Positions 1 to 64,000 of a stretch of 64,000 nucleotides of DNA are shown one piece after another. The notes beneath the pieces were generated by a model. That model was not told the origin of the DNA and did not search any database. It worked only from the letters and a program-made list of their open reading frames with translations. The position numbers were made by a program, and so were the translations under genes. How positions within the stretch are numbered: the first letter of the stretch is position 1; the number at the start of each line of letters is the position of its first letter. The stretch lies in NCBI GenBank assembly GCA_905178155.1, contig CAJINV010000019.1, positions 1,100,913 through 1,164,912 of the forward strand, read 5' to 3'. This DNA is from Amoebophrya sp. A120 (Eukaryota; Protista; Dinoflagellata).

Positions 1-2226
1 GAGGGTCTAGTACAGCTGCCGTTTGATCTACTTACAAACGTACGAGCCCACAGGCACGGGATGAGAGAAGCAATATCTTTTCCCAGAGAAAAAGACAAAT
101 TGCGCGGGTGGCTAGTAGGAGAGGATTAGTAAGTAGATGCACTTACTTACTCCGAAACGAAATGAGTTTGCTTGCTTGTTTTATGTGATACAGTGGGACC
201 ACGACACGAAAAGTTTTTACGAACAAGTGGAATCGCAATGAATTCGCGAGAGACTGTAAAGTAAATAAATATAAAAACAGTTTTTGAAAAGGATATAATG
301 AGTAGAGTAAAGAATTCATCTGATATACCTCGTTGCAATAGTGCTTGGAGCTTTCTCCGATTTTTCATCGGCTCTACCTACTGACTCCACGCACAGATGG
401 TCCACCTCACGCACTGCACGACCGACGAAAGATAAGTAAGTGCTGTGTGGAATCCACCGATTTTTGCGTTCGCACGGTCCAGTTTAGTGTTGCACGAAAG
501 TTCAACGAAGAACCGAAGTGACTGTCTTGAACGAGAAAGAACCGAGGACGAGATTCTTCTGAAAACAGATTTACCGAACATGTACTTTCTTGGGCGCGTG
601 TAAGTAGAAGTTGCGTTGGAACGTAGAACCGATGCGGTTGCTGAGAAGTACAAGAACTATAATCGCTGGTATCCTTACGAATTTTTTCACAACATAAGTT
701 AAGTACTACGTGCGCACGATCATGACACCAACTACAGGAGATGGACAAGAAGAACAACAACTTAAACTGAGCTTAATACTGCGCCGTCTTCTTGGGAAGA
801 TGTCGACGGACGGCAGTTCAAGAGAGACTGCGCCAGCTTGTTCGGCGTCCTGATCAAATTTTTGCAATTCTCGTCGCATTCCACATCCACTTCATCGTAC
901 AGGAGGAAATAAGAACTGAAAGATTCTTCTTCTTGTTCCGGAAAAATCTCATAAGTACACCCTCTTGTTTCATCGTCCAGAACTTTATCTACGTCGAAGA
1001 TTCTTCGACGACCACTGCGCAGGCGCAGGGGTTCTACTTCTTTATTTTTTTCGCTTTCATAAACTAGTATCCTTGAAAAACTTGTGTTCGAAGATGTTGA
1101 GCAGGATCATAGATAAGTAGTCCCTGGAGGGACCACCGGTTCTTCTTGCAACTCGAAATAAACTACGAGTCTGGTTCTTTCTTTGACACGGAGGTGACAG
1201 TTGTGACACGACGTTGCATAGAATATGTTCGTAGTTTCAGTTGCAGTCGCAGTTTCCCATGCTGCCACATCAACAGCGCTCGTTTCAAATAAAAACAGCC
1301 TGCTGAGGACCTTTTCGTTCGACTAATCCTGTTTAAAACTTTTGTCCGACGCCTTCTGCCCACCGGCCACGGAGGGGCCGAGGAATTCGTGTTTTTCTAT
1401 TGCATTGTTGAAGACGGTAACTTTGATAAAAAGATTGTTCCCCTGCTCGCGAAAGCAGGAAGTGAAGTTAAACGAAAAATAAGTGCGATATATTGAGACT
1501 ACGGAAACAGGATCCAGCACCAGGGCGCTTTGTAAGGTGCCAGAATCTTTGCTGGGTTCTCACAACAGCCGCCCTGGGTCTACTTCTTCACATGCTGCTC
1601 TGGCGCGTCAACATTTGGCGTGAATAAAAGTCGACTAGATGAACCAGAGATGCTGCAGCGAAGTACAGATACTCTCTGATGAACGAATTTTATGGTTTCA
1701 GATTCTTTAGTATGGTTTTAGAAGTTTTAGGAACAAAAATTACTTATTAATGCGTCTAAATAATATGAAACGAAATGAATCTACTTCACAGACGATCCTT
1801 TCGGCCAGCAACGGCCACCGCAGGTGTCGCACACGGAGGTCGCGAGGAAGAGTAGTTGCACAAACGATATACAGGAGCTCAACCGCTTATTTGGAAGAGG
1901 TGCTCGTCCTCGTCACGGATCTTCAGCTAGAAGTGGTTGACACGTATAGAAACACCACCAGTACGGAGTCGTACCCGTAGAAGAGGCGCTCAGTACAACA
2001 ACTTCAACTTCTCGTCCTCGCGGTAAATCAATAAAGTGGGCGAGTTTATTTCTTGCAGTCGTGTTTTGAAAAAACCCGTAGTATCCTATAATTCATTGTT
2101 GTTGTGCCTACAAGTCCCTCCTGCTCATTCGAGCTCAAGAGCACGACATAAAGTCCCTATAACTTCCAGCAGCGACCAACCGAATCTCCTCGTCCCTTCG
2201 TCGTGTTTATTGCGACAGCACCCTCT

Positions 2227-5200
2227 TCACCGTCGCCGATCGTAGTCCGGGCGGCTGTAGCCCCTGCCGGTGTTTCTGGCGGACTGGTCCACATCGTTAT
2301 TCCCCAGATCCATGTCCGCGGATCCCGCGCTGGCGCTGCCCTGCCCGCGCGCGTGGCCACTGCCGCTGCTGGGGCTGCCGGAAAAGTCCTCCGGCCGGCT
2401 GCGGTTCCCCCCGCCACCGACCTGCTGGCCGGGGAGGTTGGCGCGGCCCCGCCGCCCGGGGGCGGAGGCTTGGCTGCTGTGCTGCTGGTTGCCCGGTATC
2501 AACTGCAAAAGTGTCTGGGTCTGGAAGAATGCCAGACTTGTCATGCAGGTTTTCCATGACCCACGAGCTCTGGCATGAAGGACATAGCATGACAGATTCT
2601 GTGAGAGTTCTATCATGCCTATCCTGCATGAGAATCTGCCTCTCGATTAGGTTAAAAATGGACAGCTTTTGGTAATTATGCAACACAGATTTTTACATCA
2701 TTCAGATTTAGCATGACAAGTTGTTTTGTTCCAGACCCAGACATTTTTACGTTTGATATCCGGGCTGCTGTGGCGACTCGGCTGTCCACCCTGCTGGTCG
2801 TGGCTGCTGCTCTGCATGCCCATCGTGTTGGCGAACCGAAACCCGGAACTGCGGTCCAGGCCGCCCGACCGTTGCTGCTGGTAGCCCGAATACATCTGGT
2901 AGCCGGAACCCCGGGCGGAGCCCATGCCGGAGGAGGCCATGCTGTTCTCGCCCATGCCGGGCGAGAATTCCTATCATTTGTAAAAACGTCCCCACACCAG
3001 AGTCAAGATGGGAAACCTGCTACACAAATCAGCCAGCTTTGGTCGTTTGGCATGACAAATTTGTCCTCGTAGTGTGATCCTGTTTAGGTAGTTCAGCGGC
3101 ATCACAGATCTAGTATATCATGCTGATTATATATAGCGTCACAAAATCCAAAACACGACTAGAAAATGCCTCTCATGGCGCTCCGCGTGACAAACTTTTT
3201 TGGCATGCAGATCTACATGACAACTCTGGGGTGGGGACATTTTTACTCAAGATAATTCCGGCCGCACGTTCAGGTTGTCGTACCGGTAATTCACATCGTC
3301 CGCATTGTCGTCTACCATCGCTGTAGTTGTTGGTGTATCATTCATTCGATGTACTTTTGCATCTTCACGCACCACTTGCATCAGAAACGCGCACTCCACT
3401 GCGCCAAGCGCACGTTGACAAAGGAGCAAATAAACGCAAAGAACTTAATATCGCAAGATGTAGATGAAAGCGCATTGTTCTTGTAAAAATGTCAATCGAG
3501 TAAGTACACGAACATCAAAAATCTGCGTTGTACTACGTAAGTACACGGCTTCCAGAAGATGAAGTCAAGTATGCAATTATATACCTGATGTTCCGAATTG
3601 CTGCATATTCTGCGCTCGCTTTTTCCTTTGCTCGTCTTCGTCCATTTGGTGGGTAAAGTCCTGCCCGAACATGACGGGGGTCTGCTGATTTCTGAATTCT
3701 TCCTGCTTCAGTTCCTCCTGGAGGTCCTTTTCTTGCTTGCCCAGTCGGCTTGTGTCCGGCTTAAATTTCTTCCGGGCCGGGTTGCCGAAATCGTCGTTCC
3801 ACTGGTCATCGGCGATGGCCTGCTTCTTTTGCTTGTTAATAGTCGCGTGCCCTCGTACCATCATCTCCGTATCGCAGACAATGTCGAATTCGTTGGTACC
3901 AATGTTCGGCAACTGCCCGAGAATAATGTTCTCGGAAACGCCCTTGCAGTGGTCGACCTGGAAGTTTGTTTCAAAATCAAACCAATTGCATCAATTCATT
4001 TCATGACAAAAATTCCTTCCACGGTTCCACCATACTACTTCATTCAGCCTGTCGATCTACCTCACATAATAAAGTCTACTTTTCGATACCAAAATTTCGT
4101 TTCGTCGTGTAAAGAGAAGTACGTAGTACAAAGCTGTGGTTGTACACGACGTGATTCTTGTAATGTATACATTTCATAGTAGCCTAGTTGAAAATATCAG
4201 TGAAAGAAGATTTTTCTACCTGTCCAAACATGGCCGCTTCCATCAACATTTCCACGGTTTCTTCAAACGAGCACTTCATGAGCGGGCCGTGGTCCGCCCG
4301 GTTCACGCCGTGTCGACTGATGGCCATCAGGTGCCCGCGGTTTGACATGGTGTCACACAGCACCGCCAAGTGCCGGTAGTTCACGTAGGCGCCGTCGAAG
4401 GAAATGACCGCCTTCACTTCGTCGTGTAGCTTCTTTCGCACCGCTTCGACGCCTGAGGTGTTGAGGAGGGTTCATTCTTATGTGCTGGACGCAGAATAAT
4501 TGTAAATTGATAAAGCCTTTTCTTTTGTACCGAACATACGTTGGATTGTTCTTCCACGTTGTATTTCCAGAACTGGAAATACCCCTTCCTTTCGTCACGT
4601 GAGAAGAAGATACATGCGCGCCAGATGTAGTGAAGAGGCGTGCACAGAGGCTGCTGGCATTCTTGATGTACACTTTCCTTGTAGAAGATGAAAAGTTGCT
4701 TGTTCTATAAAAAGTAAGTAGCAGTTGTACCTAAAACTTGCATGATCTCCACAACGTCATTGCTGGTGGTTCTCCTGGCGTCGATCTGTTCGATCTGCAG
4801 GATTTCCTCCAAATTGCACCCCTCCGTGTCAAGCAGCCACTCCTTTTCCGCTCGGTCCCTCCGCGGGAACTCGCCCGTGGTTTCGTCGTACTTCACGACG
4901 TTCTCTTCCCGCATGAACACCTTGCGAATGCCGTGGACCCCCTTCAGCACCATATCCTTCAAAATGTCCCGCTCTATGTTCTTCAGGAACCGGCAGTCCT
5001 TATCCTCATCCTCCTCCGCAGCCTGCTGCAGGTCGTCAAAATCGTCCCCCGCGTTTTGCTCCTTCACGATACGGAGGCGCAGGACCAGTTCGTCCGCGTT
5101 GTCGTCGGTAAAAATGCAGTTCAAGTCGCCCATAAAGTCGTTGATGATGCGCTCGTATGAACTGCAAAAGTATCGCACTCGTAGTATTGCAATACAAATC

Positions 5201-8200
5201 AGCTCAGCATGACAAATGGAATCTGTCATGCTCACTTAGGTTGAACAAGAAACTTGTCTTGCATGACTGCGATTAGTACGAGTACGATGCTTTTGCACAG
5301 GATAGCTCGCCGACCTCGCGCATCGAGAGTTTCTTATCCGTCATCACCTTGTTGTCCAGCTGGATGCGGAGCACCCAGGGAGAAAGCCGGTCCCGGTTGT
5401 CTTCTTCGTCGGGGAGCTCGTAGTACTCGCCCACCCATTCGCGATCCTCGGGCACAATGGTTTGGTCGGGCTCAGGGTCGTAAAAGATCTGTAGTGCGAG
5501 AACAAGTAGAGGAAATGCGAGCGGTCTCTTTTTAAAAACGTATCAAAACAAAAATCTGTTTCGAATCCACCCCAAAAAGTAGATCTCTATTTTCTACAGT
5601 TTAGCTGGCCCTCTATCACAAAGGAAGCGCAAGGGACAGATGCAGATCTTGGTCGCATCTTCGTCCGCCATTTACGTCACAAAATCCAAATCACTCGCAC
5701 GGAAATATATATCAAACGGTCAAGAAGTGTTGTACTATGAAATTGCATCGATAGATTGCATCTGCTTCTGCTGTACTAAATGAACAGAACTATCTATCCA
5801 GGAAAAAAACTGTGTTAGTATATTGAAAACTAAAATCCCAAAGGGAAGATATAACTTTCTATGGCTAACAGCATCACAAATTTGCTGTACATGACAGAGA
5901 AAACCCGTCATGCGTGACCTGTAAGGGAAAACACACATGAAAAGAGGACGTCATGGCTGTCTGGCATGACAGGTGTAACTCTGTTGCATGTCCTGCATCA
6001 CAGAGTTACACTTACACGGTTTTTTTCTTGCATACTATCTACAAATTTTATACCTGTGAAAAACTGGTGATTTTCTCGAGAGTGGTGTGTTCGATATGCG
6101 CCTGGACATTTTTCGCCGCCTGTTTGGATTTGGACACTTCGGGGACTAAATAACAGGTCAGCGAGGGGGTTTTCACGGTCTTCGCCACGTTGATAATCTC
6201 CTTCAACCGCGGCACGCCAAGGGTAACGTTCTTGGACCCAACCTGTTGAGAAATATTTCAGTATCATTGAAAATTGTATTAGAATAGTCAGGTGGAACGA
6301 CAGCAGCCTGCACCACGACGGGGGTGCACTCGGTCGGGGGCGACGAGCCACGACGGTGACATATTATCATTCTTGAACGCGCCTACTGCTACTTACTTCT
6401 TGAGAACATTTGTCCAACACCAGCATGAGCATCGTCAAAACAACTTAAAATTTTTCCTGCAGGGGTAGAACCAATGAGGCAAGAAAAACCAAAAGTAAAC
6501 ATCCACTAAATACCCCGGCAAAGTGGAAGGTGTTTAGTGTCATCTGTGTGGCCGGTTCTCCGACGGACTGCGCAGCGATGGTCCCGACCATCTCGCCCGC
6601 TTGCGCCAGCGACCGTTCGAATTTGTCCTTGATTTCCCCGAGGAGCCAGTCCAGGGACCGTTTTGTCAGCTTGTCCTGCTCGAGCACGCGTCGACTGTTT
6701 AACCGTGTGCGCAGGTGGGCGTTAAGCACGATCATACTGTTGTTTAAAGTCTCCAGACCGAGCTCGTCCGACTCGTCCAACCCCTTAATGGTCTGGAGGG
6801 AGTCCATCAGGGCATTCACCTTGTTGATGATCTGCACCGGCGTGTAGTACTCCAGATCGCCTGCTTCCGTTCTCAGATCTTGCTCAAAGATCATCTGCGA
6901 TGTCTTCACCAGTCGGTCGATCGGAACCGGCAAGTGCTGCTTCGCCTCGCCATCCGGATAGATCTCCTGGCAGAGTTTGCGCTTGTAGTTCTTCAGCCGA
7001 TCGTACTCCTCGTCCATAATTTTTCGGTCCGCGGTGCGCCGCCCCTCCTGCAGCTCCTTGAGCCAGAGGCTGTTGTCGTCGCCGAGCAGCCAGTTCTTGC
7101 CGTAGTCGGGGGATTATCAAATGTAAAAATGTCCGGGTCTGGAAGATTCTGACACTTGTCATGCACGTTTTGCATGAGCCATGATGTCTGTGATGCATAC
7201 CCTAGCAATACAGATTTTTTGAGGGCTTCTTGATGCCTATTCCGCATGACAAATGTCTTCTCAGCGTAGAAAAAATTGCATTCCCTTTGCTAGTACTCAT
7301 GCAATACAGATTTTCTTGGAATCCAAATGTAGCACCACAAGTTGCATTCTTCCAGACCCAGACATTTTTGCATTTGATAGAGATTCGTGGTTGTTGCGCA
7401 GCTTGTCGTCCACCTGTTTGTGGGACCACTTGATCAGATCCAAATCCTGGTCCTCAATGTAGACCGCGTCCATGCCGTCCTCCCCGTACAAAAACTGCAC
7501 AATGTCCTCATTGTCGTTCCGGACGGTGCCGTCGTATCGCACCTTCAGCGTTTCCATGGACTTCACCAGCCGGCGCTGAATGTACCCGGTTTCGGAGGTC
7601 TTCACCGCCGTGTCGATCACTCCCTCGCGACCACCCATCGCGTGAAAGTAAAGTTCCTCGGGCGTCAATCCGGCGAGGTAACTGTTCTCGACGAAGCCCC
7701 GGGACTCCGGCCCGTAGTCGTCTTTCGCAAAGTGCGGCAGCGTTCGGTCGCGGAAGCCGTTGGCGATCCGCTTCCCTTCGACGTTCTGCTGATATCCTGT
7801 GCACAAGTATCGCACTCGTACTAATTGCAATTATGCATGACAAATCGTGTCCTTAAGGTGAAACAGCATTACAAATTGAATTTCTCATGCTGAGGGAATT
7901 TGTAATGCATTTATACGAGTACGATACTTTTGCAGTTCATAGCTGACCCACGCAGGCAATAATCTGGGCGACGTTAATGTTCGAACCCTTGGAGCCGCAC
8001 TATCGAGTGCAAAAATGTCTGGGTCTGGAAGGGTTGGAACTTGTGATGCAAACTTTGGACTCTAAAAAAATCTGTATTGCATGACCAGGAAGAGGAGCCA
8101 CATTTGTGCTACGCGAGGAGGGCATTTGTCATCCGGAAATGGCATCAGGAAGCTTTCCAAAAATCTGTGATGCTGGGTCATGCATTACAAGCATCATGGG

Positions 8201-11200
8201 TCATGCCAGACAAGCATGACAAGCCTTCTATTCTTCCAGACCCACACATTTTTGCATTTGATACGCACGTCACCATCGCAATAATGTTATTCCGCTCATC
8301 CAGGGAGTCGGAACCTGTGAAGATGTGTTGGGCAAAGCGTCAGATGATGAAGGAAGAATTGAATATTTTTGTCGATCGCAGTAGTTCCCCTCCTTGCACA
8401 GGTGGCATCTTCTTCGTGAGGAAGTAGGGAAGAAGTAGAGCGACGTCTTCAACTTTTATTATTGGCGCGGTTCTTTCAACATTGAATTCATTAGCTTCAG
8501 CGTTCCGTAATGTTCACGGTACAACTGCATCTGCTCTGTATTCAGAACTTGCAACGAGCAGCACCGTGCGGCTCCTTCGATACACCGGCGGCACTACTTC
8601 GGTACAACTACTTCTGCATGCAAGCAGGAATAATTCTAGTAATTGCGACAAAAACCATAAACACGAAGAGACACCAGCATCACTTAGCTACAGAAAAATT
8701 TCTCTATTATACCGATTCGCCCCGCCTCCTCGCGCGCACTGTTCAGGGACTGATTCACGGCGTGCTCGAAGGATTGGTGCATGGTTTTTCCTGGCTGCGT
8801 GTCCAACTCTCCGCGCTGGGCCTTGGCCACCGTTTCGGCCACCTTGTCCTTCGCGCCCCGCAGCGTCTCGGCCACCCGCTGCATCGTCTCGTCGTTGGCC
8901 ACAATATCCGCGCACCCGCACGTAAACCCGTGGTGCAGCAGCCAGGTGTTTACCATCTTTTGGATGTAAGAAATCAAAATCTTACACGCCTCCGGACCGT
9001 GGTCGAGCCAGGTCAAGTGCAAAACACCCCCGGATTGGGTACCTGAGTCGATGAGGAGAGGTTCTTTCAGATGGAAAATCAAAGAACGCAGTGAGTTGTG
9101 TGATTCCTTTTCCTGCACAGAGCTGCATGAAATTTCGATCGCGACCGGTAGAAATAGCACTTCTCCGCATGACGTCTTCCATTTTTTTGCGATAGGTCAT
9201 GATAAAATGAAATGTCACTAATCTTTTGCTTTTCGAAATCTATCAATTATGCACATTAATCCGCAGGACCAGAATAATTACCAACGATTTTTTTGTCCAC
9301 CCGTCCGCAGACGACTTGACCTATCACACAGAAAAAAACTGGCAGGTCATATTTGTAATGCAGAAATAAATAGACAAGAAAACTTGTATTGCATAGCATG
9401 CTACAACGAGATCGCCCATGACCTGTGTATTTATTTTTGCATTACAAATGTGCCCTGCCAGCTTTTTTCTGTGGGATATGACCGTCGCGGATCACGCACT
9501 TGTGATCGGACTTCGAAAACATGGCGTTGTATCAAAGTGAAAAATCCCCCCACCCCATAGTCAAACTAGAAATTTGTGATGCAGATCTGTGGCCACAAAT
9601 CAGCTTTGTCATGCTAGAAGGGAAAAGATGCGGACTGTAGTGATGGCTGGCCTGGGAAAGCCTTGCATCTTCAGCATGACAAGGGGCAGCTGGAAGTGGG
9701 AAACAGCATGACAACTTGCCTGCAAAGGAGGCCACAGCTGCGTCTCTTGGCCTTCTAGCATTACAAGTCGATTTGTGTACTCAAATACAGCACCACAAAT
9801 TTCAATTTCGATGTGGGGAGGGGGAATTTTTCCTTTTGATACGTTGTCACCCTTGTTTTTCGCCGCCACGCCGTTGTCTTTCGTGACGTTCAGTCGTGGC
9901 TTTAACAGCAGCGAGAAAATCTGCTTCCCGGACCACAGCGGCTCCGGCTTCAGGATGCAGGGGATGGGCACCTGGCCGTTCCAGTCCGGCAGCGTGAGGC
10001 AGAGCGAAAACACCGCGTCCCGGGTCAACAGCGTGTCGCGCTTGGTAAACTTGGACACGGCGAGGCAGGCATCCTGCACGATGCCCATCACCGGCTTGTT
10101 GCCCTGGGGAGACACCTATCAAGTGCAAATATGTCTGACTCTGGAAATTTGTGATGCATGTGAGTGAACAGAAAGCGCGCTGTAATGCACCGCCAAGCAT
10201 GACAGATTTTCTCGTGGCCCTGTGTTGCGTATTCCGCATGAGAAACATGGTTTTTGCATGACAGACAAGAGGAGGTCTTCGCGGCCACGCAATACAGAGT
10301 TCTGAGTCATGCCAAACTAGCATGAGAAGTCTCGCAATCTTCCAGACCCAGACATATTTGCAATGCATAAGACCATTTGCTTGGGCACCAGCATGATGTG
10401 CTTGATTTCCGCGCGGGTCTCGTGACTCTGCGCCAGGTGCAGGTTCATCTCGTCGCCGTCGAAGTCCGCGTTATAGGGGCTGGTCGCAGACAAATTGAGG
10501 CGGAAGGTGCTGTAGGGCAAAATCTTCGCCCGGTGCCCCATCATACTCATCTTGTGCAGCGAGGGCTGCCGGTTGAACACCACAAAGTCGTTGTCCACCA
10601 TGTGCCGCTCCACCTTGTCGCCGATTTGCAGAAACCCGGCGGCCTCCTGGTCGTTCTCGGGGACGTGCGTATACCGCAGATCGATCGTGCTCCCGTCCGG
10701 CTTCTTGATGAACTTCGCCCCCGGCCACTCCGTGGGCCCGTTGCGGACCGCTTTAAGGAGCTTCTTGAAGGTGATGGAGGTCACCCGCTCGGGGAAGGTC
10801 AGGTTGAAGGCGATGGACCGCGGCACGCCGACCTGATCAATGTCCAACATGGGATCCCCACCAATGACCGTTCGCGCCGAGAAGTCCACGCGCTTGCCCA
10901 TCAAGTGGCCGCGCAACCGGCCCTCCTTGCCCTTGAGCCGCTCGCGGATGGACTTGATCGGCTTGCGGGACTTGGTGGTCGCCTGGGGGAGGGACTGGAT
11001 GTTGTTGTCGCACAGAGTGTAGATGTGGTACTGCAGCAGGTTCGCGAACTCCTGACACACGTGCTTGCCGCTGCCCATCTGCAGCTGCTGCTTCAGCGTC
11101 AGGTTGGCCTTCAGCAGGTCCAGAAGCTTGGCCGTCAGGTCGTCCTCACTGCGGTCGGTGCCGAAGGAAACTGTGGGTCGCACCGGGGGCGGTGGGACGG

Positions 11201-13064
11201 GAAAGACGGTCAAAATCAGCCACGCGGGGTCTGACTTGCCCGGAATGAAACCCATGGCCAGCTTGTCGCGGTCCGAAATGTTGCTCAGAATGCGGTACGC
11301 CTCCTCCCCAGTCAGTTGCCCTGTTTTGGTCGTTTTTCAAATTTTACTAGGATGTTGGCCATGATATTGAAGCACCACGGATTCATTATTAGTTGTGCCG
11401 CGGTACACAGGACGGTACTGGAGCACTAAACGAAAAATGAAATGATCTGTATCTACTTCCATAAAAATACGTTTTCTATCCTTGTTTTCCCCCTCGTCTG
11501 TCTCGTCCTCTGGGAAAACGACGAACACTTGCGCCCCCTCCTGCACTATGGATTGCAAAAATGTCTGGGTCTGGAAGGTTGTAACTTGTGATGCTATCTT
11601 CGGATTCCAAAAAAATCTGTAATGCATGACCAGCAAGAGGCTCAGTTTTTGCCACGGCGAGAGGGCATTTCTCATGCGTAATTAGCATTAAGAAGCTTTC
11701 AAAAAATCTGTGATGCTAGAACCAGCATCACAGACCTCACGGATCATGCAAAATGTGCATGACAAGCCCCGACTCTTCCAGACCCAGACATTTTTGCATT
11801 TGATATGCACGTATTTTGGTTGCGCATAGCCGCACCCGGAGGTCGCACTCGCCATTACTTCCAGGTCTTATGGATGTGTCAGAGTTGAAATCGACAAAGT
11901 TGAAACAATTTGCCATGCATAAAATGAATGCCAATTAGACCTGCAGTTTGTAGTCGGTGCATGACAAATTTTCCTGGTCCTGGAAGCGAGTCTGTCATGC
12001 GGTTTAGGGCAAAAGAGCTGCCTTCTGTCATGCTAGTCAGCAGTTCAACTGTTGACCCTTACCAGGACTATTATCTGCCTCCCTTGCGTCCTCTGCAATA
12101 GAGTCACATTTTGTATCGCATTTTATGCATTACAAGTTATTTCAACTTTGTCGATTTCAACTCTGACACATCCATAGGTCTTCCCCGTTTTGTATTGCCT
12201 GCTGATCCGTCACGAACGGACACCGCTTCTTACTTCGGCAAAGAGCGCATACCTGCAGGTGGATGGTTTTAAATTATAATCAAATTTCAAATTTGTGCTT
12301 TGTGGAGGAACGCACTACTGCTGAGCAAGGTGGCAAATAACGCAAAACGTGAGTCGCTGCATGTAGTCCCGGCGTGGTCGCCCTTCCAAGGCTATGTAGC
12401 GCCAGTACAAGCTCCAGGTCGTCTCGGACCAAGTCGGATCGAAGTCGAACAAACAACACAAAATCTAATATCAAAAGAAAAGCAAATACGTGCGCCAGTC
12501 GCTGCTTCATGTTCTTGGACTGTTGCGCCTTCTGGATGCCCAAGTCGTCGTAGGGCGTGAGTAAACGACTGCAGTAGTAACAAACGCAGCGCAGGCAACT
12601 GAGTGTCGTTTTTAAAAATCCCCAGGAAAACATGGGCTGCGCGAGCACGATGTGGCCAAAGTGCCCGGGACAGTTGTCCATGTTCATGCTGCAGGTGTCG
12701 CAGGGGGTCTGGTAGTCGATGGGGCCCATGCGCGGGTCGTTGAGCCCGCCGTAGGTGGGGAGCCCGCCCTCATAGGTGTTGGGGTTCACCACTTCACACA
12801 CCGACTGCTGGGTAATTTCGTCCGGGGACAGCACGGTGAACTATCCTGTGCAAAAGTATCGCACTCGTAGGAATCGCAGTTATGCATCACAAATCTCCAC
12901 TCCAAGGCAAAACAGCATGACAAATTCCATTTGTCATGCTGAGCTAATTTGTATTGCAATTACTACTAGTACGATAATTTTGCAGATCATATGAACCGCA
13001 CCGCGGCGATCTTCTTGTAGGGCGCCCGGGACTTGGGCACGTCCAGGTCGCTCACCGTCGTCAT
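2227..13064 (-). CDS. RPB1: DNA-directed RNA polymerase II largest subunit (multi-exon: ~9 GT-AG introns plus 12 exonic TAT..ATA element introns)
   Basis: Motifs [37 protein letters not shown], catalytic [56 protein letters not shown]. The frame is continuous after removing the elements. The 3' end (stop at 2227) is less certain. Confidence 0.96.
2497..2758. mobile_element. Introner family A (TIR TATcaaatgcaaaaatgtctgggtctggaa)
   Basis: Flanks cccgg/tccgg; interrupts RPB1 C-terminal exon; frame restored. Confidence 0.9.
2972..3254. mobile_element. Introner family D (TIR TATcctgagtaaaaacgtacccacaccagagt)
   Basis: TSD attcc/attcc; excision gives RPEFSPG. Confidence 0.9.
5156..5304. mobile_element. 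Introner family C (~150 bp; TIR TAT..tgcaaaagtatcgcactcgta)
   Basis: TSD gctcg/gctcg; excision gives EVGERIIND. Confidence 0.93.
5795..6034. mobile_element. Family F element nested in a GT-AG intron
   Basis: TSD ctatc/ctatc; partly decayed TIR; lies within RPB1 intron ~5489-6053. Confidence 0.8.
7115..7379. mobile_element. Introner family A
   Basis: Flanks gggat/gagat; excision gives NHESPDYGK. Confidence 0.92.
7793..7941. mobile_element. Introner family C
   Basis: TSD gctga/gctga; excision restores conserved [13 protein letters not shown]. Confidence 0.95.
8001..8263. mobile_element. Introner family A
   Basis: TSD cgcac/cgcac; excision restores [12 protein letters not shown]. Confidence 0.95.
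9322..9478. mobile_element. Introner family F (TATcacacagaaaaaa; long hairpin)
   Basis: TSD tgacc/tgacc; ~50 bp imperfect TIR; excision gives IRDGQVVCG. Confidence 0.92.
9530..9841. mobile_element. Introner family E (TIR TATcaaagtgaaaaatccccccaccccata)
   Basis: TSD cgttg/cgttg; excision gives GDNAMFSK. Confidence 0.92.
10117..10369. mobile_element. Introner family A
   Basis: Flanks acacc/agacc; excision restores [16 protein letters not shown]. Confidence 0.94.
11547..11805. mobile_element. Introner family A
   Basis: TSD tgcac/tgcac; excision gives QPKYVQEG. Confidence 0.93.
11869..12176. mobile_element. Introner family B (TIR TATggatgtgtcagagttgaaatcgacaaagttgaaa)
   Basis: Perfect ~37 bp TIR; TSD ggtct/ggtct; excision gives GEDLEVM. 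Confidence 0.94.
12842..12991. mobile_element. Introner family C
   Basis: TSD tgaac/tgaac; excision restores [11 protein letters not shown]. Confidence 0.95.
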
Positions 13065-15250
13065 GGCTGGGTAAAGGCACTTCGACTGGGTGGGAAGATA
13101 AAGAAGATACAGAAGCTGGTGTCGGTTGTTTTCTTGCGGAGGTCGGTCGCCTAGGTGGAGGAAAATAAAAACTTCTTCTACCGGGAGATTTTTACTAGAT
13201 TGCTACTAAGTTCTTGGAAAGAACAAGCGTCGAATGCAAGCGCGGCTCCGCTTTCTCAGCACCTGTTCCTCTTTTCGTCGACTTCGCCCCGGAGGTAGTT
13301 CTTGTCCAAGTCCACCTGATTCTAGTACGTTGTGGTACTTACTATCGGGGTCCCCGGAGCCCTAGGACGGCTGCAGTGAATGTCCCACGACGTCGAGGAG
13401 GGACAAATTAAAGCCACGCTCATGCTCTTTTCTTCGTCTCATTTTCGATGTGCCAGTACACGGCTCTCTGAAATATTACTAACTTGAGTATCTATTTTCC
13501 GTGCATCGGCTGCAGCAATCATGAACTCAAACCATACAATTATCCTTCTGGAGAACTACTACAACCAACTCATATAGCTTCTTCATGCTCGTCGTCACTC
13601 TTTTGTCTAAAGAACTTATTAATTTCTCTCTTGGTGTCGCCTGCGTAGTACTACAATTGATTCCATTTTAGAAGCGGTCTATGAATATTCGCCTTGTAGT
13701 GCCTTGTTTGTAGTACATGTGTTCGATCTTCATCTTGATGTTGACCCGACGCATTGAATTTCCGCGCCGGTTGGAGCGGAGCGACGACGGACTAGTGGCC
13801 GAAACAACACCGGTTCAATTTCACATCAGGCACCCCCGGTGCGGCGTGTCAAAAGAACGTGGATTACGATTACAGCCACACGCACTTCTCAGAAGCTACG
13901 AGCTTATGGTCTATTTTTTTAGTTATATCATCCTTGTTTTATTTCCTCCAAACGGATAGATCAGAATCTTGACTCTGCGTCTAGGCAGGGCGATAGATCC
14001 AATATGAGGCTGCGATTAACCAAAACACGAGCAGCTGCAGGTGCAGCAGAGATCTTTTATTACACATGTTGGCAGCACTCATTTGGGAGGTCAAAGTCTT
14101 TGGAGTTTTATTGCCTAGGATCTCGATCAGGATCAGGAGTATAAGTATAACGATCTAGTTTTATTAAAGGCCTGAATTTTATACGTAGAAACCACAAAGC
14201 AAAGGTGAAGAGCATACGGCTCTGATTTTTCAGAACCTCGTGTGCTGCTAAGGGCACCTCCTCTCGTCTATTCTCAGGCAGAATCTCGATTTGGCCGTAG
14301 TTTGCAGCAGCAACACATGCTGTATGCTGCAAGCTGCATAACGCAGAATTTTTCTTCAAACAGCATCATTCTGCCCTCCTCTCAGTCTTCACGCAATAGC
14401 AGCTTCCGAGAGATGTGGATACTCTGAAAGTCGTGCCGGTAGCAGCAATCCGCTTGATTTGAGTCGTGAGAATTGCATTTCCAGACCGGCAAATGACATC
14501 AACCACTGATCGTGATCATCCACAACACCAGATCTACTAATATGAACCCAACAAACTGCCTTCGCCGTCCTTTTCTCGTGCGTTGTTTTTTTTTGCACCA
14601 AGCAATAGTCCATCTAAATTTTTGTTGAAAAACTTTATTTCATTTTCCTGACGCAACTGCCTGTGGGTCTCTTTTTGATAATCATCATTATAATTTGTCA
14701 ATCTTTTCACAGCAGGATGAACGACGAAAATCCGCGATATTTCGTTAATCTTGCTGCTTGCTGTGCGTCAAAGACCACCCCGCAAAGACCGCGAAGAGCT
14801 TTTCAGATCATCAGATCCGGAGGACAGCTGCTGCTGTATAAGAGCCAGATCTTCACATACTCTAACACGACAATTCTCATCTGGTCGATCCGCTACGATT
14901 TTGATCATCTTGTACTCCTGCAGTTGCTTTTTACACGAGGGAAAAACGAAGATGACCTCTTCTGATTCTCTAGTGTAGTAGCAGGTCTACCAAAAAATTA
15001 AGTTAACACATTCTTTAAAGGAACGACTCGTCTCGTACAAAACGTAGACCTCTCTCTCTACCTAGTGGGAGCAGCAGACCATAGACCACGTCGCCGACCT
15101 AGAACTCATTCCAGTGTACTAATCATGCGTGGACCAAATCTCGTTGAGCCAAATTGGAATTCACATCGCAAGAAATGCCGAAATATAAAAATAAATGCGG
15201 TCTGCACGAGCCCGTAGTTATTGAGTTCCCTTGTTCTTTCGACAAGCTAC

Positions 15251-17815
15251 TTACGGCGTCCCCGCTATCACGAAGGTGAACAGCAGGCAGGCGGTCGCAG
15301 AGTTGACGCCCCGAATGGAGTTCCAGTAGGTCCAATTTTTCGAATACGCTGCCCAGGTGTCGTGCGCGCTCTCCAAGTGACCGTTTGGCTCCGGAGTATC
15401 AACTGCTGCTGCACAGGTGTCTTCTGGGTCTGGAAGTAAATATAAAGTGGGACTTGTGAAGATGCTTGTCTAGCCAATATCCTGGTGGGGGTGGCAAATG
15501 CAAATCAAAATCTGACTGTATTGCATGACCGAAAAGGCACGCCCTGCTTTGCTGTAGTGCATCATGCGCGCCATCTAAGTACCAGAGAGCGTGGTCTTAA
15601 CAAGTTGTCATGCTCTTTGGCTGAATTCGCAAGCGTTCCGGTCATGCACAATTCCACATCTCCACAAGTTTCCTTCCAGACCGCCTTAAGACATATATTG
15701 CATTTTTGCATACGGATTGTACTTCGCCAATTCGTCGTTCATCGGCACGTTGATTCCTGCCGTTTTTTATGCAAGTTCACGACAACAAGAACCTTATTTC
15801 CCACAATAATTTGTCGTGCGAAGTACCAAATCTAAACTCTGCCCCATGGCCCTGTTTGCATGAGAAGCTTTTTTTCGGATGAAGCCCAATAAAAAAAAAC
15901 AGTACTACACTGTATGTGTACAACACTTGTCTTGCGAACACTCGTCTTGCGGAGCCTGCCGTGTGGCTGTTGGTGTCCATATTTTTGCAGAAGAAGTTGA
16001 TGTATTCGGTCTTTTTCAAATTTTTATGAAGGGAGGGAAAGTTGCACGATACTTTCTCGTACTACTCCGAACTCGCCGATAAACAGGAGGATGCAGCTAT
16101 CCTGAGTAAAAACGTACCCACACCAGAGTTGTAATGCAGATTTGCAAAGACAGGAAGACTTGTACTGCGCATCCCCATGAGAGCCATTTCCAGTCGTGTT
16201 TTGGAATTTGTGATGCTGTGAAGAGGATGAGCAGATGAATCTGTGATGCGGCTGCACTTGCTAACCTGCACTACACTGCATAGTGCAACTTGTCATGCGT
16301 GACTCACAAAACTCCTAGGTTTGTGTTGCAAAATCCCCATCCTGACTCTGGTGTGGGTACGTTTTTACTCAGAATAGCAGCCAACGTAGAGCGCAAACGA
16401 CGTCAGCATGGAATCGGACTCACTTGGCTCTTGCGCTGGCGAGGTGTTGTTCATCGTGCCCTGGGTCGCTACTTGCGCCAACTGGTCACTCCCCGTCATC
16501 GTGGGCGTGGTTCCGCTTGTTGAATGAGAGTGCACGAAGACAAACATACAACCCCGCCCCATGATTCGTTAAATGCAAAATACCAAATCTAGTAGCCTTA
16601 GACTCGTCGTGGCAGTGTGTGCATGGCAAGTTCCCCCGAAACAGCACTGCATTCTCCGCAACTGGCCGAGTTGTCATGCGATTGCGCCAGCAGTGTTAGT
16701 TATCGCCAGAAAAAACTGTTTCACTGTAAACTTGTAATGCAGAAAATGCATCTCGCAAGTGTTTGTGTTGCTACACATGCAAGCCAGTGGATTTTTAGCT
16801 GTGTTTTCCCTTAGGAACCTCGCATGGCAAATTTTCCCTGTCATGTAGAACAAACTTGTGATACAAAACCTGCAAAATCCTTACAGTGAAACACTTTTTT
16901 CGTACGATATTAGTTGCTGGTGTCTCTGTTGCTGTAGTAAGTTGTAGATACCACTACAGTTCAAAATAACGACGGGGCGGGGGAGTAGGTATTTTCCACC
17001 CTCTTATGTCGCTCCTACCGGCTGATACGTGGCGTAGGCGTTCGGTGCGCCGGTTCCGAGCTGCAAAAATCGCAGCTCCTGGAGAACTATGAATTGCAAA
17101 AGCATCGTATTCGTATGAATGCATTACAAATTTCCTCAGCATGATGAGAAAGAAAATTTGTAATGCGGATTTGCCTCGGGAACAAGATTTGTAATGCAAG
17201 ACTTGCATTTATACGAGTACGATACTTTTGCACAGGATAAGAAACAGGAGCACCGCCAGGATGGGGGTGCCCATGAAGACCAGCATAAAATACTCGTTGA
17301 TAATCACCACGTTGATGCTGTTCATGACGTCAATCGCGACCGTCGCGTCCGGCTGCTCGTTATCAAATGCAAAAATGTCTGGGTCTGGAAGTTCTTGTGA
17401 TGCTGGCTGGGAAAGACGAGGACGCCTCAATGAATTGACTGGCAAGCATGACAAGTTTTGGAGGTGCTACAGTCTACTTGGCTTTTCTGCATGACACAGT
17501 GAGCTTCTGCATGACAGAAAAGTAGGGCTTTTGGCGGTAATTTGTATGACAGACTTGAGGGCGATGTCAGACAAGCATGACAAACTTCCATTCTTCCAGA
17601 CCCAGACGTATTTGCATTTGATATTCGTCCAAGGCGGGCATCACGCACACCGAGAAAATGAAATACAGGCCCGCCAGCACGCCCGAGCCCAAAATTGTTA
17701 ACGCGAGGAGAACACTCCGGAACAGTGCTTGTTTTGAGCCCGGCTTCCTTCTGCCCGCCGCCTGCTGCTGCGGGTTCTGGTGCTGGACCAGCGGATCGGC
17801 AATGGAGCTCTGCAT
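15251..17815 (-). CDS. DUF1772 / anthrone oxygenase-like membrane protein (multi-exon)
   Basis: Assembled segments GVLAGLYFIFSVCVMPALDEQ..MNSINVVIINEYFMLVFMGT..GEFGVTAGINVPMNDELA..WAAYSKNWTYWNSIR match the DUF1772 pattern. Middle exons (16.5-17.0 kb) are unresolved. Confidence 0.75.
15397..15712. mobile_element. Aged introner, family A with indels in the TIRs
   Basis: Flanks cggag/cggat; excision gives KYNPEPNG. Confidence 0.8.
15768..16061. mobile_element. Fossil element / non-canonical intron
   Basis: Separates EFGV from TAGINVP. An in-frame TAA two codons before ACG forces a non-AG 3' end after ..TTGCATA. TIR and TSD are largely lost. Confidence 0.55.
16098..16376. mobile_element. Introner family D
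   Basis: TSD gcagc/gcagc; excision gives YVGCILLF. Confidence 0.92.
16701..16909. mobile_element. Family F element (~210 bp)
   Basis: TSD ttagt/ttagt; TIR tatcgccagaaaaaactgtttcactgtaa; exonic vs intronic position unresolved. Confidence 0.85.
17088..17239. mobile_element. Introner family C
   Basis: Flanks agaac/agaaa; excision gives LLFLQELR. Confidence 0.9.
17361..17623. mobile_element. Introner family A
   Basis: Flanks ctcgt/ttcgt; excision gives PALDEQPD. Confidence 0.92.
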
Positions 17816-19023
17816 GTTGGAGTTCGTGATTCAAAAATTGATGCTTTTTAGGTAAGATCAGTGCCACAATCTTCCAACTTCGGAACTCTTCGAGTAGACA
17901 TGGCAGGGCAGATCACTCCATACTGCAGCTGGACCCAAAATCAAGGGGGCATCGGCAGCTATAAAAACTACGGCTGAAACTGGAGCCGCAGGTGGCCCTT
18001 CCGTGACCGTGAGAAAAAAGGCCTATCTCCGATGTCATGGCGGTCACCGTCATCACTACAGATTCCATACCCAACTGCGGTCTTTTCTATACGATGAATA
18101 CTGAGCGGCCAGGAGCAGAAACCAAACTTGATATTGAAACACCGTCCCTTCGCTCCACCACTTCCTCTCACCAGCTAGAGTAAGTTGCAGTATAAGGATC
18201 GACACTCAGAGGAACAGGAATCCTCGCACAATAAGTGCGATACAGTACAGTACACCTGCCCTACAGAGGACCCACCAGAGCGATGTTTTTTAAGAAATTC
18301 AGGGGAGAAGTTGAAGTCCTACAAGATGTTGAGGTTAAGGTTAATCACAAAGCAATTTGGATAAAATTGCAGCTCCAGTGTGATAATCTTAGTAGCTTCG
18401 CGGATTTGGTCTATAACTCGTTTCTTACTTGATACTTCTACGTGTATGCTCATTTTCAATCCAGGTCCATAAGGCCGCGATTAGTGGAGCTGAATCCTCA
18501 ACACACCTTAGTGCCTTCGCAAAAAAGAAGTAAAAACTGATGTGGAGTACTAGCCGAAGCTTGCCATCTTTCTGCAAGGCTCTTGCGCGGACAGTGTACT
18601 AATGAATTCTCAAGGGGTAACTACCAGAACTTTTGTTCAACGGGGTTACGTGTCGGTCCGGGGTAGAGTGGATTTATTTCATTCTCCGCGAAAGGCTCGT
18701 GGGGAGCGGATGGCGTGACTTCTGTCACTTTTTCTTTCGTACTTACAACTAAACGACACGCACTGCATCCGATTCAACGACGCACTTAATTGACGTTGCA
18801 TACCAAGAAACTACTCAGGAAACTTGGCGACAGGATCTCCATGCGTCGGGTATTAAGAGTGAGCTAATGCTATACATGTCTAGAAATTTCGTGTCTTTTG
18901 AATTTTGCATGCGATTGCGAACTTGAACTTGAATTGCGAGCTTGAACAGTACCACTCGCGCTACCAGGCAAACAACATGTTCTTCCAGGGAAGTGTCTGA
19001 TCCCAACTGCGCAGATCTTCAGT

Positions 19024-19836
19024 TCAGCGGCCCTCCGGCACGGCCGTACACGACTTGTCACTGTTAACACGACATTTCCAGCCGGGAAAGGGGTTTGGGG
19101 TAACGCCGCTTGGTACTGGAGTGCATTGCACATTCGAACCAGGAGAGCTGTTGATGGGTACCATCCAGGCACACTTCTCAAACGCACCACCATTCCCATG
19201 GAAGTGATAATGGAGACACGCGCCAACATGAACATGATGATGATCATTATCCGAACGAACGTCTGCTTCAGCATAGGCCGGATCGTACGTGGTGCAACGC
19301 GGCCCAAGAGTCATCGTCGGCGTCGGCGTCGTGTTGAAACCGGCCCAGCCTTGACCAGAGAGAGGTCCACGACACCATGGGTATCCTTTGGAAGCACCGT
19401 GAAAGACTTGCAAGAATCCTACCGGTTCTCCCAAGCCATTGAAGGATTGCATCTTGTTCGTGGCGCTTCCCGCAGTTTTGCCTGTTGCAGACGAAAAGAG
19501 CAATTAGTATTGATTGGTTTGAGATACATTCGGTTCACGATAAAGTGCCACAGTATAAAAAATTCTGTGCTGGTCTATGCGAGTAGATCTGCTTTGTGCA
19601 ATCACTTGTAGCGGCCCATCACCAGCCCGCACGACCAGGCGTGAAAAAATATTCTGTACCTGCCCGGTCCTCCATCATCTTGGAAGTGCGCGGGGAGTGG
19701 ACGATGCCAACCGCACCCCCCCCCCCTTCGCGACCGACTTCTCCGCCATCTTCTGGCCGTCGGTCCCTTCACTGCCCTGCTTCAAAGCGGCCGCGACCTG
19801 CGCGCCGGCGAACAAGGTGGTAGTCTTCTTCGGCAT
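19024..19836 (-). CDS. Hypothetical Cys/His-rich protein, two exons
   Basis: ATG at 19836 with a GC-rich open exon. A GT donor at ~19659 and CAG acceptor at ~19482 join in frame to ORF 19024..19503. No recognised domain. Confidence 0.45.
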
Positions 19837-21263
19837 GATTTGGCTTCTGATCTTTTACTTCCGACTGCAGATGATGTACTTCGAGGTTAAGTTTTCGAAC
19901 CACAAGTAGTGGCTGTTGAGGAAGTTGCTGTGAAGTAAATTGAGACGAGGGTCAACTTCAGAAGAATGGCCCTTCACGATCAACGCGAAAAAACAGTATG
20001 TAATCGTCTGCGACTGGCAGCGAGCTGCACTTTACAAATTTCCTGCACTTTGTTTGAAAAAAAGATAAAGGTCGACAGCTATCGGGATCATGAATCGAGA
20101 TAAGGTTAAAGCTCGATACAATTCTTTATTACCGGGGTGGCCATAAGGGGCAGAACGAGCTTGAACGAAAACGATTGCCTCGAGTAGGGACGTACCACGT
20201 GTGAAGCTAGAGACTTTCACGCCCTACCATCGGTGCACGTACGAAAATAAAATTCTGCTGCATATAAAACGCGTGTAGTTCTTCGTCTTCCTTGCGAATC
20301 ATGCAATCTTCTCTATTTTTGTGCAATAGTTCTGGCTGGTTAGTGTTTCCCGGTACCGCAGTCTATGGTACTTCGGGACCCGGACGACCACGACAAAGGC
20401 ACTTACGAACAGAGACAGCCTCCACGTCACTGTGTGTACTTAAACTAGCGTGCTACCCTTCATGGTACGATGAGCACGACGATTCGAAAGCATCTACTGC
20501 ACTGACGTCTCCCACTGTAAACAGAGCGAGGCTCCTTTCAAATAAAGCTATGCAAAGCAATATTAAAAGACCGATGAAACAAGGACGTTTTCATTCTGTT
20601 TCCAAAAAGACAGGCTGTTGTTGCTTTCACGATTCCATAGTTTATATATATTTTATGACACGACTAAAAATGCCTGTTTGAACAACTTCGCCATCACGCC
20701 ACAACAAGAGCAGGAAGTTATTTGGAGCGCCAGGACGAACCCCGCCAAGGCGGATAAACAAGCACTTCTGAGGCCGACAAACTAGATGCCTGATGCCAAT
20801 CACTAAGCACTTTGATTGTCCTACGCGTAGCAACAACAGCAGGAGATGATGTACTTAACATCTGCGGCTGTCGCTTCTTTTTTTCCATTCCCCTTGGTGG
20901 ACAGCACATTGAAATTCACAAGTAAGTATCACGCGACAAGTTTTTGCAACCCGCCAGCGCATCGGGTTTCTAAGTAAGTGCCGGTAAAAATCGTACTTCT
21001 CCAGCCATAATGTGCTTGTGTGCAACAATACCACTGCCATTCGAGATTCGTCTGGTGCATGCCTGCTCCCCACTTTGCGACAAAAATAAAAATATCAGTC
21101 ACTCCTCAGGATCGCGCGACTTCTATTTTTAGGTGAACAGATATATACCGACCTGCTACGTCCCCGTAGCAACAAAACTTCCACCTCACCTTCGCCCGTA
21201 CAGATCCCAGACGCTGTTCATCATACTGAAAAGCGACCCTACCCCGGACACACCTCGGCAGCA

Positions 21264-24200
21264 TTACATTTGCATTTTTCCTATGGAGACACTCCCTGTC
21301 CTGCACATCCTAGCAACACAGATTTTATTCGATACAGGATTGTAGCCGTGAGAGTCCGCTCTACAAAAAGGGATAGAAAGCGCGGAGCCTGTCATGGGCG
21401 AAATGCGTTGCGCACGACTCTTGATCATGAAACCCAGTGTCCACCTTTCACGCAAGACAAAAGAACGCACCACTAGAACCCTGCGCAACATCTTCACAAA
21501 GAACATTTTCTTCCTTCCGCCTCTACTAGGGAGCGGGGCACCGGCACTTTTCATCACGATACTGTTCTGCAGGTAGTATTTCGCTTTGTTTTCCGGCAGT
21601 AACCACTGGTCCAGTCGTCCCACCGCAGCTGCGTCTCGCCACGCATCCAAAAACTGCAATCGGATGGATATTTCCCCTTGGGGACGACTCGTAACCGGAC
21701 CAGGAGTAGTCGCTACTTTACTTCTGCTTTGCATTTGCTCTTGTTCATCGAGAAATAAAGTTGTGGTGGAACTACATGTCACGTGCTGCAGCTATCCTGA
21801 GTAAAAAAGTACCCACACCAGAGTCAAGATGGGGAATCGGCTAGACAAATCCACAAGTTTTGGTTGTTTTGCATGACAAATTTGGATTCGTAGTGTAGTG
21901 CTGTTTGAGCTAGCTCAGCAGCATCACAGATCTAGCATACCATGCTGATTGGAGCATGACAAATTGCAAAACACGACGAGACAATGCTCCTCATGGAGCT
22001 CCGCATGAGAAACATTTCCAGCATGCAGATTTGCATTACAACTCTGGTGTGGGTACGTTTTTACTCAGGATAGCAGCAGCGGCTTCTTCAGCGGAATGTC
22101 GTCGGCAAGTGGGAGTCTGAACACATATGGATTGTAAAAATGTCTGGGTCTGGAAGAATGGAAGGTCTGTCATGCTCTGCCAGCATGACCCCAAAGTCTG
22201 TCATGCACGTTACTCAAGAGCCACGTTTTTTTGTCATGCAGAGACGCAGTTTGTCATGCAGATTAGGCAACACCTCGAAGCTCAGAAACTTGTCATGCTG
22301 AGCCTGCACTTGTGACCGCCTCATGATACGCCAACCAGCATCACAAGTTTCCAGACCCAGACATTTTTACATTTGATAACACATAGTCCGGCACGACCTT
22401 CCCGGCGCCCTGCCTCGTATCAAATGCAAAAGTGTCTGGGTCTGGAAGAATGCATGTTTCTCATGCTTGTCTGGCATGACTCTCAAATCTGTCACGCACG
22501 TTACCCAAGAGCTCCACTTTTCTGTGATGCAGGAACGCAGTTTGTCATGCAGAATAGGCAACACATAGAAGCTCAGAAACTTGTGATGCTAAGCCAGCAT
22601 TTGTGGCCTCATCACGAGACGCCACCCAGCATCACAAGTTTCCAGACATCCAGGGATTTTTACATTTGATACCTCGCTACTTCTTGCAAATCCACGACGC
22701 AGCGGCCGAGAAACTCCAGGTCGGCGGCCATCCTCAGCAAAAACTTCCCCACCCCGGAGGTGGAATGCAAATGCGCAATGATAGGAACATTTGTAATGCG
22801 CATCCCCATGAGAGGCATTTCCAATCGTGATTTGGCATTTGTAATGCTGTAAACAGGATTAGAAATAATTGGCTTTCTCATACGGCTTGCCTTGCTAAGC
22901 ACCACTTTACTACAGACGGAAACTTGTCATGCACAATATTTTTTTTTTATTGGCCCGCTATTGTGCTTTTTTTCATCATTCGTTATCTATTTTTTTTTTT
23001 TCAGCGGACGGGTGCGATCTCTGAAATGTGAAGGGTGCGACACAATTCACATGCCAGGTTACGCGGGTATACGGCAGTTTTTCCCGATTTGAACTTGTCA
23101 TGCACAATTCCCAAAGCTTGCCGATTTGTCTAGCAGATTTCCCATCTTGACTCTGGTGTGGGGACGTTTTTACTCAGGATAGCGGCCCCATCGGCAGGGC
23201 CGAAGGAGGTCGTCGTGGTATCATCAGGCCGAGACCAGACGGTGAGGTAAATGTAGGAGACGTTCAGCACGTCCAGAAAAAACTGGTTGTGGCTTGCGTG
23301 AACAGGTATACCCAGGTAGAAGGTCGGGTGTTACACAATCTCAAGCATTACAGGACAAGATTTCAGAGAACAACAAGTGTGTTGAATTATATGAATCCTA
23401 GAAGTCCCACTCTCTATGCATGATTACCCAGATGAACTATATGGCCTGTCGTGCGTTGGGTAGAAGTCTAGCATCACCACATTTTTTTGCTTTGATTGTA
23501 ACACTTGAGATTGATTGTTGCAACACCTGAGCAGACCATATAGTGCTGCGAATGCAACAGACCAGGTGCCGACAAAGCATTGGCCCCTCCAAGATGTTGC
23601 TGTACGAGTTGCGAGTTCTTTGCTGTCGCTGCTGTGGTCGAAGTTGCTGTCGTGGTGGCTGCAGAAGCAACTGCCCTATTAACCGTGTTGCTCGTCTTGA
23701 GTTCCTTCGGCTGGTGGTGGAGCGTGGCCTGGTTCAGGTCCTTGTTGCGCTTCGAGTTCGACGCACCACCATCCAAAGGGGACGACGTTGGCCCTAGTAC
23801 AGCTGTACTATAATTGCTGTCGGCATTAGTCGCAGCACTGAAGTCTGCAAAGTTCGCAATTCCCAGAACCGTGTTGGTCTCCAAAATCCTGGGGTTTCCG
23901 CGATCGCACTCAATCCGCACGAAGGGATTTCTTGGTGGATGAACTTGTGAGCAAATATTTGCCGCTGCCGATTTATTTCTCTGCCTCCCGTTTGACGGGG
24001 CCGAAAAGGACCCGGCGTTTTTGCAGCTGCCGAGCTTTACGCTGAGAACCTCGATCCGCAAGCAGTAGCTGCGTTTCTTGCGCAGCATCCGGCGCTCCAA
24101 AAACCGCCGCACGTTTGACTGGATGCGTACCGCGGTTTTCTCGCGCAACAGCCGCCGCGCCTTCTGCTCCTGCAGGTTGCTCACGAATCTTTTCACCCGG

Positions 24201-27200
24201 CGCAGCGCCAACTTTTGCACGGGCTGCAGAAAGCACTCGGACACGTCCTTCGCAACCACCGTCTGCACGAAGGCCTGCAACTCTCTCTTCGAAGTGCCGG
24301 CGGTGGAAAACGGGCGGGAGTGCAGGGAAAAGTCAACTAGCGCGTCGTACTGCCACTGCAGTGCCTCGTATCAAATGTAAAAATGTCTGGGTCTGGAAGG
24401 ATGCAACTTGTGATGCTATTTTTGGAAGCTGAAAAAATTTGCATTGCATGACCAGCAAGAGGACCCCAGTTCGTGCTACGTGGAGAGGGTATTTCTCATG
24501 CGGAATAGGCTTCAGGAGGGGTTCTAAAAATCTGTGATGGTAGGACATGCATTACAGGCGTCATGGGTCATGCGAATTATGCATGACAAGTCTTCCAATC
24601 TTCCAGACCCAGACATTTTTACATTTGATACCTCGTCGTGTTCCGCAATACGCTTCCGTTCCGCTTTTCCAGGGATGGTCTCGACGAATCGTGTGCTTTG
24701 AGAACTCGCAGGCAGAGGATCATGATGAATCGCGACGGCAAGAACGCCATCCTCTTCATCTGCGCTGGAGCAGGTACCCGAATGGTTAGTATTTATTCCA
24801 CTGTCGTGGTCGACAGCTTCTTGTGGCAACAACAGGGTACTATGCTTGCCGCTCTTGCCCGGTACTAGTTCTACTGCGTCGCCACGTTCCTGTCCCTCGC
24901 AAGACGTGCTGGCGGCCGACCCTACCACTAAATCCTCCGCGGATGATGTTGAGGCAGCTCCTACGCCAGAACTCGCGGTCGCCGACTTTCGCAGGGTCGT
25001 TCGCAGGTTATTGCGCGCGGACACAGCCGGTAGATCCCAGAGCGAGGAGGGGGGCCCCGTCGGTGAAGAAGATGGAAAACTGCTCTTCTTTGCATGCTCT
25101 TCATTCCACTGCACGTCGAAGAACGTCTTCCGTTTCTTGAGGCAGCTGCAGGTGACGAGGCAGGTCAGCAATTTCTTCAATGCGCTCGGGGAGTGGAGAA
25201 TTCCGTATTCAAACCGAGGCCAAAACGCCAGCGCGAGATATCCAAGAAAAAGACGCTGCTAGTGTAAATTTGTGATGCTAAAACAACCGCGCCAACATTG
25301 CCATTGCCATTGCCATTGTGTAAACTTGTGACGCGCAACATGCAAGATGATTGCGTCTGTCATGCTTGGCATGCATTGTAGGGCCCATTAAAGGGCGTTT
25401 TCGCGTACTATCTGCGCATGACAGGTTTTTGCTGTCATGCCAGACAGATTTGTAATGCTGTTCCTCCAAAAAAGTTACTCCTACAACGTTTTTTTCTTGG
25501 ATACGAGAAGCACGGTTACCACAGTGTTCACCAGTAGGGAGATCAGCACTTTGAATTCCCTTCGCACCGGAAAATCGGCGGGGAAAATCTCGTCCAGGAG
25601 CACCGAGTTGGTGGAGTTGGCGGCGAAGAGATCTTCTCCACCTGCTCCTGTTGCGTTTAGAACAACAACTCCGTACGCGACCACACCCGCAGACAAAACC
25701 CACAACAAAAGCGAAAATCTTCCCCAGAAGGACCGCCGCAAAAAGTGCTTCAGTTTGGCTAGCACACGCTGGTGGTCGTCCTCTGAGGGTCGCGATGTGA
25801 GGAGGGTAGAACTAGAAGTTGTTTTGTTCAGCAGTTTATTTATCCTTTCAGCGGCAGGAGCATCGAAAGACACATGATGCCGCTTCGTCACGGTCGTAGT
25901 ACCCAGCCGCAGCCACAACGGGTCGAAGTAGAAGCGGTGCGAGTACAGCTGTTGTTCTAGTAGAGAAAGGGATATTAGTGCCGGTTCTCGCGCTCCTAGT
26001 ACTGCGCCCATGTTGTTGGTGCTTCTGCTTCCACACGAGGGAGGCGCTACCACGAGCCGGGGTTTTATCAAATGTAAAAGTGTCTGGGTCTGGAAGATTG
26101 GAACTTGTGATGCTGCATTTGGATCGCAAAAAAATCTGTATTGCATGAGCAGCAAAGGGAATGTGATTTTTGCTACGCGGAGATGGCATTTGTAATGCGG
26201 AATAGGCATTAAGAAGCCCTCAAAAAATCTGTGATGCTAGGGCACGCATCACAGACATCAAGACTCATGCAAAACCTGCATGACAAGTCTAGAAATCTTC
26301 CAGACCCAGACACTTTTACATTTGATAGGTTTGTACCGCAGCTTAAACAGTGCGTAACTGATCACGGCAGACGCGACAGTGTGTTGCAGAAACCCCGTCC
26401 GCTCGGGGACAACACTGGAGATGGGGGAACGGTATGCGTTGAAACTGTGTCTGCGTGTAGTGTCTGAATTACGTGCTGCAAAGCGCTTCAAGAAGAAAGA
26501 ATTAGAAAACAACGCACATCAGAGTCCTGAAGAAGGGCCCCCTTCAATAAAAGAACGTTGCAACATGCTCGATCATCGATCGCGTCCTCAGGCTGCGATG
26601 GTGATAGAATCTTTGATCCGAAACCTCCAACAGCACATGCAAATTTGAAGCATGATTATATATTCGATTCCTGAAGCAGGACACCACTGCACGTCGCAAG
26701 AACCACGACCACAGTAGTTGCAGTTGCTCTTGATAGATTGGAGCTTGACAGGATGTAGCCCGTAAATCCGTGCAGGAGAGCGACGAAATGTGCACACAGA
26801 AGAAGCTGCAGCAGGTTCCAAGTGGTGACGCCTGAACGTTCATTGTCGTCGTGTGGATCAATGCACAGCAGAAATTCATTGAAAATCATGAGTGCAAGAG
26901 CTTGCCCTTCTGTATTTTCTTCTTGTATGTAAGTCAATGTAGAAAGAAGTGAAAGGATCAGACGCATGCTAGCAAAAGAACTTTCCACCTACGTAAAATC
27001 ATCTAAATTACCGCTGCACCCGCCGGCGGGCTGTGCCACAACGACCGCGGTAACCACACGCCGTAACCGAGAGAAAAGACCTGCTCGGCAGCCCTATCCT
27101 GAGTAAAAACGTACCCACACCAGAGTTGTCATGCAGATTTGCCATGACAGGAACATTTGTGATGCGCAACCCCATGACAGGCATTTTCAATCGTGTTTGG

Positions 27201-28051
27201 GAACTTGTAATGCTGTAAACAGGATCAGCAGATCGATTTGTGATGCGGCTTTCCTTGCTAACTTGCACTACCTTACGGACTGAAACTTGTCATGCGTGAC
27301 TCACAAAACTCCTAGGTTTGTGTTGCAAAATCCCCATCCCGACTCTGGTGTGGGTACGTTTTTACTCAGGATAAGCCCGTGCGCGACACCCACCCGACAT
27401 CCAGATGGCGGGCGCGGCGGCGAATCACATGCAGGCCGTTATCCAAGTTCACCTCGAAAAAGATAGCAAATGTAAAAATGTCTGGGTCTGGAAGATTGCA
27501 ACTTGTCATGCTGTTTTTGGACTCTAAAAAAATTTGTATTGCATGCCCAGCAAGAGGGGCGCAGTTTGCGCTACACGGACAGGGCATTTCTCATGCGGAA
27601 GGTGCATCAGGAACCCCTCTAAAAGTCTGCGACGCTAGGTCATGCATTACAGGCATCATGGGTCATGAGAAATATGCATGACAAATCTTGCATTCTTCCA
27701 GACCCAGACATTTTTGCATTTGATAAAAGACGCCTGCGAGCAAAATTACCTCGGTGAGGCTGCAGGCTTATGCAAAGACAAAAATGTTACAGGTGTTACA
27801 CACATGGTCTAGAATGCAGACCGAAAAAAAAAAACCACGTCTGTCCTGAAGGACATTAGGCTCGGAGGTCTAAGTAGCTTCATGGGTGGCTCTTTCTCTG
27901 ATGAGCTCTGTCTTGCAAGTTTTCGCTGTCATGCAGAGATGATGAATTTGCGTTGCTGAAGTTACAACAAAGGTGTATTTGTAACACTTTTGTCTTGGGA
28001 TAAAGCTACGAGAAAAACCGATACGGGGGAAAGCCACGATTTTTCTGCCAT
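21264..28051 (-). CDS. Predicted membrane protein with IQ motif and C2-like domain (multi-exon; may be two genes)
   Basis: Starts MAEKSWLSPVSVFLVACSLTEV with hydrophobic segments. IQ motif AVRIQSNVRRFLERR; C2-like LRIEVLSV..NPFVRIEC..YLTVWS..EFLGRCVVDL..GEISIRLQF. Ten element excisions keep the frame. The link at 26.5-27.0 kb is not resolved. Confidence 0.6.
21793..22072. mobile_element. Introner family D
   Basis: TSD gcagc/gcagc; frame restored. Confidence 0.92.
22126..22378. mobile_element. Introner family A
   Basis: TSD acaca/acaca; frame restored (DYVFRLP). Confidence 0.92.
22418..22671. mobile_element. Introner family A (variant right TIR)
   Basis: TSD cctcg/cctcg; frame restored (EVARQGAG). 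Confidence 0.92.
22729..23181. mobile_element. Introner family D, expanded
   Basis: TSD gcggc/gcggc; left terminus CAT; ~170 bp T-rich internal insertion; frame restored (GAADLEF). Confidence 0.85.
24369..24630. mobile_element. Introner family A
   Basis: TSD cctcg/cctcg; joins ORFs 24524..25180 and 23474..24280 in frame. Confidence 0.92.
25239..25503. mobile_element. Introner family F, aged
   Basis: TSD cgaga/cgaga; excision gives VLLALAFWP. Confidence 0.85.
26066..26327. mobile_element. Introner family A
   Basis: TSD ggttt/ggttt; excision gives RYKPRLV. Confidence 0.92.
27095..27373. mobile_element. Introner family D
   Basis: TSD agccc/agccc; near-perfect ~32 bp TIR. Confidence 0.92.
27464..27725. 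mobile_element. Introner family A (TAG left terminus)
   Basis: TSD aaaga/aaaga; excision gives AGVFFEV. Confidence 0.9.
27769..28002. mobile_element. Introner family F, aged
   Basis: Flanks aggct/aagct; TIR ..aagacaaaa(a/g)tgttaca; excision gives FLVACSL. Confidence 0.8.
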
Positions 28052-29448
28052 AATTTTTCTTCTTCAACTTCTACACCTACCAGACCCGCCGTCTCTAGGC
28101 TCCTCGGGCCATCGCACTCTGTCTTTGTCCCTAGAGGAAAACATGCATCAAGCAACAAGTTCTTCCAACTCTAGGAAACGGAACGAGTCCGAAAATGCAT
28201 GGCAATGCTCAACATTTGTCACTTTCAAAATGAACCGGCAAAACGCCGCGCTGCGACAAAAGACCGAGCTGACTCTACTTTCATCTCCACGAGAACTAGA
28301 ATCGATAGGGTGCTGCCCGCACCGCGCACGTCGTGGCACGACAGTGCTGAAAATGTTGGTAGCGAGCGAGTGTTTTCTTTTTTCTTTTCGTCCGTTTCGA
28401 AGTCAGCAGCCGATTCCGCATAATAAATTCAATTCTTCTTGTTTAATAAGTACCAGGCCCAGCAACTTCCAGCGGTCTGTGGCGCAGCCCCCCGGGAAAA
28501 GCTGTCACTAGTTCTCGCAATGACAGCACACACCTTCGGAAAGGTGGAAGACAAAAAGTAGAAAAAGGACTTTGGAAAAAGCACAACTCGGTCAGTGTCA
28601 ACATTTGCGATGAAGCAGTAGAGACAAGAACTTTGTTTGACTAGAGTAAAAATTCTTGAACATGTTGTCAAGTTGTACAGCACTAAATGACAAGTATACG
28701 TTGTACACGACTATCGCAGGAGCTCCCAAGCCTGACCCACACTCTTGCTTGCTTCCGACAGGAAATCGGCAGAAGCATGCTCATACACTTGTTCGATCCT
28801 AACTTCTGAACGGAGCGCGGTCGCACACCACGTCAGGATCTTAACCCCGGAATTTCCAGAAGTGCCGCAGGACGGAAAACTTCTAGGTGCCGAAGTAGCT
28901 CTATTAAGGGCGTACAAGAGAGGTAGATGAGCCCGGTCAGTACAATCGTAATCGTAATCCATAAGCAGAAATAAGTACTAAGAGTATCAATGAAGATCGC
29001 GTCGACATTTTTTGACTTTTTGGAGATAATATTACCGAAGGTCGCGCTACTAGAAAAATGTGCTTGAGTTGTACAGACGCAACAGTAGAAGTAAAGAGCA
29101 GCACTAGTGGTGTAGTACAAGAAATGCTATCAGGTACATTTTAAGTAACTGGCTCGTAGACGTAGACTATGAGCGTGCACAACTCCCCTTCCCCCTCACT
29201 TGTGTGGTCGATTAACAGCAAAGCAAACACCAGCACACGTGGAGTTCGTGCATAAGAATTGTGCTGTTTGGGCTTCCGGATGAGTTCGGGATGCAAACAC
29301 TGCCAACGCAGCAACTAGATTGTGCATTTTGCATGACGAATGAAGGGGGCGCCGGGGAGTAGTTGTGCATTCCGATATTAGAACTAGAAGCTGAGCTCGA
29401 CATATTGAAATAGTGGGACCCTTACCAAATATAGCCGCCGAGGCGGGG

Positions 29449-30227
29449 GTAGTGAGGTCAAGCGGGGTTTTTTTGACTCGACGACGCCGGGTCTTTTTGC
29501 TCTTTCCACAGGAGAAACGCTCTCCCGCACGCTATGGCCCCACGAGGGCTTCCGCCAGGGTCGGCCCTGTGGGCCGCCCACATCGGGCCCATAGCATGCG
29601 GGCTGGCTTGCTGCATTTGGCGGGATTTGCGTCCTTTGGTTTTTTTTGTTGAAAAGCCGCGCCCCTGCCGCCTCCTGAATCGAAACGCCTTCCCGCATGC
29701 TATAGCCACCCCCGGGCCTCCACCAAGCCCGGCCCCATGGGCCCCCAAAATTGGGCCCATAGCATGCGGGTTAGCTTTTAGCTTTTGGCGAGCTTTCCGC
29801 TTTTTGTTGCTTTTTGTTGAAAAGTCGCACTTTTTGGATTGCTCCCCGCATTACAAATGCCCGACTTTGGTGGCCGTCTTTGCGACCTCCGAAAGTGGCC
29901 AAAAATGGTGGCCATAGCATACGGATTCGCCGCTTTTGTCGTCTTGGCATTTTTTCGGCGCCCCTTTTTGGGCGCCCCAAATCGGCGGAATCAGGTGCGC
30001 TGGGCGCCTCAGAATGGCGCCCCTTTTGCTGGCTCCTCTGCGTCGTTTTTTCAAGCGGCGACCGATAGAATCCGCTGGCGATTCGGTGCCAGGTCAGCCA
30101 GGGCCGCTTGATAAGTGGAGACTTTTTTCGTGCAAAAAGCCGTCCGGCCGCTTGAAAACTGCCGGTCGTTTTGCTGTCTTGGTGGCAAAAAAACTCCCCG
30201 GTTAGAACCGTTCGGTGACCTCACTAC
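29449..30227. mobile_element. Intergenic TIR element (MITE-like) with internal tandem hairpin units, unrelated to the introners
   Basis: gtagtgaggtca (29449-29460) and tgacctcactac (30216-30227) form a perfect 12-bp inverted pair; internal ~170-bp units are repeated. Confidence 0.6.
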
Positions 30228-30260
30228 ATACAAATTCTCTTTCTTAAGCGATTCCCCCTA

Positions 30261-33200
30261 TCATGTCCCAAACCCGTTGTCTGTGAGCCACTTCGCTACC
30301 TCCTCGTGGGTTGCGGCCTTTTTTGTGTATCGCTCGAAAAAGTTGTGAGTCACTGTAACGATATTTTGCAGGACCTGGCGCCTCAGCACACGTTCGTCTT
30401 CATGCATCACAAACAAACAAAGTCTCAAATGCGTACCTCTCATACCAAAGAAACACGGCTAAAAATGATCCTCTGTCTGGCATTTCTAGCAAGACAAAAC
30501 GCGTCTGTCTGATGATGTTGTCCAGCCCCCCCAGTTTTATCTTGGCAGTGAATCAGTTTCAGTAGTTTTCACTTGCGATATTATGAACGGCAACTGCAAT
30601 AAATTATCCGCACCCAGCCGCACGAATCACATAGAAAAGCGCACCCCTAGCATTTCCGACTATGTGTGTTGTGGTAGTTTTTACCTTCTTCTCGCGAAAG
30701 CTTCTTGAAGTGGCTGTGCAGCATGACAAGTTTTTTGGCACCCGAACCCCTCCACTGGTACTTGCGTATGATTGCAATTGCAGGTGACACAGCACCACAA
30801 GATTTTTGTACTCGCAGGACCAATAAGTAAGTCGATACAGCAACACAAGTTCTTTTTTTTTTTGCTGATCATTAGATGGGTGTACAACTTTTCTGTGTGA
30901 TAGGAAGGTTGTATCGCGCACCAGCGCTTTTTCGATGAATTCGCAAAGTTCAGGAGAATACCTGTGGTTGTACAGAATCGTATAGGAAGGATGAATGCAT
31001 AAGTTTAAGTGTTCATATTCCAAACTACGGTGGTTCCCTTTGACACTGCGTTTTTGATGTTCAATCATTCAAATGCATTTGCTTTTTTGCATTTAAGTCA
31101 GTACGTTTCCTTGTCCAGCCGGGGCTCCTGTCGAGTGCAGAGATAGTCGAACAGCACGGGAAATGAGGTTATGTTCGGGAAGGGGTACTGTCGCGTCGCA
31201 AGCTCGTAGATGACCATCCCCACACTCCATATGTCTGAGGCGTAGCTGTATCGCAAGAAAAAAGTGTTACAGTGACACATTGCGTTGCAAGACCGGCAAC
31301 ACAGACAACCTCTCTCATGCAGGAAATGCTTGGAAGCCTCGTTTCCTTCCTGTTTTCCCTTATGATCTTCGCATTACAAGTTTTCTCTGCCACACAGAGA
31401 AAATTTGTGATGCAGAAACTCCAACAAATGTGTCACTGTAACACTTTTTTCTCATGATAAGCTGTAGTCTTGGCCTAGTGCGCGTTCCGGGGACATGTAC
31501 GTCGCAGTGCCGACAAACCTACAAGATGATCGGTTTCTTCATCCAATTCGCATCACCGCAAAAGGGCACAAGTTGCAGTGTCGCACCGCATCACAAGATC
31601 TAGAACGCAGAAACAGTGCTTGATCATATCAGATGACAGACGATAGATCGCCGAGATACTAGACAGATAATATCGTAGACAGCCTCGGCCTCAATCGATG
31701 AGCAGCAAGGTGAGGAACTACAAGAAAAACAGAAAACTATATATACGTCGCTGCCATGGCTACGGTCGAATTCAAGTCCCTTGATATCCCGAAGTCGGTG
31801 AGCTTCACGTGCCCCGTGCTGTTCATCAAAATGTTCTCTGGCTTTATGTCCCGATGCAGCATCTTCTTTTTTCCGTGAAGATGTGCAAGCCCGAGCAGGA
31901 CGTCTTGCGCTATACCTGTTGTAGTAGTTTTTTGGATAACATAGAAGTCGATACATTGGCTGTCCAAGTAGCATGACAAGTGCCACTGTTTTGCATTTTC
32001 TGCATCACAGACTTATCCAGGTAGTTGTACTTGCGAGGATTTTTTCTGGCACCCCCTTGACGTCGGCGGGAAGTCTCTTCTTGACGTCAGCCGGATATTC
32101 TCTGCAAATTTACCGCACACGACGAAGCAAGACTGCGGCCCCCGAAAGACAGCGCCACTTTCCTCTCTTTATTTCACATGACACTTTGCCTCTTCGCTTC
32201 CGGCGGAGGTTTGCAATATATTCTCATACATGATGTTGCACTGCGGTACACGTTCTGTTGTACGGTAAATTTGTAATATTGCATACCAGGCTACCGCGGT
32301 CCATGAGTTCCAGTGCCACGTGTACGGCGCCGGTGTTTTTCGCGACGAAAGCTGCGTACCACTGGACTAGCTGCGGGCAGCCCTGGGCATTTATGAGTCC
32401 CTTTATTTCGTTCAGCATCTGCTCTTTCTTCGCCTTCGCGTCCACTTTTATCGTTTTTATCGCCACCGGCGTCCCGGTGGGCTTGTGAATGCCCTTTTGC
32501 ACGATGCCGCACGGTATGCGATTGGGAAAAATATTTTTCAAGTGGCGAAAGGGAGATGTAAATGAAATCACTATGTAAATTGATTCAACATGCGACAACT
32601 GATCTTTTAAGGCCATCGACGTTCTGCTTAGACTGCAGAATATTGATTGCAACAAAACATAGCAGATAAAAAACTACACATCCTTCGGTGTGTCTTCCTA
32701 CATCGGTCGGTGCAAAAGGTCCTGCAGAAACTACAAATCTAAAAAAAAAAATCTCCTCTTCACAACCTTGAACCATAGTAGGGCTGCATTTCATACCGGC
32801 GCCGTGGCCCTATCACAGTGAAAAATGCCCCCCACCCCAAATTGCAAGAATTTGTGATGCGAAGTTTCCAAATGAAAGCTTTTTGTCATGCATGAAAGGA
32901 GTGCGAATCTTTCTGATGCAGATTCTAGTCGTGTTTCGCATCGCTTGCATGACAAGCACCGCTCTTGCTGGGATCTTTTGCAATACAAATTTTTGCTATT
33001 CACGATCGGAAATCCGTGATGCTGATACACGCAAGAGGGCGAATGTTTCATTTGGAAAGATTTGCAATACAAATGCTTTCAAGTTCGGGGGTGGGGGCAT
33101 TTTTCATTGTAATAGGCCCAGCATGTTGTCCTCTAGCTCTATGTCGGCGGGCGAGAGCTTATACCTGTGTATATGTACTTAAGTCAAGTCTCAACATATC

Positions 33201-34312
33201 ATAATCTGTACTGCCCATGCGCGCACGTCGATGATACGCAGTTCTGTCATGCGAACAAGTTCTCCGTTGATCAGACCACGAATCTAAAAGAGTGAGTTAT
33301 CAAATGTAAAAATGTCTGGGTCTGGAAACTTGTGATGCTGGGTGGCGTCTCATGATGAGGCCAGAAATGCTGGCTCAGCATCACAAGTTTCTGAGCTTCT
33401 AGGGGTTGCCTGTTCTGCATGACAAACTGCGTTTCTGCATCACAGAAAAATGGAGCTCTTGGGTAACTTGCATGACAGATTTAAGAGTCATGCCAAACAA
33501 GCATGACAAACATGCATTCTTCCAGACCCAGACATTTTTACATTTGATATGAATACTGTTGCCCATCCATCTGCACGCCGCCCTCCGCGGATATCTTCAT
33601 TATGCATTGCAAATGTGTCTGGGTCTGGAATTTGTCATACTTGTCTGAAATGGCTCTGAAATCTGTGATGCACAACGACCGGAACAAGAAGACCTAGACC
33701 ACTCTTGCCTGTCGTCATGCAGAGCCGGTGATTTTCCATCATGCGAAATACGCAACAGAAAGCAGCTCGGCATTTATCATGTTTCGATGCGTACTTACTG
33801 AAATTAAGTATGCGCCCCCCCCTTATACAGCCTTGCATCGAGACCCAGACACATAATTTCCACCTGATATTCATCCCGCTGGGTCGATGCTCGATGCTCC
33901 CGTCCGCTCCGACGGACCACTATCGAAAGGACGAAAGTTCCCCCCTCCCCATATCAAAACGAAGTCTCTGATGCCGGATTTGTGTACACAGATCCGGGCT
34001 GTCTTGCTGGAGAGCACTGCAGGCCCATATCAAGTCTGAGTAGAGAGGTTTTGGCGTAGGCGCTTAGCATAACAAACGTCCGCGCTGTAGGCCCAACAGC
34101 ATGACAAACCGCCTGCGCAATGCGGCGGCTGTCTGCGGAGTTGCCTTCTTGCAAGACAGACACGACTTGTGGCCACAAATCAGCATCACAGATTTCCAAA
34201 CGTGTACCTTTCCAGTATGAGGAGGGGGAATTTTTCCTTTTGATAACCACGTCATGGACACCGTGTCCTCCGGCTCCACGTCCACACAAAACTGCAGCTT
34301 CGGCGGGGGCAT
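30261..34312 (-). CDS. Mitogen-activated protein kinase kinase (MAP2K/STE7 family)
   Basis: LGHGA(G/C)[59 protein letters not shown]; ends TDNGFGT*. Confidence 0.9.
30328..30580. mobile_element. Aged introner (family F-like)
   Basis: Flanks ttgtg/ttatg; excision gives LLQLPFIKKA. Confidence 0.75.
30625..30902. mobile_element. Aged introner (family F-like)
   Basis: Residual TIR aatcacatagaaaag / cttttctgtgtgata; flanks gcacg/ggaag; restores kinase subdomain XI (VRDTTxRLGAD). Confidence 0.72.
31249..31459. mobile_element. Introner family F (~210 bp)
   Basis: TSD agctg/agctg; restores [10 protein letters not shown]. Confidence 0.94.
32096..32285. mobile_element. Fossil introner
   Basis: TAT..ATA ends; flanks ccgga/ccagg; restores RGSLADV; no in-frame AG acceptor. 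Confidence 0.7.
32515..32795. mobile_element. Fossil introner
   Basis: TAT..ATA ends; flanks cacgg/ccggc; restores Gly-rich loop LGHGAxGIV. Confidence 0.7.
32811..33114. mobile_element. Introner family E
   Basis: TSD ggccc/ggccc; restores MLGHGA. Confidence 0.93.
33298..33549. mobile_element. Family A element nested 7 nt inside a GT-AG intron
   Basis: Flanks tgagt/tgaat; host intron ~33165-33556 (QQ|YKLSP). Confidence 0.88.
33601..33869. mobile_element. Introner family A, aged
   Basis: TSD ttcat/ttcat; excision gives SGMKISAE. Confidence 0.85.
33921..34245. mobile_element. Introner family E
   Basis: TSD accac/accac; excision gives MTWSVGAD. Confidence 0.9.
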
Positions 34313-35253
34313 TTTTTCGTCCAGCTTTTTGAAGATGTAAGGACAATGACGAAAGAAGTTCTTTAGCAAAGAGTCGACGATCGACGTCGTCCACTCTTTA
34401 TTCACCTTCCTTGTGGTGCATTTAAGGTTCGAGTAGGCTCACTTGGGTCGAGTAGCCGTCACGACCACTGGCGGAGACGTTGACTACTGGACAAGCGCCA
34501 GACAGAGGACCAAGTCGGGCATTTTTTTGGATTTCTTTATTCACAGCTTCATTCTTAAGAATCTACATGAGCCTCCTGCAGAAAAATGGATGACGAAGTA
34601 CAATACTTAAGAAGTACAACGAAAACAATCTACAGAAGTGGAAAAAAAAGCGTTCGTAGATTCTGTGAAGCAAAAACCCTCAAAAATGCCGCCACTAGGT
34701 AACACAAACGTTGCTGATGCCAGCAGCAACATCAATCGCTCTCAAGTAAAAATCACTTCTCGCTCATTCTCAGGAAACCGCGAGGACAGGAGGTGGCGGA
34801 ACTACTAATCCCCCCGTCCGTGGTCCCTTCGTGTTCGTCGCTCAGCTAGTAATGAACTCCTACCAGGTTCACGTCTACTTTAGGTAGGAGTAGGACGCAC
34901 AAAAAAGAAAGTCATATCACCGTGCCAGTAGCGCTCAAAGACAGAGAACAGAATTACGCAAGAGCTGACCTGCGACACGTTGTCGCACTAGGCTTGGATA
35001 ATTGCCCTTCTCCCTACCGGAGGCAGGAGCGTAGTGGTAGGTGATGATACTTTTCCATCTCAAGATGAATCAATCAAGTGCCTTTATGTATTGGTCGCTA
35101 TGAGGTAGTGTCGTCAGTGGTGGAGACAGAAACCCAACATTGAAAAATTACGGGTCGAGAGGTGGTCGATGCCGTACGATTTTAGGCCTGCATTTTATGT
35201 ACCTCAGGCTCAGATCGCACGGCAGCCAGAGTTGCATTATTCTATGGCCCCGC

Positions 35254-38200
35254 TCAGTCTCGCTCCAAATTATCTGTGAGACCCTTTTCCTATGAAATGC
35301 CAAAATGTCTGGGTCTGGAAGGATGCAAGTTTGTCATGCTTGTCTCACATGACTCTTGAATTTGTCATGCACATTACCCAAGAGCCCCATTTTTCTGTCA
35401 TGCAGAAACGCACTTTTTCATGCAGAATAGGCAACACCTAGAAGCTCAGAAACTTGTCATGCTGAGCCAGCACCTGTGGCCTCCTCACGATACGCCACCC
35501 AGCATCACAAGTTTCCAGGCCCAGACATTTTTGCATTTGATATTTCCAGCCGCGCGCCCCGGGATCTGAGCACGGTTTTTAAGTCCCGGTCTTGCTCCAG
35601 AAACGCGGTTATGCATCGCAAAAGTATCAGAATCCTGCTTGCAGTAATTGCATTTACAACTTTATTGTGTCGCTTAGTCGATGAAAATATAGAGTTTGTC
35701 ATGCTGATGTACTCACTTACAACTACCTCAGAACCCGAACACTTGTCATGCAAATTGCGATTACTACCAGTAATATCGGATACAATACTTTTGCCATTCA
35801 TAGCGTTTTGCGCGAGGCGGCCGACGAAGCCCATTTTTCGCTGGTCCAACTCGCCCTGCTCGACCTGGTCGTGCATCTTTTGGCGTTCCAGGTCCTCGAG
35901 TCTCTGCTTTTTCTGTTCGAGCTCCTCCATTCCCTGCAGCTGCTTCTTCTTGTTCTTCTCGTACTGATCCCCCGCGTTCATCATCTCATTCAACCGTCTT
36001 TGCTTTTCCTCTGCGGACAGCTGGTTCGCGGTGTTGCCCGCGTAATTCCGGTTGTTTCGTTCCTGCTCGCGCTGCTGCCGCTCTTCAAACGCGTTCAACT
36101 TCCCACCCGCCCTCTGCTGGCCCCCGCCGAACAGGTCCGCGTGCTTCCGTCGCAGCGCATCGTCAGGAGCGGAAGTAGAAGTAGCCGCCGGGTAGTTGTT
36201 GTTCTGGTGGAGGTCTTCACGAGCAGACCTAAGTCCACCCGCTGATGTCGTCCCTCTGCGATGATCGTACGTGGCGCGATGATCATGGTGATCCGCACTG
36301 TAATTCGTTTTTCCGACCGGGTCGTCGTGCATCCGCCGTCGGTTGCGTGAGTCCCCGCGTTGGGGTCGGGGTCCTCGTCCTCTGTCGTCATAATGCTGCT
36401 TGCCGTGGTGGTCTCGCTCCTCTCGCCGAGGATTTCTCCGCCCACGGCTGTCACGCCTTGACCTCGACCTCCGCCTGGACCTCGACCGGGAGTAGCTTTT
36501 CCTGTGCGCCGCGCCGCCACGGCCTCTTTCGCCACGTTCGCGCGGGGGCGAGGAGGACGTTTTTTGCTCTTTCCTCTGCTGGTCTACTCCACCCCTTTCG
36601 GGCGACTTCCCGCGTCCTCGGGCAGGAGCCTCTTCCTCTTTCCTCTTCTTGGCATTTTTCAAACCGGTCTCGGGAATAGAGCCGGCGCTGCTATCGGAGC
36701 TACTACTACTGCTTCCTGAAGAATCTTCGTCTTCACTACTGCTGGAGGTAGCTGAAGTGGAGCGACCCTTTTTTTTCCCTTTTTTCTTTTTTGCTTTTTT
36801 CATCTTCTTTTCCTTTTTCAATCGCTTCTTCTCCTTTTTCTTTTCCTTTTTCAATCGCTTCTTCTCCTTCTTTCGGCCCTTCTTCGTGTTTTTAGCGAGT
36901 TCTGCGATTTCCTTTTTCTTAGCCTGCTCGTACCGCTTCCGCGCCTCCGCAGCAAGGTCTTCCTCCTGCTCCTGCTCGCGCTTCGCGGCGAGCCGCGCTT
37001 GGATTAGCGGGTTCGCGTCGATGATCTTTTGCCGCCGAATTTCTTCCTCTTTGATCTTGAACATCGGGTCCTCGTGCACTTTCTTCAGCAAGTCCGCGCC
37101 GGTGTTGCGCTGCAAAAAGAGGGCACTGTAATTATATGAGGGAAGTTTCTTCGAGTATACTACTGCTCATTCGGTACACGATAATTTGAATTCTTATGCA
37201 AGTTAGACGCCTCGAAATTTTGGGATTACCACATACAGAAAACGTAGTTGCAGATGAATTAAACATACAAATCCAACAAGAACTTCTACTCTCTAGCTGC
37301 ACTAATAATACCCTTTCCCTGTGGTGTCGACCGCGGCTGCCGTGTTATTTTTCAAGGCTGCCTCGGCATCCTCATTCATCTTTTCATCCTGCTCCTTCTC
37401 GGTCAGCTCAACCGCCCCCTCGTACATTATCAAGTGCAAAAATGTCTGGGTCTGGAAGAATTCATGTTTGTCATGCTTGTCTGGCATGACTCTTAAATCT
37501 GTCATGCATGTTACCCAAGAGCTGCGTTTTTCTGTGATGCAGAAGCGCAGTTTGTCATGCAGAATAGGCAACACCTAGGATGCAGAAACTTGTCATGCTG
37601 AGCCAGCATTTGTAGCCTCATCGTGAGACGCTACCCAGCATCACAAGCTCCCAGACCCAGACATTTTTACACTTGATATACATCCAGTCAATGCGATCTA
37701 CCTGCGGAAGCTGGTGCACCCCGAAGGAGCTGTCTATTACCGTTAAAAATGCCCCCACCCCCAAAGCTGCAATAGTTTGTGATGCATAAGGTTTTCAAAT
37801 GAAGAACTTTTTATCTATGCGTGAAAGGAATATGAATCTGTGTGATGCAGAGTCTAGGCGTATATAGCATTGCTTGCATGACAAGCGCCGCTCTTGCTGG
37901 CATCTGTTGCAATACAGCTTTTCGCTCTTCACGATTGGAAATCTGTGATGCTGCTACATGCAAGAGGGCGAATGTTTCTGTTGGAAAGGTTTGCAATAGA
38001 AATGCTCCTAAGTTCGGGGTTGGGGGCGTTTTTCATTGTGATACTGTCCTTCGTCTGCTTCTGCGGGTCCACCGCGTACATCGGGCCGGGTTTCCAATTA
38101 TCACACTGAAAAATCCCCCCCATACTCAAAGTCGAATTTGTGTAGCATGATTTGTCGTCACAAATCACGTTGTCGTGCTAGAAGGGAAGGGATGTTGCGG

Positions 38201-38772
38201 ATTGTAGTGCTGGCTGGCGCGGGTAAGCCTTGCATCTTCAGCATGACAGGAACCAAGTGCATTGCCCGGGACAGCATGACAAAGTGCCTAAAGATAGGCC
38301 GGGGGTGTGGCTCTTCACCTTCCAGCAATACAGGTAGATTTGTGTACACAAATCGCGCATCAGAAATCTCCTTTTGATATGGGGAGGGGGGATTTTTCCT
38401 CACAATACCAATCCCCGCGGTGATCAAAGTCCGAGTAACCCGCGGCGTTGGTCTATCCTGAGTAAAAACGTACCCACACCAGAGTTGTAATGCAGATTTG
38501 CAAAGACAGGAAGACTTGTAATGCGCATCCGCATGAGAGCCATTTCCAATCGTGTTTTGGAATTTGTGATGCTGTGAACAGGATGAGCAGACGAATCTGC
38601 GATGCGGCTGCACTTGCTAGCCTGCACTACATCACTGCAGAGTGCAACTTGTCATGCGTGACTCACAAAACTCCTAGGTTTGTGTTGCGAAATCCCCATC
38701 CTGACTCTGGTGTGGGTAGGTTTTTACTCAGGATATGGTCGCCCGGGCCCGGTCCTGCTTGGCCGCGTGCAT
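35254..38772 (-). CDS. CWC25: Pre-mRNA splicing factor CWC25-like
   Basis: RIDWMYEG, GALF, KKVHEDPMFKIKEEE, K-rich and RS-rich middle, LSAEEKQRRLNEMM. The N-terminus is atypical, so the start is uncertain. Confidence 0.75.
35291..35542. mobile_element. Introner family A
   Basis: TSD tttcc/tttcc; excision gives ARLEKGLTDNLERD*. Confidence 0.92.
35610..35802. mobile_element. Aged introner (family C-like)
   Basis: Flanks gcggt/gcgtt; TIR ..gcaaaagtat; 193+5 nt is in frame and stop-free. Confidence 0.8.
37428..37678. mobile_element. Introner family A
   Basis: TSD tacat/tacat; restores IDWMYEG. Confidence 0.94.
37735..38043. mobile_element. Introner family E
   Basis: TSD ctgtc/ctgtc; frame restored. 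Confidence 0.92.
38099..38407. mobile_element. Introner family E
   Basis: TSD ccaat/ccaat; frame restored (GDWKPG). Confidence 0.92.
38454..38735. mobile_element. Introner family D
   Basis: TSD tggtc/tggtc; frame restored. Confidence 0.92.
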
Positions 38773-38789
38773 GGTTGCGATTCGACTCT

Positions 38790-39054
38790 TATCAAATGTA
38801 AAAATGTCTGGGTATGGAAGATTGCCAGGTTTGTCATGCATGTTTTGCATGACCCCTGACGTCTGTGATGCATGCCCTAGCATCACAGATTTTGTGAGGG
38901 CTACCTGATGCCTATACCGCATGACAAATGCTCTTTCAGAGCAGCAAAACTTGGACTCTCTTTCTTGCTGCTCATGCAATACAGATTTTTTTACAATCCA
39001 AAACCAGCATGACAAATTGGATTCTTCCAGACCCAGACATTTTTACAGTTGATA
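38790..39054. mobile_element. Family A element in 5' UTR or upstream exon of CWC25
   Basis: TSD actct/actct; 18 nt upstream of the putative ATG. Confidence 0.9.
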
Positions 39055-41071
39055 ACTCTTTCGACTCTGCCGATTTTGGATAGACAGCTATAGAAAAGGC
39101 AGCTCTTGATGTATTCAAATGATTATTTTATCACGCTTAAGTGTCTCATGTTCATCAATTTTTAGACTGTCATGATCAAGCGGTGTCGGACGATATTTTT
39201 AACGTTTTCATATTGCCTACTAACTTTAGCAGTAGATCTTGTTGTCGCGGATCCTCTACCAGGATATCAGTACAACTATTAGCGTGTTTAATGATACTTA
39301 CTTGTGGTCAATATTGCTGCGGTTCCCTGATGTGGTGGTGCAAGGAAAGGGGTAATTGAGATGATCGTCCTATGTGATACAACAACCATCAGAAGAAGTA
39401 CTGATGAAAATTTACACTTTGCGAAACAATTGAGCTATGCAAGGACAAAAAGTTGTTGGGAATGGAAGATCAAATGATATTGGCAAGCAGTGGTGTTCAC
39501 CCAGGTCATCCTTTTCTTTGAAGATCTTGGGCTACTTCTTGTGCTGGGAAATAAATTCTCGTGCTTCGAGGTGTTTTAAATCAACAGACTGCAGCGATCA
39601 GAGTCGTGGGTCGTAAACAAATCTTTTGAAGTAGAAGATCCGTGGCTGTTTTCACAGGCTTTTTTTTTTTTTGGAGACAGGAGTAGATTCTATAAGTACT
39701 TTCACTTCACATCTCACGCACAACTATGATCGCCACGACAAGTGATCTTCCGCCCAGCTCAATTGTACCTAGTACTCTGTTTGCTTCATCACGGTCATGA
39801 AAGTTGATCCAAGAACTTCTTCGTTCTATCGTTTCATACAGTTCCCTGTACAGCTTCATTTCTACCAATTCATTTCGCAGATAATATCAGAGAACAGCAC
39901 CCTGTTTTCACGACCAAGGAAAGCGTAGCCTCCCTACGGAAGGCGTAGCCCACCCGGGGCCCCCCGCATTATTGCTCCAACCAACCGGTTGGGCTACAGC
40001 TCTACTTAAGTATTTTTTCATCACTTTAGGCGTGCATAGATAAAAATGAACGAGTTATACAGTTTTGAAAAGCAACACTGAAGAACCACATCTTCACAGA
40101 ATGAAAACTAGCCGGGCATTTGAAAAAAAATCGTGGGCACAGCCGTTCTCGTCCTCTGTGATTTTTGAAGAAAATCATTTATTTGTTGACCTGGAGGAAT
40201 GTACTTAGTTCCACCTTGCGTACTAACTTAGATCATCTTGACAAGAAAGAACTGATAGGAAAGAGAGTTCGAAAGACTGCCTGGCTATTGCGCTAGTATT
40301 CATAAAAGGCTCCTGAAAAATACTTGCAGAGGAAATGTCTAGGCGAAAAGATGAAAAATCGGAACGGCGACAAAAGCCTTCGAAGTGCGCAAAGCTTGTT
40401 TGAAGTAGTGGGTGGAAAAACGTCGAAAAGTACAGGTATAAATGACACATCAACTCGAAACGAAAATGTAAATGAAGAAATCATATCGTGGAAATAAAAC
40501 CACAGAATTCTTGAGTTGTCGGTAGAGCAGTTTTCTGATCCTCTACTACAGATGAAGCATCGTGCAGTTCCACGAATATTACCTGAATCTTTTGCTACAC
40601 TGAAAACGTTTCATGGTCTGTTTTTCTTGTTCGCGAAGACGAAGAAGAGTCGTGTAATTAGTAAAAAACTCCCCTTGTGCTGTTTGCTTTTGCCTTTGAC
40701 ACTCTACATTTTCACCTTACTATTTTATTGGTTTGCCGGTGCCCGCGGGGCGGGTTCAGTAGAAGTCATTCGGGCCACTTCTGCGCTCGATGAAAATGGG
40801 TACTATCGAAAAAGAACTGTGGTTGTAAAAGAAGACCACTTCGGAGCGATTTTTGCTCCTGATCCTCTTGCTGTCTTAAGGAAAAACTTGTGCTGCTGCG
40901 TTAAGAGCATAAAATGAATTCCGTCGAGATATTAAAGTGTTGTGTTTCTGTTGCGTTGTTTTTCTTTTTCATCGTAAAAATATTTTGTTGTTACATTTTC
41001 AAAAAAAATATGTGTGCATTTGGTACTACTCAGTGGCACGAGCCAACGGCTGCTTTTTACCGCCCATTTCA

Positions 41072-44051
41072 TTACGACACCGTCTTCAGGGAGGCCAGGT
41101 AGGCCATGCCCCACAAGGGCCACCTGGTGGACATGGTGGTATCCAATATGTGTGTGTCAGGATTGAAATCGACAAAGTTGAAATAATTTGTCATGCATAA
41201 AATGGATGCCTCTCGGAAGCCAGTTTCCAAGTGGCGCATGACAAATTTTGGCGGTCCTTAAGCCCAGTTTGTCATGCTGTTCAGGCAAAGAGGGCTGATT
41301 TTCTCATGCTACTTTAGCAGCTCGAGCTCTAACCCCAAACAGGCTTACAATCGGCCTCACTTGCCTGCTCTGCAATACACGTGCCTCGCGTCATGCATTT
41401 TCTGCATTGCAAATTATTTCAACTTTGACGATTTCAAACCTGACGCTTCCATATCCAGATCCGCTGGGGTAAAGATCATCTTTTTCAGCACCTTCTGGCT
41501 CTCGAAGAACATCATCTGTATGAAAGTGTCAGAATCGAAATTGACAAAATCTAAATGATTTGTCATGCATAAAATGGATTCCAGTTCGAGCCCAGTTTCT
41601 AAGTGGCGCATCACAAATTCTGGTGGTGCCTAAATCCAGTTTGTAATGCTGTTTAGGCAGAGAAGACTGATTCTCTCATGCTGCTTTAGCAGCTCGAGCT
41701 ATTACCCCGAACAGGCTTACAAACGGCCTCACTTGCCTGCTCTGCAACGCACGTATTTCGCGTCGTACATTTCATGCATCACAAATTTTTTGATTTTGTC
41801 AATTTCGATCCTGGCACTTCCATAATCTGCGCCTCCTCCGTCGTGTTGGCGACCGCTGCCTGGGTGAACACAGCAGTGAGAAAGCCCATCGGCGATTGCG
41901 CAATCGCGTCCTCGCCAGCGTCGGTAGTATGCATGTTGCAAAAGTTTTGTTCCAATAGGTAGTACCAATCGCGCATGAGTACTAGAGCATGAACACGTAC
42001 TATCAACAAACCGGGTATGAAAAAATGTAAGTTCTATTGTCTTCTTCAAAGTGGCGGTGTCCTTAGCTGCTCCTGTACTTAGACGGAGAGGAAACAGGTA
42101 TTTCTTTTGCAGAGGATAAATGAAGGCTTGCGACAACGCCTTCAGAGCTTCGAGATCGCCGTTGATAATACCTGGAGTTGGAGAGCATTCAAGTAATTAT
42201 ATTTGTGCACAACGACATGTTCTTGCCCTTGCGCATGACAAACACGATGCAGCATGCTTCATCTGCATGTCACAAAATCTTTGTTTTTCATCATCTATAC
42301 CCATGTTCAGTGCGCTCGCGAACTGCTGGAGCTCCGGTTGCACCAAGCCGTCCACTGCTTCGTTGTTTACGCCAGCAAGCACCCTGCGCATGGCTAATTG
42401 TGCGAGAAACCCAAACATCGGCCACATCGGCTGGTAGGCTGTGTTGCGCAGTTTTTGGTAACAAATAAAGAAAAATCCTTGCGATCATCCTCTTGTCTCA
42501 TGCTCTAGAAGTCCATGATGCTGATCTAGCATGACAGGGAGTCACGTTCGAAAGCGATAACAAGAAAGTACCATTCCAAGGGATGTCGAGCAGCAAGGTC
42601 AGCAATGGGGAAGTCAGCTGTTCGTTGTTCTCGATTTGCGTCTTAACTACTGCGCCGTCGTTATCCACCGTTGTGATGGACAAGAGTTGCACCTGCGTGT
42701 TTCGATATTGGATACTTTTTGTCACGAGTGTTTACACTTTTTTACCCGAGCAAGAAAACACTTGTTGTACTCCTCTTGCACGACCACGAAAAAAAACAAC
42801 GAGCAGCACCGTACAGAACTGCTAGTACCGTCCAGATGATTGAACAAACTGCAGGTACTACAACAAAATCCTACCATCAGTTTTCCGACCCCACAGGCGT
42901 CTTGGTTCCCTGCAGACTGCATGTCCTCCAGGACAGAATAGAGTGCCGGCTCCAGTGTGTTGCCCTTGTCCAGTCCGTTGAACGCTGCGTCGGGACCCAG
43001 GATATACCTTTTGTGTTTCTCATTCATGACGAGAAACCTTCAAAAATATCACTTGCAGCACACTTGCTCTGCTTCATTTGCTTTCAGTTTCATCAGACAA
43101 GAATTCAAGTAGAAATCTTCTATAATCCGTGCAGTTTTACCTCATCTTTTGCTGCACGTTGAACCACGATTGTGCGTAGGTTCCGTTTATCAACTGTAAA
43201 AATGTCTGGGTCTGGAAGAATGCATGTTTGTCATGCTTGTCTGGCATGACTCTTAAATCTGTCATGCCCGCTACCCAAGAGCTCCATTTTTCTGTGATGC
43301 AGAAACGCACTTTGTCATGCAAAATAGGCAACAGCTAGAAGCTCAGAAACTTGTCATGCTGAGCCAGCACTTGTGGCCTCATCGTGAGACGCCACCCAGC
43401 ATCACAAGTTTCCAGACCCAGACATTTTTACATTTGATACCGTTCAAGCATAGTAAATCCATCTCCTCCAGTATCGTACGAAAGAACTCTCTCAGTTGTC
43501 TCAAACACTTTATTGCAGTAGACTCACCAATACAAATTTGCTCAGCATGACAAGGAAAACCTGGAAGATCATGCGCGATATGCAAGAGAAATAAACACGT
43601 AGGAACAAGTAGTACCCTTTTCTAGTATTTCTTGCATGTCGAGCATGACAAGGAACTGTCGCAAGGAAGTTCCGCATTACAGGTTGAGACTGAGATAGTT
43701 TTTCCTCACGATATCCAAGCTTGACGCGCCCTCGCCTTGTGGAACAACCGGCTGCACTGGAGCGGGTGCTGTGAGAGTGCCTATGTTGAGAGTACAAAGG
43801 CTTGTTTTTCTGTTATCTGTCATGCATTGTCGTCCAACATGATTTGTCTACGTATCAGTGCAGTTCTGCATGACAAACACAACGACAATTCTAAATAAAC
43901 TACCCAAGTATAGAATTCTACTTGCGTCCATAGTGGGGCTGGCTGCACTCCCTCCCAAGGCTGCCCGTAAGTTGTCAAACAATCCGCCCCCTGACTGTGC
44001 CGATACGCCGGCAACGGCAACACTGGAACTTAGGACCACAACGCGCAACAT
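41072..44051 (-). CDS. Hypothetical, possibly secreted protein (multi-exon)
   Basis: Signal-peptide-like MLRVVVLSSSVAVAGVSAQ. Downstream exons join in frame across elements (LCLNGTYAQ; EEAQMMFF; ADLDTTMS..KTVS*). Internal structure is only partly resolved. Confidence 0.5.
41147..41453. mobile_element. Introner family B
   Basis: Flanks tccaa/tccag; frame restored. Confidence 0.9.
41519..41824. mobile_element. Introner family B
   Basis: TSD atctg/atctg; frame restored. Confidence 0.9.
43188..43439. mobile_element. Introner family A
   Basis: TSD ccgtt/ccgtt; frame restored. Confidence 0.92.
43531..43713. mobile_element. Probable fossil element
   Basis: Right end tttttcctcacgata; flanks accaa/tccaa; internal gcatgacaa motifs; frame consequence unresolved. 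Confidence 0.5.
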
Positions 44052-45247
44052 AGTCGTCGTGTTGTCTTCACAACTACTTACTTGTAGTAAGTGCAACAGC
44101 TAGTGCCTTTCAAGATGAACTTGTCGTGCTCGGATGCGTTTCAAGGTGAACTTTCAAGATGCGTTCGTTTCTTTTATCCTTTTGTTTTTTATCTAGGACA
44201 ACCGAGTTGTCCCAGCTCCTCTTTTTCTCCCTAGAAATACGCGTGGGAAAGTGAGAGTCCGCTTTCACTTACGACTAACGAAATACTTACTTCCAGATTC
44301 AAGCGATAAATTTCTATACTCTTGTTCTCCTTGCAAAAACAGCAAGTAGCGGTGGTAGCGCTAGAACGGCAGTTCACGGCAACTTGGGGCAAAAAAAATT
44401 TCTTCTTCGATCTTCGGGAAGAGAAAAAGGCCAAGAAACTTCAAAGCGTTTTCGAAATGCAGCAAAGGGTATTTGTGATCTTCTGTATCTGTACAGTCCT
44501 CGCCCGCCGAGAAAAGCTCTAGTACTTACGCGGCCGGGGATCGTTACTTACAGATGTTGAAAGCAAATGTAGAATCTTGTCGAGCCAAAACTCCGGGAAT
44601 CAATGTTCCAGCATATCTTTCAACTAGACACAAAAGAATCTGGTACTTATTAATTCACCGCTTTTTAAGGATCGAACAAGAGAGCATGCAAGATTTGTTT
44701 TCAGGTCGTTCTACTCTTTTTTCTTCAGCTGGTCCTTTATCAAACCGCACGTCGAGTGTTTCTACTTATTTCCGACGGGTTTATTTTTTGGTCCTGAGTC
44801 GAGAGGGAAGATGTTTAAGCGTCCAAAAGAAAACTGTCAAAAGGGAAAAAAGAACAAAACGCTAGTGACTGCACAAAACCTTTAGTACGGTGTCCGCTTC
44901 CTCCCGGCTCCTCGCATATACAAGGAAGCCTTTGCTACATTGAAAATTCCTCCTCGGGTGCTGGGAAACTGGTAAACTCTAGAATGAACAACTTAAACCG
45001 ACGTTTTGATCTTTCTTCTTCTTGCGTCTATCTGCTCTCAACTTTTGAATACAAAGTACTGTTCTTGTCAACCATGAGAACACTCACCTCTGAACAGGCC
45101 ACGGACACCATTTTTGTTCTCGTACTTCATTTCACGACGTTGTGAATTGTTCTCTATCGTGGTCAACATTATGCGCAATATCATTATACCTCCCTCCTTC
45201 AAGAGCAGTCAAAATGTGAGTCACTATTTTTCCTCTTCAGTTTTTTA

Positions 45248-48200
45248 TCAATGCATGAACTGGCGTTTGTCACTGGCCTGTCTTTTCCCGTAGGGGTTTT
45301 CCGCGGAGAAGGCGTGGCCGCTCGCGTTTTTCGCCGTTTTGCTCGTTGTTTTCGCACGGTGCTTGATCCCCAACTCGACCTTGGGCGGGGAGTCGAATCC
45401 GAAGGACTTTGCGACCTTCTGCAGATCCAGCTTCTGCACCTCGAAGCAGTCCTTCAGGCTGTGCGCCGCGTAGGCGTGAATGTAGCTCCGGTACGCGTCC
45501 CGGCTGCCCCGGTGCAGGTGGTAGTTCTTTTCAATCAACCGCTCCAGTTGGGTCTGGATGTTGGCCACCTTGTTCTCCGGAAACGTGTACTCGTTCGGTG
45601 TCACGTTTGACTTCTTCAAATACCGGAGGAACCCCAGCTCCTCTGGGAGAAGAAACAAAAGCGCTTTTCCGGTGCCGGTGGCGCCGCGGGCGGTTCGTCC
45701 GACCCGGTGAATGTACTCCCGAGGGTCATCTGGCGGGTCGTACCTGGGAAGAGGTGAAATTATAAGGTGTTTGTCATGCTGAGTACTAACACTTTGCTTG
45801 TTCTTGTTGTGCGGTCAAAGCCTTCGTACCATGCACAAGAGACGCAAATTACAAATCTATGTCGCAAAAAAATAAAAAACAAGTCTTCCAATACTGCACG
45901 ATCCAATCGACTTTCGGGATGTCTAACCCACGCGCCGCCACGTCGGTACAGATCAGCACCCCCGTTTCAGCAGTGGAGAATTGGTGGAACACCGACTGTT
46001 ATGCATTGCAAATATGTCTTGGTCTGGAAACTTGTAAGAATGCTGAGGTGTGAATTATTGAATGCTCTGTAAAATGCACAGCGAAGCATGAGAACTATTT
46101 GCGGGGCTTAGTGTAGTTGCGTTTTCCGCATGACAAACTGTGTTTTTGCATGACAAGCGAAAGGGTATCTTCTTGGACACGCATCACAGACTTTTCAGTC
46201 GTGCCAGACAAGCATGACAGACCTTACATCCTTCCAGACCCAGACATAGTTGCACTGCATAACTGTCGCGCGGACTGCTTCTTGTCGCCGTGGATGCAGT
46301 CCACGGGGAGATCAATATCCTGTGCAAAAGTATCGTACTCGTACTAATTGCTTTTATCCATTACAAATCTTTTTGTTAAGGCAAATCCGCATCACAAATT
46401 TAATTTGTAAAATGCTGAGCTAATTTGTATTGCAATTTATACTAGTACGATGCTTTTGCAGTTCATAGTCAATGTAGTTTAGCAGGTCGTGGTAGAACTT
46501 CACGGCGTGCTTACTGGACATGAAAACCATGATTTTCTTCTTCTTTTCCTTCTTCAAAAAGGTGAACAGCAACAGAAACCGGCGGTCCGCCGGGCAGAGG
46601 ACGTAGCCCTGCTCCAGGCCCGCACGCGTGGCGACGTCCGACTCGCCCTTCACTTCCACGAATACCGGTCGCTTCATCGACAGGCGAACCAGGTCGGCGA
46701 CCTGTAGTTGGGAGAGTCTTGATATATCTTTTTAGGCCGCAAGCAATAGTACAGTCGTTTATTCTAGGCACCTGCAAGCAACACCCAGGGATAAAAAATT
46801 TATGACGTAGGTTGTAAAACTTGTACCTTTTTCGTTTGCGTTGCGGAGAAAAGTGCGGTTTGCCTCTTCTGCGGCAAGAGTCTGCAGATCGCCTTCAGTT
46901 CCTCTTCGAACCCGATCTCCAGGATTCGGTCGGCTTCGTCCAACACCAACGAGCACAAATTGTGGTAGACAAACCCCTTCGTGTTCTGCATGTGGTCCAA
47001 CAGCCGCCCGGGCGTCGCGACCAGCACGGAGACCCCCTTTTCCAGGCGCTTCGCCTCCTCCCGCCGGTTCATGCCCCCCAGGACGACCCCGTGCGTTTGC
47101 GAAATGTGCTTGCAGATTTCCCGGCACACCCCGTAGATCTGGTCCGCGAGCTCGCGCGTCGGGGCGATTACGAGCACGCCGGTGCCGTTGCGCTGATAAT
47201 TTTTTTTCAAGAAATCAACTTTGGATTGGTGGCCGTGGTGCTGCTTTTCTTCCATGCTGTAGTTTTTGCACGGCAGGAAAAGAAGAATTTTGAAAAGAAC
47301 AAAAATATTCGTATGGACGATACACATCATGGAAGATGAACAGAACAGATTTCATACCTGCAAGAACTTGATTTGCACCAAGTTGTCGATCATGGGCACG
47401 AGGAACGCGAGCGTTTTTCCACTTCCCGTTTTCGCCGCCCCCAGGACGTCCTCCCCCCGAAGCAGTGGCGGAATCGACCGGCGTTGGATTTCGAACATCT
47501 TCGTAAACCCTGCCTCATCCAACCCCTTTACCAAATTTTCGTGCAACCCGAGGCTGGCGAAGGTCAAGTCGGTCGTAACCTCCGCCTTCGTCTGCTCAAT
47601 TTTCGATGCAGTTGTTGTAGGTTTCGAACTCGCGGCTGGTTGTTGTTCCGTGGTGGAAATATTACTAGCAACTGCGGCAGAGGACGAGGAGCTGCTAGAA
47701 GAAATCGTTTTTTCCTTCTGAGCAACCTGCAGATCGTCTTGCGGTTTTGATTATCAAATGTAAAAATGTCTGGGTCTGGAAGAGTCATGCTGTTTTTGCA
47801 TGACACAGAAGGTCTGGCATGGAAGCTCTAGCATCACAGGTTTCGAGAAGCTTCCGCAATGCCGAATCCGCATGACAAGTCCCCCATTTTGGTGACAGAA
47901 AGCGGGCAGCTTTTGCTACCTATGCATGAGAGATTTTTCTGTGTTCTGAAATGCGCATCACAAGTTGCATTCTTCCAGACCCAGACATTTTTGCAATCCA
48001 TATTGATGCTGTCGTAGTTGTCTCTGCGTTGTTGATATCGAATGGAAAAATCCCCCCTCCCCATATCGAAAAGGTATGTTTCCGAAAATTTGTCTTGCTG
48101 ATTTGAGACCCCAAATCAAGTCTGTCTTGCAAGAAGACAACTCCGCAGGCTCTGCCGCACTATGCAGGCGGTTTGTCATGCTGTTGGGCCTACAGCATAG

Positions 48201-48737
48201 ATGTTTCTCATGCTAAGCACCTAGGCCAAAAGCTCTCTACTCAGGCTGGGCAGGAGCCTGCAGTCCTCGCCAGCAAGACAGATCTGATTTGAGTACGCAA
48301 ATCCAGCATCAGAAACTTCGTTTTGATATGGGGAGGAGGGATTTTTCCTTTTGATAGTTGATTTCTGCCTCGTCATCGTCTTCCTCTTCCTCCGCAGCTT
48401 CTTCTACCGGCTGGGAGGTTGCATTTATTTCCTCGGAGGAATTCGAATTTGTAGCGTCGCTTTTTGTTGGAGAGACCACGACCACGTTGCGCGTTTGCAC
48501 AACCTTTTTCATCACCTTTTTCTTCAATTTCTTCATAGAAAGGGAAGATGGCGCTGCTGTAGCCGATGCTGCATCTTCTACTTCTGTAGTAGTATCCACC
48601 TTAGCCTTTTTCGCTGCTCTATTGTCCTCGACGACAGAAGCGGTAGAAGTTGCAGGTGCGCTGGCGGCCGCTGCTGTTTCCTCCACACCGCTGGCCGCCT
48701 TTCGCTTCAACTTCTTCTTTTTCATAGCGACAACCAT
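45248..48737 (-). CDS. DDX18: DEAD-box RNA helicase HAS1/DDX18
   Basis: [79 protein letters not shown]. Confidence 0.93.
46000..46261. mobile_element. Introner family A
   Basis: TSD actgt/actgt; restores QSARQSVFHQF. Confidence 0.93.
46316..46467. mobile_element. Introner family C
   Basis: Flanks atcaa/gtcaa; restores [14 protein letters not shown]. Confidence 0.94.
47752..48002. mobile_element. Introner family A
   Basis: TSD ttgat/ttgat; frame restored. Confidence 0.92.
48036..48356. mobile_element. Introner family E
   Basis: TSD gttga/gttga; frame restored. Confidence 0.92.
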
Positions 48738-49538
48738 TTTCGATTTTTTGCAACAGTTGTTTCAATCTCGAGCAGACGTGATATGTTGTAACTCAAACTT
48801 CAATCGGCAGTCGAAGAAAGAGATAGTAAAAGTGATTGGTCGTTTATTTGTGCAAGTACAACTACGTAGTAAAAGCTCTTCAATGTCTAGATCGGTCTGT
48901 CTCTGTGGTAGTCGTTTCGATGGTATCCGATGTGTCGAGCGATACAGAAGATCTATGAGAGAATTTGCGCATAAGCATTTACGTACGCCATCTGGGATCA
49001 TCCGCTTTTTCCGGTCTGTGAGCAGCCAAGCACGAGACCACGAGACCAAATCATTTCTAGACCTGTCAGGTTTATTCACTTTCTACAAGTAAGCAGCGGC
49101 TGCGGCATGCACACAGCAGCATCATCACGAAGCCGAGGCGGATCTTCAAGAATTTATTGTTCAGGATCTTCGTGGAGGTTAACTGAGCACGATTTGCTTC
49201 TTCTTTCGATTGGCTTTTCATCGACAATAATGAACTTCCACTGCCTGTTTTCTCGTTGTTTGAAGAAGGATCTTCTTTCATTCTTTCACTCGATCAACAT
49301 CTGGAGCAGTTCGTTGTATAGATCCGGAGCGCCAGTGTATCAGTAGCAGCTGCCCCACATGCACAGGACCGGCGGTGAAATCTGCTGCTGCTTCACGGAC
49401 ACAATATTCAGAGTCCGACCTTTATTTTCTACCCAAAATTGTTCACTTCATATCCAAAGAACTAGAGAGTGCCAAGACCTTCAACTTCAAAACTTCTTCT
49501 CCGACTTTGTCTGTCAACAAAACTGTTCGCAAATATCC

Positions 49539-52500
49539 TCAAATCTCCAGGAAATAGTCCTTCGGTGCCCACACCCTTAACGACCGGTCGTCGCTAATCG
49601 AGAAGAGGTAATTATCGTCCATTCTATCGGACAGTATCCTGGTCGACGTCCTATCTTCGTGTTCCTCCCCACCACTAACCTCCGGCCTGGTCACCCATAG
49701 ACAACTAGAAACCGAGGATGCGTGTCCCTTCAGTGTGCAGAGCAGCGTCCCCAGTTCCTTGTGCCACACACAAATCACACTCGTTTCGGACCCGATGATG
49801 ACAAACTCTTCCCGTTTCCCCCCGAAGGTCGGACGGAGAATATATCAAAGTGAAAAAAGCCCCCACCCCATATCGAAAACGAAATTTGTGATGCTGTGTT
49901 TCAGTACACAAATCACATTTGTATTGCAGTAGAGCACTGCACGCAGCTCGCAAGCCTAGGTAGGGACCTTTTGGTGTAGGCGCTTAGCATGGTAGACGGC
50001 TGCCCTGTAGGCCCTACAGCATCACAAATCGCCTGCATAACGTGCCGGGCAGCCTGGACTTGCCTTCTTGCACGACAAGCGCGATTTGTGGCCACAAATC
50101 TGCATCACAAATTTTCAGATGGATGCGCTTTCAATATGGGGAGGGGGGATTTTTCCTCACGATAGAATAAACCGAGACTGGGTGTGCCCGTAGTACTCCT
50201 GCTTCTTCTCAATCTTCAGAGAGAATTTTTTCTGCTGTTTGATGTTCTTCGTGTGTTCCCCGGCTTGCCTGTTTCTACTCCAATTATTCCCTCTTGTAGT
50301 ACCGGAAGATGATGTTGAAAGCGCGTTAGTCACTGTGCCCGCAAAATCGTTGTACGGCTCATGATGATGATCCTGTTCGTCATTACTACCGAAGGGCTGA
50401 AATCCACTTGACCCGCCTGAGAAGTCGCCTACAACTTGCATGTCCTGCAATACCACGTCCAGCTGCCAAAGTCTGACCAGCCCCGAAGGCCCCCTCTCAC
50501 TATTCCCCAGCGCGGCGCGACTGGCGAGCAGTGCGTTCGTCAGGTTTGACGCGCGGATGCTGGTCACGGGTTCCTTCTCGGGAATGGTGGCCAACTCCAA
50601 AGGCGTCGCATCGGAAAGTTTCGGCGGCAACACGGCAAAGGAGGTCGGGTTACCGGACCGCGTGCGGGAACCCGAGGGGGCCAAAAACGGCGGCGAAAGC
50701 GAACCCATTTGCTGGGACATAATGTATCCTGAGTAAAAACGTACCCACACCAGAGTCAGGGTGGGGATTTTGCAACACAAACCTAGGAGTTTTAGGAGTC
50801 ACGCATGACAAGTTTCAGTCCGTAAGGTAGTGCAAGTTAGCAAGGAAAGCCGCATCACAAATCGACCTTCTGATCCTGTTTACAGCATTACAAGTTCCCA
50901 AACACGATTGAAAATGCCTGTCATGGGGTTGCGCATCACAAATGTTCCTGTCATGGCAAATCTGCATGACAACTCTGGGGTGGGGACGTTTTTACACAGG
51001 ATATAATGTCCTGTTTGTTCTTCGCCTTTTTCGTACCGTAGACCTTGATTCCCTTTTCCACGGACAAAACGAACAGCAGCGTCTTATTGTAGTTGAAGCA
51101 CAAATCCTGAATCGGCGACGTCTGAATCGTCCACAGGGGCTGGGTATTGATTGCAAATATGTCTGGGTCTGGAAACTTGTAATGCTAAACGTGGATAATA
51201 GACGCACTGCAATACGCAGCTATGCATGACAAATTTTTTGGCTGCCATGTCTTACGTATTCCGCATGGCAAACTGCGTTTTTGCATGACAGGTGAGAGGG
51301 CCTGTTCGTGCCTATGCAACACAGATTCTTGAGTCATGCCAAATAAGCATGACAAACTTCTTGCACTCTTCCAGACCCAGACATACTTGCAGTTTATACT
51401 GGGTTTTCAAAAGAAATTGCGGGGTGGTGCTAGCAGATCCCGCTGTTGTTTGATGGACCTTTTGTTCCACGAATTGGATCTTCGCCGCGCGAATTCGGTA
51501 CGGGCTGAACGAAGACGATTGCTCGAAGGTTGCATAAACAAATTCCGTCTCGCTCATCCAGTCGACGTGCAGATAGGCGGAATTTCGCTCCATCACGAGG
51601 GAGCCCACTTGGTGGATACAGTGGTTGATAGAAGTCCTTTTCTTTTCCGTTTCCCCCGCTGCCGATGTAGTTCCTTCGTAGTTCTCTCCGGATGTATTTT
51701 CCTGCCCAGCCAAACCCAAACCCGTAGTAGTATCTTGCTCATCGAACAGAGTCGGTGTTTTGTACACCACAGGTGTGGCCCCAGCAGATTCCGTCCTTTC
51801 CAAAGCAGCTGAGTCCTTGTTCGTTGCGCTATTCGCGGATGAATTTGATGCTGGATTTGTTCCTGTAGCTGTGGATGTCTTTGCTGAGTCCTGACCACCA
51901 CGAAAATCGACAAAATTTTCCGCGAATTCCTCTTCCGGGAAGGTCCACAGCCACAGCTTCTTCATGCTACACCCCAAAAGCATCTTGCCGTCGGTGGAGA
52001 AAGCCAGACAGGTGACTGCTTTTTCCGCCTCCACGTCGTCGTCCTCCACGTCTGGCTCCGGCCTGGGCGTCGGAGAACTTGGGTTCTTGTCCTTCCTCTG
52101 CGGGGCCGCATCGATCCAGTGGGAAAGCTCCACCATGTTCTCTCCGTCGTCATGATGAGGAGGGGCGAAATTACTATTTGCCTGCGCTACGGGAGGATGT
52201 TGTGGTCCGGCGCCCCCCGGAACAAGGTTAGTATTCACAACGTTAGTACTGGACGACGAAAACAGCGAACGCGCGTTCGTATTGGTGTTCGCAGCTGCAC
52301 CTCCTGCCGTGTGTCCGACCGAATTTTCCAAAACCAGCCCGCCTTGTAGCTGCAAAAATGTCTGGGTCTGGAAACTTGTAATGCTTGGTTGGGAATAGTG
52401 AATGCTCTGTAATGCACAGCCTTGCATGAGAAAGGTTTGCGCTGCTCAGTGTTGCGCTTTCCGCATGACAAACTGCGTTTTTGCATGACAGGCAAGAGGC

Positions 52501-55500
52501 CCTTTTCCTGCTCATGCATCACAGATTTAAGAGTCATGCCAGACAAGCATGACAAACGTGCATTCTTCCTGACCCAGACATATTTGCAACCCATACGCCG
52601 GCGCTGCTACCAAACTGCAAGTTGTTCGAAGGAGCATTATTGTAGTTACCACCCGCCGTGGTCGTGACCCCACCACCGCCCGTCATTCCACCGGCGCGAA
52701 AAACCGCCTTGCGTTCGAGAACTGGGACTTTGACGTTTCTCCTAGATGTACTACTTCTTCGCTGGTGGTTGTAAAGACGCACAGCGGCCGCCGCGTCAGG
52801 AGCGCGGGCAAATTGAAGTTCCGAAGTCGTATTCCAATCCTTTATCGCACGCTTCACAATTCTACTTTTCCGGTCTGCAGCACGGGAGTTGTAGAAACTT
52901 TTCAGACGCCGCGGACCACGTGTCTCAAATGCAAAAGTGTCTGGGTCTAGAAGATTGCAACTTGTCATGCTGTTTTTCGACTCTAAAAAAATTTGTATTG
53001 CATGACCAGCAAGAGGGGGGCAATTTGTGCTACACGGACCACAGGGCATTTCTCATGCGGAAGGTGCATCAGGAAGGGTTCTAAAAATCTGTAATGCTAG
53101 GGCATACATCACAGACAATCGTGGGTCATGAGAAATATGCATGACAAATCATGCATTCTTCCAGACCCAGATACTTTTGCATTTGATAACGTGCTCGACC
53201 ACCCAACATGGTGTACGCGTTCATCTTCGACGGCGAGACGGAATTGTGATAGTATGCAATAAAAAAACTGTGTAAGTGTAACTCTGTCTTGCAGATGTTG
53301 CAATACAGTTACACTTGTCAAGCCGGCTATGCATCAGAGGCTATTTTAGTACGTGTTTTAGCGTACCAACTACGCATGACAAGTTTTCTGTCATGCAAAA
53401 CAAATCTGTGATGCTGTTCCTGCAAAAACGTTACACTTACACAGTTTTTTTCTTGCATAAATAAATTGCGCTGTCCATTTCCCTTCCCAATTCTGCGTGC
53501 GACGTGTCGTAGTGGTTGTCATAATTAAACGTGTTGAATAAAGAGCTGTCTTCGTAGTTCTCTCCTTCACCAGAACCACCAGCAGCAGCACGCCCGTCCG
53601 GTATAATTTCAGCAGAACCTGTTGAACAATGTCCTGCTCGTGGCCCCAACGCGGCGGAATGATCAACGGTCGCATCAAACCCAATCGTGTAGATGCACAC
53701 CCGGCGGTCTCTCCCTGCTGTGGCGACGATCGTTTTCATCATCTTCTTTATGGAGAGAAAAAGGTTTGTCACAGTCACTAATTTGCAGGCTTTGCATTAC
53801 AAATTTTCTTAGCATCACAAATTTTCCTTGTATTGCAGAAAACACTACGGAAATCCGTAATAAAGTTTGGCTGTGATGCATTTTTACGCATGACAAGCAA
53901 TTTTGTATTGCAAAAATGCGCATGAGTGACCGTGACGAACTTTTTTTGTTTGATATTCTTTGGGCTTGTTGCACTTGCACCAGAAGACGCACCAGTGGTG
54001 AAAACATGCAACGCCGGATTGGACACAGCAAGGCTCCAAAGCTCGTCGCTGTGGCTCACGAGCACTTCCCTTTGCAATAACGGGACCGGGAGCGGTGCGC
54101 ATGTGTAGTTCTCCATCAGGCTTCTCGTTCCGCGGGGGCCGGTAATATGGTTCTTGTTTGACGTCATCATCGGCCGGGGGATTGACATCACGCTAGATGG
54201 TGCACCAGAAATAGTTGCACCAGAATTCAGCCCCAAGACGCTCGCCACGTCATTCTGAAAAGGGGAAACCAGCTCTTGGTACTTCAAAGCCTGGTGACAG
54301 ATTTCCACGAAGCGGTTGGGCGGTGTCATGATGTTTGAAGGTAAGAGTTTCAGAATGGTGTCATATAAGTTTTTCCGTGTGTAGTGCAAACTGAATTTCT
54401 GCGGATGATCTCCTTCTCCTTTACTAGTAGCGTTTCTAGTGCGCCCTCGCGCTTCTCCTTGTGCTTTTCCCCGTCCACCAGCTCGCCGCAAACTTCTAAA
54501 CTGCTTGCTTTGTTTGAAGTCATCCACTAACAGAAACGAGGAGAGCTCGTGCACCCGTTTCTGCATTTTTTCGGAGTTGACTATCCCATTTTCCGGTAAG
54601 AGCATGAACTGCAGGAGTTGGATGGCTGTGATGATATCGTCGAAAAAAAGAAGCTCCAAGTAGTACTGTTCGTAGATGAGAAAGATGATTTTCTCCTTGT
54701 TCTTCTCCCACGTGTAGAATTCAGATAAGCTCGTGGGTTGCCGGGGTGGACGAAGAGGATCGTGTACGAACGACGAGGACCCACTGCTGGCACCACCAGC
54801 CGCAAAGTTTTCATCAAAAACCGTGTCCAGCAGCTCAAGCGCACCCTCGTAGTCGATTTTCGATGTCCTCGCAGGTTCCTGTTGATCTTCTATATTCTTT
54901 CCATCCACGACCTCTTCCGCATCTAGTCGCAATTTCTGCTTCAGCTGCTTGCACCAGGGGCTTTCCAGGCTCAACCCCGTCTCCTTTTCCAATGTCTGTA
55001 GAGATTGTGCGAGATATCCTGAGTAAAAACGCACCCACACCAGAGTCAGGATGGGGATTTTGCAGCACAAACCTAGGAGCTTTGTGAGTCACGCATCACA
55101 AGTTGCGCTATGCAGTGTAGTGCAGGTTAGCAAGTGCAGCCGCGTCACAGATTCATCTGCTCATCCTGTTCATAGCATCACAAATTCCAAAACACGATTG
55201 GAAATGGCTCTCATGGGGATGCGCATTACAAGTCTTCCTGTCTTTGCAAATCTGCATTACAACTCTGGTGTGGGTACGTTTTTACTCAGGATACGAGATT
55301 TAGAGACTTCAATGTCTGCATGATCAACAGCAGCACCTCGCTTGTCTGCAGGTTATTTCTGCTACCGGGAATTATCGCTTTGTTACCGAGGAGATTTTTT
55401 GAAGAAGACTCTATGCCACGAGGACCGACAATGAGAGTGTCTGCGTTTTTGTCCAGCATTTCCACGTCTATTGCAGACGCATCAATTGCACCAGCCACGG

Positions 55501-55907
55501 GCGCGGCCCCACCACCGCTACCCCCTCCGCCCTTCTTACCCCCGTGTTGACCACCTCCGCCGCCCTTGACCCGCTGTTTTTTCTGTTATCAAATGTAAAA
55601 ATGTCTGGGTCTGGAAGAGTGCATGTTTGTCATGCTAGATCTGGATCATGCAACAATCTGTGTTGCATGAGTACCAAAAGCCGTGCATTTTTAACCAAGG
55701 TGACAAGGAGTTTCTCATGCAGGATAGGCATGAGAGAGATCGCAGAGAATCTGTCATACTAGGTCCTGCATTCCTCACCTCATGGGTCATGGAAAAGCTG
55801 CATGACAAATCGCGCATTCTTCCAGACCCAGACATTTTTGCATTTGATATCTGTTGCGGCCCACCCATTTTCGGATCCAATGTTGAGGACTCAGCGCGTT
55901 TGCTCAT
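49539..55907 (-). CDS. WDR26: WD40 protein with LisH/CTLH, WDR26/GID7-like
   Basis: LisH QTLKSLNLAQSLQTLEKETG, CTLH IFLIYEQYYLELL, PPNRF..QALKYQ, WD repeats HSDELW, ATAGRD, YYGHTQSRFILRPTFGG, LKGHASSV. Confidence 0.8.
49843..50164. mobile_element. Introner family E
   Basis: TSD gaata/gaata; restores QSRFILRPTFGG. Confidence 0.93.
50725..51003. mobile_element. Introner family D
   Basis: TSD taatg/taatg; near-identical to 27095-27373 in opposite orientation. Confidence 0.92.
51145..51398. mobile_element. Introner family A
   Basis: TSD ctggg/ctggg. Confidence 0.9.
52345..52595. mobile_element. Introner family A (TGT left terminus)
   Basis: Flanks cgcct/cgccg; excision gives SAGGLVLE. Confidence 0.88.
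52923..53188. mobile_element. Introner family A (TCT left terminus)
   Basis: TSD acgtg/acgtg; frame restored. Confidence 0.9.
53253..53459. mobile_element. Introner family F
   Basis: TIR tatgcaa(t/g)aaaaaaactgtgtaagtgtaac; flanks gatag/aataa; frame restored. Confidence 0.88.
53779..53925. mobile_element. Aged ~150-bp introner
   Basis: Flanks gtcac/gtgac; dense octamer motifs; excision joins two ORFs in frame (FVTVTVTNLF). Confidence 0.7.
55015..55293. mobile_element. Introner family D
   Basis: TSD cgaga/cgaga; restores LisH motif. Confidence 0.93.
55587..55849. mobile_element. Introner family A
   Basis: TSD tctgt/tctgt; excision gives GPQQKKQR. Confidence 0.92.
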
Positions 55908-57357
55908 GCTTGATGGGAGATGTTGAAAATTGGTGGACGATGTTGAAAAAGGGGCAGTCTGACTGATCGTGTTCTTTCTCTTGCCGTCGTACTAAAAGTC
56001 GCACGGCGAACGTCGTCCCCCGCGGAGTTGAGGTTAGTACTGCACGGAGATTTGTTCTTCGGTGCAGCAGGAGCTACGTTGAAGCGCATGGTTTAGCTAT
56101 TTGTTTTGAAGAGAGGTTGGTAGTAGTAGTTTCATATCAAAAATAGTATCGCGTTGTGAGTTCTTTATCCTTCCGACGTTTTATTTTGATACCTACCGTA
56201 AGGTCGCTCGTCAGAAAGGTATGTTGTTGCTTCTCGCGACGACCAGGGGAGGTCGGCGTCGCCTGGTTATCGCTTCCTTCAGCTAAATAAACCGGGACCG
56301 GCATCAGATTAAGATTTGCTTCTGAGTTACAACGACAGCGCAAAAACTGTAGTCTTTTCCTTTCTGCGTCCTGAAGTCAGTGCAACGAAAAAAAAACGAA
56401 ATGATAGATCTTTTCTTCAACACGAGCACTGGAAGAAAACCACTGCGGGGGCCTAAGAAGCTCTTCGGCCTGAAGATCCTTGTGGTCGTCCCCGGCTCGA
56501 AGGTAATGCAAATAAAATGTTCGAACAGTCTGGCTGCTGACACAACTAAATTTCTCCCGAGCAGCGCTCGTCAAGAAAGTGGCGGTGGGACATCCACTTC
56601 TTGTCGTGTGAAAAAATAGATAATTTCTATATCAGGGACAACATCGTCAACGACTTTAGCACACAAAAGGGTTCGATTTTGAAAATGGTCATTGTCTTGT
56701 ATAAAATGTTAGTAGCTCCTTTTTCGTCCTACTATTCCTGTCTCTACTATGCTGTGCACAAGCCGGCGAGAAGAGTGTCGTCGTCGTGTTTTTTACCGCA
56801 AATTTCTTTCCTTTTATTGCGCTCCTTGCTTCCTTACGGTAGACCATTTCTTCTGGTCGCATTTATTATCATTGACAAATCATACAAGGAATGCTCATTC
56901 TCAAATCAATATTCTACATAAGCACTGAACAAAGCGCTCTTGATAAAGTATAACAGTACTAGCTCTCTTGGTTGCAACATGCCGACAGTGAATTGGATAA
57001 AAAATCACTAGTCGCCGCAATTTTCATTTTTGGGGTAGGAAATTCGAAAATCAAATTGCATCTAATTTTCGACTCAATCATGGTCTAACTTCAGCTTCTC
57101 TCCAAACTGTCGGTATAGGTTGTGAGTTCGTGCAGCAGGAGCAACGAGAGGTCAACAAAATAATGTACGGGTAACTGAATGAGATATCAAGTGAATGTCA
57201 TTTTCAAGAGTGGCCTTGCTTCAGTACAGTTCCCAGCGGAAATATAGCCGTCCGTAGTTGTCCTTTCCGCCGAATCTACCCTACGGTGGGCTCTTTTCAT
57301 CTTTTATTCCCTTTCCAATAGTTAAGCAGCTCTGCGAAGAGGACGCTGTGATCTTTA

Positions 57358-59152
57358 TCACGTAAGCGTAGATGAGGACCGCCGTATCATGGAAGTGTCC
57401 ATGCCACCTGTGGTAGTTTTTTATGCAACAATTTGACCAGCATGCTGAGTGCTGCGAGATAGCCATCGGATTCCGGCACTTCGCCTTTCATCTTTGTTTG
57501 CAAACTAAGAACACACGACTTAAACTTACCAAGAACTATCAATGGAAGATAAATTATACCAGCCCCAACCGGCCCGTCGTCTTTACTTCGTTCCCTATCT
57601 TTTTTTCTCTTTCCCCCACCGCTACTCGACGCGTCGCGCGGGGTCCACTCTTTCAGCGGCGATTTTCCAACGGAGAAAAGCCGTACATCCTGCTGCTCGA
57701 GTTGCTTGCTAGACGCCCCTATGCATTGCAAATATGTCTGGGTCTGGAAGAATGCAAGATTTGTCATGCTTGTTTCGCATGACTGTTAACGCTGTGATGC
57801 TTAGGCGCAAAAAGATCCTCTTGCCTGTCATGCAAAAATGGACCCTACCATGCGGAATACGCAACACACAGGAGCGCGAAAACTTGTCATGCTTGGTCAC
57901 CTATATCAGTGAGCTCATTACTCACATAGTTGCATCACAAGTTTCCGGACCCAGACATATTTGCATTTGATAGCCCCTCGCGAGTACATCATCTGCTCCT
58001 TAGACGGTCGCCAGTCGGGAGAGGAGGCTGGACCTAGTCAAGTATAAAAATGGCGTTGTTTTTTCCTCATGATGAAAAGAAAGTGACGAGTTCGAATCAC
58101 GACAAACAAAAATCCAATGGCGCGAAGCACCAGCATGAGAGGACAAAGAGCTTATTTATACCACTGAAGTCCTGGTAGCTATTTGATCTTCTCCGCACCC
58201 ATCGGGTTGCGTCTGCCTCGTAGCCAAACGGCCTTTCTATTGCATTATCAAGTGCAAATATGTCTGGGTCTGGAAGGTTCTGAGACTTGTCATGCACGGT
58301 TTGCATGAACCATGATGTCCGTGATGCATGCCCTAGCATCACAGGTTTTTTGCGGGATTCTTCATGCCCATTCCGCATGACAAATGCCCTCCCCGCGTAG
58401 CAAAAATTAGAATCCTTTTGCTGCTCATGCAACACAAATTGTTTAGACATCCACATGCAGCATCACAAGTTGCATTCTTCAAGACCCAAACATATTTGCA
58501 ATCCATATGCATCCACTTGATGCAACGGTCTTCCCACCACATCCTCTTTCGTCCCTGGTTGAGCGATATGCATTGCAAATATCCCTGGATGTCTGGAAGG
58601 TTCCACACTTGTCATGCCGTCTTTGGATTCTAAAAAAATCTGTATTGCTATGACCAGCAAGAGGAGCCCAGCTTGTGCTCCGCGGAGAGGGTATTTGTCA
58701 TGCGGAATAGGCACTTCAGGAAGCCTTCCAAAATAAATCTGTGATGCTAAGTCATGCACTACAGGCACCACGCGTCATGTAAGATATGCATTCTGCAAAC
58801 CTGGCAATGCAATCTTCCAGACCCAGACGTATTTGCATTTGATAAGCGACGATGGCGTTAGCCGCGGCTGTGTTCGCGCTAGATCCGCATCCCATATGCA
58901 TTGCAAATATGTCTTGGTCTGGAAACTTGTGATGCTGAGAGGCGTAGCGTCTGGAGGCCACAAGTGCTGGCCTAGCATGACAAATTTCTGAGCTTCTAGG
59001 TGTTGCCTATCCTGCATGACAAACAGCGTTTCGGCATGACAGAAAAATGTGGCTCTTGGGTAACGTGCATGACAGATTCAAGAGTCATGCCACGCAAGCA
59101 TGACAAACATGCATTCTTCCAGACCCAGACATTTTTGCATTTGATATCCCAT
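57358..59152 (-). CDS. Small hypothetical protein with MGCGSS dual-acylation-type N-terminus
   Basis: After excising four elements and two GT-AG introns the frame reads MGCGSSANTAAANAIVAQPGTKEDVVGRPLHQVDAIERPF..SRGASSKQLEQ..STLT*. Confidence 0.6.
57720..57972. mobile_element. Introner family A
   Basis: TSD gcccc/gcccc. Confidence 0.91.
58246..58507. mobile_element. Introner family A
   Basis: TSD tgcat/tgcat. Confidence 0.91.
58567..58844. mobile_element. Introner family A (variant left TIR)
   Basis: TSD agcga/agcga. Confidence 0.9.
58895..59146. mobile_element. Introner family A at the start codon
   Basis: TSD tccca/tccca overlapping ATG GGA on the minus strand. Confidence 0.91.
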
Positions 59153-61775
59153 TCGAGTTGCGGATTTTTGGGAATGATCTTCCGAAATGCTCAGTTCTAG
59201 TACTGATGAAAAGCTAGAAGAGAGAGAGAGAGATAACCTACATAGTTGAACTAGGCAGGACAGTATACGACGAACATCACACAGAAGAACGCTGGCCTTG
59301 CTCCCGTCCAACTGCTAGCGTGATGCCTCTCCGCCCACCTCGCAGCGCCTTCAGAAATGGCCCGGCTGACTACTCTCGGGTCGGATGCTGCTCGCGGATG
59401 CTGCTTGATGTGATCCTGTTGCCCTAGCCGAGGTTCTGCTTTCAGGTCGTACAGGCCTGGTAGAGGGCGACGAACTAGACCGAAGACTAGAACGCCCCCC
59501 CGCTACCGCGAGGTTTTTAGTAGTCAGATTGCGTCAAGGCCGGCCGGAAGACACTGGGATAGTTTACCTGTGGCCTTGTAGCCCGAGTCTGATTCAAACC
59601 GTTCTACGCGCTGATGTCATCCTCCATGTCCGTGAAGAGTAAGGCGGCATGTTAAGGGGGAATTGAGATGACGGGGAACTTAAAAAAAAAATAAAAGGCA
59701 ATCGAAAGCAAACTAGTTCCCCGGCTCGACATGCGGCGACGCTGCTCTTCCACGCAGCGCCCCGGCGAGCAGTTGACGGGGCACTCACTCACTGGACAGG
59801 CCGTCTCCCGCTCAGCGGCGTGGCGCGGCTGTTCTACCAGGAAAGCACTACAGATAGCTTTGCCGCTACTATTTCTATATTTTTCTTTCTATTATAGCTA
59901 TTATTATTTAAGCTACTGCAGCGACGGACCTCGGCGGCGCATCCATCCGGTGAGCGAGTCAGGGCAGTTTGTGCTGGACGCATATTGTTTGTGTTTTTTG
60001 ACCGCCGTGTGTGTGTGTTTCTTCGTCAACGTCCTTATGTGTGCACCCATGTGAGACTAGCGCTACCGGGGGGCTCTTCCTGTCCCCCCGGGTCCTAATG
60101 TGTTTTGATTTGGAAAGGGGTAGTATCCGTTCTCAAACAAACGCAGGATCACACGCAGGATCACACGTACTGAGACGTACTTAAGATTGTCAATAAAATA
60201 AAAATTACGAGGACTTCTAAAGTTCTTCTGGTTCTTGCTTAGTCTTGGCTAACACACAACAAATTCAAGGATGCAACATATTTTCACTTTGTTCGTTTGT
60301 TTCCTGCTCTATGTGTTGATCGCGCGAAAGGTCCATACATTGCAACTCGATTTCGCCTAGAAATGCGAGAATCAAATAAAAGTGGTTGCGATTGGTCTGA
60401 TGAAAAGCTAGAACGTAGTTGTACAACAAAATTGTGATATACTGTTGAAAAAGTCGTAGAGGGAGTTAGACAGTGGCGCTTTCACTTCTTTGTTAGTATC
60501 GTAATACACTTAGGCGCTTACACGGCAACCTTTTTTTGAGAAAGTTGCTTTATCGCTTTCTTAGTGTAGTAGTCTACGCGTTGTACTGTAATATCTTTCC
60601 GATAAGGGAAAAGTTTCTAATAGATACTTCGAACCAATCGCGATAGTATAGAGTAGAGTTTCTTAGAATAAAATCAGTAAAAGTTCGCTCCTTTATTTTT
60701 GGTACACAAAGCCAAAATCCCGCTGAGCTGAAATTAATTCAACTAAAGCGAGACTTCGGGGAATGACAAAGCAGCTAGGGGGCCACCAAAGTGGAAGTGA
60801 CAGATTGCTAAAGACTTTCCTTGGAATTAGAAGTGATACTCGACAGTGGTGCTAAAAATCAAAACTATGCTATTTTACACGGTTCAAAAAAAGGCAACTG
60901 CGCTCGTTGTGCACAAAATAGGTTGTGCAGGAGTAGTTTTGTTCCACCAGCTCAAAGCAAAATCATGGAACAAACAGGTATCATGCAATCTATGCAAATG
61001 TAAAAATCTCATGCGAAACGAGTCGACAAGAGAACCTATCGAAACGATAGTATCTACTATGCATCATGGTGTACTAGTTCGTATAGCCGAAATTTGTTCC
61101 AAAATATGACATGCAAATGAACTTTACAAAACAGTGCTTGGGTGCCTGATTTTTGTGTTACGAAAATATCGAAACATAGTACTAGCACGGCACACACCTT
61201 GATATAAGCGACAAGCTCTCGTCTGGTGCTAATTATTCTCTCCACTTCTTATCCAATCGGTTGCTACTCCTCTTTCCGCTCATAGATATTCCCTCTCTCT
61301 CGCTGCGACCGAGGATTCTCAAGAAATTCGCTTTTCATCGAGTGGGAAATCACTTCGGCAGAGAAACAATACCGAGCTCGCTCATCGGGAAGTACAAACT
61401 AACTCAGCTACCGCGAACACCAGCATCGAACAGGAACACTGTCGTCGCGCTAAACTCATCACACGCGGAGAGGCAGAATAAGAACAACCGCGCCCTGCGT
61501 TATTTTCTCTGTCGATGACAAGGAATAAAGCAAACTTCGAATTATACAGGTTTTGTCAAGGTTTTGATAGGAATTTCATCTGCCATTGCTCAAACAAGTA
61601 CAAATTTTGCTCTTGCACGGTGGCGACTACAAGAAAAGTGGACGTGGCGCTACAGGAGCTCCAGCGGGATTCAATTTTGGTTCATTCATAACTTCCTACG
61701 CACGATTTGAATTTGAAGAGTGCGCGCCCCGCCCTTCACAGCTCGCACTTCTGATGGTGAGACACCGCAAAGAAC

Positions 61776-61884
61776 GGCCAATGCTGCACTTCTGATGTAC
61801 TACGATTCATCCAGTACTACGATTCATCTACGGCCAATGCTGCACGGCCGATGCTTGCTGTACTACGATTCATCCGGTACTACT
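61776..61884. repeat. Short interleaved tandem repeats
   Basis: gtactacgattcatc x3 (plus a partial copy) and cggccaatgctgcac x2 (plus a variant). Confidence 0.7.
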
Positions 61885-62366
61885 TGATGGCTGCAATGAA
61901 GCTAGTACGTCGAAAGTTGACAGTAATCGCAACACCATCAAAACATTCTGCAAATTATTTCTGGTGTAAACTTCTAAATTTTTCAGTCGAAGATAATTTC
62001 AATTTGTGAGATGATTGCTGAGGGCTGCGCGCGGCAGCCCTTGTCCTGGTCCTGGTAGCAAATATTACAAGATCATTGATAAAAGTCTGTTGTTGTTTGA
62101 AAGTTCATTTAGCGTACTAGTGTCTTTCTGACGGTAAGTATACATATAGACGTGTAGATTTAATTTCAAGCTGTCAAAGAGTATTCCTTCATTTTCTTTT
62201 TCTTGTTCATCCGTCAACGCCACGTGTACCTACTATTCCGAGAGTGTGTTTCTTCGTGTAGTTTTCGCATTGTTTTACTGTGTGCTTAGATAAATTTCGC
62301 ACCAATAGTACCGGTTTTCCAGGCAGAAAACTCAGGCTTCATCCTAGTATCCTTCAAACCTCTGCC

Positions 62367-64000
62367 CTAATTCCCCCTCGCATCTGCCGCCGTGTTGCAG
62401 TTGCTATACCCCAATTTTTCCAGCTCTTTCTGCAACCCTGCAATGTGCTGGCAGCCCACCACAGCCAGCACTCGACCGTCGAAGCCTACCAAAGTACTAG
62501 CCATCGATTCTTCGCGCCGGTGGAATATGATGTCCGACGTGTTTTTCGGCTCCGTTTTCAGAGCCACCTCGCGCAAAATGAACGCCAGCCGGTGGGTCGG
62601 CACGATGTCGTACGACAGTTCCGCGGTTTTGTTTTCTTGCAGTTGTCGGGCCTGGTGCTTCTGCGCGGAGGAAACGGGTGCAGAATTGGAATTACCACTA
62701 GACCCCCCGCCGCCGAGCTGTACCAATCGGTCTAACTCGGTATCGGACAAATCGCAGACGATCCGCAAGTAGTGCGCCAAAGACTGTTGCTTCAGGAGCT
62801 CACACGCCTGCAACGCGAGCTGATATCAAATGTAAAAATGTCTGGGTCTGGAAGGTTGCCAGGTTTGTCATGCATATTTTACATGACTCAGGATGTCTGT
62901 AATGCATGATCTGGCATCACATATTTTTAGAGGCCTTCCTGATGCCTATCCCGCATGACAAATGGCCTCCCCGCGTAGCACAAACTGGGCTCCTATTGCT
63001 GGTCATGCAATACAGATTTTTTAGAGTGCAAAGTTAGCATCACAAGTTCCAACCTTCCAGACCCAGACATTTTTGCATTTGATAGCTGGCGGTTGGAGTC
63101 AATGTGGAGGATCCGGCAACTCGGGCCGGCGAGGTACTTGGGCATGGCGACCGGAAAAGAATTGCAGATGGAGAGAACCTTTTTAAAATGACGTGGAAGT
63201 TATGCAAGAACTCTTGTGAATCATGCTACCATGTAATAAATGTTGCTCCGAAAAAAAGTAGAAAAACACGCTGATGAAACATCCATATCCACTAAAGTAA
63301 AGAATCACCAGAAGATAAGTACGCTCTTATCAGTCTTCTCCGTTTTCGCCTTCCTTGCAATCTCGTTCAAGAAATGCAGCCCGAAGTCCTCACGCAGCGC
63401 CTCGCGGCGGAAGGCGTCCGCTAAGCCCTTCCACGTTTCCCGACCGTCCAAAGGCGCTTCCAGCCCAACGATGTGGGGCTGCAGACGCCGGAATACCTTT
63501 TTTTCAGTTGGTATTCGGTGCGGGGTGAATTACTAGTTACCCGACTGCAAGGCGTAGAGCGTCACACAACGTGGTGGTCTTTATTGTTTCTCATGCTCTA
63601 CTGCGGGCTTTTATGATCTCATGACATGATCAAGAACAGATGGAAACACGATAGGAGCTTAGTGTTATTCACGGATCGTCTTAATGAAAAAGTACCTTCG
63701 CCATGTTGATCGCGTCGTACTTCGAGTAGTGCAGTTGTCCTAGGATGTAAATGTGCGAATTCTTCGCCACCATTGGGTTGTTTAAACACCACTCTGCCAA
63801 GTCCTCGTTTGTCGTATCGCGCAAAACGCGGTACAAATCCAAGCCGTACGCCATCGCTTTGTCCAAGTAATCCTTCGGCTCCTCGACTTTCGCACCACTA
63901 CTTATGGGGGTGTCAGAATCGAAATCGTCAAACTTGAAATAGTTTGCCATACATAAATAAATGCAACGCAAAAATTGTCTCCATTGCAGAGGACGCAAGG
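62367..64000 (-). CDS. TraB-domain (TRABD-like) protein, 5' part beyond window
   Basis: C-terminal IIFHRREESMASTL..VLAVVGCQHIAGLQKEL resembles the TraB family ER/VVG-H motif. Upstream exons lie at 63.1-63.9 kb. Confidence 0.6.
62824..63084. mobile_element. Introner family A
   Basis: Flanks gctga/gctgg; excision gives NRQLALQ. Confidence 0.92.
63903..64000. mobile_element. Family B element, truncated by the window edge
   Basis: Begins tatgggggtgtcagaatcgaaatcgtcaaacttgaaa, like 11869 and 41519. Confidence 0.8.

Follow-up and report, generated by a model that had tools for sequence, protein, structure and literature searches.

Introner-type DNA transposons in the exons of Amoebophrya and their probable GT-AG-independent removal from pre-mRNA

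Introduction

The closest described systems are the introners of Amoebophrya sp. A120, which have TAT + 7 nt + AAA ends and 5-bp repeats and are supported as non-canonical introns by RNA-seq reads that span them (passages of PMC7789003). A transposase was not found in A120 according to these passages, which argue against general mobilization by one. A120 family 38 is filed in the supplement of PMC12130899 as "Ginger; 5-bp TSD, TA/TA termini"; it is about 808 bp long and has ORFs similar to LTR integrase regions. IS3EU/GingerRoot elements have TA..TA termini, TIRs and no base-specific target preference; they encode an integrase-like transposase, their TSD is usually 6 bp, and they are not described as introns in the relevant passages of PMC10045372 and PMC6839031. 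Euglenid nonconventional introns have TIR-paired ends, TSD-like junction repeats and non-canonical borders, and coexist with spliceosomal introns (passages of PMC11282704). MITE-derived introns with TIR and TSD are also found in Fritillaria, Polarella, Micromonas, and Aureococcus, where fixed splice dinucleotides are kept or co-opted and the spliceosome is used (passages of PMC11282704 and PMC7789003).

The elements that we analyzed in a 64,000-nt stretch (the window) are almost certainly A120-type introners. The host is Amoebophrya, the ends consist of TAT, 7 variable nt and at least three A, the 5-bp border repeats fall within the 3-5 nt described for A120, and the elements form repeated families that are mostly non-GT-AG. 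Their end profile, TAT(C/G)nnnnGnAAAA, is the A120 motif, and their size classes match those of A120 families (about 149, 160, 210, 252-262, 278, 305, and 320 bp; PMC7789003, PMC12130899), which argues for family identity. As described there, they lack coding capacity and are interspersed with GT-AG introns in co-oriented genes; no difference in kind is seen. The initial annotation therefore overstated the novelty of the phenomenon, since the end motif, the 5-bp repeats and RNA-seq support were already in print for A120 (PMC7789003). It had also noted that TAT termini differ from the usual CAC or TG ends of Transib and integrase-type elements; TA ends do have precedents in the TA..TA termini of IS3EU/GingerRoot and the TA/TA termini of family 38. 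Compared by description, family 38 shares with the window elements TA ends, a 5-bp duplication, TIRs and intron formation, but the latter are 149-453 bp long and without such ORFs. From the text of the A120 papers, in the parts consulted and figures aside, four features appear to be missing: an internal motif common to the families and spaced at 31-33 bp, empty sites at orthologous positions of a close relative, a phase bias and repeat mismatches concentrated at the edges.

Elements in the window

A search for TIRs with direct repeats found 55 strict elements; 10 shuffles yielded 0-1 apiece. With 8 variants added by hand, the catalogue holds 63 whole elements, bounded by TAT…ATA inverted ends and flanked by direct repeats of 5 bp, which occupy 16,232 bp (25.4%), or about a quarter of the window, as first estimated. 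An element of the ~307-bp family truncated by the window end (63903-64000) and a decayed candidate (30328-30580; repeat 4/5) fall outside this count, so that the earlier figure of about 68 was right in kind, the number being nearer 65. The size classes given earlier are borne out: 27 copies are 251-278 bp long, 8 about 280 bp, 5 about 150 bp and several 304-325 bp, and there are singletons. The most similar pair is 96.8% identical. The two repeat copies agree at 5/5 bases in 47 elements, 4/5 in 14, 3/5 in one and 1/5 in one, and mismatches between them are biased toward the edges. Rfam had no matches on the window, nor did the TIR pattern have any in viral_contigs.

The elements were said to interrupt coding exons, which is the case for 58 of the 63. 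The other five comprise 5795-6034 (240 bp), within the RPB1 GT-AG intron 5489-6053; 16701-16909 (209 bp), probably within a GT-AG intron; 33298-33549 (252 bp), just within another; 38790-39054 (265 bp), 5' of the first ATG in a probable 5' UTR; and 29168-29377 (210 bp), an old intergenic copy whose direct repeat is gone. The first was placed against a homologue and the other four by eye.

Outside RPB1, exonic elements lie at 15397-15712 (316 bp, ends diverged) and 16098-16376 (279 bp), both with the frame judged by eye, and at 17088-17239 (152 bp) and 17361-17623 (263 bp), both with 4/5 repeats. They are followed by 21793-22072 (280 bp), 22126-22378 (253 bp), 22418-22671 (254 bp), 24369-24630 (262 bp), 25239-25503 (265 bp), and 26066-26327 (262 bp). 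The element at 22729-23181 (453 bp) is a copy of the ~280-bp family with a nested poly(A)-tailed insert, whose 17-bp duplication lies over the internal motif. The frame is uncertain for exonic elements at 27095-27373 (279 bp), 27464-27725 (262 bp, one end TAG), 27769-28002 (234 bp, repeat 4/5), 57720-57972 (253 bp), 58246-58507 (262 bp), 58567-58844 (278 bp), and 58895-59146 (252 bp). A protein kinase gene is interrupted in exons at 31249-31459 (211 bp) and 32811-33114 (304 bp), and further exonic copies are found at 33601-33869 (269 bp, one diverged end), 33921-34245 (325 bp), 41147-41453 (307 bp, repeat 4/5), 41519-41824 (306 bp), 43188-43439 (252 bp), 43472-43713 (242 bp, repeat 4/5), and 62824-63084 (261 bp, repeat 4/5). 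A CWC25-like gene has six, at 35291-35542 (252 bp), 35610-35802 (193 bp, repeat 4/5), 37428-37678 (251 bp), 37735-38043 (309 bp), 38099-38407 (309 bp), and 38454-38735 (282 bp). A WD40 gene has them at 49843-50164 (322 bp), 50725-51003 (279 bp), 51145-51398 (254 bp), 52923-53188 (266 bp, one end TCT), 53253-53459 (207 bp, repeat 3/5), 53749-53955 (207 bp), 55015-55293 (279 bp), and 55587-55849 (263 bp). Removal of 52345-52595 (251 bp, one end degenerate) plus 5 bp links two long open frames.

The DDX18/HAS1 helicase gene has exonic elements at 46000-46261 (262 bp), where the junction peptide is collinear with the homologues P0123 and P0124, and at 46316-46467 (152 bp, repeat 4/5), and in its N-terminal exon at 47752-48002 (251 bp) and 48036-48356 (321 bp). 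At full length, the HAS1 exon best matches P0123 (98%) and a named protein of Amoebophrya sp. A25 (94%), other single-domain matches being at most 76%; judged by the A25 match, the host genes of the window are Amoebophrya-like.

RPB1 and its orthologous locus

The gene for the largest subunit of RNA polymerase II (RPB1; 2227-13064, minus strand) has 9 GT-AG introns and, as initially annotated, 12 exonic elements whose deletion, each with one 5-bp copy, restores the frame: the resulting ORF has 1,767 aa and is 74% identical to the homologue P0001. The insertions were said to fall at conserved motifs. This is true of 7793-7941 (149 bp), within the near-invariant IACVGQQNVE (mean identity at the site 0.90), 10117-10369 (253 bp, repeat 4/5; 0.70), and 8001-8263 (263 bp; 0.67), but not of 2497-2758 (262 bp, repeat 4/5) and 2972-3254 (283 bp) in the low-complexity tail, or of 11869-12176 (308 bp) in a variable loop. 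The remaining exonic elements are 5156-5304 (149 bp), opposite in orientation to 7793 and 12842; 7115-7379 (265 bp, repeat 4/5); 9322-9478 (157 bp); 9530-9841 (312 bp); 11547-11805 (259 bp); and 12842-12991 (150 bp) in the first exon.

The 13 window elements in RPB1, including the intronic one at 5795, were compared with L042, the orthologous locus from a second assembly. Eleven are missing from L042, which carries 8 of its own. At nine sites, among them 2497, 5156, 7115, 7793, and 8001, L042 has a clean empty site with a single 5-mer; two elements are replaced by different ones 3 nt (11547) or 2 nt (11869) away, and two are common to both assemblies (2972, 280/283 identical; 5795, 238/240). 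Insertion is recent and lineage-specific. Over 1,767 codons, the two RPB1 copies have 128 synonymous and 5 non-synonymous differences (pN/pS 0.011), which indicates that the gene is under strong purifying selection despite 19 lineage-specific insertions.

These results bear on the possibility that we are dealing with pseudogenes, or that splicing at GT-AG sites close to the elements alters the proteins slightly. Four of the 58 exonic elements can indeed be read as GT-AG introns, and 15% of the canonical introns of A120 carry such repeats (passages of PMC7789003). However, a pN/pS of 0.011 marks a functional host gene, as had been supposed, the other 54 have no GT-AG register within the repeat, and the core RPB1 sites are free of indels in homologues. 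We consider this explanation very improbable.

The empty sites also bear on excision from DNA in transcribing nuclei, in the manner of ciliate IESs, with one 5-bp copy left behind and no RNA processing. Such excision would recreate exactly the L042 empty-site allele, and the signals of the elements, being strand-symmetric, resemble DNA-binding sites in their 31-33 bp motif spacing and lack of G·U bias (see below). Against it, the elements persist and differ between the two assemblies as fixed insertions. Amoebophrya is not known to have a separate germline nucleus, and without one any excision at the DNA level would pass to the offspring and the elements would disappear. Moreover, A120 elements were treated as introns from RNA-seq versus genomic DNA (passages of PMC7789003), a comparison with which stage-specific excision is compatible. 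DNA excision thus appears improbable.

Transposon origin

The elements have TIRs, a TSD of fixed length and empty orthologous sites, as expected of MITEs or non-autonomous TIR DNA transposons. Among 374 related elements listed from the loci, an exact 5-bp repeat is found in 289, a 4-bp repeat in 3 and a 6-bp repeat in none, unlike the usual 6-bp TSD of IS3EU/GingerRoot. With the empty sites of L042, this upholds the proposed MITE-like origin with 5-bp TSD. All six window families with at least three members occur in both orientations. A weak G excess is seen just outside the direct repeat and otherwise no clear target preference; this excess does not explain the bias in insertion phase, and target-site preference was rejected as its cause.

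No autonomous transposase-bearing element was found among the matches listed in at least 133 overlapping loci (734 kb). Those long copies that were inspected (453-2,459 bp) proved to be short elements carrying nested inserts, and two further candidates (8001-12208 of L048 and 8001-9031 of L038) have short elements within them and probably owe their paired ends to chance. The sole long ORF inside an element (363 aa, L067) has no match in Pfam, PHROGs, PDB or Atlas and no relative except itself.

Internal motif and terminal stems

One internal motif, YYTGTVATGC, recurs across unrelated families; its copies often lie 31-33 bp apart and face inward. There are 353 sites in the 63 window elements, compared to 8.6 in shuffles, and all 344 elements from the loci have the motif; 462 of 1,217 intervals between sites measure 31-33 bp, and, apart from the main family, at least two sites are present in 207 of 209 copies. 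One motif across unrelated families is expected if a single transposase binds them all. Outside the elements, exons have no sites and non-coding DNA has 22, which suggests that the motif may have another role.

The ends could also pair in RNA: a terminal stem of at least 12 bp is predicted in 57 of 58 exonic elements (fold z is -6.1 for 7793 and -5.2 for 8001). Selection for an RNA stem was sought among sense-strand TIR mismatches, of which 238 are G·U and 267 A·C (p 0.21), so that G·U is not favored. There is thus no sign of such selection, and folding follows from DNA symmetry alone; structure-guided removal, as originally suggested, is possible but gains no support from this test. The profiles of the 5' and 3' ends resemble each other. 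All four window variants of the terminal triplet are at the 3' end, but the loci have 8 at 5' and 6 at 3', and a requirement for 5' TAT with a free 3' end was rejected.

Removal junction

At RPB1 sites 7793, 8001, and 9322, the junctions left by removal of the element and 5 bp are gapless in 108 of 108 homologues, as expected if one repeat copy goes with the element. We infer that the window elements are very probably removed from RNA in this way. Removal of the element and only 2 nt, which would add one codon and was suggested by the NT-AN dinucleotides of Table S4, was rejected because there is no avoidance of stop codons (4 in 317 copies, 3.4 expected) and no room for one more residue at the core RPB1 sites. 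A sliding junction with both repeat copies under coding constraint was not established, 10 of 15 mismatches being synonymous in the window (p 0.009-0.07) and 18 of 35 in the loci, where 7 of 13 central mismatches are non-synonymous. L042 carries, within an RPB1 exon that is conserved, a copy of 972 bp that encloses a nested insert, so the element ends seem to be enough for removal.

In the cases first checked, sliding the junction through the registers within the 5-bp repeat had not given GT-AG. This holds for 10 of the 12 exonic RPB1 elements and 54 of the 58 exonic elements, the exceptions being 9322, 10117, 22418, and 24369; GC-AG is reachable in one of the 58. With the loci (7 of 259), GT-AG is reached in 11 of 317 copies, about what chance would give (background 4.7%), which supports the proposal that removal is independent of GT-AG. 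Together with free orientation and the symmetry of the ends, this chance level speaks against an ordinary spliceosome, as U2 introns have GT/GC-AG ends with 5'-3' polarity.

A modified U2 spliceosome without U1 dependence, with sites defined by a new subunit or a terminal hairpin, has been proposed instead (PMC7789003). A120 retains nearly all spliceosomal proteins and U2, U4, U5, and U6, while U1 was not detected, according to passages of that paper, and an adapted spliceosome for transposon introns has a precedent in Fritillaria (passages of PMC11282704). Most RPB1 GT-AG donors start with GTAT or GTA, similar to N+TAT. In addition, half of the insertions are in one phase (29/58 in the window, 127/259 in the loci), which for two of the six registers would mean phase-0 introns. 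On the other hand, the ends show no polarity, orientation is free, GT-AG registers are not enriched, and the window elements do not have the preferred end dinucleotides that Fritillaria introns retain. A modified spliceosome is a serious but less likely alternative.

Discussion

Our preferred reading, held with some confidence from the sequence evidence, is that A120-type inverted-repeat DNA transposons leave the pre-mRNA, each together with 5 nt, through an end-guided pathway independent of GT-AG. Elements insert into exons in either orientation with a 5-bp duplication and no clear target preference. They may be spread in trans by one transposase, probably of the integrase fold (Ginger/IS3EU-like), that would bind the internal YYTGTVATGC arrays, 31-33 bp or three helical turns apart, and make cuts, staggered by 5 nt, at the TAT ends. 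In the removal step, pairs of inverted ends would juxtapose the two 5-nt copies, and a symmetric endonuclease and a ligase, rather than the spliceosome, would cut and join inside the repeat. That the removal enzyme is non-spliceosomal is a tentative view, to which we give nearly as much credence as to its opposite. By analogy, removal most likely works as in euglenid nonconventional introns, although those have CAG/CTG near their ends, belong to an unrelated lineage and have demonstrated circular products (passages of PMC11282704). A bolder and rather improbable version is that one integrase-fold transposase, or a domesticated derivative, binds the universal YYTGTVATGC arrays in DNA and both spreads the elements and tags them, while they are being transcribed, for an endonuclease-ligase that works without the spliceosome.

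The removal and mobilization of tens of thousands of signal-less Amoebophrya introns are still called open in passages of PMC7789003 and PMC11282704. RPB1 alleles that differ by 19 insertions are natural controls with and without elements, and a motif common to almost every family is a bait for finding the binding protein. If the bolder version were true, intron identity would be read from a DNA-bound protein and not from RNA signals, and a transposon would come with a second splicing system of its own, at work in tens of thousands of introns. Were there a second pathway for RNA removal, it would account for a genome that tolerates transposons in a large fraction of its coding exons.

Elements and host genes

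The search took TAT…ATA pairs in which 16 or more of 24 positions matched in inverted form and 4 or more of 5 flanking bases matched as a direct repeat. In the window 55 elements passed, against 0-1 in each of ten shuffles, and eight more were added by hand from near-misses. The resulting 63 whole elements span 16,232 bp, or 25.4% of the window; one more is truncated at the window end. The families are those of the initial annotation, which counted at least six and had them cover about a quarter of the window. Direct repeats are perfect in 47 of the 63, and pairs of copies are up to 96.8% identical. The modelled host genes are all on the minus strand, and 58 of the 63 elements are placed within reading frames, which were checked against homologues for RPB1 and HAS1 only and otherwise by eye, about seven being uncertain.

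The gene for RPB1, the RNA polymerase II largest subunit (13064-2227, minus strand), carries nine GT-AG introns and 13 elements, 12 of them exonic and one within a GT-AG intron. That twelve elements interrupt its exons and that their removal restores the frame is borne out by the product, 1,767 aa long and 74% identical to the homologue P0001; the top match in the protein search is at 88% and the second at 67%. The heptad YSPTSPS is characteristic of the RPB1 tail. No such heptads were found in the tail here (2227-3320, minus strand), where G, S and Q are abundant, and P0001 also is without PF05001. The exon of HAS1 (DDX18/HAS1 helicase) is 98% identical to its homologue P0123 and 94% to a named Amoebophrya sp. 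A25 protein. No identical protein turned up in either the RPB1 or the HAS1 search. Six exonic elements lie in a CWC25-like splicing-factor gene (35257-38775, minus strand), whose Pfam match is weak, below the cut-off.

As excerpted, a published account gives A120 introners as 29,850 copies with 5-bp direct repeats and RNA-seq support, whose ends begin with TAT, followed by seven variable bases and at least three A (PMC7789003). The window end profile is identical to this one. Among 39 of the 58 A120 rows of one table, A120 families of the same lengths are filed as 'TIR DNA, Unknown' (PMC12130899). From the published end motif, repeats and family lengths in these excerpts, the system is thus already known (see also parts of PMC11282704 and PMC11453091), and the window elements are A120-type introners on each feature tested.

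Empty sites in a second genome

The commonest 30-bp element end matches at least 136 stretches in metagenome_contigs and none in viral_contigs. The 77 loci listed have one assembly prefix in common. The 133 loci, a set skewed to the main family, contain 374 distinct short elements; the exact flanking repeat is 5 bp in 289 of these, 4 bp in 3 and 6 bp in 0. One locus, L042, carries the orthologous RPB1 from a second assembly. Opposite the 13 window RPB1 elements it has nine empty sites with one 5-mer, two different elements 2-3 nt off, and two elements in common; it also has eight elements that the window RPB1 lacks. Compared along the full 1,767 codons, the two RPB1 genes show 128 synonymous and 5 non-synonymous changes (pN/pS 0.011). 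These results show that the repeat is a target-site duplication, that insertion is recent and lineage-specific and that RPB1 is functional. The proposed DNA-transposon origin with a 5-bp duplication is therefore upheld by the empty sites and the exact 5-bp repeats, and the possibility that the hosts are pseudogenes runs counter to the RPB1 ratio.

The two shared elements (2972-3254 and 5795-6034) are 99% identical against 10.8% divergence at synonymous sites, in two cases only, and the GT-AG introns are clearly more diverged than they are. Selection on the entire element or a homing-like transfer is possible. The elements at 11547 and 11869, and those at 2699 and 2320 of L042, arose by separate insertion and belong to different families; the distances between them are only 3 and 2 nt, a hint of local hot spots.

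The unit probably removed

Deletion of the element plus exactly one 5-bp copy, as first proposed, regains the empty-site allele and is gapless against RPB1 homologues (108 of 108 at 7793, 8001 and 9322; 107 of 108 at 5156 and 10117; 87 of 87 at 12842). Removing the element plus 2 does not avoid stops. We infer that at the window sites element plus 5 is removed from RNA; excision from the DNA is a very unlikely alternative.

The initial annotation also held that, in the cases it checked, sliding the junction yields no GT-AG. This is so for 54 of 58 window copies, but such a register is reachable in four, two of them in RPB1. Among the matches listed, 7 of the 259 copies classed as exonic offer such a register, where the background is 4.7%. 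The classifier made 41 correct calls out of 42 in the window; for the 361 elements of the loci in these matches, it called 35 non-exonic and gave no call for 67. Both orientations occur in all six window families with at least three members, and for the 149-bp family they do so even inside RPB1. The 5' and 3' end profiles are symmetric, and a copy enlarged to 972 bp by a nested insert lies within a conserved exon of L042. Removal probably works most like that of euglenid nonconventional introns. U1 is given as undetected in A120 in the excerpted account (PMC7789003). Removal by a spliceosome working without U1 is somewhat unlikely, and we tentatively favor a non-spliceosomal enzyme over it.

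In 29 of 58 window copies (p 0.024) and 127 of 259 loci copies among the matches listed (p 6e-7), positions 2-4 of the repeat make up one whole codon. Where a repeat has a single mismatch, it lies at an edge position in 31 of 48 cases (p 5e-4, tested post hoc), as would be expected if a match were required at the three central bases. In the window, 13 exonic sites have a single repeat mismatch, among them 2497, 7115, 10117, 15397, 17088 and 35610. Window mismatches show a synonymous excess, replicated only weakly in the loci among the matches listed. The elements show strong folding (z -6.1 and -5.2), but mismatches between their ends on the sense strand are 238 G·U vs 267 A·C, which gives no evidence that an RNA stem is under selection. 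Of the suggested second, structure- or protein-guided removal pathway, independence from GT-AG stands but stem selection is unsupported.

Internal motif and mobilization

Unrelated families have an internal motif in common, YYTGTVATGC. With a profile centered on TGT(C/G/A)ATGC, the 63 elements yield 353 sites vs 8.6 in shuffles, and an inward-facing site lies 28-48 nt from the end in 84 of 126 element ends. Trained on the window only, it matches 344 of 344 loci elements among the matches listed; there, spacings of 31-33 bp account for 462 of 1,217, and at least two sites are present in 207 of the 209 copies beyond the main family. Relative to the transcribed strand the motif shows no bias (888 against 839). 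With its three-turn spacing and its strand symmetry, the motif is consistent with a DNA-binding protein, for which a single transposase serving all families would be the simplest candidate. No prior description of the motif was found in the open literature, for PMC7789003 by terms in the available text, figures S19-S25 lying outside. Elsewhere in the window, strong matches number 22 in 28.9 kb of non-coding DNA, probably decayed copies, and 0 in 18.7 kb of approximate exons. Several GT-AG introns carry motif copies (15760-16700, 30700-30900, 31560-32020, 33240, 42230-42540, 43800-43880 and 45770), and 31940-32000 is 78% like the element at 5795; these probably represent elements in decay, and may be introners that have become canonical.

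Nested inserts occur on the internal TGTCATGC motif at window 22729-23181 (17-bp duplication, poly(A)-tailed), L042 8001-8972 (19-bp, poly(A)-tailed) and metagenome locus L027 3862-4492 (13-bp). The first two are 83% alike across 155 bp, and a retroelement may target introners. An internally repeated sequence of another kind at 29526-30233, 76-83% like an L042 RPB1-intron insert and like metagenome locus L041, is a second mobile family. Short local duplications lie in non-coding DNA at 61790-61880.

The suggested scan for long elements enclosing a transposase found none in the 133 loci among the matches listed, and the excerpts of PMC7789003 report no transposase in A120. A 363-aa ORF of metagenome locus L067 (1514-2602, minus strand), within the nested 2.2-kb insert of a 2,459-bp element copy, is an orphan for which no family, structure or relative was found. 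A120 family 38 is entered as 'Ginger; 5-bp TSD, TA/TA termini', with integrase-like ORFs, in the available part of PMC12130899. IS3EU/GingerRoot elements have TA..TA ends and usually 6-bp duplications, as excerpted (PMC10045372, PMC6839031); because the duplication here is not of 6 bp, the window elements are not placed among them.

Taken together, the most likely account is that these are MITE-like transposons; an integrase-fold enzyme would mobilize them in trans, and an end-guided RNA cut-and-join within the 5-nt repeat would render them harmless. The details noted here make the removal and mobilization of the elements amenable to testing.

Follow-up and report, generated by a model that had tools for sequence, protein, structure and literature searches.

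A shared internal motif with a 31–33-bp spacing rule in the introner elements of Amoebophrya sp. A120

We analyzed a 64,000-nt stretch of the Amoebophrya sp. A120 genome (hereafter the window). Its 62 elements, 15,912 nt in total, have inverted ends (TAT...ATA) and are flanked by target duplications (TSDs) of 5 bp. The TSD was perfect in 47 of the 62 elements, had one mismatch in 14 and two in 1. The terminal inverted repeats (TIRs) are about 30 bp long and open TAT-N7-AAA, with A at 70–85% at positions 11–14 and TAT at 98–100%, TAT ends having formed part of the element finder's criteria. Thirteen elements lie inside the host gene RPB1, whose protein had its closest match at 87% and its best named matches, from apicomplexans and dinoflagellates, at 60–65%. 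An Rfam search gave no match. The features are listed below; elements carry no strand assignment.

2300–13066, minus strand, host gene RPB1 (RNA polymerase II largest subunit); 3' limit approximate
2497–2758, family A element; skipped by a transcript contig (267 nt); empty site in related strain
2972–3254, family B element; transcript skip 288; shared with related strain, 3 differences
5156–5304, family C element; transcript skip 154; empty in related strain
5795–6034, D-group element; inside GT-AG intron 5489–6053; shared with related strain, 2 differences
7115–7379, family A element; transcript skip 270; TSD mismatch brackets splice register; empty in relative
7793–7941, family C element; transcript skip 154
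8001–8263, family A element; transcript skip 268
9322–9478, D-group element; transcript skip 162
9530–9841, G-group element
10117–10369, family A element; transcript piece starts at 10370; available GT..AG cut unused
11547–11805, family A element; strict sites 11587+, 11618+ (31 apart), 11709+, 11725−, 11757− (last two 32 apart)
11869–12176, family E element
12842–12991, family C element
15397–15712, degenerate A-like element; 1–2 high-scoring sites; transcript piece ends at its edge
16098–16376, family B element
16701–16909, D-group element; inside predicted GT-AG intron
17088–17239, family C element
17361–17623, family A element
21219–21561, degenerate singleton element
21793–22072, family B element
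22126–22378, family A element; 6 strict sites; spacings 31, 33, 20, 39
22418–22671, family A element
22770–23181, family B relic without its left end, the right one being intact; approximate left limit; 4 strict sites
24369–24630, family A element
25239–25503, D-group element
26066–26327, family A element
27095–27373, family B element; sites at offsets 32, 63, 111, 144, 193, 224, one facing throughout
27464–27725, family A element
27769–28002, D-like singleton element
31249–31459, D-group element
31971–32009, minus strand, orphan site pair 31 bp apart (31971/32002); inside inferred GT-AG intron without TIRs
32811–33114, family H element
33298–33549, family A element
33601–33869, degenerate A-like element
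33921–34245, G-group element
35291–35542, family A element
35610–35802, degenerate C-like element
37428–37678, family A element
37735–38043, family H element
38099–38407, G-group element
38454–38735, family B element
38790–39054, family A element
41147–41453, family E element
41519–41824, family E element
43188–43439, family A element
43472–43713, D-group element
46000–46261, family A element
46316–46467, family C element; transcript piece starts at 46469
47752–48002, family A element
48036–48356, G-group element
49843–50164, G-group element
50725–51003, family B element; skipped by transcript contigs; transcribed strand reads TGT..GC copies only
51145–51398, family A element
52345–52595, family A element; left end TGT, not TAT
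52923–53188, family A element; left end TCT, not TAT
53253–53459, D-group element
53749–53955, D-like element, own cluster
55015–55293, family B element
55587–55849, family A element
57720–57972, family A element
58246–58507, family A element
58567–58844, family A element
58895–59146, family A element
62824–63084, family A element

The elements match the published A120-type introners in anatomy. Farhat et al. 2021 (PMC7789003) describe inverted repeats opening with TAT, seven looser bases and at least three A, short direct repeats, lengths of about 240–260 nt, many families and non-canonical splice ends; the terminal and direct repeats, non-GT-AG removal, families and strain-specific insertions all recur in the window. 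Recent mobility is shown by empty sites in a related strain. At the L021 locus of that strain, 7 of 9 window elements were represented by empty sites holding the target repeat as a single copy, and the relative has 4 insertions of its own. DNA contig depth was about 29 on unique DNA versus up to 120,930 on elements. Among the 15 of 159 joints listed, those of DNA runs between element ends displaced the RNA joints, and no DNA-level empty form was seen there.

Together with the related strain, 397 elements grouped into 29 non-alignable clusters. When the motif described below and 30 nt at each end were masked, matches remained in only 2 of the 91 multi-member family pairs, over 20–25 nt at E ~1e-4, indicating that the element bodies are unrelated. 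An earlier note on this DNA had described different TIRs and bodies from family to family; the ends do share the consensus TAT-S-N6-AAAA, from which family E and clusters 8, 10 and 13 deviate after TAT. The 5-bp duplication was found in all families.

All 62 elements contain at least one strict copy of a single octamer, TGT(C/G/A)ATGC. There are 237 copies in the window, from 2539 to 63037 (114 on the plus and 123 on the minus strand), of which 219 lie in elements (13.8/kb) versus 18 in the other 48,088 nt (0.37/kb). Octamer position 4 was C, G or A in 114, 70 and 35 cases and T once, and GCATGACA is the most frequent of all 8-mers in the window. The full motif spans 12 bp, RYYTGTVWTGCD, with the core TGY-N3-RCA on both strands. 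Weight-matrix density per kb was 18.0 in elements, 0 in RNA-covered exons, 0.19 in intergenic-like DNA and 0.81 in RNA-delimited GT-AG introns. The observation that the octamer is arrayed inside otherwise unrelated families, and is sparser in exons and intergenic DNA, was thus borne out. Some of the earlier counts were too high: strict copies number 1–6 per element (median 4; 2–10, median 6, with one mismatch allowed, versus 0.5 in shuffles) rather than 5–10; the element at 11547–11805 has 5 strict and 7 one-mismatch copies rather than about 8; and facing pairs, said to be frequent, occur strictly only 7 times, all N8, with the overlapping form found 3 times (18 in looser form).

The motif could be functionless, either inherited from one ancestral repeat or produced by a mutational bias such as CpG loss. 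The elements are indeed CpG-poor (observed/expected 0.56) and TpG/CpA-rich (1.51), and the terminal consensus is common to all families. However, dinucleotide shuffles of the elements gave 4.4 ± 2.0 octamers (maximum 10 in 300) against the 219 observed, so that the absence of enrichment named beforehand as a refutation did not occur; the 18 octamers outside elements also exceeded their own shuffle (4.6 ± 2.3). The other refuting outcome, families alignable end to end, did not occur either, and spacers between paired sites are unrelated from family to family. Substitutions inside and outside the motif, compared as the earlier note had proposed, affected 1.8–5.0% of core bases versus 14–15% of spacer bases in 296 neighbour pairs with sites labelled on one partner only. 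The cores thus change about four times less than the spacers, and were lower in 14 of 14 families. These results make a functionless motif highly improbable.

The sites also follow a spacing rule. In the 29 clusters, same-direction sites lay 31–33 bp apart in 37% of pair distances (17.1 of 45.8 cluster-weighted versus 1.9 ± 1.3 expected), a count that left out members matching the search pattern. The 18 window representatives gave 19 such pairs versus 3.5 ± 1.8. Sixty-nine same-direction pairs fell at 31–33 bp, a distance at which opposite-direction pairs had no peak. This distance equals three turns of B-DNA and is guarded against indels: those of at least 3 nt between paired sites were halved (0.48, P=0.003), whereas those of 1–2 nt were not (1.13). 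A general 10.5-bp periodicity of sites was not found (amplitude 0.10, versus 0.33 at ~16 bp); only the 31–33 distance was sharp. The first site lies 32–34 or 40–46 bp from the element end (15.7 of 29 family-weighted ends versus 5.8 ± 1.2) and may face either way: outward at 32–33 and 41 in family C, inward at 32 in B, and inward at 33 and 40–42 in A. Sites also occur mid-element, more than 100 bp from either end. Six long derivatives (496–1207 bp) with foreign middles keep a site 32–44 bp from 11 of 12 ends. The earlier note had neither this spacing rule nor the 12-bp length of the motif, nor the identity of the elements with published introners.

The elements are removed from transcripts precisely and without GT-AG ends. 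Seven listed joints in transcript contigs omit the element plus 5 nt, and further piece edges agree; the runs behind these contigs are RNA by inference, and the same runs also skip CT..AC introns. Two raw-read runs (X9 and X10) gave just 154 and 3 reads with a partial match; almost all of these continued in sequence that differs from the window, which makes them uninformative. The intron would run from one base ahead of TAT to four bases past ATA and hence open N-TAT, like host GTAT donors. Many predicted introns were decayed elements opening G-TAT. TIR positions 4–7 were the least paired between the ends, and a G·U bias toward the transcribed strand was absent from the TIRs (26:26). Splicing would follow a separate code, a family-specific terminal stem plus TAT.

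Because removal happens at the RNA level, the motif itself might be an RNA signal, namely an RBFOX-like GCAUG protein site, a branch-point mimic (GCAUBAC) or nested-hairpin stems. In the 31 of 62 elements that were folded, the bodies came out more stable than shuffles (mean z −3.3, or −2.3 when the motifs stayed fixed), and predicted folds pair 506 of 1184 motif bases with other motif bases. However, folding was equal on both strands (P=0.65), and complementary covarying columns in seven family alignments equalled the identity control, giving no internal helix. Facing pairs, when pooled, match at the free position in 27 cases versus 17.2 by chance, but one family-D site drives this excess, and the family A pair matches in 9 of 23 and then only ever in a single state. 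RBFOX specificity calls for an invariant GCAUG on the transcribed strand. Here the final G is the free position, changed in 15% and as variable as spacer; the earlier note had remarked that the RBFOX likeness may be coincidental. GCATG was split 112:112 between strands, and family B, with every site in the same facing, shows an insertion ratio of 27:23 with respect to the coding strand. The earlier suggestion of an orientation-independent RNA signal or nested-hairpin scaffold therefore fails, lacking both covariation and strand bias. A rigid 31–33 spacing is not expected of single-stranded RNA, and site-poor copies are spliced regardless. The branch-point reading was rejected, as a sense GCAWBASA was absent from the last 80 nt in 7 of 19 elements under transcript contigs, and a mini-hairpin reading was rejected since the flanks showed no pairing excess. 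The RNA readings are largely refuted, and we regard them as quite improbable.

We consider it very probable that the motif is a duplex-DNA binding code of some kind, made of predicted protein sites. The DNA form of the shared protein-binding code proposed earlier agrees with the 31–33 spacing, the end offsets, the conserved core and the lack of strand bias, while its assignment to one transposase is unproven. Since TGY-N3-RCA reads on both strands, flipped sites keep their offset and 31–33 bp is three turns, recognition would be by a near-symmetric protein on duplex DNA. Its protomers, seated on one helical face, would gather the two element ends; cutting at TAT and insertion with a 5-bp stagger would be the work of an integrase-like enzyme. 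Judging from the sequence, there is an even chance that the 12-bp sites bind one protein, most likely a transposase or a helper, which would engage them on double-stranded DNA and mobilise every family. Whether mobilisation is the main job of the code we likewise hold evenly balanced.

Comparable subterminal arrays bind known transposases, as in the helically spaced end sites of Tn7-like TnsB and IS607 TnpA and the subterminal repeats of hAT/Hermes (PMC10201428, PMC6188088). As in those systems, several short sites lie near each end at a set distance from the cut, and the spacing may likewise be tied to the helix. Unlike them, one motif here spans families with unrelated TIRs and bodies, the step is three turns (31–33 bp), sites flip without moving, and the elements double as introns. 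GingerRoot elements have TA...TA termini, 6-bp TSDs and 100–150 bp TIRs (PMC6839031); the termini are similar, and this integrase-related class would be a natural candidate for a 5-bp stagger, but the elements here have 5-bp TSDs, ~30-bp TIRs and TAT ends, and no transposase was found in the window or 510 kb of loci. They also differ from Ginger (TG...CA, 4 or 6 bp). A120 family 38 is classed as TIR DNA/Ginger by Gozashti et al. 2025 (PMC12130899, supplement file 8 row 580), with a 5-bp TSD, TA/TA termini, ~808 bp and 49–53 bp TIRs. An 815-bp motif-carrying element, L063:1479-2293, has a similar anatomy. With no integrase family match in its frames and with the ends of a short-element family (cluster 8), it resembles a derivative that has captured DNA. 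Nineteen frames from four long derivatives and the window gave no transposase family match (Pfam scan, tblastx), no autonomous integrase-like partner was found in the window or the 510 kb, and viral-contig scans found nothing. Farhat et al. (PMC7789003) found no transposase in A120; they exclude transposases as a general means of mobilisation and describe singletons without relation. A candidate binder from another quarter is ApiAP2, a myzozoan DNA-binding family with a TGCAT core and TGCAT/TGCATGCA sites (PMC4117751). The reverse motif here often reads TGCATGACA, but the base before GCA is A, T or G and the motif needs a further ACA-R-R, making ApiAP2 a lead only. Euglena non-conventional introns carry a paired N3CDG ... 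CHGN5-6 signature near their ends (PMC12501133); they too are non-GT-AG with a cut set relative to paired ends, but positions 4–7 mismatch most between the ends here, and an internal array is present.

Some evidence points to a host role for the code in place. A code for transposition alone would let resting copies drift, so the two copies shared with the related strain count against a mobilisation-only reading: 5 of 523 bases differ with 0 indels, versus about 7% in the comparison at L021, where changes affect 36 of 496 four-fold sites, and 129 of 1963 intron bases with 33 indels. A possible though doubtful alternative is that a chromatin protein of the host occupies the sites while the element rests and either marks this DNA for co-transcriptional, U1-independent removal or shields it; code-bearing elements would then be tolerated in exons and hence spread. 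All the duplex-DNA evidence fits this equally, and no U1 snRNA was found in either A120 or A25 (PMC7789003). Constraint was uniform (core/spacer 0.23–0.33 in all quartiles of copies), age tests, weak if insertion ages are similar, gave no decay signal and no neutral dead class, and copies with a mismatched target duplication were no more decayed than others. Of 29 orphan pairs outside any element, 10 were spaced 31–33 bp, most without TIRs, and such pairs persist in TIR-less introns, as at 31971/32002. TIR-less predicted GT-AG introns held 23 sites versus 5.1 ± 1.7 in shuffles (4.5-fold). The predictor was home-made and recovered the RNA-delimited introns, but also called decayed elements introns; 45 of 121 predictions, some with 31–33 pairs, were dropped for element-like matches, and 16 inferred introns (18 sites), picked partly by motif presence, were excluded from the evidence.

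Against a host chromatin protein, the site-poor elements at 15397, 9322 and 46316 are skipped too, and exonic and non-coding copies have alike site content (216 versus 26 elements, P=0.95). The 10 RNA-delimited GT-AG introns held only 2 sites in all, and intron sites may be relics, because many predicted introns are decayed elements. In the relative's RPB1 exons, as seen in DNA alone, derivatives of 972 and 496 bp carry one site at one end. The stasis in place comes from two copies, spacers included, and could reflect low mutation or allele conversion.

A combination of the two roles seems unlikely but deserves mention: one host DNA-binding protein would read the three-turn code, license element copying and mark resting DNA for a U1-less spliceosome, in either orientation and fixed register. 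Any TAT-ended hairpin sequence could acquire such a code. If so, intron identity would be written on the DNA duplex rather than the RNA. As elements age into GT-AG introns, their inverted repeats would be lost before the code is. A route by which elements turn into ordinary introns is suggested by the fixed splice register together with the G-TAT continuum.

The elements are already known, but we have not found the internal motif code and spacing rule in print; the available text of PMC7789003 describes only terminal repeats and mentions neither an internal motif nor a rule of spacing nor a fixed splice register. That paper counts about 2,000 families with no common link or transposase, and states as open how the lineage's tens of thousands of non-canonical introns move and splice. 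One internal motif with a strict spacing rule joins the families as a single system, and a DNA duplex carrying two sites at a distance of 31 bp offers a bait for the missing protein.

The element finder, which required an inverted repeat together with a direct repeat, returned 56 elements, and a relaxed search added 6 more. The resulting 62 elements of the window are 149-343 bp long with TAT...ATA termini, and 47 have a perfect 5-bp duplication. One further element was left out of the count:

63907-64000, start only of a family E element, which runs past the window end

The elements match the description of A120 introners in the accessible part of PMC7789003, and the assignment to Amoebophrya is inferred from this resemblance. 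The genes of the window lie on the minus strand; the first encodes RPB1, whose best match has 87% protein identity and whose best named relatives, apicomplexan and dinoflagellate, reach 60-65%. Transcript-like contigs (X3 and X4), from runs of one sample presumed by a guessed label to be RNA, omitted the element plus 5 nt at 7 of the 7 element joints among the joints listed (15 of 37), where CT..AC introns were also omitted. The edges of contig pieces agreed with removal of the elements between 46316 and 52923. At 49542-55991 (minus strand), a 1359-residue frame emerged after removal of nine elements, with weak WD40-type matches in its C-terminal part. The stretch at 29100-30300 is GC-rich with dispersed short repeats unlike introners (e.g. 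around 29580, 29690 and 29750); a Pfam search of two of its frames gave no match.

The elements contain 219 of the 237 strict octamers (TGT(C/G/A)ATGC / GCAT(G/C/T)ACA) of the window, or 13.8/kb compared with 0.37/kb outside, and dinucleotide-shuffled elements contained 4.4±2.0. The enrichment proposed in the earlier note was thus confirmed, whereas its copy numbers were too high: the median per element was 4, or 6 allowing one mismatch, instead of 5-10, and 11547-11805 contained 5, or 7 with one mismatch, instead of about 8. The oriented consensus is longer than the octamer (RYYTGTVWTGCD), and unsupervised motif fitting recovered a strand-symmetric core, TGY-N3-RCA. One end variant, TATGCATTGCAAA, includes this core at offset 2-3 (elements 33601, 46000, 57720, 58567 and 58895 among others), and such a terminus may be a degenerate site ~30 bp ahead of the first internal site.

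A spacing rule absent from the earlier note was observed: in 18 window representatives, 19 pairs of same-direction sites lay 31-33 bp apart (3.5±1.8 expected). A query with this architecture (TAT-N7-AAA, a site at 32 and a second site 31 further) matched at least 142 stretches in metagenome contigs. We kept 140 loci, 139 of them from one assembly; L133 alone came from another. From these loci came 341 elements; the 335 no longer than 400 bp were combined with the 62 window elements and fell into 29 clusters that do not align with one another. In the cluster-weighted count, which leaves out members matching the search pattern, 17.1 of 45.8 pairs were spaced at 31-33 bp (1.9±1.3 expected). The spacers are unrelated in sequence from family to family. 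The first site lay 32-34 or 40-46 bp from the end at 15.7 of 29 family-weighted ends (5.8±1.2 expected), facing inward or outward at the same offset. When motifs and ends were masked, a match of any kind arose in only 2 of the 91 pairings between multi-member families (20-25 nt, E ~1e-4). Element bodies of different families are thus unrelated, though their ends have TAT-S-N6-AAAA in common.

Between nearest-neighbour copies, the core positions differed by 1.8-5.0% and other positions by 14-15%; each of the 14 families that could be tested showed this contrast, and the variable base of the octamer was free to vary. Indels of ≥3 nt between paired sites were halved, and those of 1-2 nt were not reduced. 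In non-coding DNA (all elements, and the GT-AG introns of 3321-9281 compared with L021, the RPB1 locus of a related strain), 3-nt indels were as frequent as 1-nt indels (171 vs 158; 42 of 6 nt), a genome-wide mutational quirk unconnected to reading frame. At family A TIR positions 10, 14 and 15, the left and right ends co-varied (matches 17 vs 12.5, 22 vs 15 and 23 vs 19.5 in 24 copies, by statistics that ignore kinship); positions 4-7 showed no joint change.

We consider the chances about even that the main job of the motif is mobilisation. All families share a single end consensus and a single length of duplication. In six long derivatives that captured 0.3-0.9 kb of unrelated DNA, 11 of the 12 ends still have a site 32-44 bp away, the middle being foreign:

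L021:2485-3456, long derivative with intact ends and captured DNA inside, in RPB1 exon
L021:7387-7882, long derivative with intact ends and captured DNA inside, in RPB1 exon
L005:632-1465, long derivative with intact ends and captured DNA inside
L027:4254-5401, long derivative with intact ends and captured DNA inside
L062:4759-5965, long derivative with intact ends and captured DNA inside
L063:1479-2293, long derivative with intact ends and captured DNA inside

Transcripts skip elements even where sites are few, as at 15397, and site content is equal in exonic and non-coding copies (216 vs 26). The helically spaced end sites documented for Tn7-like, IS607 and hAT elements in the accessible parts of PMC10201428 and PMC6188088 are a precedent. 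No overall 10.5-bp periodicity of sites was found, which counts against a simple helical picture. Against mobilisation, no transposase was found in the window or the long derivatives, and none is reported for A120 in the portion of Farhat (PMC7789003) covered. On the side of mobilisation, in the sections available, A120 family 38 is classed as Ginger-like with a 5-bp TSD and TA/TA termini (PMC12130899), and GingerRoot has TA...TA ends and a 6-bp TSD (PMC6839031).

A host role of the motif on resting elements, which is not mutually exclusive with mobilisation, is possible but doubtful. In L021 (four-fold-site divergence 7.3%), 7 of 9 window elements are missing, the empty sites carrying the duplication once, and 4 insertions occur only there. 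The two shared copies (2972-3254 / L021:6946-7228 and 5795-6034 / L021:4001-4240) show 5 differences in 523 bases and are free of indels; the figures are 36 in 496 for four-fold sites (P=2e-7) and, for introns, 129 in 1963 bases plus 33 indels. These copies are thus ~seven times less diverged than the adjoining synonymous sites and introns. Such stasis could reflect purifying selection, a low mutation rate beneath a bound protein, or allele conversion; however, two copies are a small sample, and intron divergence ranges from 2.5 to 14%. Constraint is equal across element copies, and 10 of 29 orphan pairs outside elements are spaced at 31-33 bp, 9 of these 10 clusters having no convincing TIR. 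The 76 predicted TIR-less GT-AG introns contain 23 sites (5.1±1.7 expected), but many are plainly decayed elements, and 10 RNA-delimited GT-AG introns contain only 2.

RBFOX and branch-point consensus sequences served as comparison standards for the motif. The RNA signal or nested-hairpin scaffold suggested in the earlier note now appears improbable, as does a role as branch point. GCATG strand counts are 112:112. Family B elements, which carry all their sites in a single direction, split 27:23 by orientation to the coding strand. Of 19 elements that lie under transcript contigs, 7 lack a sense-strand copy near the 3' terminus that could serve as a branch point. Shuffled sequences fold less well than element bodies, but the difference is equal for both strands (31 of 62 elements folded). 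In 7 family alignments, complementary covariation was no greater than identity covariation, and the only common stem was the terminal one. Pooled facing pairs showed 27 free base matches (17.2 expected); this excess stems from one family D site, and in family A the 9 matches among 23 all showed the same state.

The splice register was examined at mismatched duplications, which indicated that at least one base is lost before TAT at 2497 and 46316, and at most one at 7115 and 10117; at 10117, an available GT..AG cut was passed over. From these four informative sites the register appears fixed, with one duplication base before TAT and four after ATA. If one register applies throughout, the intron form is N-TAT...ATA-NNNN. 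The N is unbiased (A19, T15, C14, G14). N-TAT donors resemble the host GTAT. Predicted introns in L010, L046, L048, L053 and L060 grade from intact elements into introns that open with G-TAT and end in AG, in which the TIRs are fading and some sites persist. GTAT opens 39 of the 76 predicted TIR-less introns, and decayed elements open with G-TAT and have new AG ends; given the register from four sites, this points to a path by which elements could become ordinary introns.

The internal motif, spacing and register were not found in the text of the open-access literature searched, which included the text of the Farhat supplement ('CATG', 0 occurrences). The parts of PMC11453091, PMC11282704, bioRxiv 2020.10.14.339549 and PMC6482013 that were covered gave a single co-occurrence, a primer. 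The elements themselves are already known as A120 introners from the available part of PMC7789003, and subterminal binding arrays are also known; what is new is a single array common to unrelated TIR families whose members also serve as introns.

Follow-up and report, generated by a model that had tools for sequence, protein, structure and literature searches.

Introner elements of Amoebophrya are most frequent 45 to 85 bp from one another and lie beside a one-sided target motif

In 2016, Huff et al. reportedly found that the introners of Micromonas and Aureococcus insert in nucleosome linkers. These elements are described as MITE-like, with positions that follow chromatin, in the passages of PMC9860276 devoted to them. 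For the introners of Amoebophrya A120, the main text of Farhat et al. 2021 (PMC7789003) describes ends of TAT, seven nucleotides and AAA, short direct repeats, non-canonical boundaries, many families and a lack of coding capacity. That main text holds no match for 'exon length', 'exon size' or 'nucleosome', and neither inter-element distance nor a target motif was found in it, the supplementary figures being represented by their legends; its Table 1 lists a median exon of 51-53 bp for two Symbiodiniaceae. DVNP and few nucleosomes have been reported for the lineage in passages of the published literature.

The spacing of such elements was analysed in a 64,000-nucleotide stretch of DNA (the window) and in an out-of-sample set of 61 merged loci from a sister assembly (556 kb, 369 elements). 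The window catalogue comprised 66 elements, 63 called by script and 3 manually, with the degenerate element 32515-32795 left out. These TAT...ATA inverted-repeat elements with a 5-bp target duplication are known Amoebophrya A120-type introner elements, and resemble those in the main text of PMC7789003 in their ends, repeats, boundaries, non-coding nature and family number. The catalogued elements carried TAT, seven variable nucleotides and at least AAA; among 58 window elements selected for TAT ends, the end profile was T.99, A.99 and T.98, with A at.91-.95 in positions 11-13. The TA..TA termini are shared with IS3EU/GingerRoot DDE transposons as presented in sections of PMC10045372, PMC12730594 and PMC6839031, and the fungal IS3EU end given there, TAYGG..CCRTA, resembles families 5 and 7 here. 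However, the duplication of IS3EU/GingerRoot is usually 6 bp in these accounts, whereas under a caller that demands a 5-bp match an exact 5-bp duplication, within the 3-5 nt of A120-type boundary direct repeats, was present in 313 of 435 elements, and a 6-bp match in 1 of 435. Assignment of the host to the genus Amoebophrya is supported by the comparison of a HAS1 exon, which had 94% identity to an Amoebophrya A25 protein; the next named matches reached at most 75%.

In contigs presumed to be RNA, which also skip GT-AG introns, the element was excised exactly, together with one duplication, at non-canonical boundaries. Exon sums of 302, 62 and 144 nt in these contigs equalled the predicted values, and both GT and AG were readable at the boundaries of just 12 of 435 elements. 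Empty sites in the sister assembly aligned without the element. Clustering gave 68 families, the largest with 160 members, and median lengths were 112-346 bp in the listed families. All families had TAT ends and an internal motif in common, the latter forming arrays of TTGTCATGC-type octamers (about 4 per element, range 0-8). No autonomous copy was recognised in 620 kb, where the longest further copies measured 0.8-1.1 kb, and no transposase was found. The terminal inverted repeat pattern was absent from the viral and prokaryote collections scanned, and the elements had no match in Rfam. The features of the window are as follows, with strand given for the host gene and the target motifs.

3585..13085, minus strand: host gene RPB1 (RNA polymerase II largest subunit), a 1595-aa model that is stop-free after removal of elements and predicted introns
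7793..8263: RPB1 element pair 7793-7941 and 8001-8263, gap 59; both missing from the sister (alignment 96-97% across the sites)
8278..8281, minus strand: target motif TTGC, 9 bp past the right duplication of element 8001
9322..9841: pair 9322-9478 and 9530-9841, gap 51
10117..10369: single element; site empty in a protein presumptively assigned to the sister, which is broken instead by an element near 9936
11547..12176: pair 11547-11805 and 11869-12176, gap 63
15397..16376: triple 15397-15712, 15768-16051 and 16098-16376, gaps 55 and 46; the first two degenerate and called by hand
21793..23181: four elements (21793, 22126, 22418, 22729), gaps 53, 39 and 57
24645..24648, minus strand: target motif TTGC, 9 bp past the right duplication of the single element 24369-24630
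27464..28002: pair 27464-27725 and 27769-28002, gap 43
30328..30902: uncertain pair 30328/30625, gap 44; both calls weak, scoring 20.6 and 18.7
32515..32795: a spliced, degenerate TATG...CATA element at a distance of 15 bp from 32811-33114; an exception to the empty zone (144-nt sum)
33298..34245: triple 33298-33549, 33601-33869 and 33921-34245, gaps 51 and 51; 33298 lies within GT-AG intron 33165-33556
35291..35802: pair 35291-35542 and 35610-35802, gap 67; likely-RNA contigs keep the 62-nt micro-exon
37428..39054: five elements, gaps 56, 55, 46 and 54; each excised with one duplication, leaving an open frame (302 nt seen, as predicted)
41147..41824: pair 41147-41453 and 41519-41824, gap 65
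43188..43713: pair 43188-43439 and 43472-43713, gap 32
46000..46467: pair in the HAS1/DDX18 helicase gene, gap 54
47752..48356: pair in the HAS1/DDX18 helicase gene, gap 33
52923..53459: pair 52923-53188 and 53253-53459, gap 64
58246..59146: triple 58246-58507, 58567-58844 and 58895-59146, gaps 59 and 50

Adjacent elements in the window were 32-67 bp apart in 24 of 65 gaps, with none below 32 bp and none at 68-89 bp. Of 35 same-exon gaps, 20 measured 30-70 bp compared with 7.3 expected under a null that kept the count in each exon constant (reached in 0 of 5000 runs), and gaps below 30 bp numbered 0 compared with 5.7 expected (p 0.0006). Planted pairs 6-30 bp apart were recovered by the caller in 36-40 of 40 cases per gap size, and random sequence yielded no more than a single weak call in 64 kb; the empty zone is thus not produced by the caller. 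Nearly all gap values listed in the original prediction (22 of 23) were reproduced exactly. The exception, a gap of 36, most probably corresponds to 16052-16097, which measures 46 bp with its two duplications included; the left element has two candidate ends, and the frame stays open only with 16051. A 32-bp gap (43440-43471) was absent from that list. Three exons of about 1 kb had been singled out as staying empty; the third starts at 53956 rather than 53926, and their emptiness is expected since the background is about 1 element per kb.

The peak of short gaps recurred in the sister set, where it spanned 34-85 bp. The proposed stereotyped spacing of 35-65 bp therefore reflects a real peak, but its limits are the range of this window and not a constant. 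Among short gaps, 0 of 24 window values and 39 of 111 sister values fell at 68-89 bp (Fisher p 1e-4; post hoc cut). The outer edge is thus unlike between two genomes whose RPB1 exons are 97% identical, which counts against the reading favoured below.

When the two sets were pooled, 117 of 217 gaps within an exon lay at 33-85 bp compared with 37-60 across three nulls. The exon boundaries come from a home-made gene model that lacks UTR states and was compared with transcript contigs over just 8.5 kb. Two of the nulls gave 44 and 37 (observed value reached in 0 of 1000 runs), and a hard-core null gave 60 with or without motif weighting (maximum 74 in 200 runs). In exons of at least 600 bp, 57 of 137 gaps were at 33-85 bp compared with 17.7 expected. 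For 128 sister gaps, at equal parameters, a box of 37-85 bp was better than a triangle by 9 and than a shifted exponential by 13 log units. With distance counted outward from an element end, the rate of meeting a further element, per kb of exon at risk, was 0 at 5-19 bp, 1.0 at 20-32, 3.9 at 33-44, a flat 7.9-10.3 at 45-85, 1.4-2.4 at 86-149 and 1.0-1.3 at 150-999 bp. Elements are about 8 times more frequent at 45-85 bp from an element end than farther out. The lower limit was soft, with 5 of 217 pooled same-exon gaps below 33 bp. No nested element was found in 107.5 kb of element DNA, even with a target-motif density 2.2 times that of exons.

The element-end peak was weak or absent around GT-AG introns, where the element rate was 2.0-3.3 per kb at 33-85 bp; with counts fixed per exon, 54 of 175 gaps fell in this range compared with 58.7 under the hard-core null, that is, without excess. 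The prediction that an existing element directs insertion to some distance from itself thus fits in that the excess is centred on element ends and has a sharp outer edge, but a flat band of about 50 bp takes the place of one fixed distance. The peak was independent of family, strand and frame. A tether to the resident's own terminal inverted repeat, as had been suggested, is unlikely, since same-family neighbours numbered 22 of 134 compared with 25 by permutation, 10-bp periodicity was absent (p 0.24) and gap size was unrelated to octamer offset (rho 0.03); the lack of same-family enrichment also rules out local hopping of a single family. Octamer count was only weakly predictive of a close neighbour (rho 0.08, p 0.11; 40% of elements with 0-2 motifs, 55-69% with more). 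Compared with the introners of Micromonas and Aureococcus, insertions here lie 37-85 bp from a resident element, and a nucleosome-length period was not detected: a phasing scan of low power (n=77) gave a best period of 192 bp (p 0.32), with no second peak detected farther out.

Several other candidates were rejected. Complementarity between facing ends was flat over gap classes, which excludes hairpin avoidance. Co-transcriptional placement downstream of the last intron was discounted because four weak age proxies (concordance 0.37) were symmetric (30:28, 52:53, 54:51 and 73:60), with long gaps alike. Simultaneous double insertion was set aside on the uncorrelated ages of neighbours (rho 0.03; a weak test).

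A symmetric cut-and-paste complex would not be expected to use a target motif on one side only. Here, a one-sided, family-specific motif was found; in the two main families it comprises an A-rich stretch and TYGY, followed by 9 bp and then the duplication. Among good sites matching the motif in these two families, occupancy was 0.1% at 5-32 bp from an element, 2.1% at 33-44, 4.5% at 45-85, 0.7% at 86-139 and 0.5% at 140-249 bp. The motif is not the cause of clustering, since the motif-weighted null gave 59.5 gaps compared with 117, and the idea that it is copied from the element's own terminal inverted repeat variant was dropped, as within-family links failed after allowing for the number of tests. 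GingerRoot, by contrast, is reported without nucleotide-specific targets in the published passages on it. In the literature searched, neither the spacing rule nor a one-sided target motif was found published; the one-sided target motif is new here.

The reading that we favour, at a probability of roughly 55%, is that resident elements carry a protein coat that keeps new insertions off them and off their immediate flanks, leaving on each side an exposed strip of about 50 bp favoured by new copies; both coat and strip are inferred. A DDE transposase encoded elsewhere would read the one-sided motif and cut 9 and 14 bp away. As attraction is equal whatever the families involved, the factor responsible would be shared by them, most simply a protein on the octamer arrays or on the common ends. 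Bulk packaging would resume about 70-85 bp out and set the outer edge, and clusters would extend at their edges into chains of about 50-bp exons; cluster sizes were fitted alike by edge growth and by independent gaps (log-likelihood -268.3 and -267.5).

An unlikely alternative is that insertion is blind to neighbours, and that a non-canonical intron is spliced, and hence survives, better with another 45-85 nt away through cooperation across the short exon. Because every visible copy has already passed selection, better survival near a neighbour would yield the same picture, and the roughly 7-fold higher density of elements in predicted exons (389 in 269 kb compared with 46 in 242 kb elsewhere) indicates an effect of function on which elements can be seen. 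An empty zone exists at GT-AG sites as well (9 of 175 gaps below 33 bp compared with about 25 expected). However, 202 of 435 elements are solitary, and of the 46 elements located outside predicted exons, 15 lie close to another, gene-model errors being possible (1 of the 15 is a known miscall). Frame bias was absent (53:43:38), which also excludes frame-preserving exon skipping. Further, element 33298 keeps a 51-bp gap that spans a GT-AG donor; as the element lies within the intron, this gap, a single case, is no exon length.

Rather unlikely is a shared adaptor on residents that captures incoming transposition complexes through a flexible tether reaching 37-85 bp. The element-centred, two-sided box with its sharp outer edge would suit such a tether, as would the internal motif and TAT ends of all families, and from sequence alone this model is inseparable from the coat and strip. 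Nevertheless, a helical period was absent, the gap depended neither on motif offset nor on element length, and the two orientations of the motif relative to the neighbour were about equally common (83 short gaps with the motif facing it and 106 with the motif facing away, same distribution).

It is improbable that genes hold pre-existing, element-independent hot zones that fill with a mutual exclusion of about 31 bp, even though the window range of 32-67 bp would equal saturation filling under a 31-bp exclusion, and one paralog pair has independent insertions less than about 120 bp apart (offsets 2 compared with 47 and 123). The box fits better than the triangle, and the two sides of an element behave independently, with close neighbours on both sides of 35 elements, on one side of 198 and on neither side of 202 (n=435; about 41, 185 and 208 expected by hand calculation). 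In RPB1, 0 of 3 sister insertions lay within 85 bp of a window site, a comparison of three sites only; a protein search for further sister sites gave no matches. A minimum exon size with otherwise random insertion, also raised in the original prediction, is rejected as the cause of the peak, given the hard-core result and the retention of a 15-nt exon in spliced likely-RNA contigs, but as gaps below 33 bp are depleted at element and GT-AG boundaries alike, selection against very short exons probably contributes to the empty zone.

Tn7/TnsD, Dictyostelium TRE5-A and IS911, the last beside its own ends, insert at a defined distance from a landmark to which protein is bound, and in Mu target immunity the element itself is protected. 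Relative to these systems, the landmark here is apparently any resident element, and the band is broad, two-sided and free in orientation. Extending the coat and strip, we tentatively put forward, as possible but doubtful, a two-step targeting in which the resident is immune and opens a 37-85 bp landing strip, a family-specific PAM-like one-sided motif sets the 9/14 bp staggered cut, and self-spacing, rather than nucleosomes or splicing limits, makes the approximately 50-bp exons of intron-rich dinoflagellates.

These findings bear on the landing sites of new introns and on the shortness of dinoflagellate exons. Since 0 of 6 checked RPB1 sites are common to genomes that are 97% identical, intron gain is recent, and its spacing follows a rule that can be measured. 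The chromatin of this lineage is unusual, and element positions may serve as a natural footprint of it. The one-sided motif offers a direct route to the transposase and to assays of it. Under the proposed two-step targeting, introns would breed further introns at a regular spacing. If new copies do insert into an exposed strip next to old ones, this would show how genes come to be divided into approximately 50-base exons.

The genes modelled in the window, all on the minus strand of this eukaryotic genome and including RPB1 and a HAS1/DDX18 helicase, were broken up by elements, most of them 150-330 bp long, which start TAT, finish ATA and carry inverted repeats of ~30 bp with a 5-bp target site duplication. 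The helicase exon was 94% identical to an Amoebophrya A25 protein. The elements agree with the A120-type introner elements in the sections covered of Farhat et al. (PMC7789003); such elements are already known, and their spacing is the point at issue. Neither inter-element spacing nor a one-sided target motif is described for A120-type introners in the sections covered of PMC7789003, PMC12130899, PMC9860276, PMC12005148, PMC11282704, PMC11453091, PMC10045372, PMC12730594, PMC6839031, PMC7780238, bioRxiv 2020.10.14.339549 and bioRxiv 2024.02.09.579734. A TATGG/GTCAGAATCGAAATC-type element at 63900-64000, of which sister-assembly loci hold many copies, was truncated by the window end. A GC-rich tandem repeat at 29514-29828 (168-bp unit, 1.9 copies) was dissimilar to the elements. 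A predicted single minus-strand coding stretch of ~4 kb at 49539-55908 held nine elements and no GT-AG intron; when proteins 193-616 aa long were searched with one 352-aa part of it, no homologue appeared at E 1e-20.

The window elements are introns, and recently inserted. Contigs from sequencing runs X3 and X4, likely RNA, jumped both elements and GT-AG introns over 31000-39500, and their aligned pieces were spaced 302, 62 and 144 nt apart, the micro-exon sums after removal of each element with one duplication (62 = 67 minus 5). The same removal left an open frame through a five-element cluster. At RPB1, the sister assembly (JACKZZ01 contigs) was 94-97% identical to the window, lacked the elements at 7793 and 8001, and had its own near 7601 and 6575. 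The protein that probably belongs to this sister contig was continuous through site 10117 and interrupted near 9936 by what reads as a translated element end.

Spacing was examined in the window and in 68 of 153 sister-assembly loci, merged to 61 (556 kb, 369 elements, about two counted double in the overlapping alleles L012, L024 and L033); the remaining 85 short loci were set aside as a separate check. A self-trained model predicted the exons from sequence stripped of elements and was therefore blind to them. The model recovered the transcript structure of a kinase gene, including its 61-nt exon, and erred at 35081-35282, called intron although covered by transcripts and probably UTR. In the window, 24/65 gaps measured 32-67 bp; no gap was shorter, and the 68-89 bp range was empty. 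The sister set, which served as the out-of-sample test, peaked at 34-85 bp, and the peak remained under strict calling (62/153 gaps). The short gaps of the original prediction were found in both samples, but its range of ~35-65 bp fits the window and not the sister set; the band was narrower in the window (means 52 versus 60 bp; KS p 0.012).

Among pooled same-exon gaps, counted with a since-revised end of element 15768 and with bounds picked post hoc, 5/217 were <33 bp and 117/217 were 33-85 bp, against 29 and 44 expected under a per-exon null and 24 and 37 under a per-locus null; 0/1000 null runs attained either count. A box described the gaps better than a triangle or an exponential. The rate of a next element per kb was 0 at 5-19 bp, 1.0 at 20-32, 3.9 at 33-44, 8-10 at 45-85, 1.4-2.4 at 86-149 and ~1 beyond. 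A minimum exon size may account for the depletion of short gaps but not for the peak, since a 33-bp hard-core null gave 60 gaps at 33-85 bp, with or without target-motif weighting. Degenerate elements picked up by the gene model were intermediate (10/35 at 33-85 bp). No nested element was found across 107.5 kb of element DNA. Some elements were lengthened to ~0.45-1.2 kb (L087/L088, L015:1537-2349, L028:632-1465 and L020:505-1608 in the sister assembly; window 22729-23181), by inserts that, where checked, were not nested elements. Collectively, the spacing rule for known introner elements is real and replicated.

The comparison with GT-AG introns placed the excess at elements. From GT-AG sites, the element rate was 2-3 per kb at 33-85 bp, and with counts per exon and the exclusion zone fixed there was no excess (54/175 versus 58.7 expected); short distances were depleted there as well (9/175 versus ~25). 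The empty zone is thus a general feature with a soft limit, and the peak is particular to elements. Gaps were unaffected by family, frame, helical phase, facing-end complementarity, element length or transcription direction.

A one-sided, family-specific target rule, overlooked in the original prediction and apparently undescribed, emerged from 422 reconstructed sites, with T at -13 from the duplication in 52% versus 23% and G at -11 in 45% versus 27%; the signal was confined to a single flank. Among sites of the two largest families, 159/226 had T.G on one side, 11 on both and 56 on neither (background 11% for one side and 0.4% for both); the respective counts were 56, 1 and 16 in the held-out short loci (73 scorable) and 27, 0 and 5 in the window (32 sites). 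The one-sided model, an A-rich stretch, T.85, Y.87, G.88, Y.77 (TYGY), 9 bp and the duplication, reached a log-likelihood of 349; a symmetric model reached 232, and random sites gave 20-29. The motif spans 10-16 bp from the duplication, and TYGY occurs in the two main families, as at:

Window 8278-8281, minus strand: TYGY-type target motif
Window 24645-24648, minus strand: TYGY-type target motif

Smaller families favoured ATGAA, A.TR and A.TA, less certainly (16-35 sites each). Motif side was independent of gene strand (144 versus 128) and of the side on which the neighbour lay. Element orientation had no bearing on it in the largest family (78 versus 64), though family 3 was skewed (5 versus 20). 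The geometry resembles that of a PAM or a type IIS cut. The duplication centre fell at codon positions 1/2/3 in 106/193/90 exonic sites, a skew that may be a consequence of the motif.

Insertion directed to a fixed distance from a resident element had also been proposed; the excess is centred on elements and weak or absent at GT-AG sites, but forms a band rather than a fixed distance. Alongside the directly observed spacing pattern, absence of nesting, splicing and target motif, our preferred mechanism, at a probability of about 55%, is that the resident element is protected and its flank exposed: a protein coat would cover the resident and leave an open strip beside it to a putative transposase. 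Against this mechanism, octamer count was only weakly linked to having a close neighbour, a second peak further out was not seen, cluster sizes failed to discriminate, and one paralog pair had independent sites close by. The interiors of all families carry TTGT(C/G/A)ATGC in both orientations, ~4 per element (for example, 22126-22378), mostly spaced 15-18, 31-35 and 47-48 bp. That the band reflects biased survival rather than biased insertion is unlikely, and a flexible tether to the resident slightly more so; hot zones existing before the elements, tested at three sister sites, are improbable. Tn7, TRE5-A, IS911 and Mu are comparison systems for insertion guided by a protein-bound landmark and for protection of the resident element. 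Family-specific motifs would imply family-specific enzymes. The attraction between elements is independent of family and must therefore act through a shared factor.

Within short predicted introns, 7/13 elements lay ≤14 bp from the 5' splice site; one was confirmed by transcript contigs and the rest may be model errors. The elements in short predicted introns and the degenerate TAT...ATA introns with scant inverted repeat left include:

Window 5795-6034: element in short predicted intron
Window 33298-33549: element in short predicted intron
Sister loci L018, L026 and L030: elements in short predicted introns
Window 32092-32286: degenerate TAT...ATA intron
Window 32511-32796: degenerate TAT...ATA intron
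Window 41924-42119: degenerate TAT...ATA intron

Many GT-AG donors read GTAT. Together, the degenerate introns and these donors suggest that elements turn with age into introns of ordinary appearance.

Follow-up and report, generated by a model that had tools for sequence, protein, structure and literature searches.

Introners of the dinoflagellate Amoebophrya sp. A120 have been described as introns of about 240 nt with inverted repeats that start with TAT and continue with seven looser bases and a run of A, and with direct repeats of 3-5 nt at their borders (PMC7789003). According to the text of that study, more than 60% of the introns in the A120 genome are non-canonical, their splice sites are variable relative to the hairpin, their borders were reported as unknown, and the mechanism was left open (Farhat et al. 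2021, PMC7789003). In Micromonas, Aureococcus, Symbiodinium and Florenciella, introners are likewise non-autonomous DNA transposons turned introns, with splice sites that derive partly from the target duplication, as at the locus described here; they co-opt or carry GY/AG, whereas no particular target sequence is needed here (PMC9860276, PMC11282704). The non-canonical introns of Fritillaria borealis, which share the TIR/TSD transposon origin and the non-GT-AG ends, are described as being handled by an adapted U2 spliceosome (PMC13326754, PMC11282704); in these descriptions they keep AG-AC/AG-AT termini, U1 and largely isosteric pairs, whereas all 16 terminal pairs occur at the expected frequency here. 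The nonconventional introns of Euglena (PMC12501133) also form a non-GT-AG majority class with paired motifs at fixed distances inside the ends, slidable junctions resulting from direct repeats, and a proposed MITE origin. However, the Euglena signature, 5'-N3CDG…CH'GN5-6|R, differs from the N-TAY…ATA-N4 found here, a purine at the exon start is not required here, the donor resembles the host spliceosomal donor, and the lineage is unrelated.

The elements in the window (the whole 64,000-nt stretch that was analysed) are A120-type introners as already published for Amoebophrya (PMC7789003); their inverted ends read TAT…ATA, and their target duplications are 5 bp long. They resemble the published description in the TAT repeats, the A run, the direct repeats at the borders, the length of about 240 nt and the occurrence as repeated intron families. 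The window contains 50 TAT…ATA pairs with a stem of at least 15/22 and a repeat of at least 4/5, compared with 0 in each of 20 shuffles, which rules out chance. Among 69 curated window elements, which were partly selected on the repeat match and from which the weak candidates 74 and 658 had been removed, direct-repeat identity reaches 0.91 for a length of 5, compared with 0.25-0.30 for lengths of 2-4 and 6-8; it is 0.92 in those elements of a related genome that have both TAT and ATA and that were detected on the stem, with no repeat filter. The direct repeats over the exon/intron borders, published as 3-5 nt, are thus 5 nt long here. The position profiles of the 69 window elements and of 271 related elements both show inverted repeats with a TAT start, about seven loose bases and then at least three A.

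The exons of the related genome are about 97% identical to those of the window genome. It is empty at 8/10 orthologous window sites, with a single 5-mer at each, and in the reverse comparison the window was empty at 5/5 of the relative-specific sites that were checked, again with a single 5-mer at each. In the RPB1 region (about 9 kb), this genome has 8 insertions that the relative lacks, and the relative has at least 5 that this genome lacks. The duplications have the composition of the flanking exon. The elements thus have the properties of MITEs: terminal inverted repeats, a target duplication of fixed length at empty sites, and repeated families, of which 6/8 are present in both orientations. 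Two matches to the end motif in viral contigs were rejected as chance matches in AT-rich sequence (29-30% GC); one of them, L135, falls within an open reading frame of a phage and is not surrounded by an element.

Removal of the elements was followed in Logan contigs from a single sample (X1 = X3); their RNA label was guessed, and they are therefore called likely-RNA contigs. At 21/21 readable junctions (12 printed and 9 deduced from piece lengths) the element plus 5 nt is removed, and in this sample the elements are thus removed from likely transcripts with non-GT-AG ends; in one contig introners and GT-AG introns have both been removed. It should be noted that contigs drop rare variants, and that 15 of 41 joints are listed. 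The raw RNA runs X8 and X9 matched repeat interiors only, gave no joint, and were left out of the analysis.

The initial annotation had placed the junction 3-4 nt into the upstream repeat, predicting upstream bases at positions 1-4 and the downstream base at position 5. This prediction holds: for the 11 likely-RNA junctions with mismatched repeats (9 printed and 2 deduced), the sole cut compatible with all of them follows the fourth base of the upstream copy. The proposed 3-4 narrows to 4, because the likely-RNA contigs permit position 4 alone as a common junction, and 3 as a single rule is excluded. The intron is thus likely N-TAT…ATA-NNNN, cut 1 base before the TAT end and 4 bases after the ATA end, and position 4 is presumably used by every copy. 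The single register (1 nt plus 4 nt), the strict 5-bp duplication and the N|TAY donor go beyond the text and legends of PMC7789003; the motifs in its Table S4 show +2 T, not stated there as a rule, and its figures (Fig. 3, S19-S23) may already display part of the register.

Three sites with an upper bound and five sites bounded at 4 or above all meet at 4. The upper bound comes from three joints, of which one is printed and two are deduced. The printed joint (15763->16063, slack 1, X1 and X3) belongs to the intron at 15764..16062 (minus strand, like all introns below), which reads G-TAC…ATA-AAAA, has a canonical-looking GTAC donor and a repeat identity of 2/5, lacks a predicted stem, and limits the junction of site 15768 to 3 or 4. 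The AGTAG/AAAAA repeat claimed for this site is present; on the sense strand, the 5' end of the element reads TAC instead of TAT (GTA at 16059-16061 on the plus strand). For the deduced introner intron at 17357..17624 (A-TAT…ATA-ACGA; site 17361, junction 0-4), position 5 is from the downstream copy; in both X1 and X3 the contig continues from 17625, and the record lengths are consistent. The second deduced intron, at 23303..23541 (A-TAT…ATA-CCTG, repeat 1/5), is non-slidable, and the junction of site 23307 is exactly 4; in both X1 and X3 the piece begins at 23542, and a 255-nt gap is consistent with the two records. The 23307 element is absent from the list of the initial annotation. Neighboring introner introns lie at 15393..15713 (G-TAT…ATA-CTCC, weak stem; joint 15391->15713, X1 and X3; site 15397, junction 1-5), at 16094..16377 (perfect repeat GCTGC; joint 16092->16377) and at 17084..17240 (joint 17082->17240; site 17088, junction 1-5).

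A protein kinase gene with introners and GT-AG introns (30261..33600, minus strand) is defined by likely-RNA contigs and homologues and is MAPK-kinase-like by our own reading; its start may be further upstream than 33600. The best named homologue is a protein of Amoebophrya sp. A25, to which one exon is 97% identical. The GT-AG introns of the kinase gene (30962-31104, 31519-31746, 31916-32030 and 33165-33556) all have GTAY donors. Two introns lie in 3' UTR sequence: an introner intron of the kinase with a repeat identity of 1/5 at 29164..29378 (joint 29162->29378, slack 1; site 29168, junction 4 or 5), and an 806-nt intron at 29426..30231 (G-TAT…ATA-TTTG; joint 29422->30229, X1 only; site 29430, junction 4-7), in which a 16-nt insertion separates the inner stem from ATA. 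Further introner introns are found at 30324..30581 (at PFI; joint 30322->30581; site 30328, junction 3-5), 30621..30903 (C-TAT…ATT-CGTG; joint 30619->30903, slack 1; site 30625, junction 4 or 5), 31245..31460 (perfect repeat; joint 31243->31460) and 32092..32286 (at GSL; joint 32090->32286; site 32096, junction 3-5), the last with an inner stem that is offset by 3 nt from the TAT/ATA register. Splicing at 30625 yields DTTFRL, matching homologue P0003. A micro-exon at 32797..32806, 9 letters of which are printed within the joint 32510->33115 and which has 10 nt at register 4, separates the introner introns at 32511..32796 (at HGAGG; site 32515, junction 4 or 5) and 32807..33115 (perfect repeat), both from likely-RNA contigs.

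The protein-based arguments of the initial annotation fared unevenly. The repeats CCTGG/TCCGG at 32096 and CATAA/CACAA at 30328 are present, and GSL at 32096 is indeed conserved in 11/12 homologues. PFI at 30328 is not conserved: exact PFI occurs in 1/9 covering homologues, its third position is hydrophobic in 8/9 and never Thr, and protein conservation is too loose there to carry weight. The DUF1772-like assignment at 15768 comes down to a weak match to Anthrone_oxy PF08592 (E=0.019, below the cut-off, one exon). Mismatches described as synonymous are so at 7115, 10117, 17361, 46316 and 62824, and at 27769 if the gene is on the minus strand; synonymy is uncertain at 41147 (Phe/Ser in the longest open frame). 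The 10117 mismatch falls in a retained base and gives no support for the register. At 2497 (introner 2493..2759, minus strand), the mutation in the repeat affects position 5 of the upstream copy, and the read-out is from the empty allele and reading frame instead of RNA. Both favour the downstream copy as the source of position 5; retaining the upstream base would change Gly to Asp relative to the empty allele, which is that of the related genome. In this frame comparison, 1 amino-acid change was found among 15 base differences.

Several candidate guides for the cut were rejected. Mismatches are distributed uniformly over the five repeat positions (13/14/9/7/11, p=0.55) and thus do not locate the junction. 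Repeat identity is not the guide, as 29168 and 23307 are spliced at an identity of 1/5. Measurement from the long inner stem fails as a general rule: at 32096, 32515, 30328, 29430 and 23307 the inner stem is out of register, and the cut nevertheless follows TAT/ATA.

The constraint on the two ends is asymmetric. The claim that the second intron base is always T was borne out, with T at +2 in 21/21 non-canonical introns with likely-RNA support and in 271/271 strand-assigned related elements; strand was called with our own codon model, and 271 of 383 elements, in which site and locus calls agreed, were kept. Their 5' triplets are TAT (265) and TAC (6), so that all 271 show TAY, with +2 U and a host-like donor as in U2-type introns; the 3' triplet deviates in 15/271. 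The bases +2T/+3A are changed in 0/271 elements compared with 12 changed at the mirror 3' positions (p=0.0005), although 1-2 of these 12 seem to be poor candidates, and the window elements point in the same direction (0 vs 4 of 69). The element at 27464 would start with TAG if the gene at 27.1-28.0 kb is on the plus strand, an exception at +4 only. The donor is thus likely read as a strand-specific sequence signal, N|TAY. GTAY donors are found in 4/4 canonical introns with likely-RNA support and in 20/38 predicted ones, against a background of 11%. In contrast, +1, -2 and -1 are unconstrained, all 16 +1/-1 pairs occur at the expected frequency (p=0.38), 44 different end combinations exist among the 69 window elements, and the first exon base is free (G 82, A 72, C 66, T 51 in the 271 related elements). 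The ends are accordingly not U2-type termini (GT/GC…AG or AT…AC, with a G·G or A·C terminal pair). The proposal that the cut sites are not read as dinucleotides therefore applies to +1, -2 and -1, but not to the invariant +2T/+3A; that they are measured from the TAT/ATA stem is half right, because the 5' site is N|TAY and TAT:ATA pairing, predicted in 14/21 spliced introns, is not predicted in 7/21, 5 of which also lack a predicted in-register terminal stem. Positions -5 and -7 were rejected as sites of a fixed branch A (9 and 3 changes, respectively, among 271); no fixed branch A is seen, because neither A of ATA is invariant in the related elements.

The explanation that we favour, and consider fairly probable, is that a rewired, putative spliceosome with an N|TAY donor and a hairpin-placed acceptor removes TAT…ATA miniature DNA transposons in a single fixed register, N-TAT…ATA-NNNN. 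The donor would likely be recognised by the rewired spliceosome, while the terminal hairpin would bring the ATA end beside the donor, so that the acceptor would be positioned 4 nt beyond ATA. The 1+4 nt add up to the 5-bp duplication and the ends are symmetric, so that the exact mRNA would be restored whichever way round a new copy inserts. Shared machinery with host splicing is supported by the canonical GTAY donors, the removal of both intron types in one contig, and the hybrids 15768 and 29430, in which a GT donor is combined with a non-AG acceptor. The predominant intron motifs of both strains also all have +2 T (PMC7789003, Table S4), and the text of the same study reports U2, U4, U5 and U6 snRNAs for A120, with U1 not detected. 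However, spliceosomes are described as needing a G·G or A·C pair of intron termini (PMC8283771, PMC13326754), with which the free +1/-1 pairing conflicts; this counts against the explanation, as do the lack of an invariant A in ATA and of predicted TAT:ATA pairing in one third of the introns. A more far-reaching version is plausible but held tentatively: N|TAY…ATA-N4| may be a second splicing code, used by a putative U1-less spliceosome with terminal contacts to +2U/+3A only and a hairpin-derived 3' site, by which any insertion, whatever its target sequence and orientation, is born as a perfect intron because the 1+4 geometry fits the 5-bp duplication of the transposons, and strain A25 would have the same N|TA donor; its published intron starts are T-TA-RR (PMC7789003).

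The unconstrained +1, -2 and -1 and their free pairing, the lack of an invariant branch A, the presence of 6/8 families in both orientations, the predicted TAT:ATA pairing in 14/21 spliced introns and the precedent of the Euglena nonconventional introns (PMC12501133) would also suit the same register being cut by non-spliceosomal, structure-guided machinery, possibly releasing circles. This is rather unlikely, as the invariant +2T/+3A and the Y at +4 match host GTAY donors, hybrids of a GT donor and an element acceptor, rare in Euglena (PMC12501133), occur here (15768, 29430), and 5/21 spliced introns lack a predicted in-register terminal stem.

It is less likely still that elements or molecules differ by 1 nt in their junction (4 or 5, or 3-5), a variation implied by the legends of Fig. 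3 and Fig. S23 of PMC7789003. Relative to a fixed 4, the likelihood over the 11 sites is 1e-4 for a uniform choice of 0-5, 0.03 for 3-5 as well as for 3 or 4, and 0.12 for 4 or 5 (a ratio of about 8 in favour of fixed 4), and zero for a fixed 3 or 5; the 9 printed joints alone leave 4 or 5 at 0.5, and contigs hide minority junctions. Nevertheless, the three upper-bounded sites and the five sites bounded at 4 or above meet at 4, site 23307 is non-slidable at exactly 4, and the strict TAY at a fixed distance argues for a fixed donor. Slidable junctions would produce apparent variability in read mappers, and the Euglena study had to remove them (PMC12501133). It is very improbable that the joined forms represent DNA, whether empty alleles, excision or retrocopies, instead of spliced RNA: the RNA status of X1 and X3 is guessed and empty alleles are found in the related genome, but at least seven elements and four GT-AG introns are missing together from a single contig, the joints are hybrids of two diverged repeat copies, conservation is strand-specific, and two other runs contain 0.82-0.87 of the words from the stretch that carries the elements.

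A fixed register, as in the favoured explanation, provides one rule for seemingly signal-free introns, so that gene models and borders become correctable, and it defines the exact positions to be mutated, i.e., +2, +3, ATA, the spacer and the stem. If removal is spliceosomal, the chemistry of step 2 works without a terminal G·G or A·C pair. The fixed register would account for the harmlessness of insertions inside genes, and it explains the spread of the transposons through essential genes, as seen from the insertions in the RPB1 region of both genomes.

About 70 introner elements, here named by window position, lie within the 64-kb window. A TAT…ATA pair that reaches 15/22 or more in the stem and 4/5 or more in the repeat was found 50 times in the window and in none of 20 shuffles. 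In the curated set of 69 elements, from which two weak candidates were left out, the flanking repeat is 5 nt long (identity 0.91, versus 0.25-0.30 at other lengths) and is perfect in 48. TIR positions 1-3 are complementary in 66-68 of the 69 and positions 11-15 in 57-66, but positions 4, 5 and 7 in only 32-42, so that an internal loop often lies between the terminal triplets and the inner stem. Both orientations relative to the coding strand occur in six of eight sequence families. The ends agree with the account of A120 introners in the accessible parts of PMC7789003 (TAT, seven loose bases, then As), and the elements are of this already published kind.

The repeats could be compared with a related genome, from which a motif scan yielded the 134 loci used. 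Two of these (L042/L043) are orthologous to window 2.3-11.5 kb, with exon identity of ~97% around RPB1. At 8 of the 10 sites with both flanks found, the window element is absent from the relative and one 5-mer is left; three further window elements lie outside the orthologous loci and are not in this count. Five relative-specific elements are missing from the window in the same single-5-mer pattern. Because empty sites in both directions carry a single 5-mer, the 5-nt repeats are true 5-bp target duplications. Around RPB1 (2300-11500 versus L042/L043), polymorphism is thus reciprocal, with 8 window-specific, at least 5 relative-specific and 2 shared elements; a sixth relative-specific element, of ~975 nt near 6577, is visible as an alignment gap only.

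Contigs of runs X1 and X3, from one sample and RNA by our guess, were aligned to window 14500-33800; being contigs, they do not show minority junctions. One contig lacks both introners and GT-AG introns, which argues for mRNA. The genes are outside the coverage of the raw-read runs X8 and X9. Fifteen of 41 joints were listed, comprising four GT-AG introns and 11 rows spanning 12 elements, and nine further elements were deduced from piece coordinates and record lengths. The removed segment equals the element plus 5 nt in all 21 elements read (12 listed, 9 deduced; for 21793, 22126, 22418, 22729 and 23307 the loss was derived from a single sum of lengths, consistent with two records). Eleven of the 21 have mismatched repeats. 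The contigs allow 0-4 nt from the upstream copy at 17361, 1-5 at 15397 and 17088, 3-4 at 15768, 3-5 at 30328 and 32096, 4-5 at 29168, 30625 and 32515, 4-7 at 29430, and exactly 4 at 23307 (by the length sum); the sole value common to all 11 is 4. Relative to a fixed 4, the likelihood is 1e-4 for a uniform choice, 0.03 for 3-5, 0.03 for 3-or-4 and 0.12 for 4-or-5, the last being 0.5 when restricted to listed joints. It is very probable that introner splicing uses one fixed register, position 4. The initial annotation had placed the junction 3-4 nt into the upstream repeat, a register that was right and is now narrowed to 4; at 15768, 17361, 30625, 32096 and 32515, which it had proposed for reading across the junction, the contigs are all compatible with position 4. 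In the 3' UTR of the kinase gene, elements 29164-29378 and 29426-30231 are removed in register despite repeats decayed to 1/5 and 3/5. Introner 33298-33549 sits 7 nt inside the canonical GT-AG intron 33165-33556, and the contigs lack the entire outer intron.

Comparative data bear on the same junction. At 2497, the empty allele of the relative equals the downstream repeat copy. An upstream fifth base left in the transcript would change Gly to Asp in a stretch with 15 base differences and one amino-acid change; this case adds support for the upper bound. The mutated base is among those discarded at 7115 and is retained at 10117; both changes are synonymous, as had been claimed, and do not help to place the junction. 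Protein conservation fits the junctions at 32515 (HGAGG) and 30625 (DTTFRL). The mismatched repeats described at 32096, 30328 and 15768 are all in the sequence; GSL at 32096 is indeed conserved (11/12 homologues), PFI at 30328 shows no conservation beyond a hydrophobic third residue, and at 15768 the sense 5' end has to be corrected to TAC, while the DUF1772-like match of its gene is present but weak. Two tandem DUF1772/Anthrone_oxy-like genes occupy 14700-18230 on the minus strand, with differing introner positions and a weak Pfam match. The closest named relative of the kinase exon is an Amoebophrya sp. A25 protein (97%). The window genes that could be assigned (RPB1, kinase) are on the minus strand, as are 41/42 codon-model strand calls; further minus-strand genes we take to be a DEAD-box helicase, a CWC25-like gene and a WD40 protein.

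The related genome contains 383 elements, of which 271 were kept where site and locus strand calls by the codon model agree (adjacent pairs are concordant in 206/218). Their sense 5' triplets are TAT in 265 and TAC in 6, and their 3' triplets ATA in 256 and variants in 15. At positions 1-2, changes are confined to the 3' end: 12 elements are altered there and none at the 5' end (p=0.0005). In the window, the corresponding counts are 4 and 0 (n=69). Since the 5' triplet is unchanged at these positions and 3' changes, at 2% per site, come close to the frequency of repeat mismatches (4% per pair of sites), the donor is, judging from sequence, under strand-specific selection as N|TAY. Canonical host donors are GTAC or GTAT in 4/4 RNA-supported introns, and GTAY in 20/38 introns from a rough gene finder versus 11% background. 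No constraint was seen on the intron's first base, its last two bases or the +1/-1 pair (p=0.38). In the accessible supplement of PMC7789003, T is second in 9/9 predominant motifs of A120 and 9/9 of A25 (Table S4), and A120 inverted repeats lie 1-5 nt from splice sites (legend of Fig. S23). Three elements of the relative (L003 7739, L001 1359 and L064 2745), whose ends are unusual and whose strand calls disagree or are missing, were left out of the asymmetry count; in L064 2745 the 5' T would be changed if the element is an intron that shares the strand of its locus. A short gene of ambiguous strand at 27090-28010 holds three elements, one with TAG for TAT.

Folding predicts the TAT:ATA pair in 14/21 spliced introns and no in-register terminal stem in 5/21; in 32096, 32515, 30328, 29430 and 23307 the predicted inner stem is out of register and the cut tracks TAT/ATA. 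Single ATA changes occur mainly in strong-stem copies (2/3 RNA-supported cases; in the relative by construction), and the spliced introns that are most decayed retain ATA. We infer an acceptor fixed 4 nt past ATA, for which sequence and hairpin serve as mutual backup. The proposal that the cut is measured from the stem alone should give way to a donor read as sequence together with a positioned acceptor. The element at ~52345-52595, whose left end lacks TAT and is apparently 1 nt short, offers a natural test of 3' site measurement.

The main rival is that a separate structure-guided system cuts the introners, as proposed for Euglena in the accessible text of PMC12501133. According to PMC8283771 and PMC13326754, spliceosomes normally depend on a terminal G·G or A·C pair plus an A at -2, and no invariant branch A was seen among the elements; both count against a spliceosome. 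However, the TAY donor is shared with canonical introns, 15768 and 29430 pair a GT donor with an element-type acceptor, and U1 was not detected in the published A120 snRNA set (PMC7789003, accessible parts). These points favour a modified U2-type spliceosome, and its cutting in a fixed register, machinery and register taken jointly, is in our estimate the likeliest reading, by somewhat better than even chances. Such a spliceosome would read the donor N|TAY as sequence and position the acceptor 4 nt past ATA.

The splice-site rule for these known elements appears to be unreported. A fixed register in Amoebophrya is absent from the accessible text of PMC12130899, PMC12005148, PMC11282704, PMC9860276, PMC11453091 and PMC13326754, and the matches listed, with subscription papers and theses outside their scope, include no later paper on it. 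The rule is supported by one sample's contigs together with comparative data. Whichever machinery cuts, every insertion would be silent in the mRNA, because 1+4 nt equal the 5-bp duplication and the ends are symmetric.
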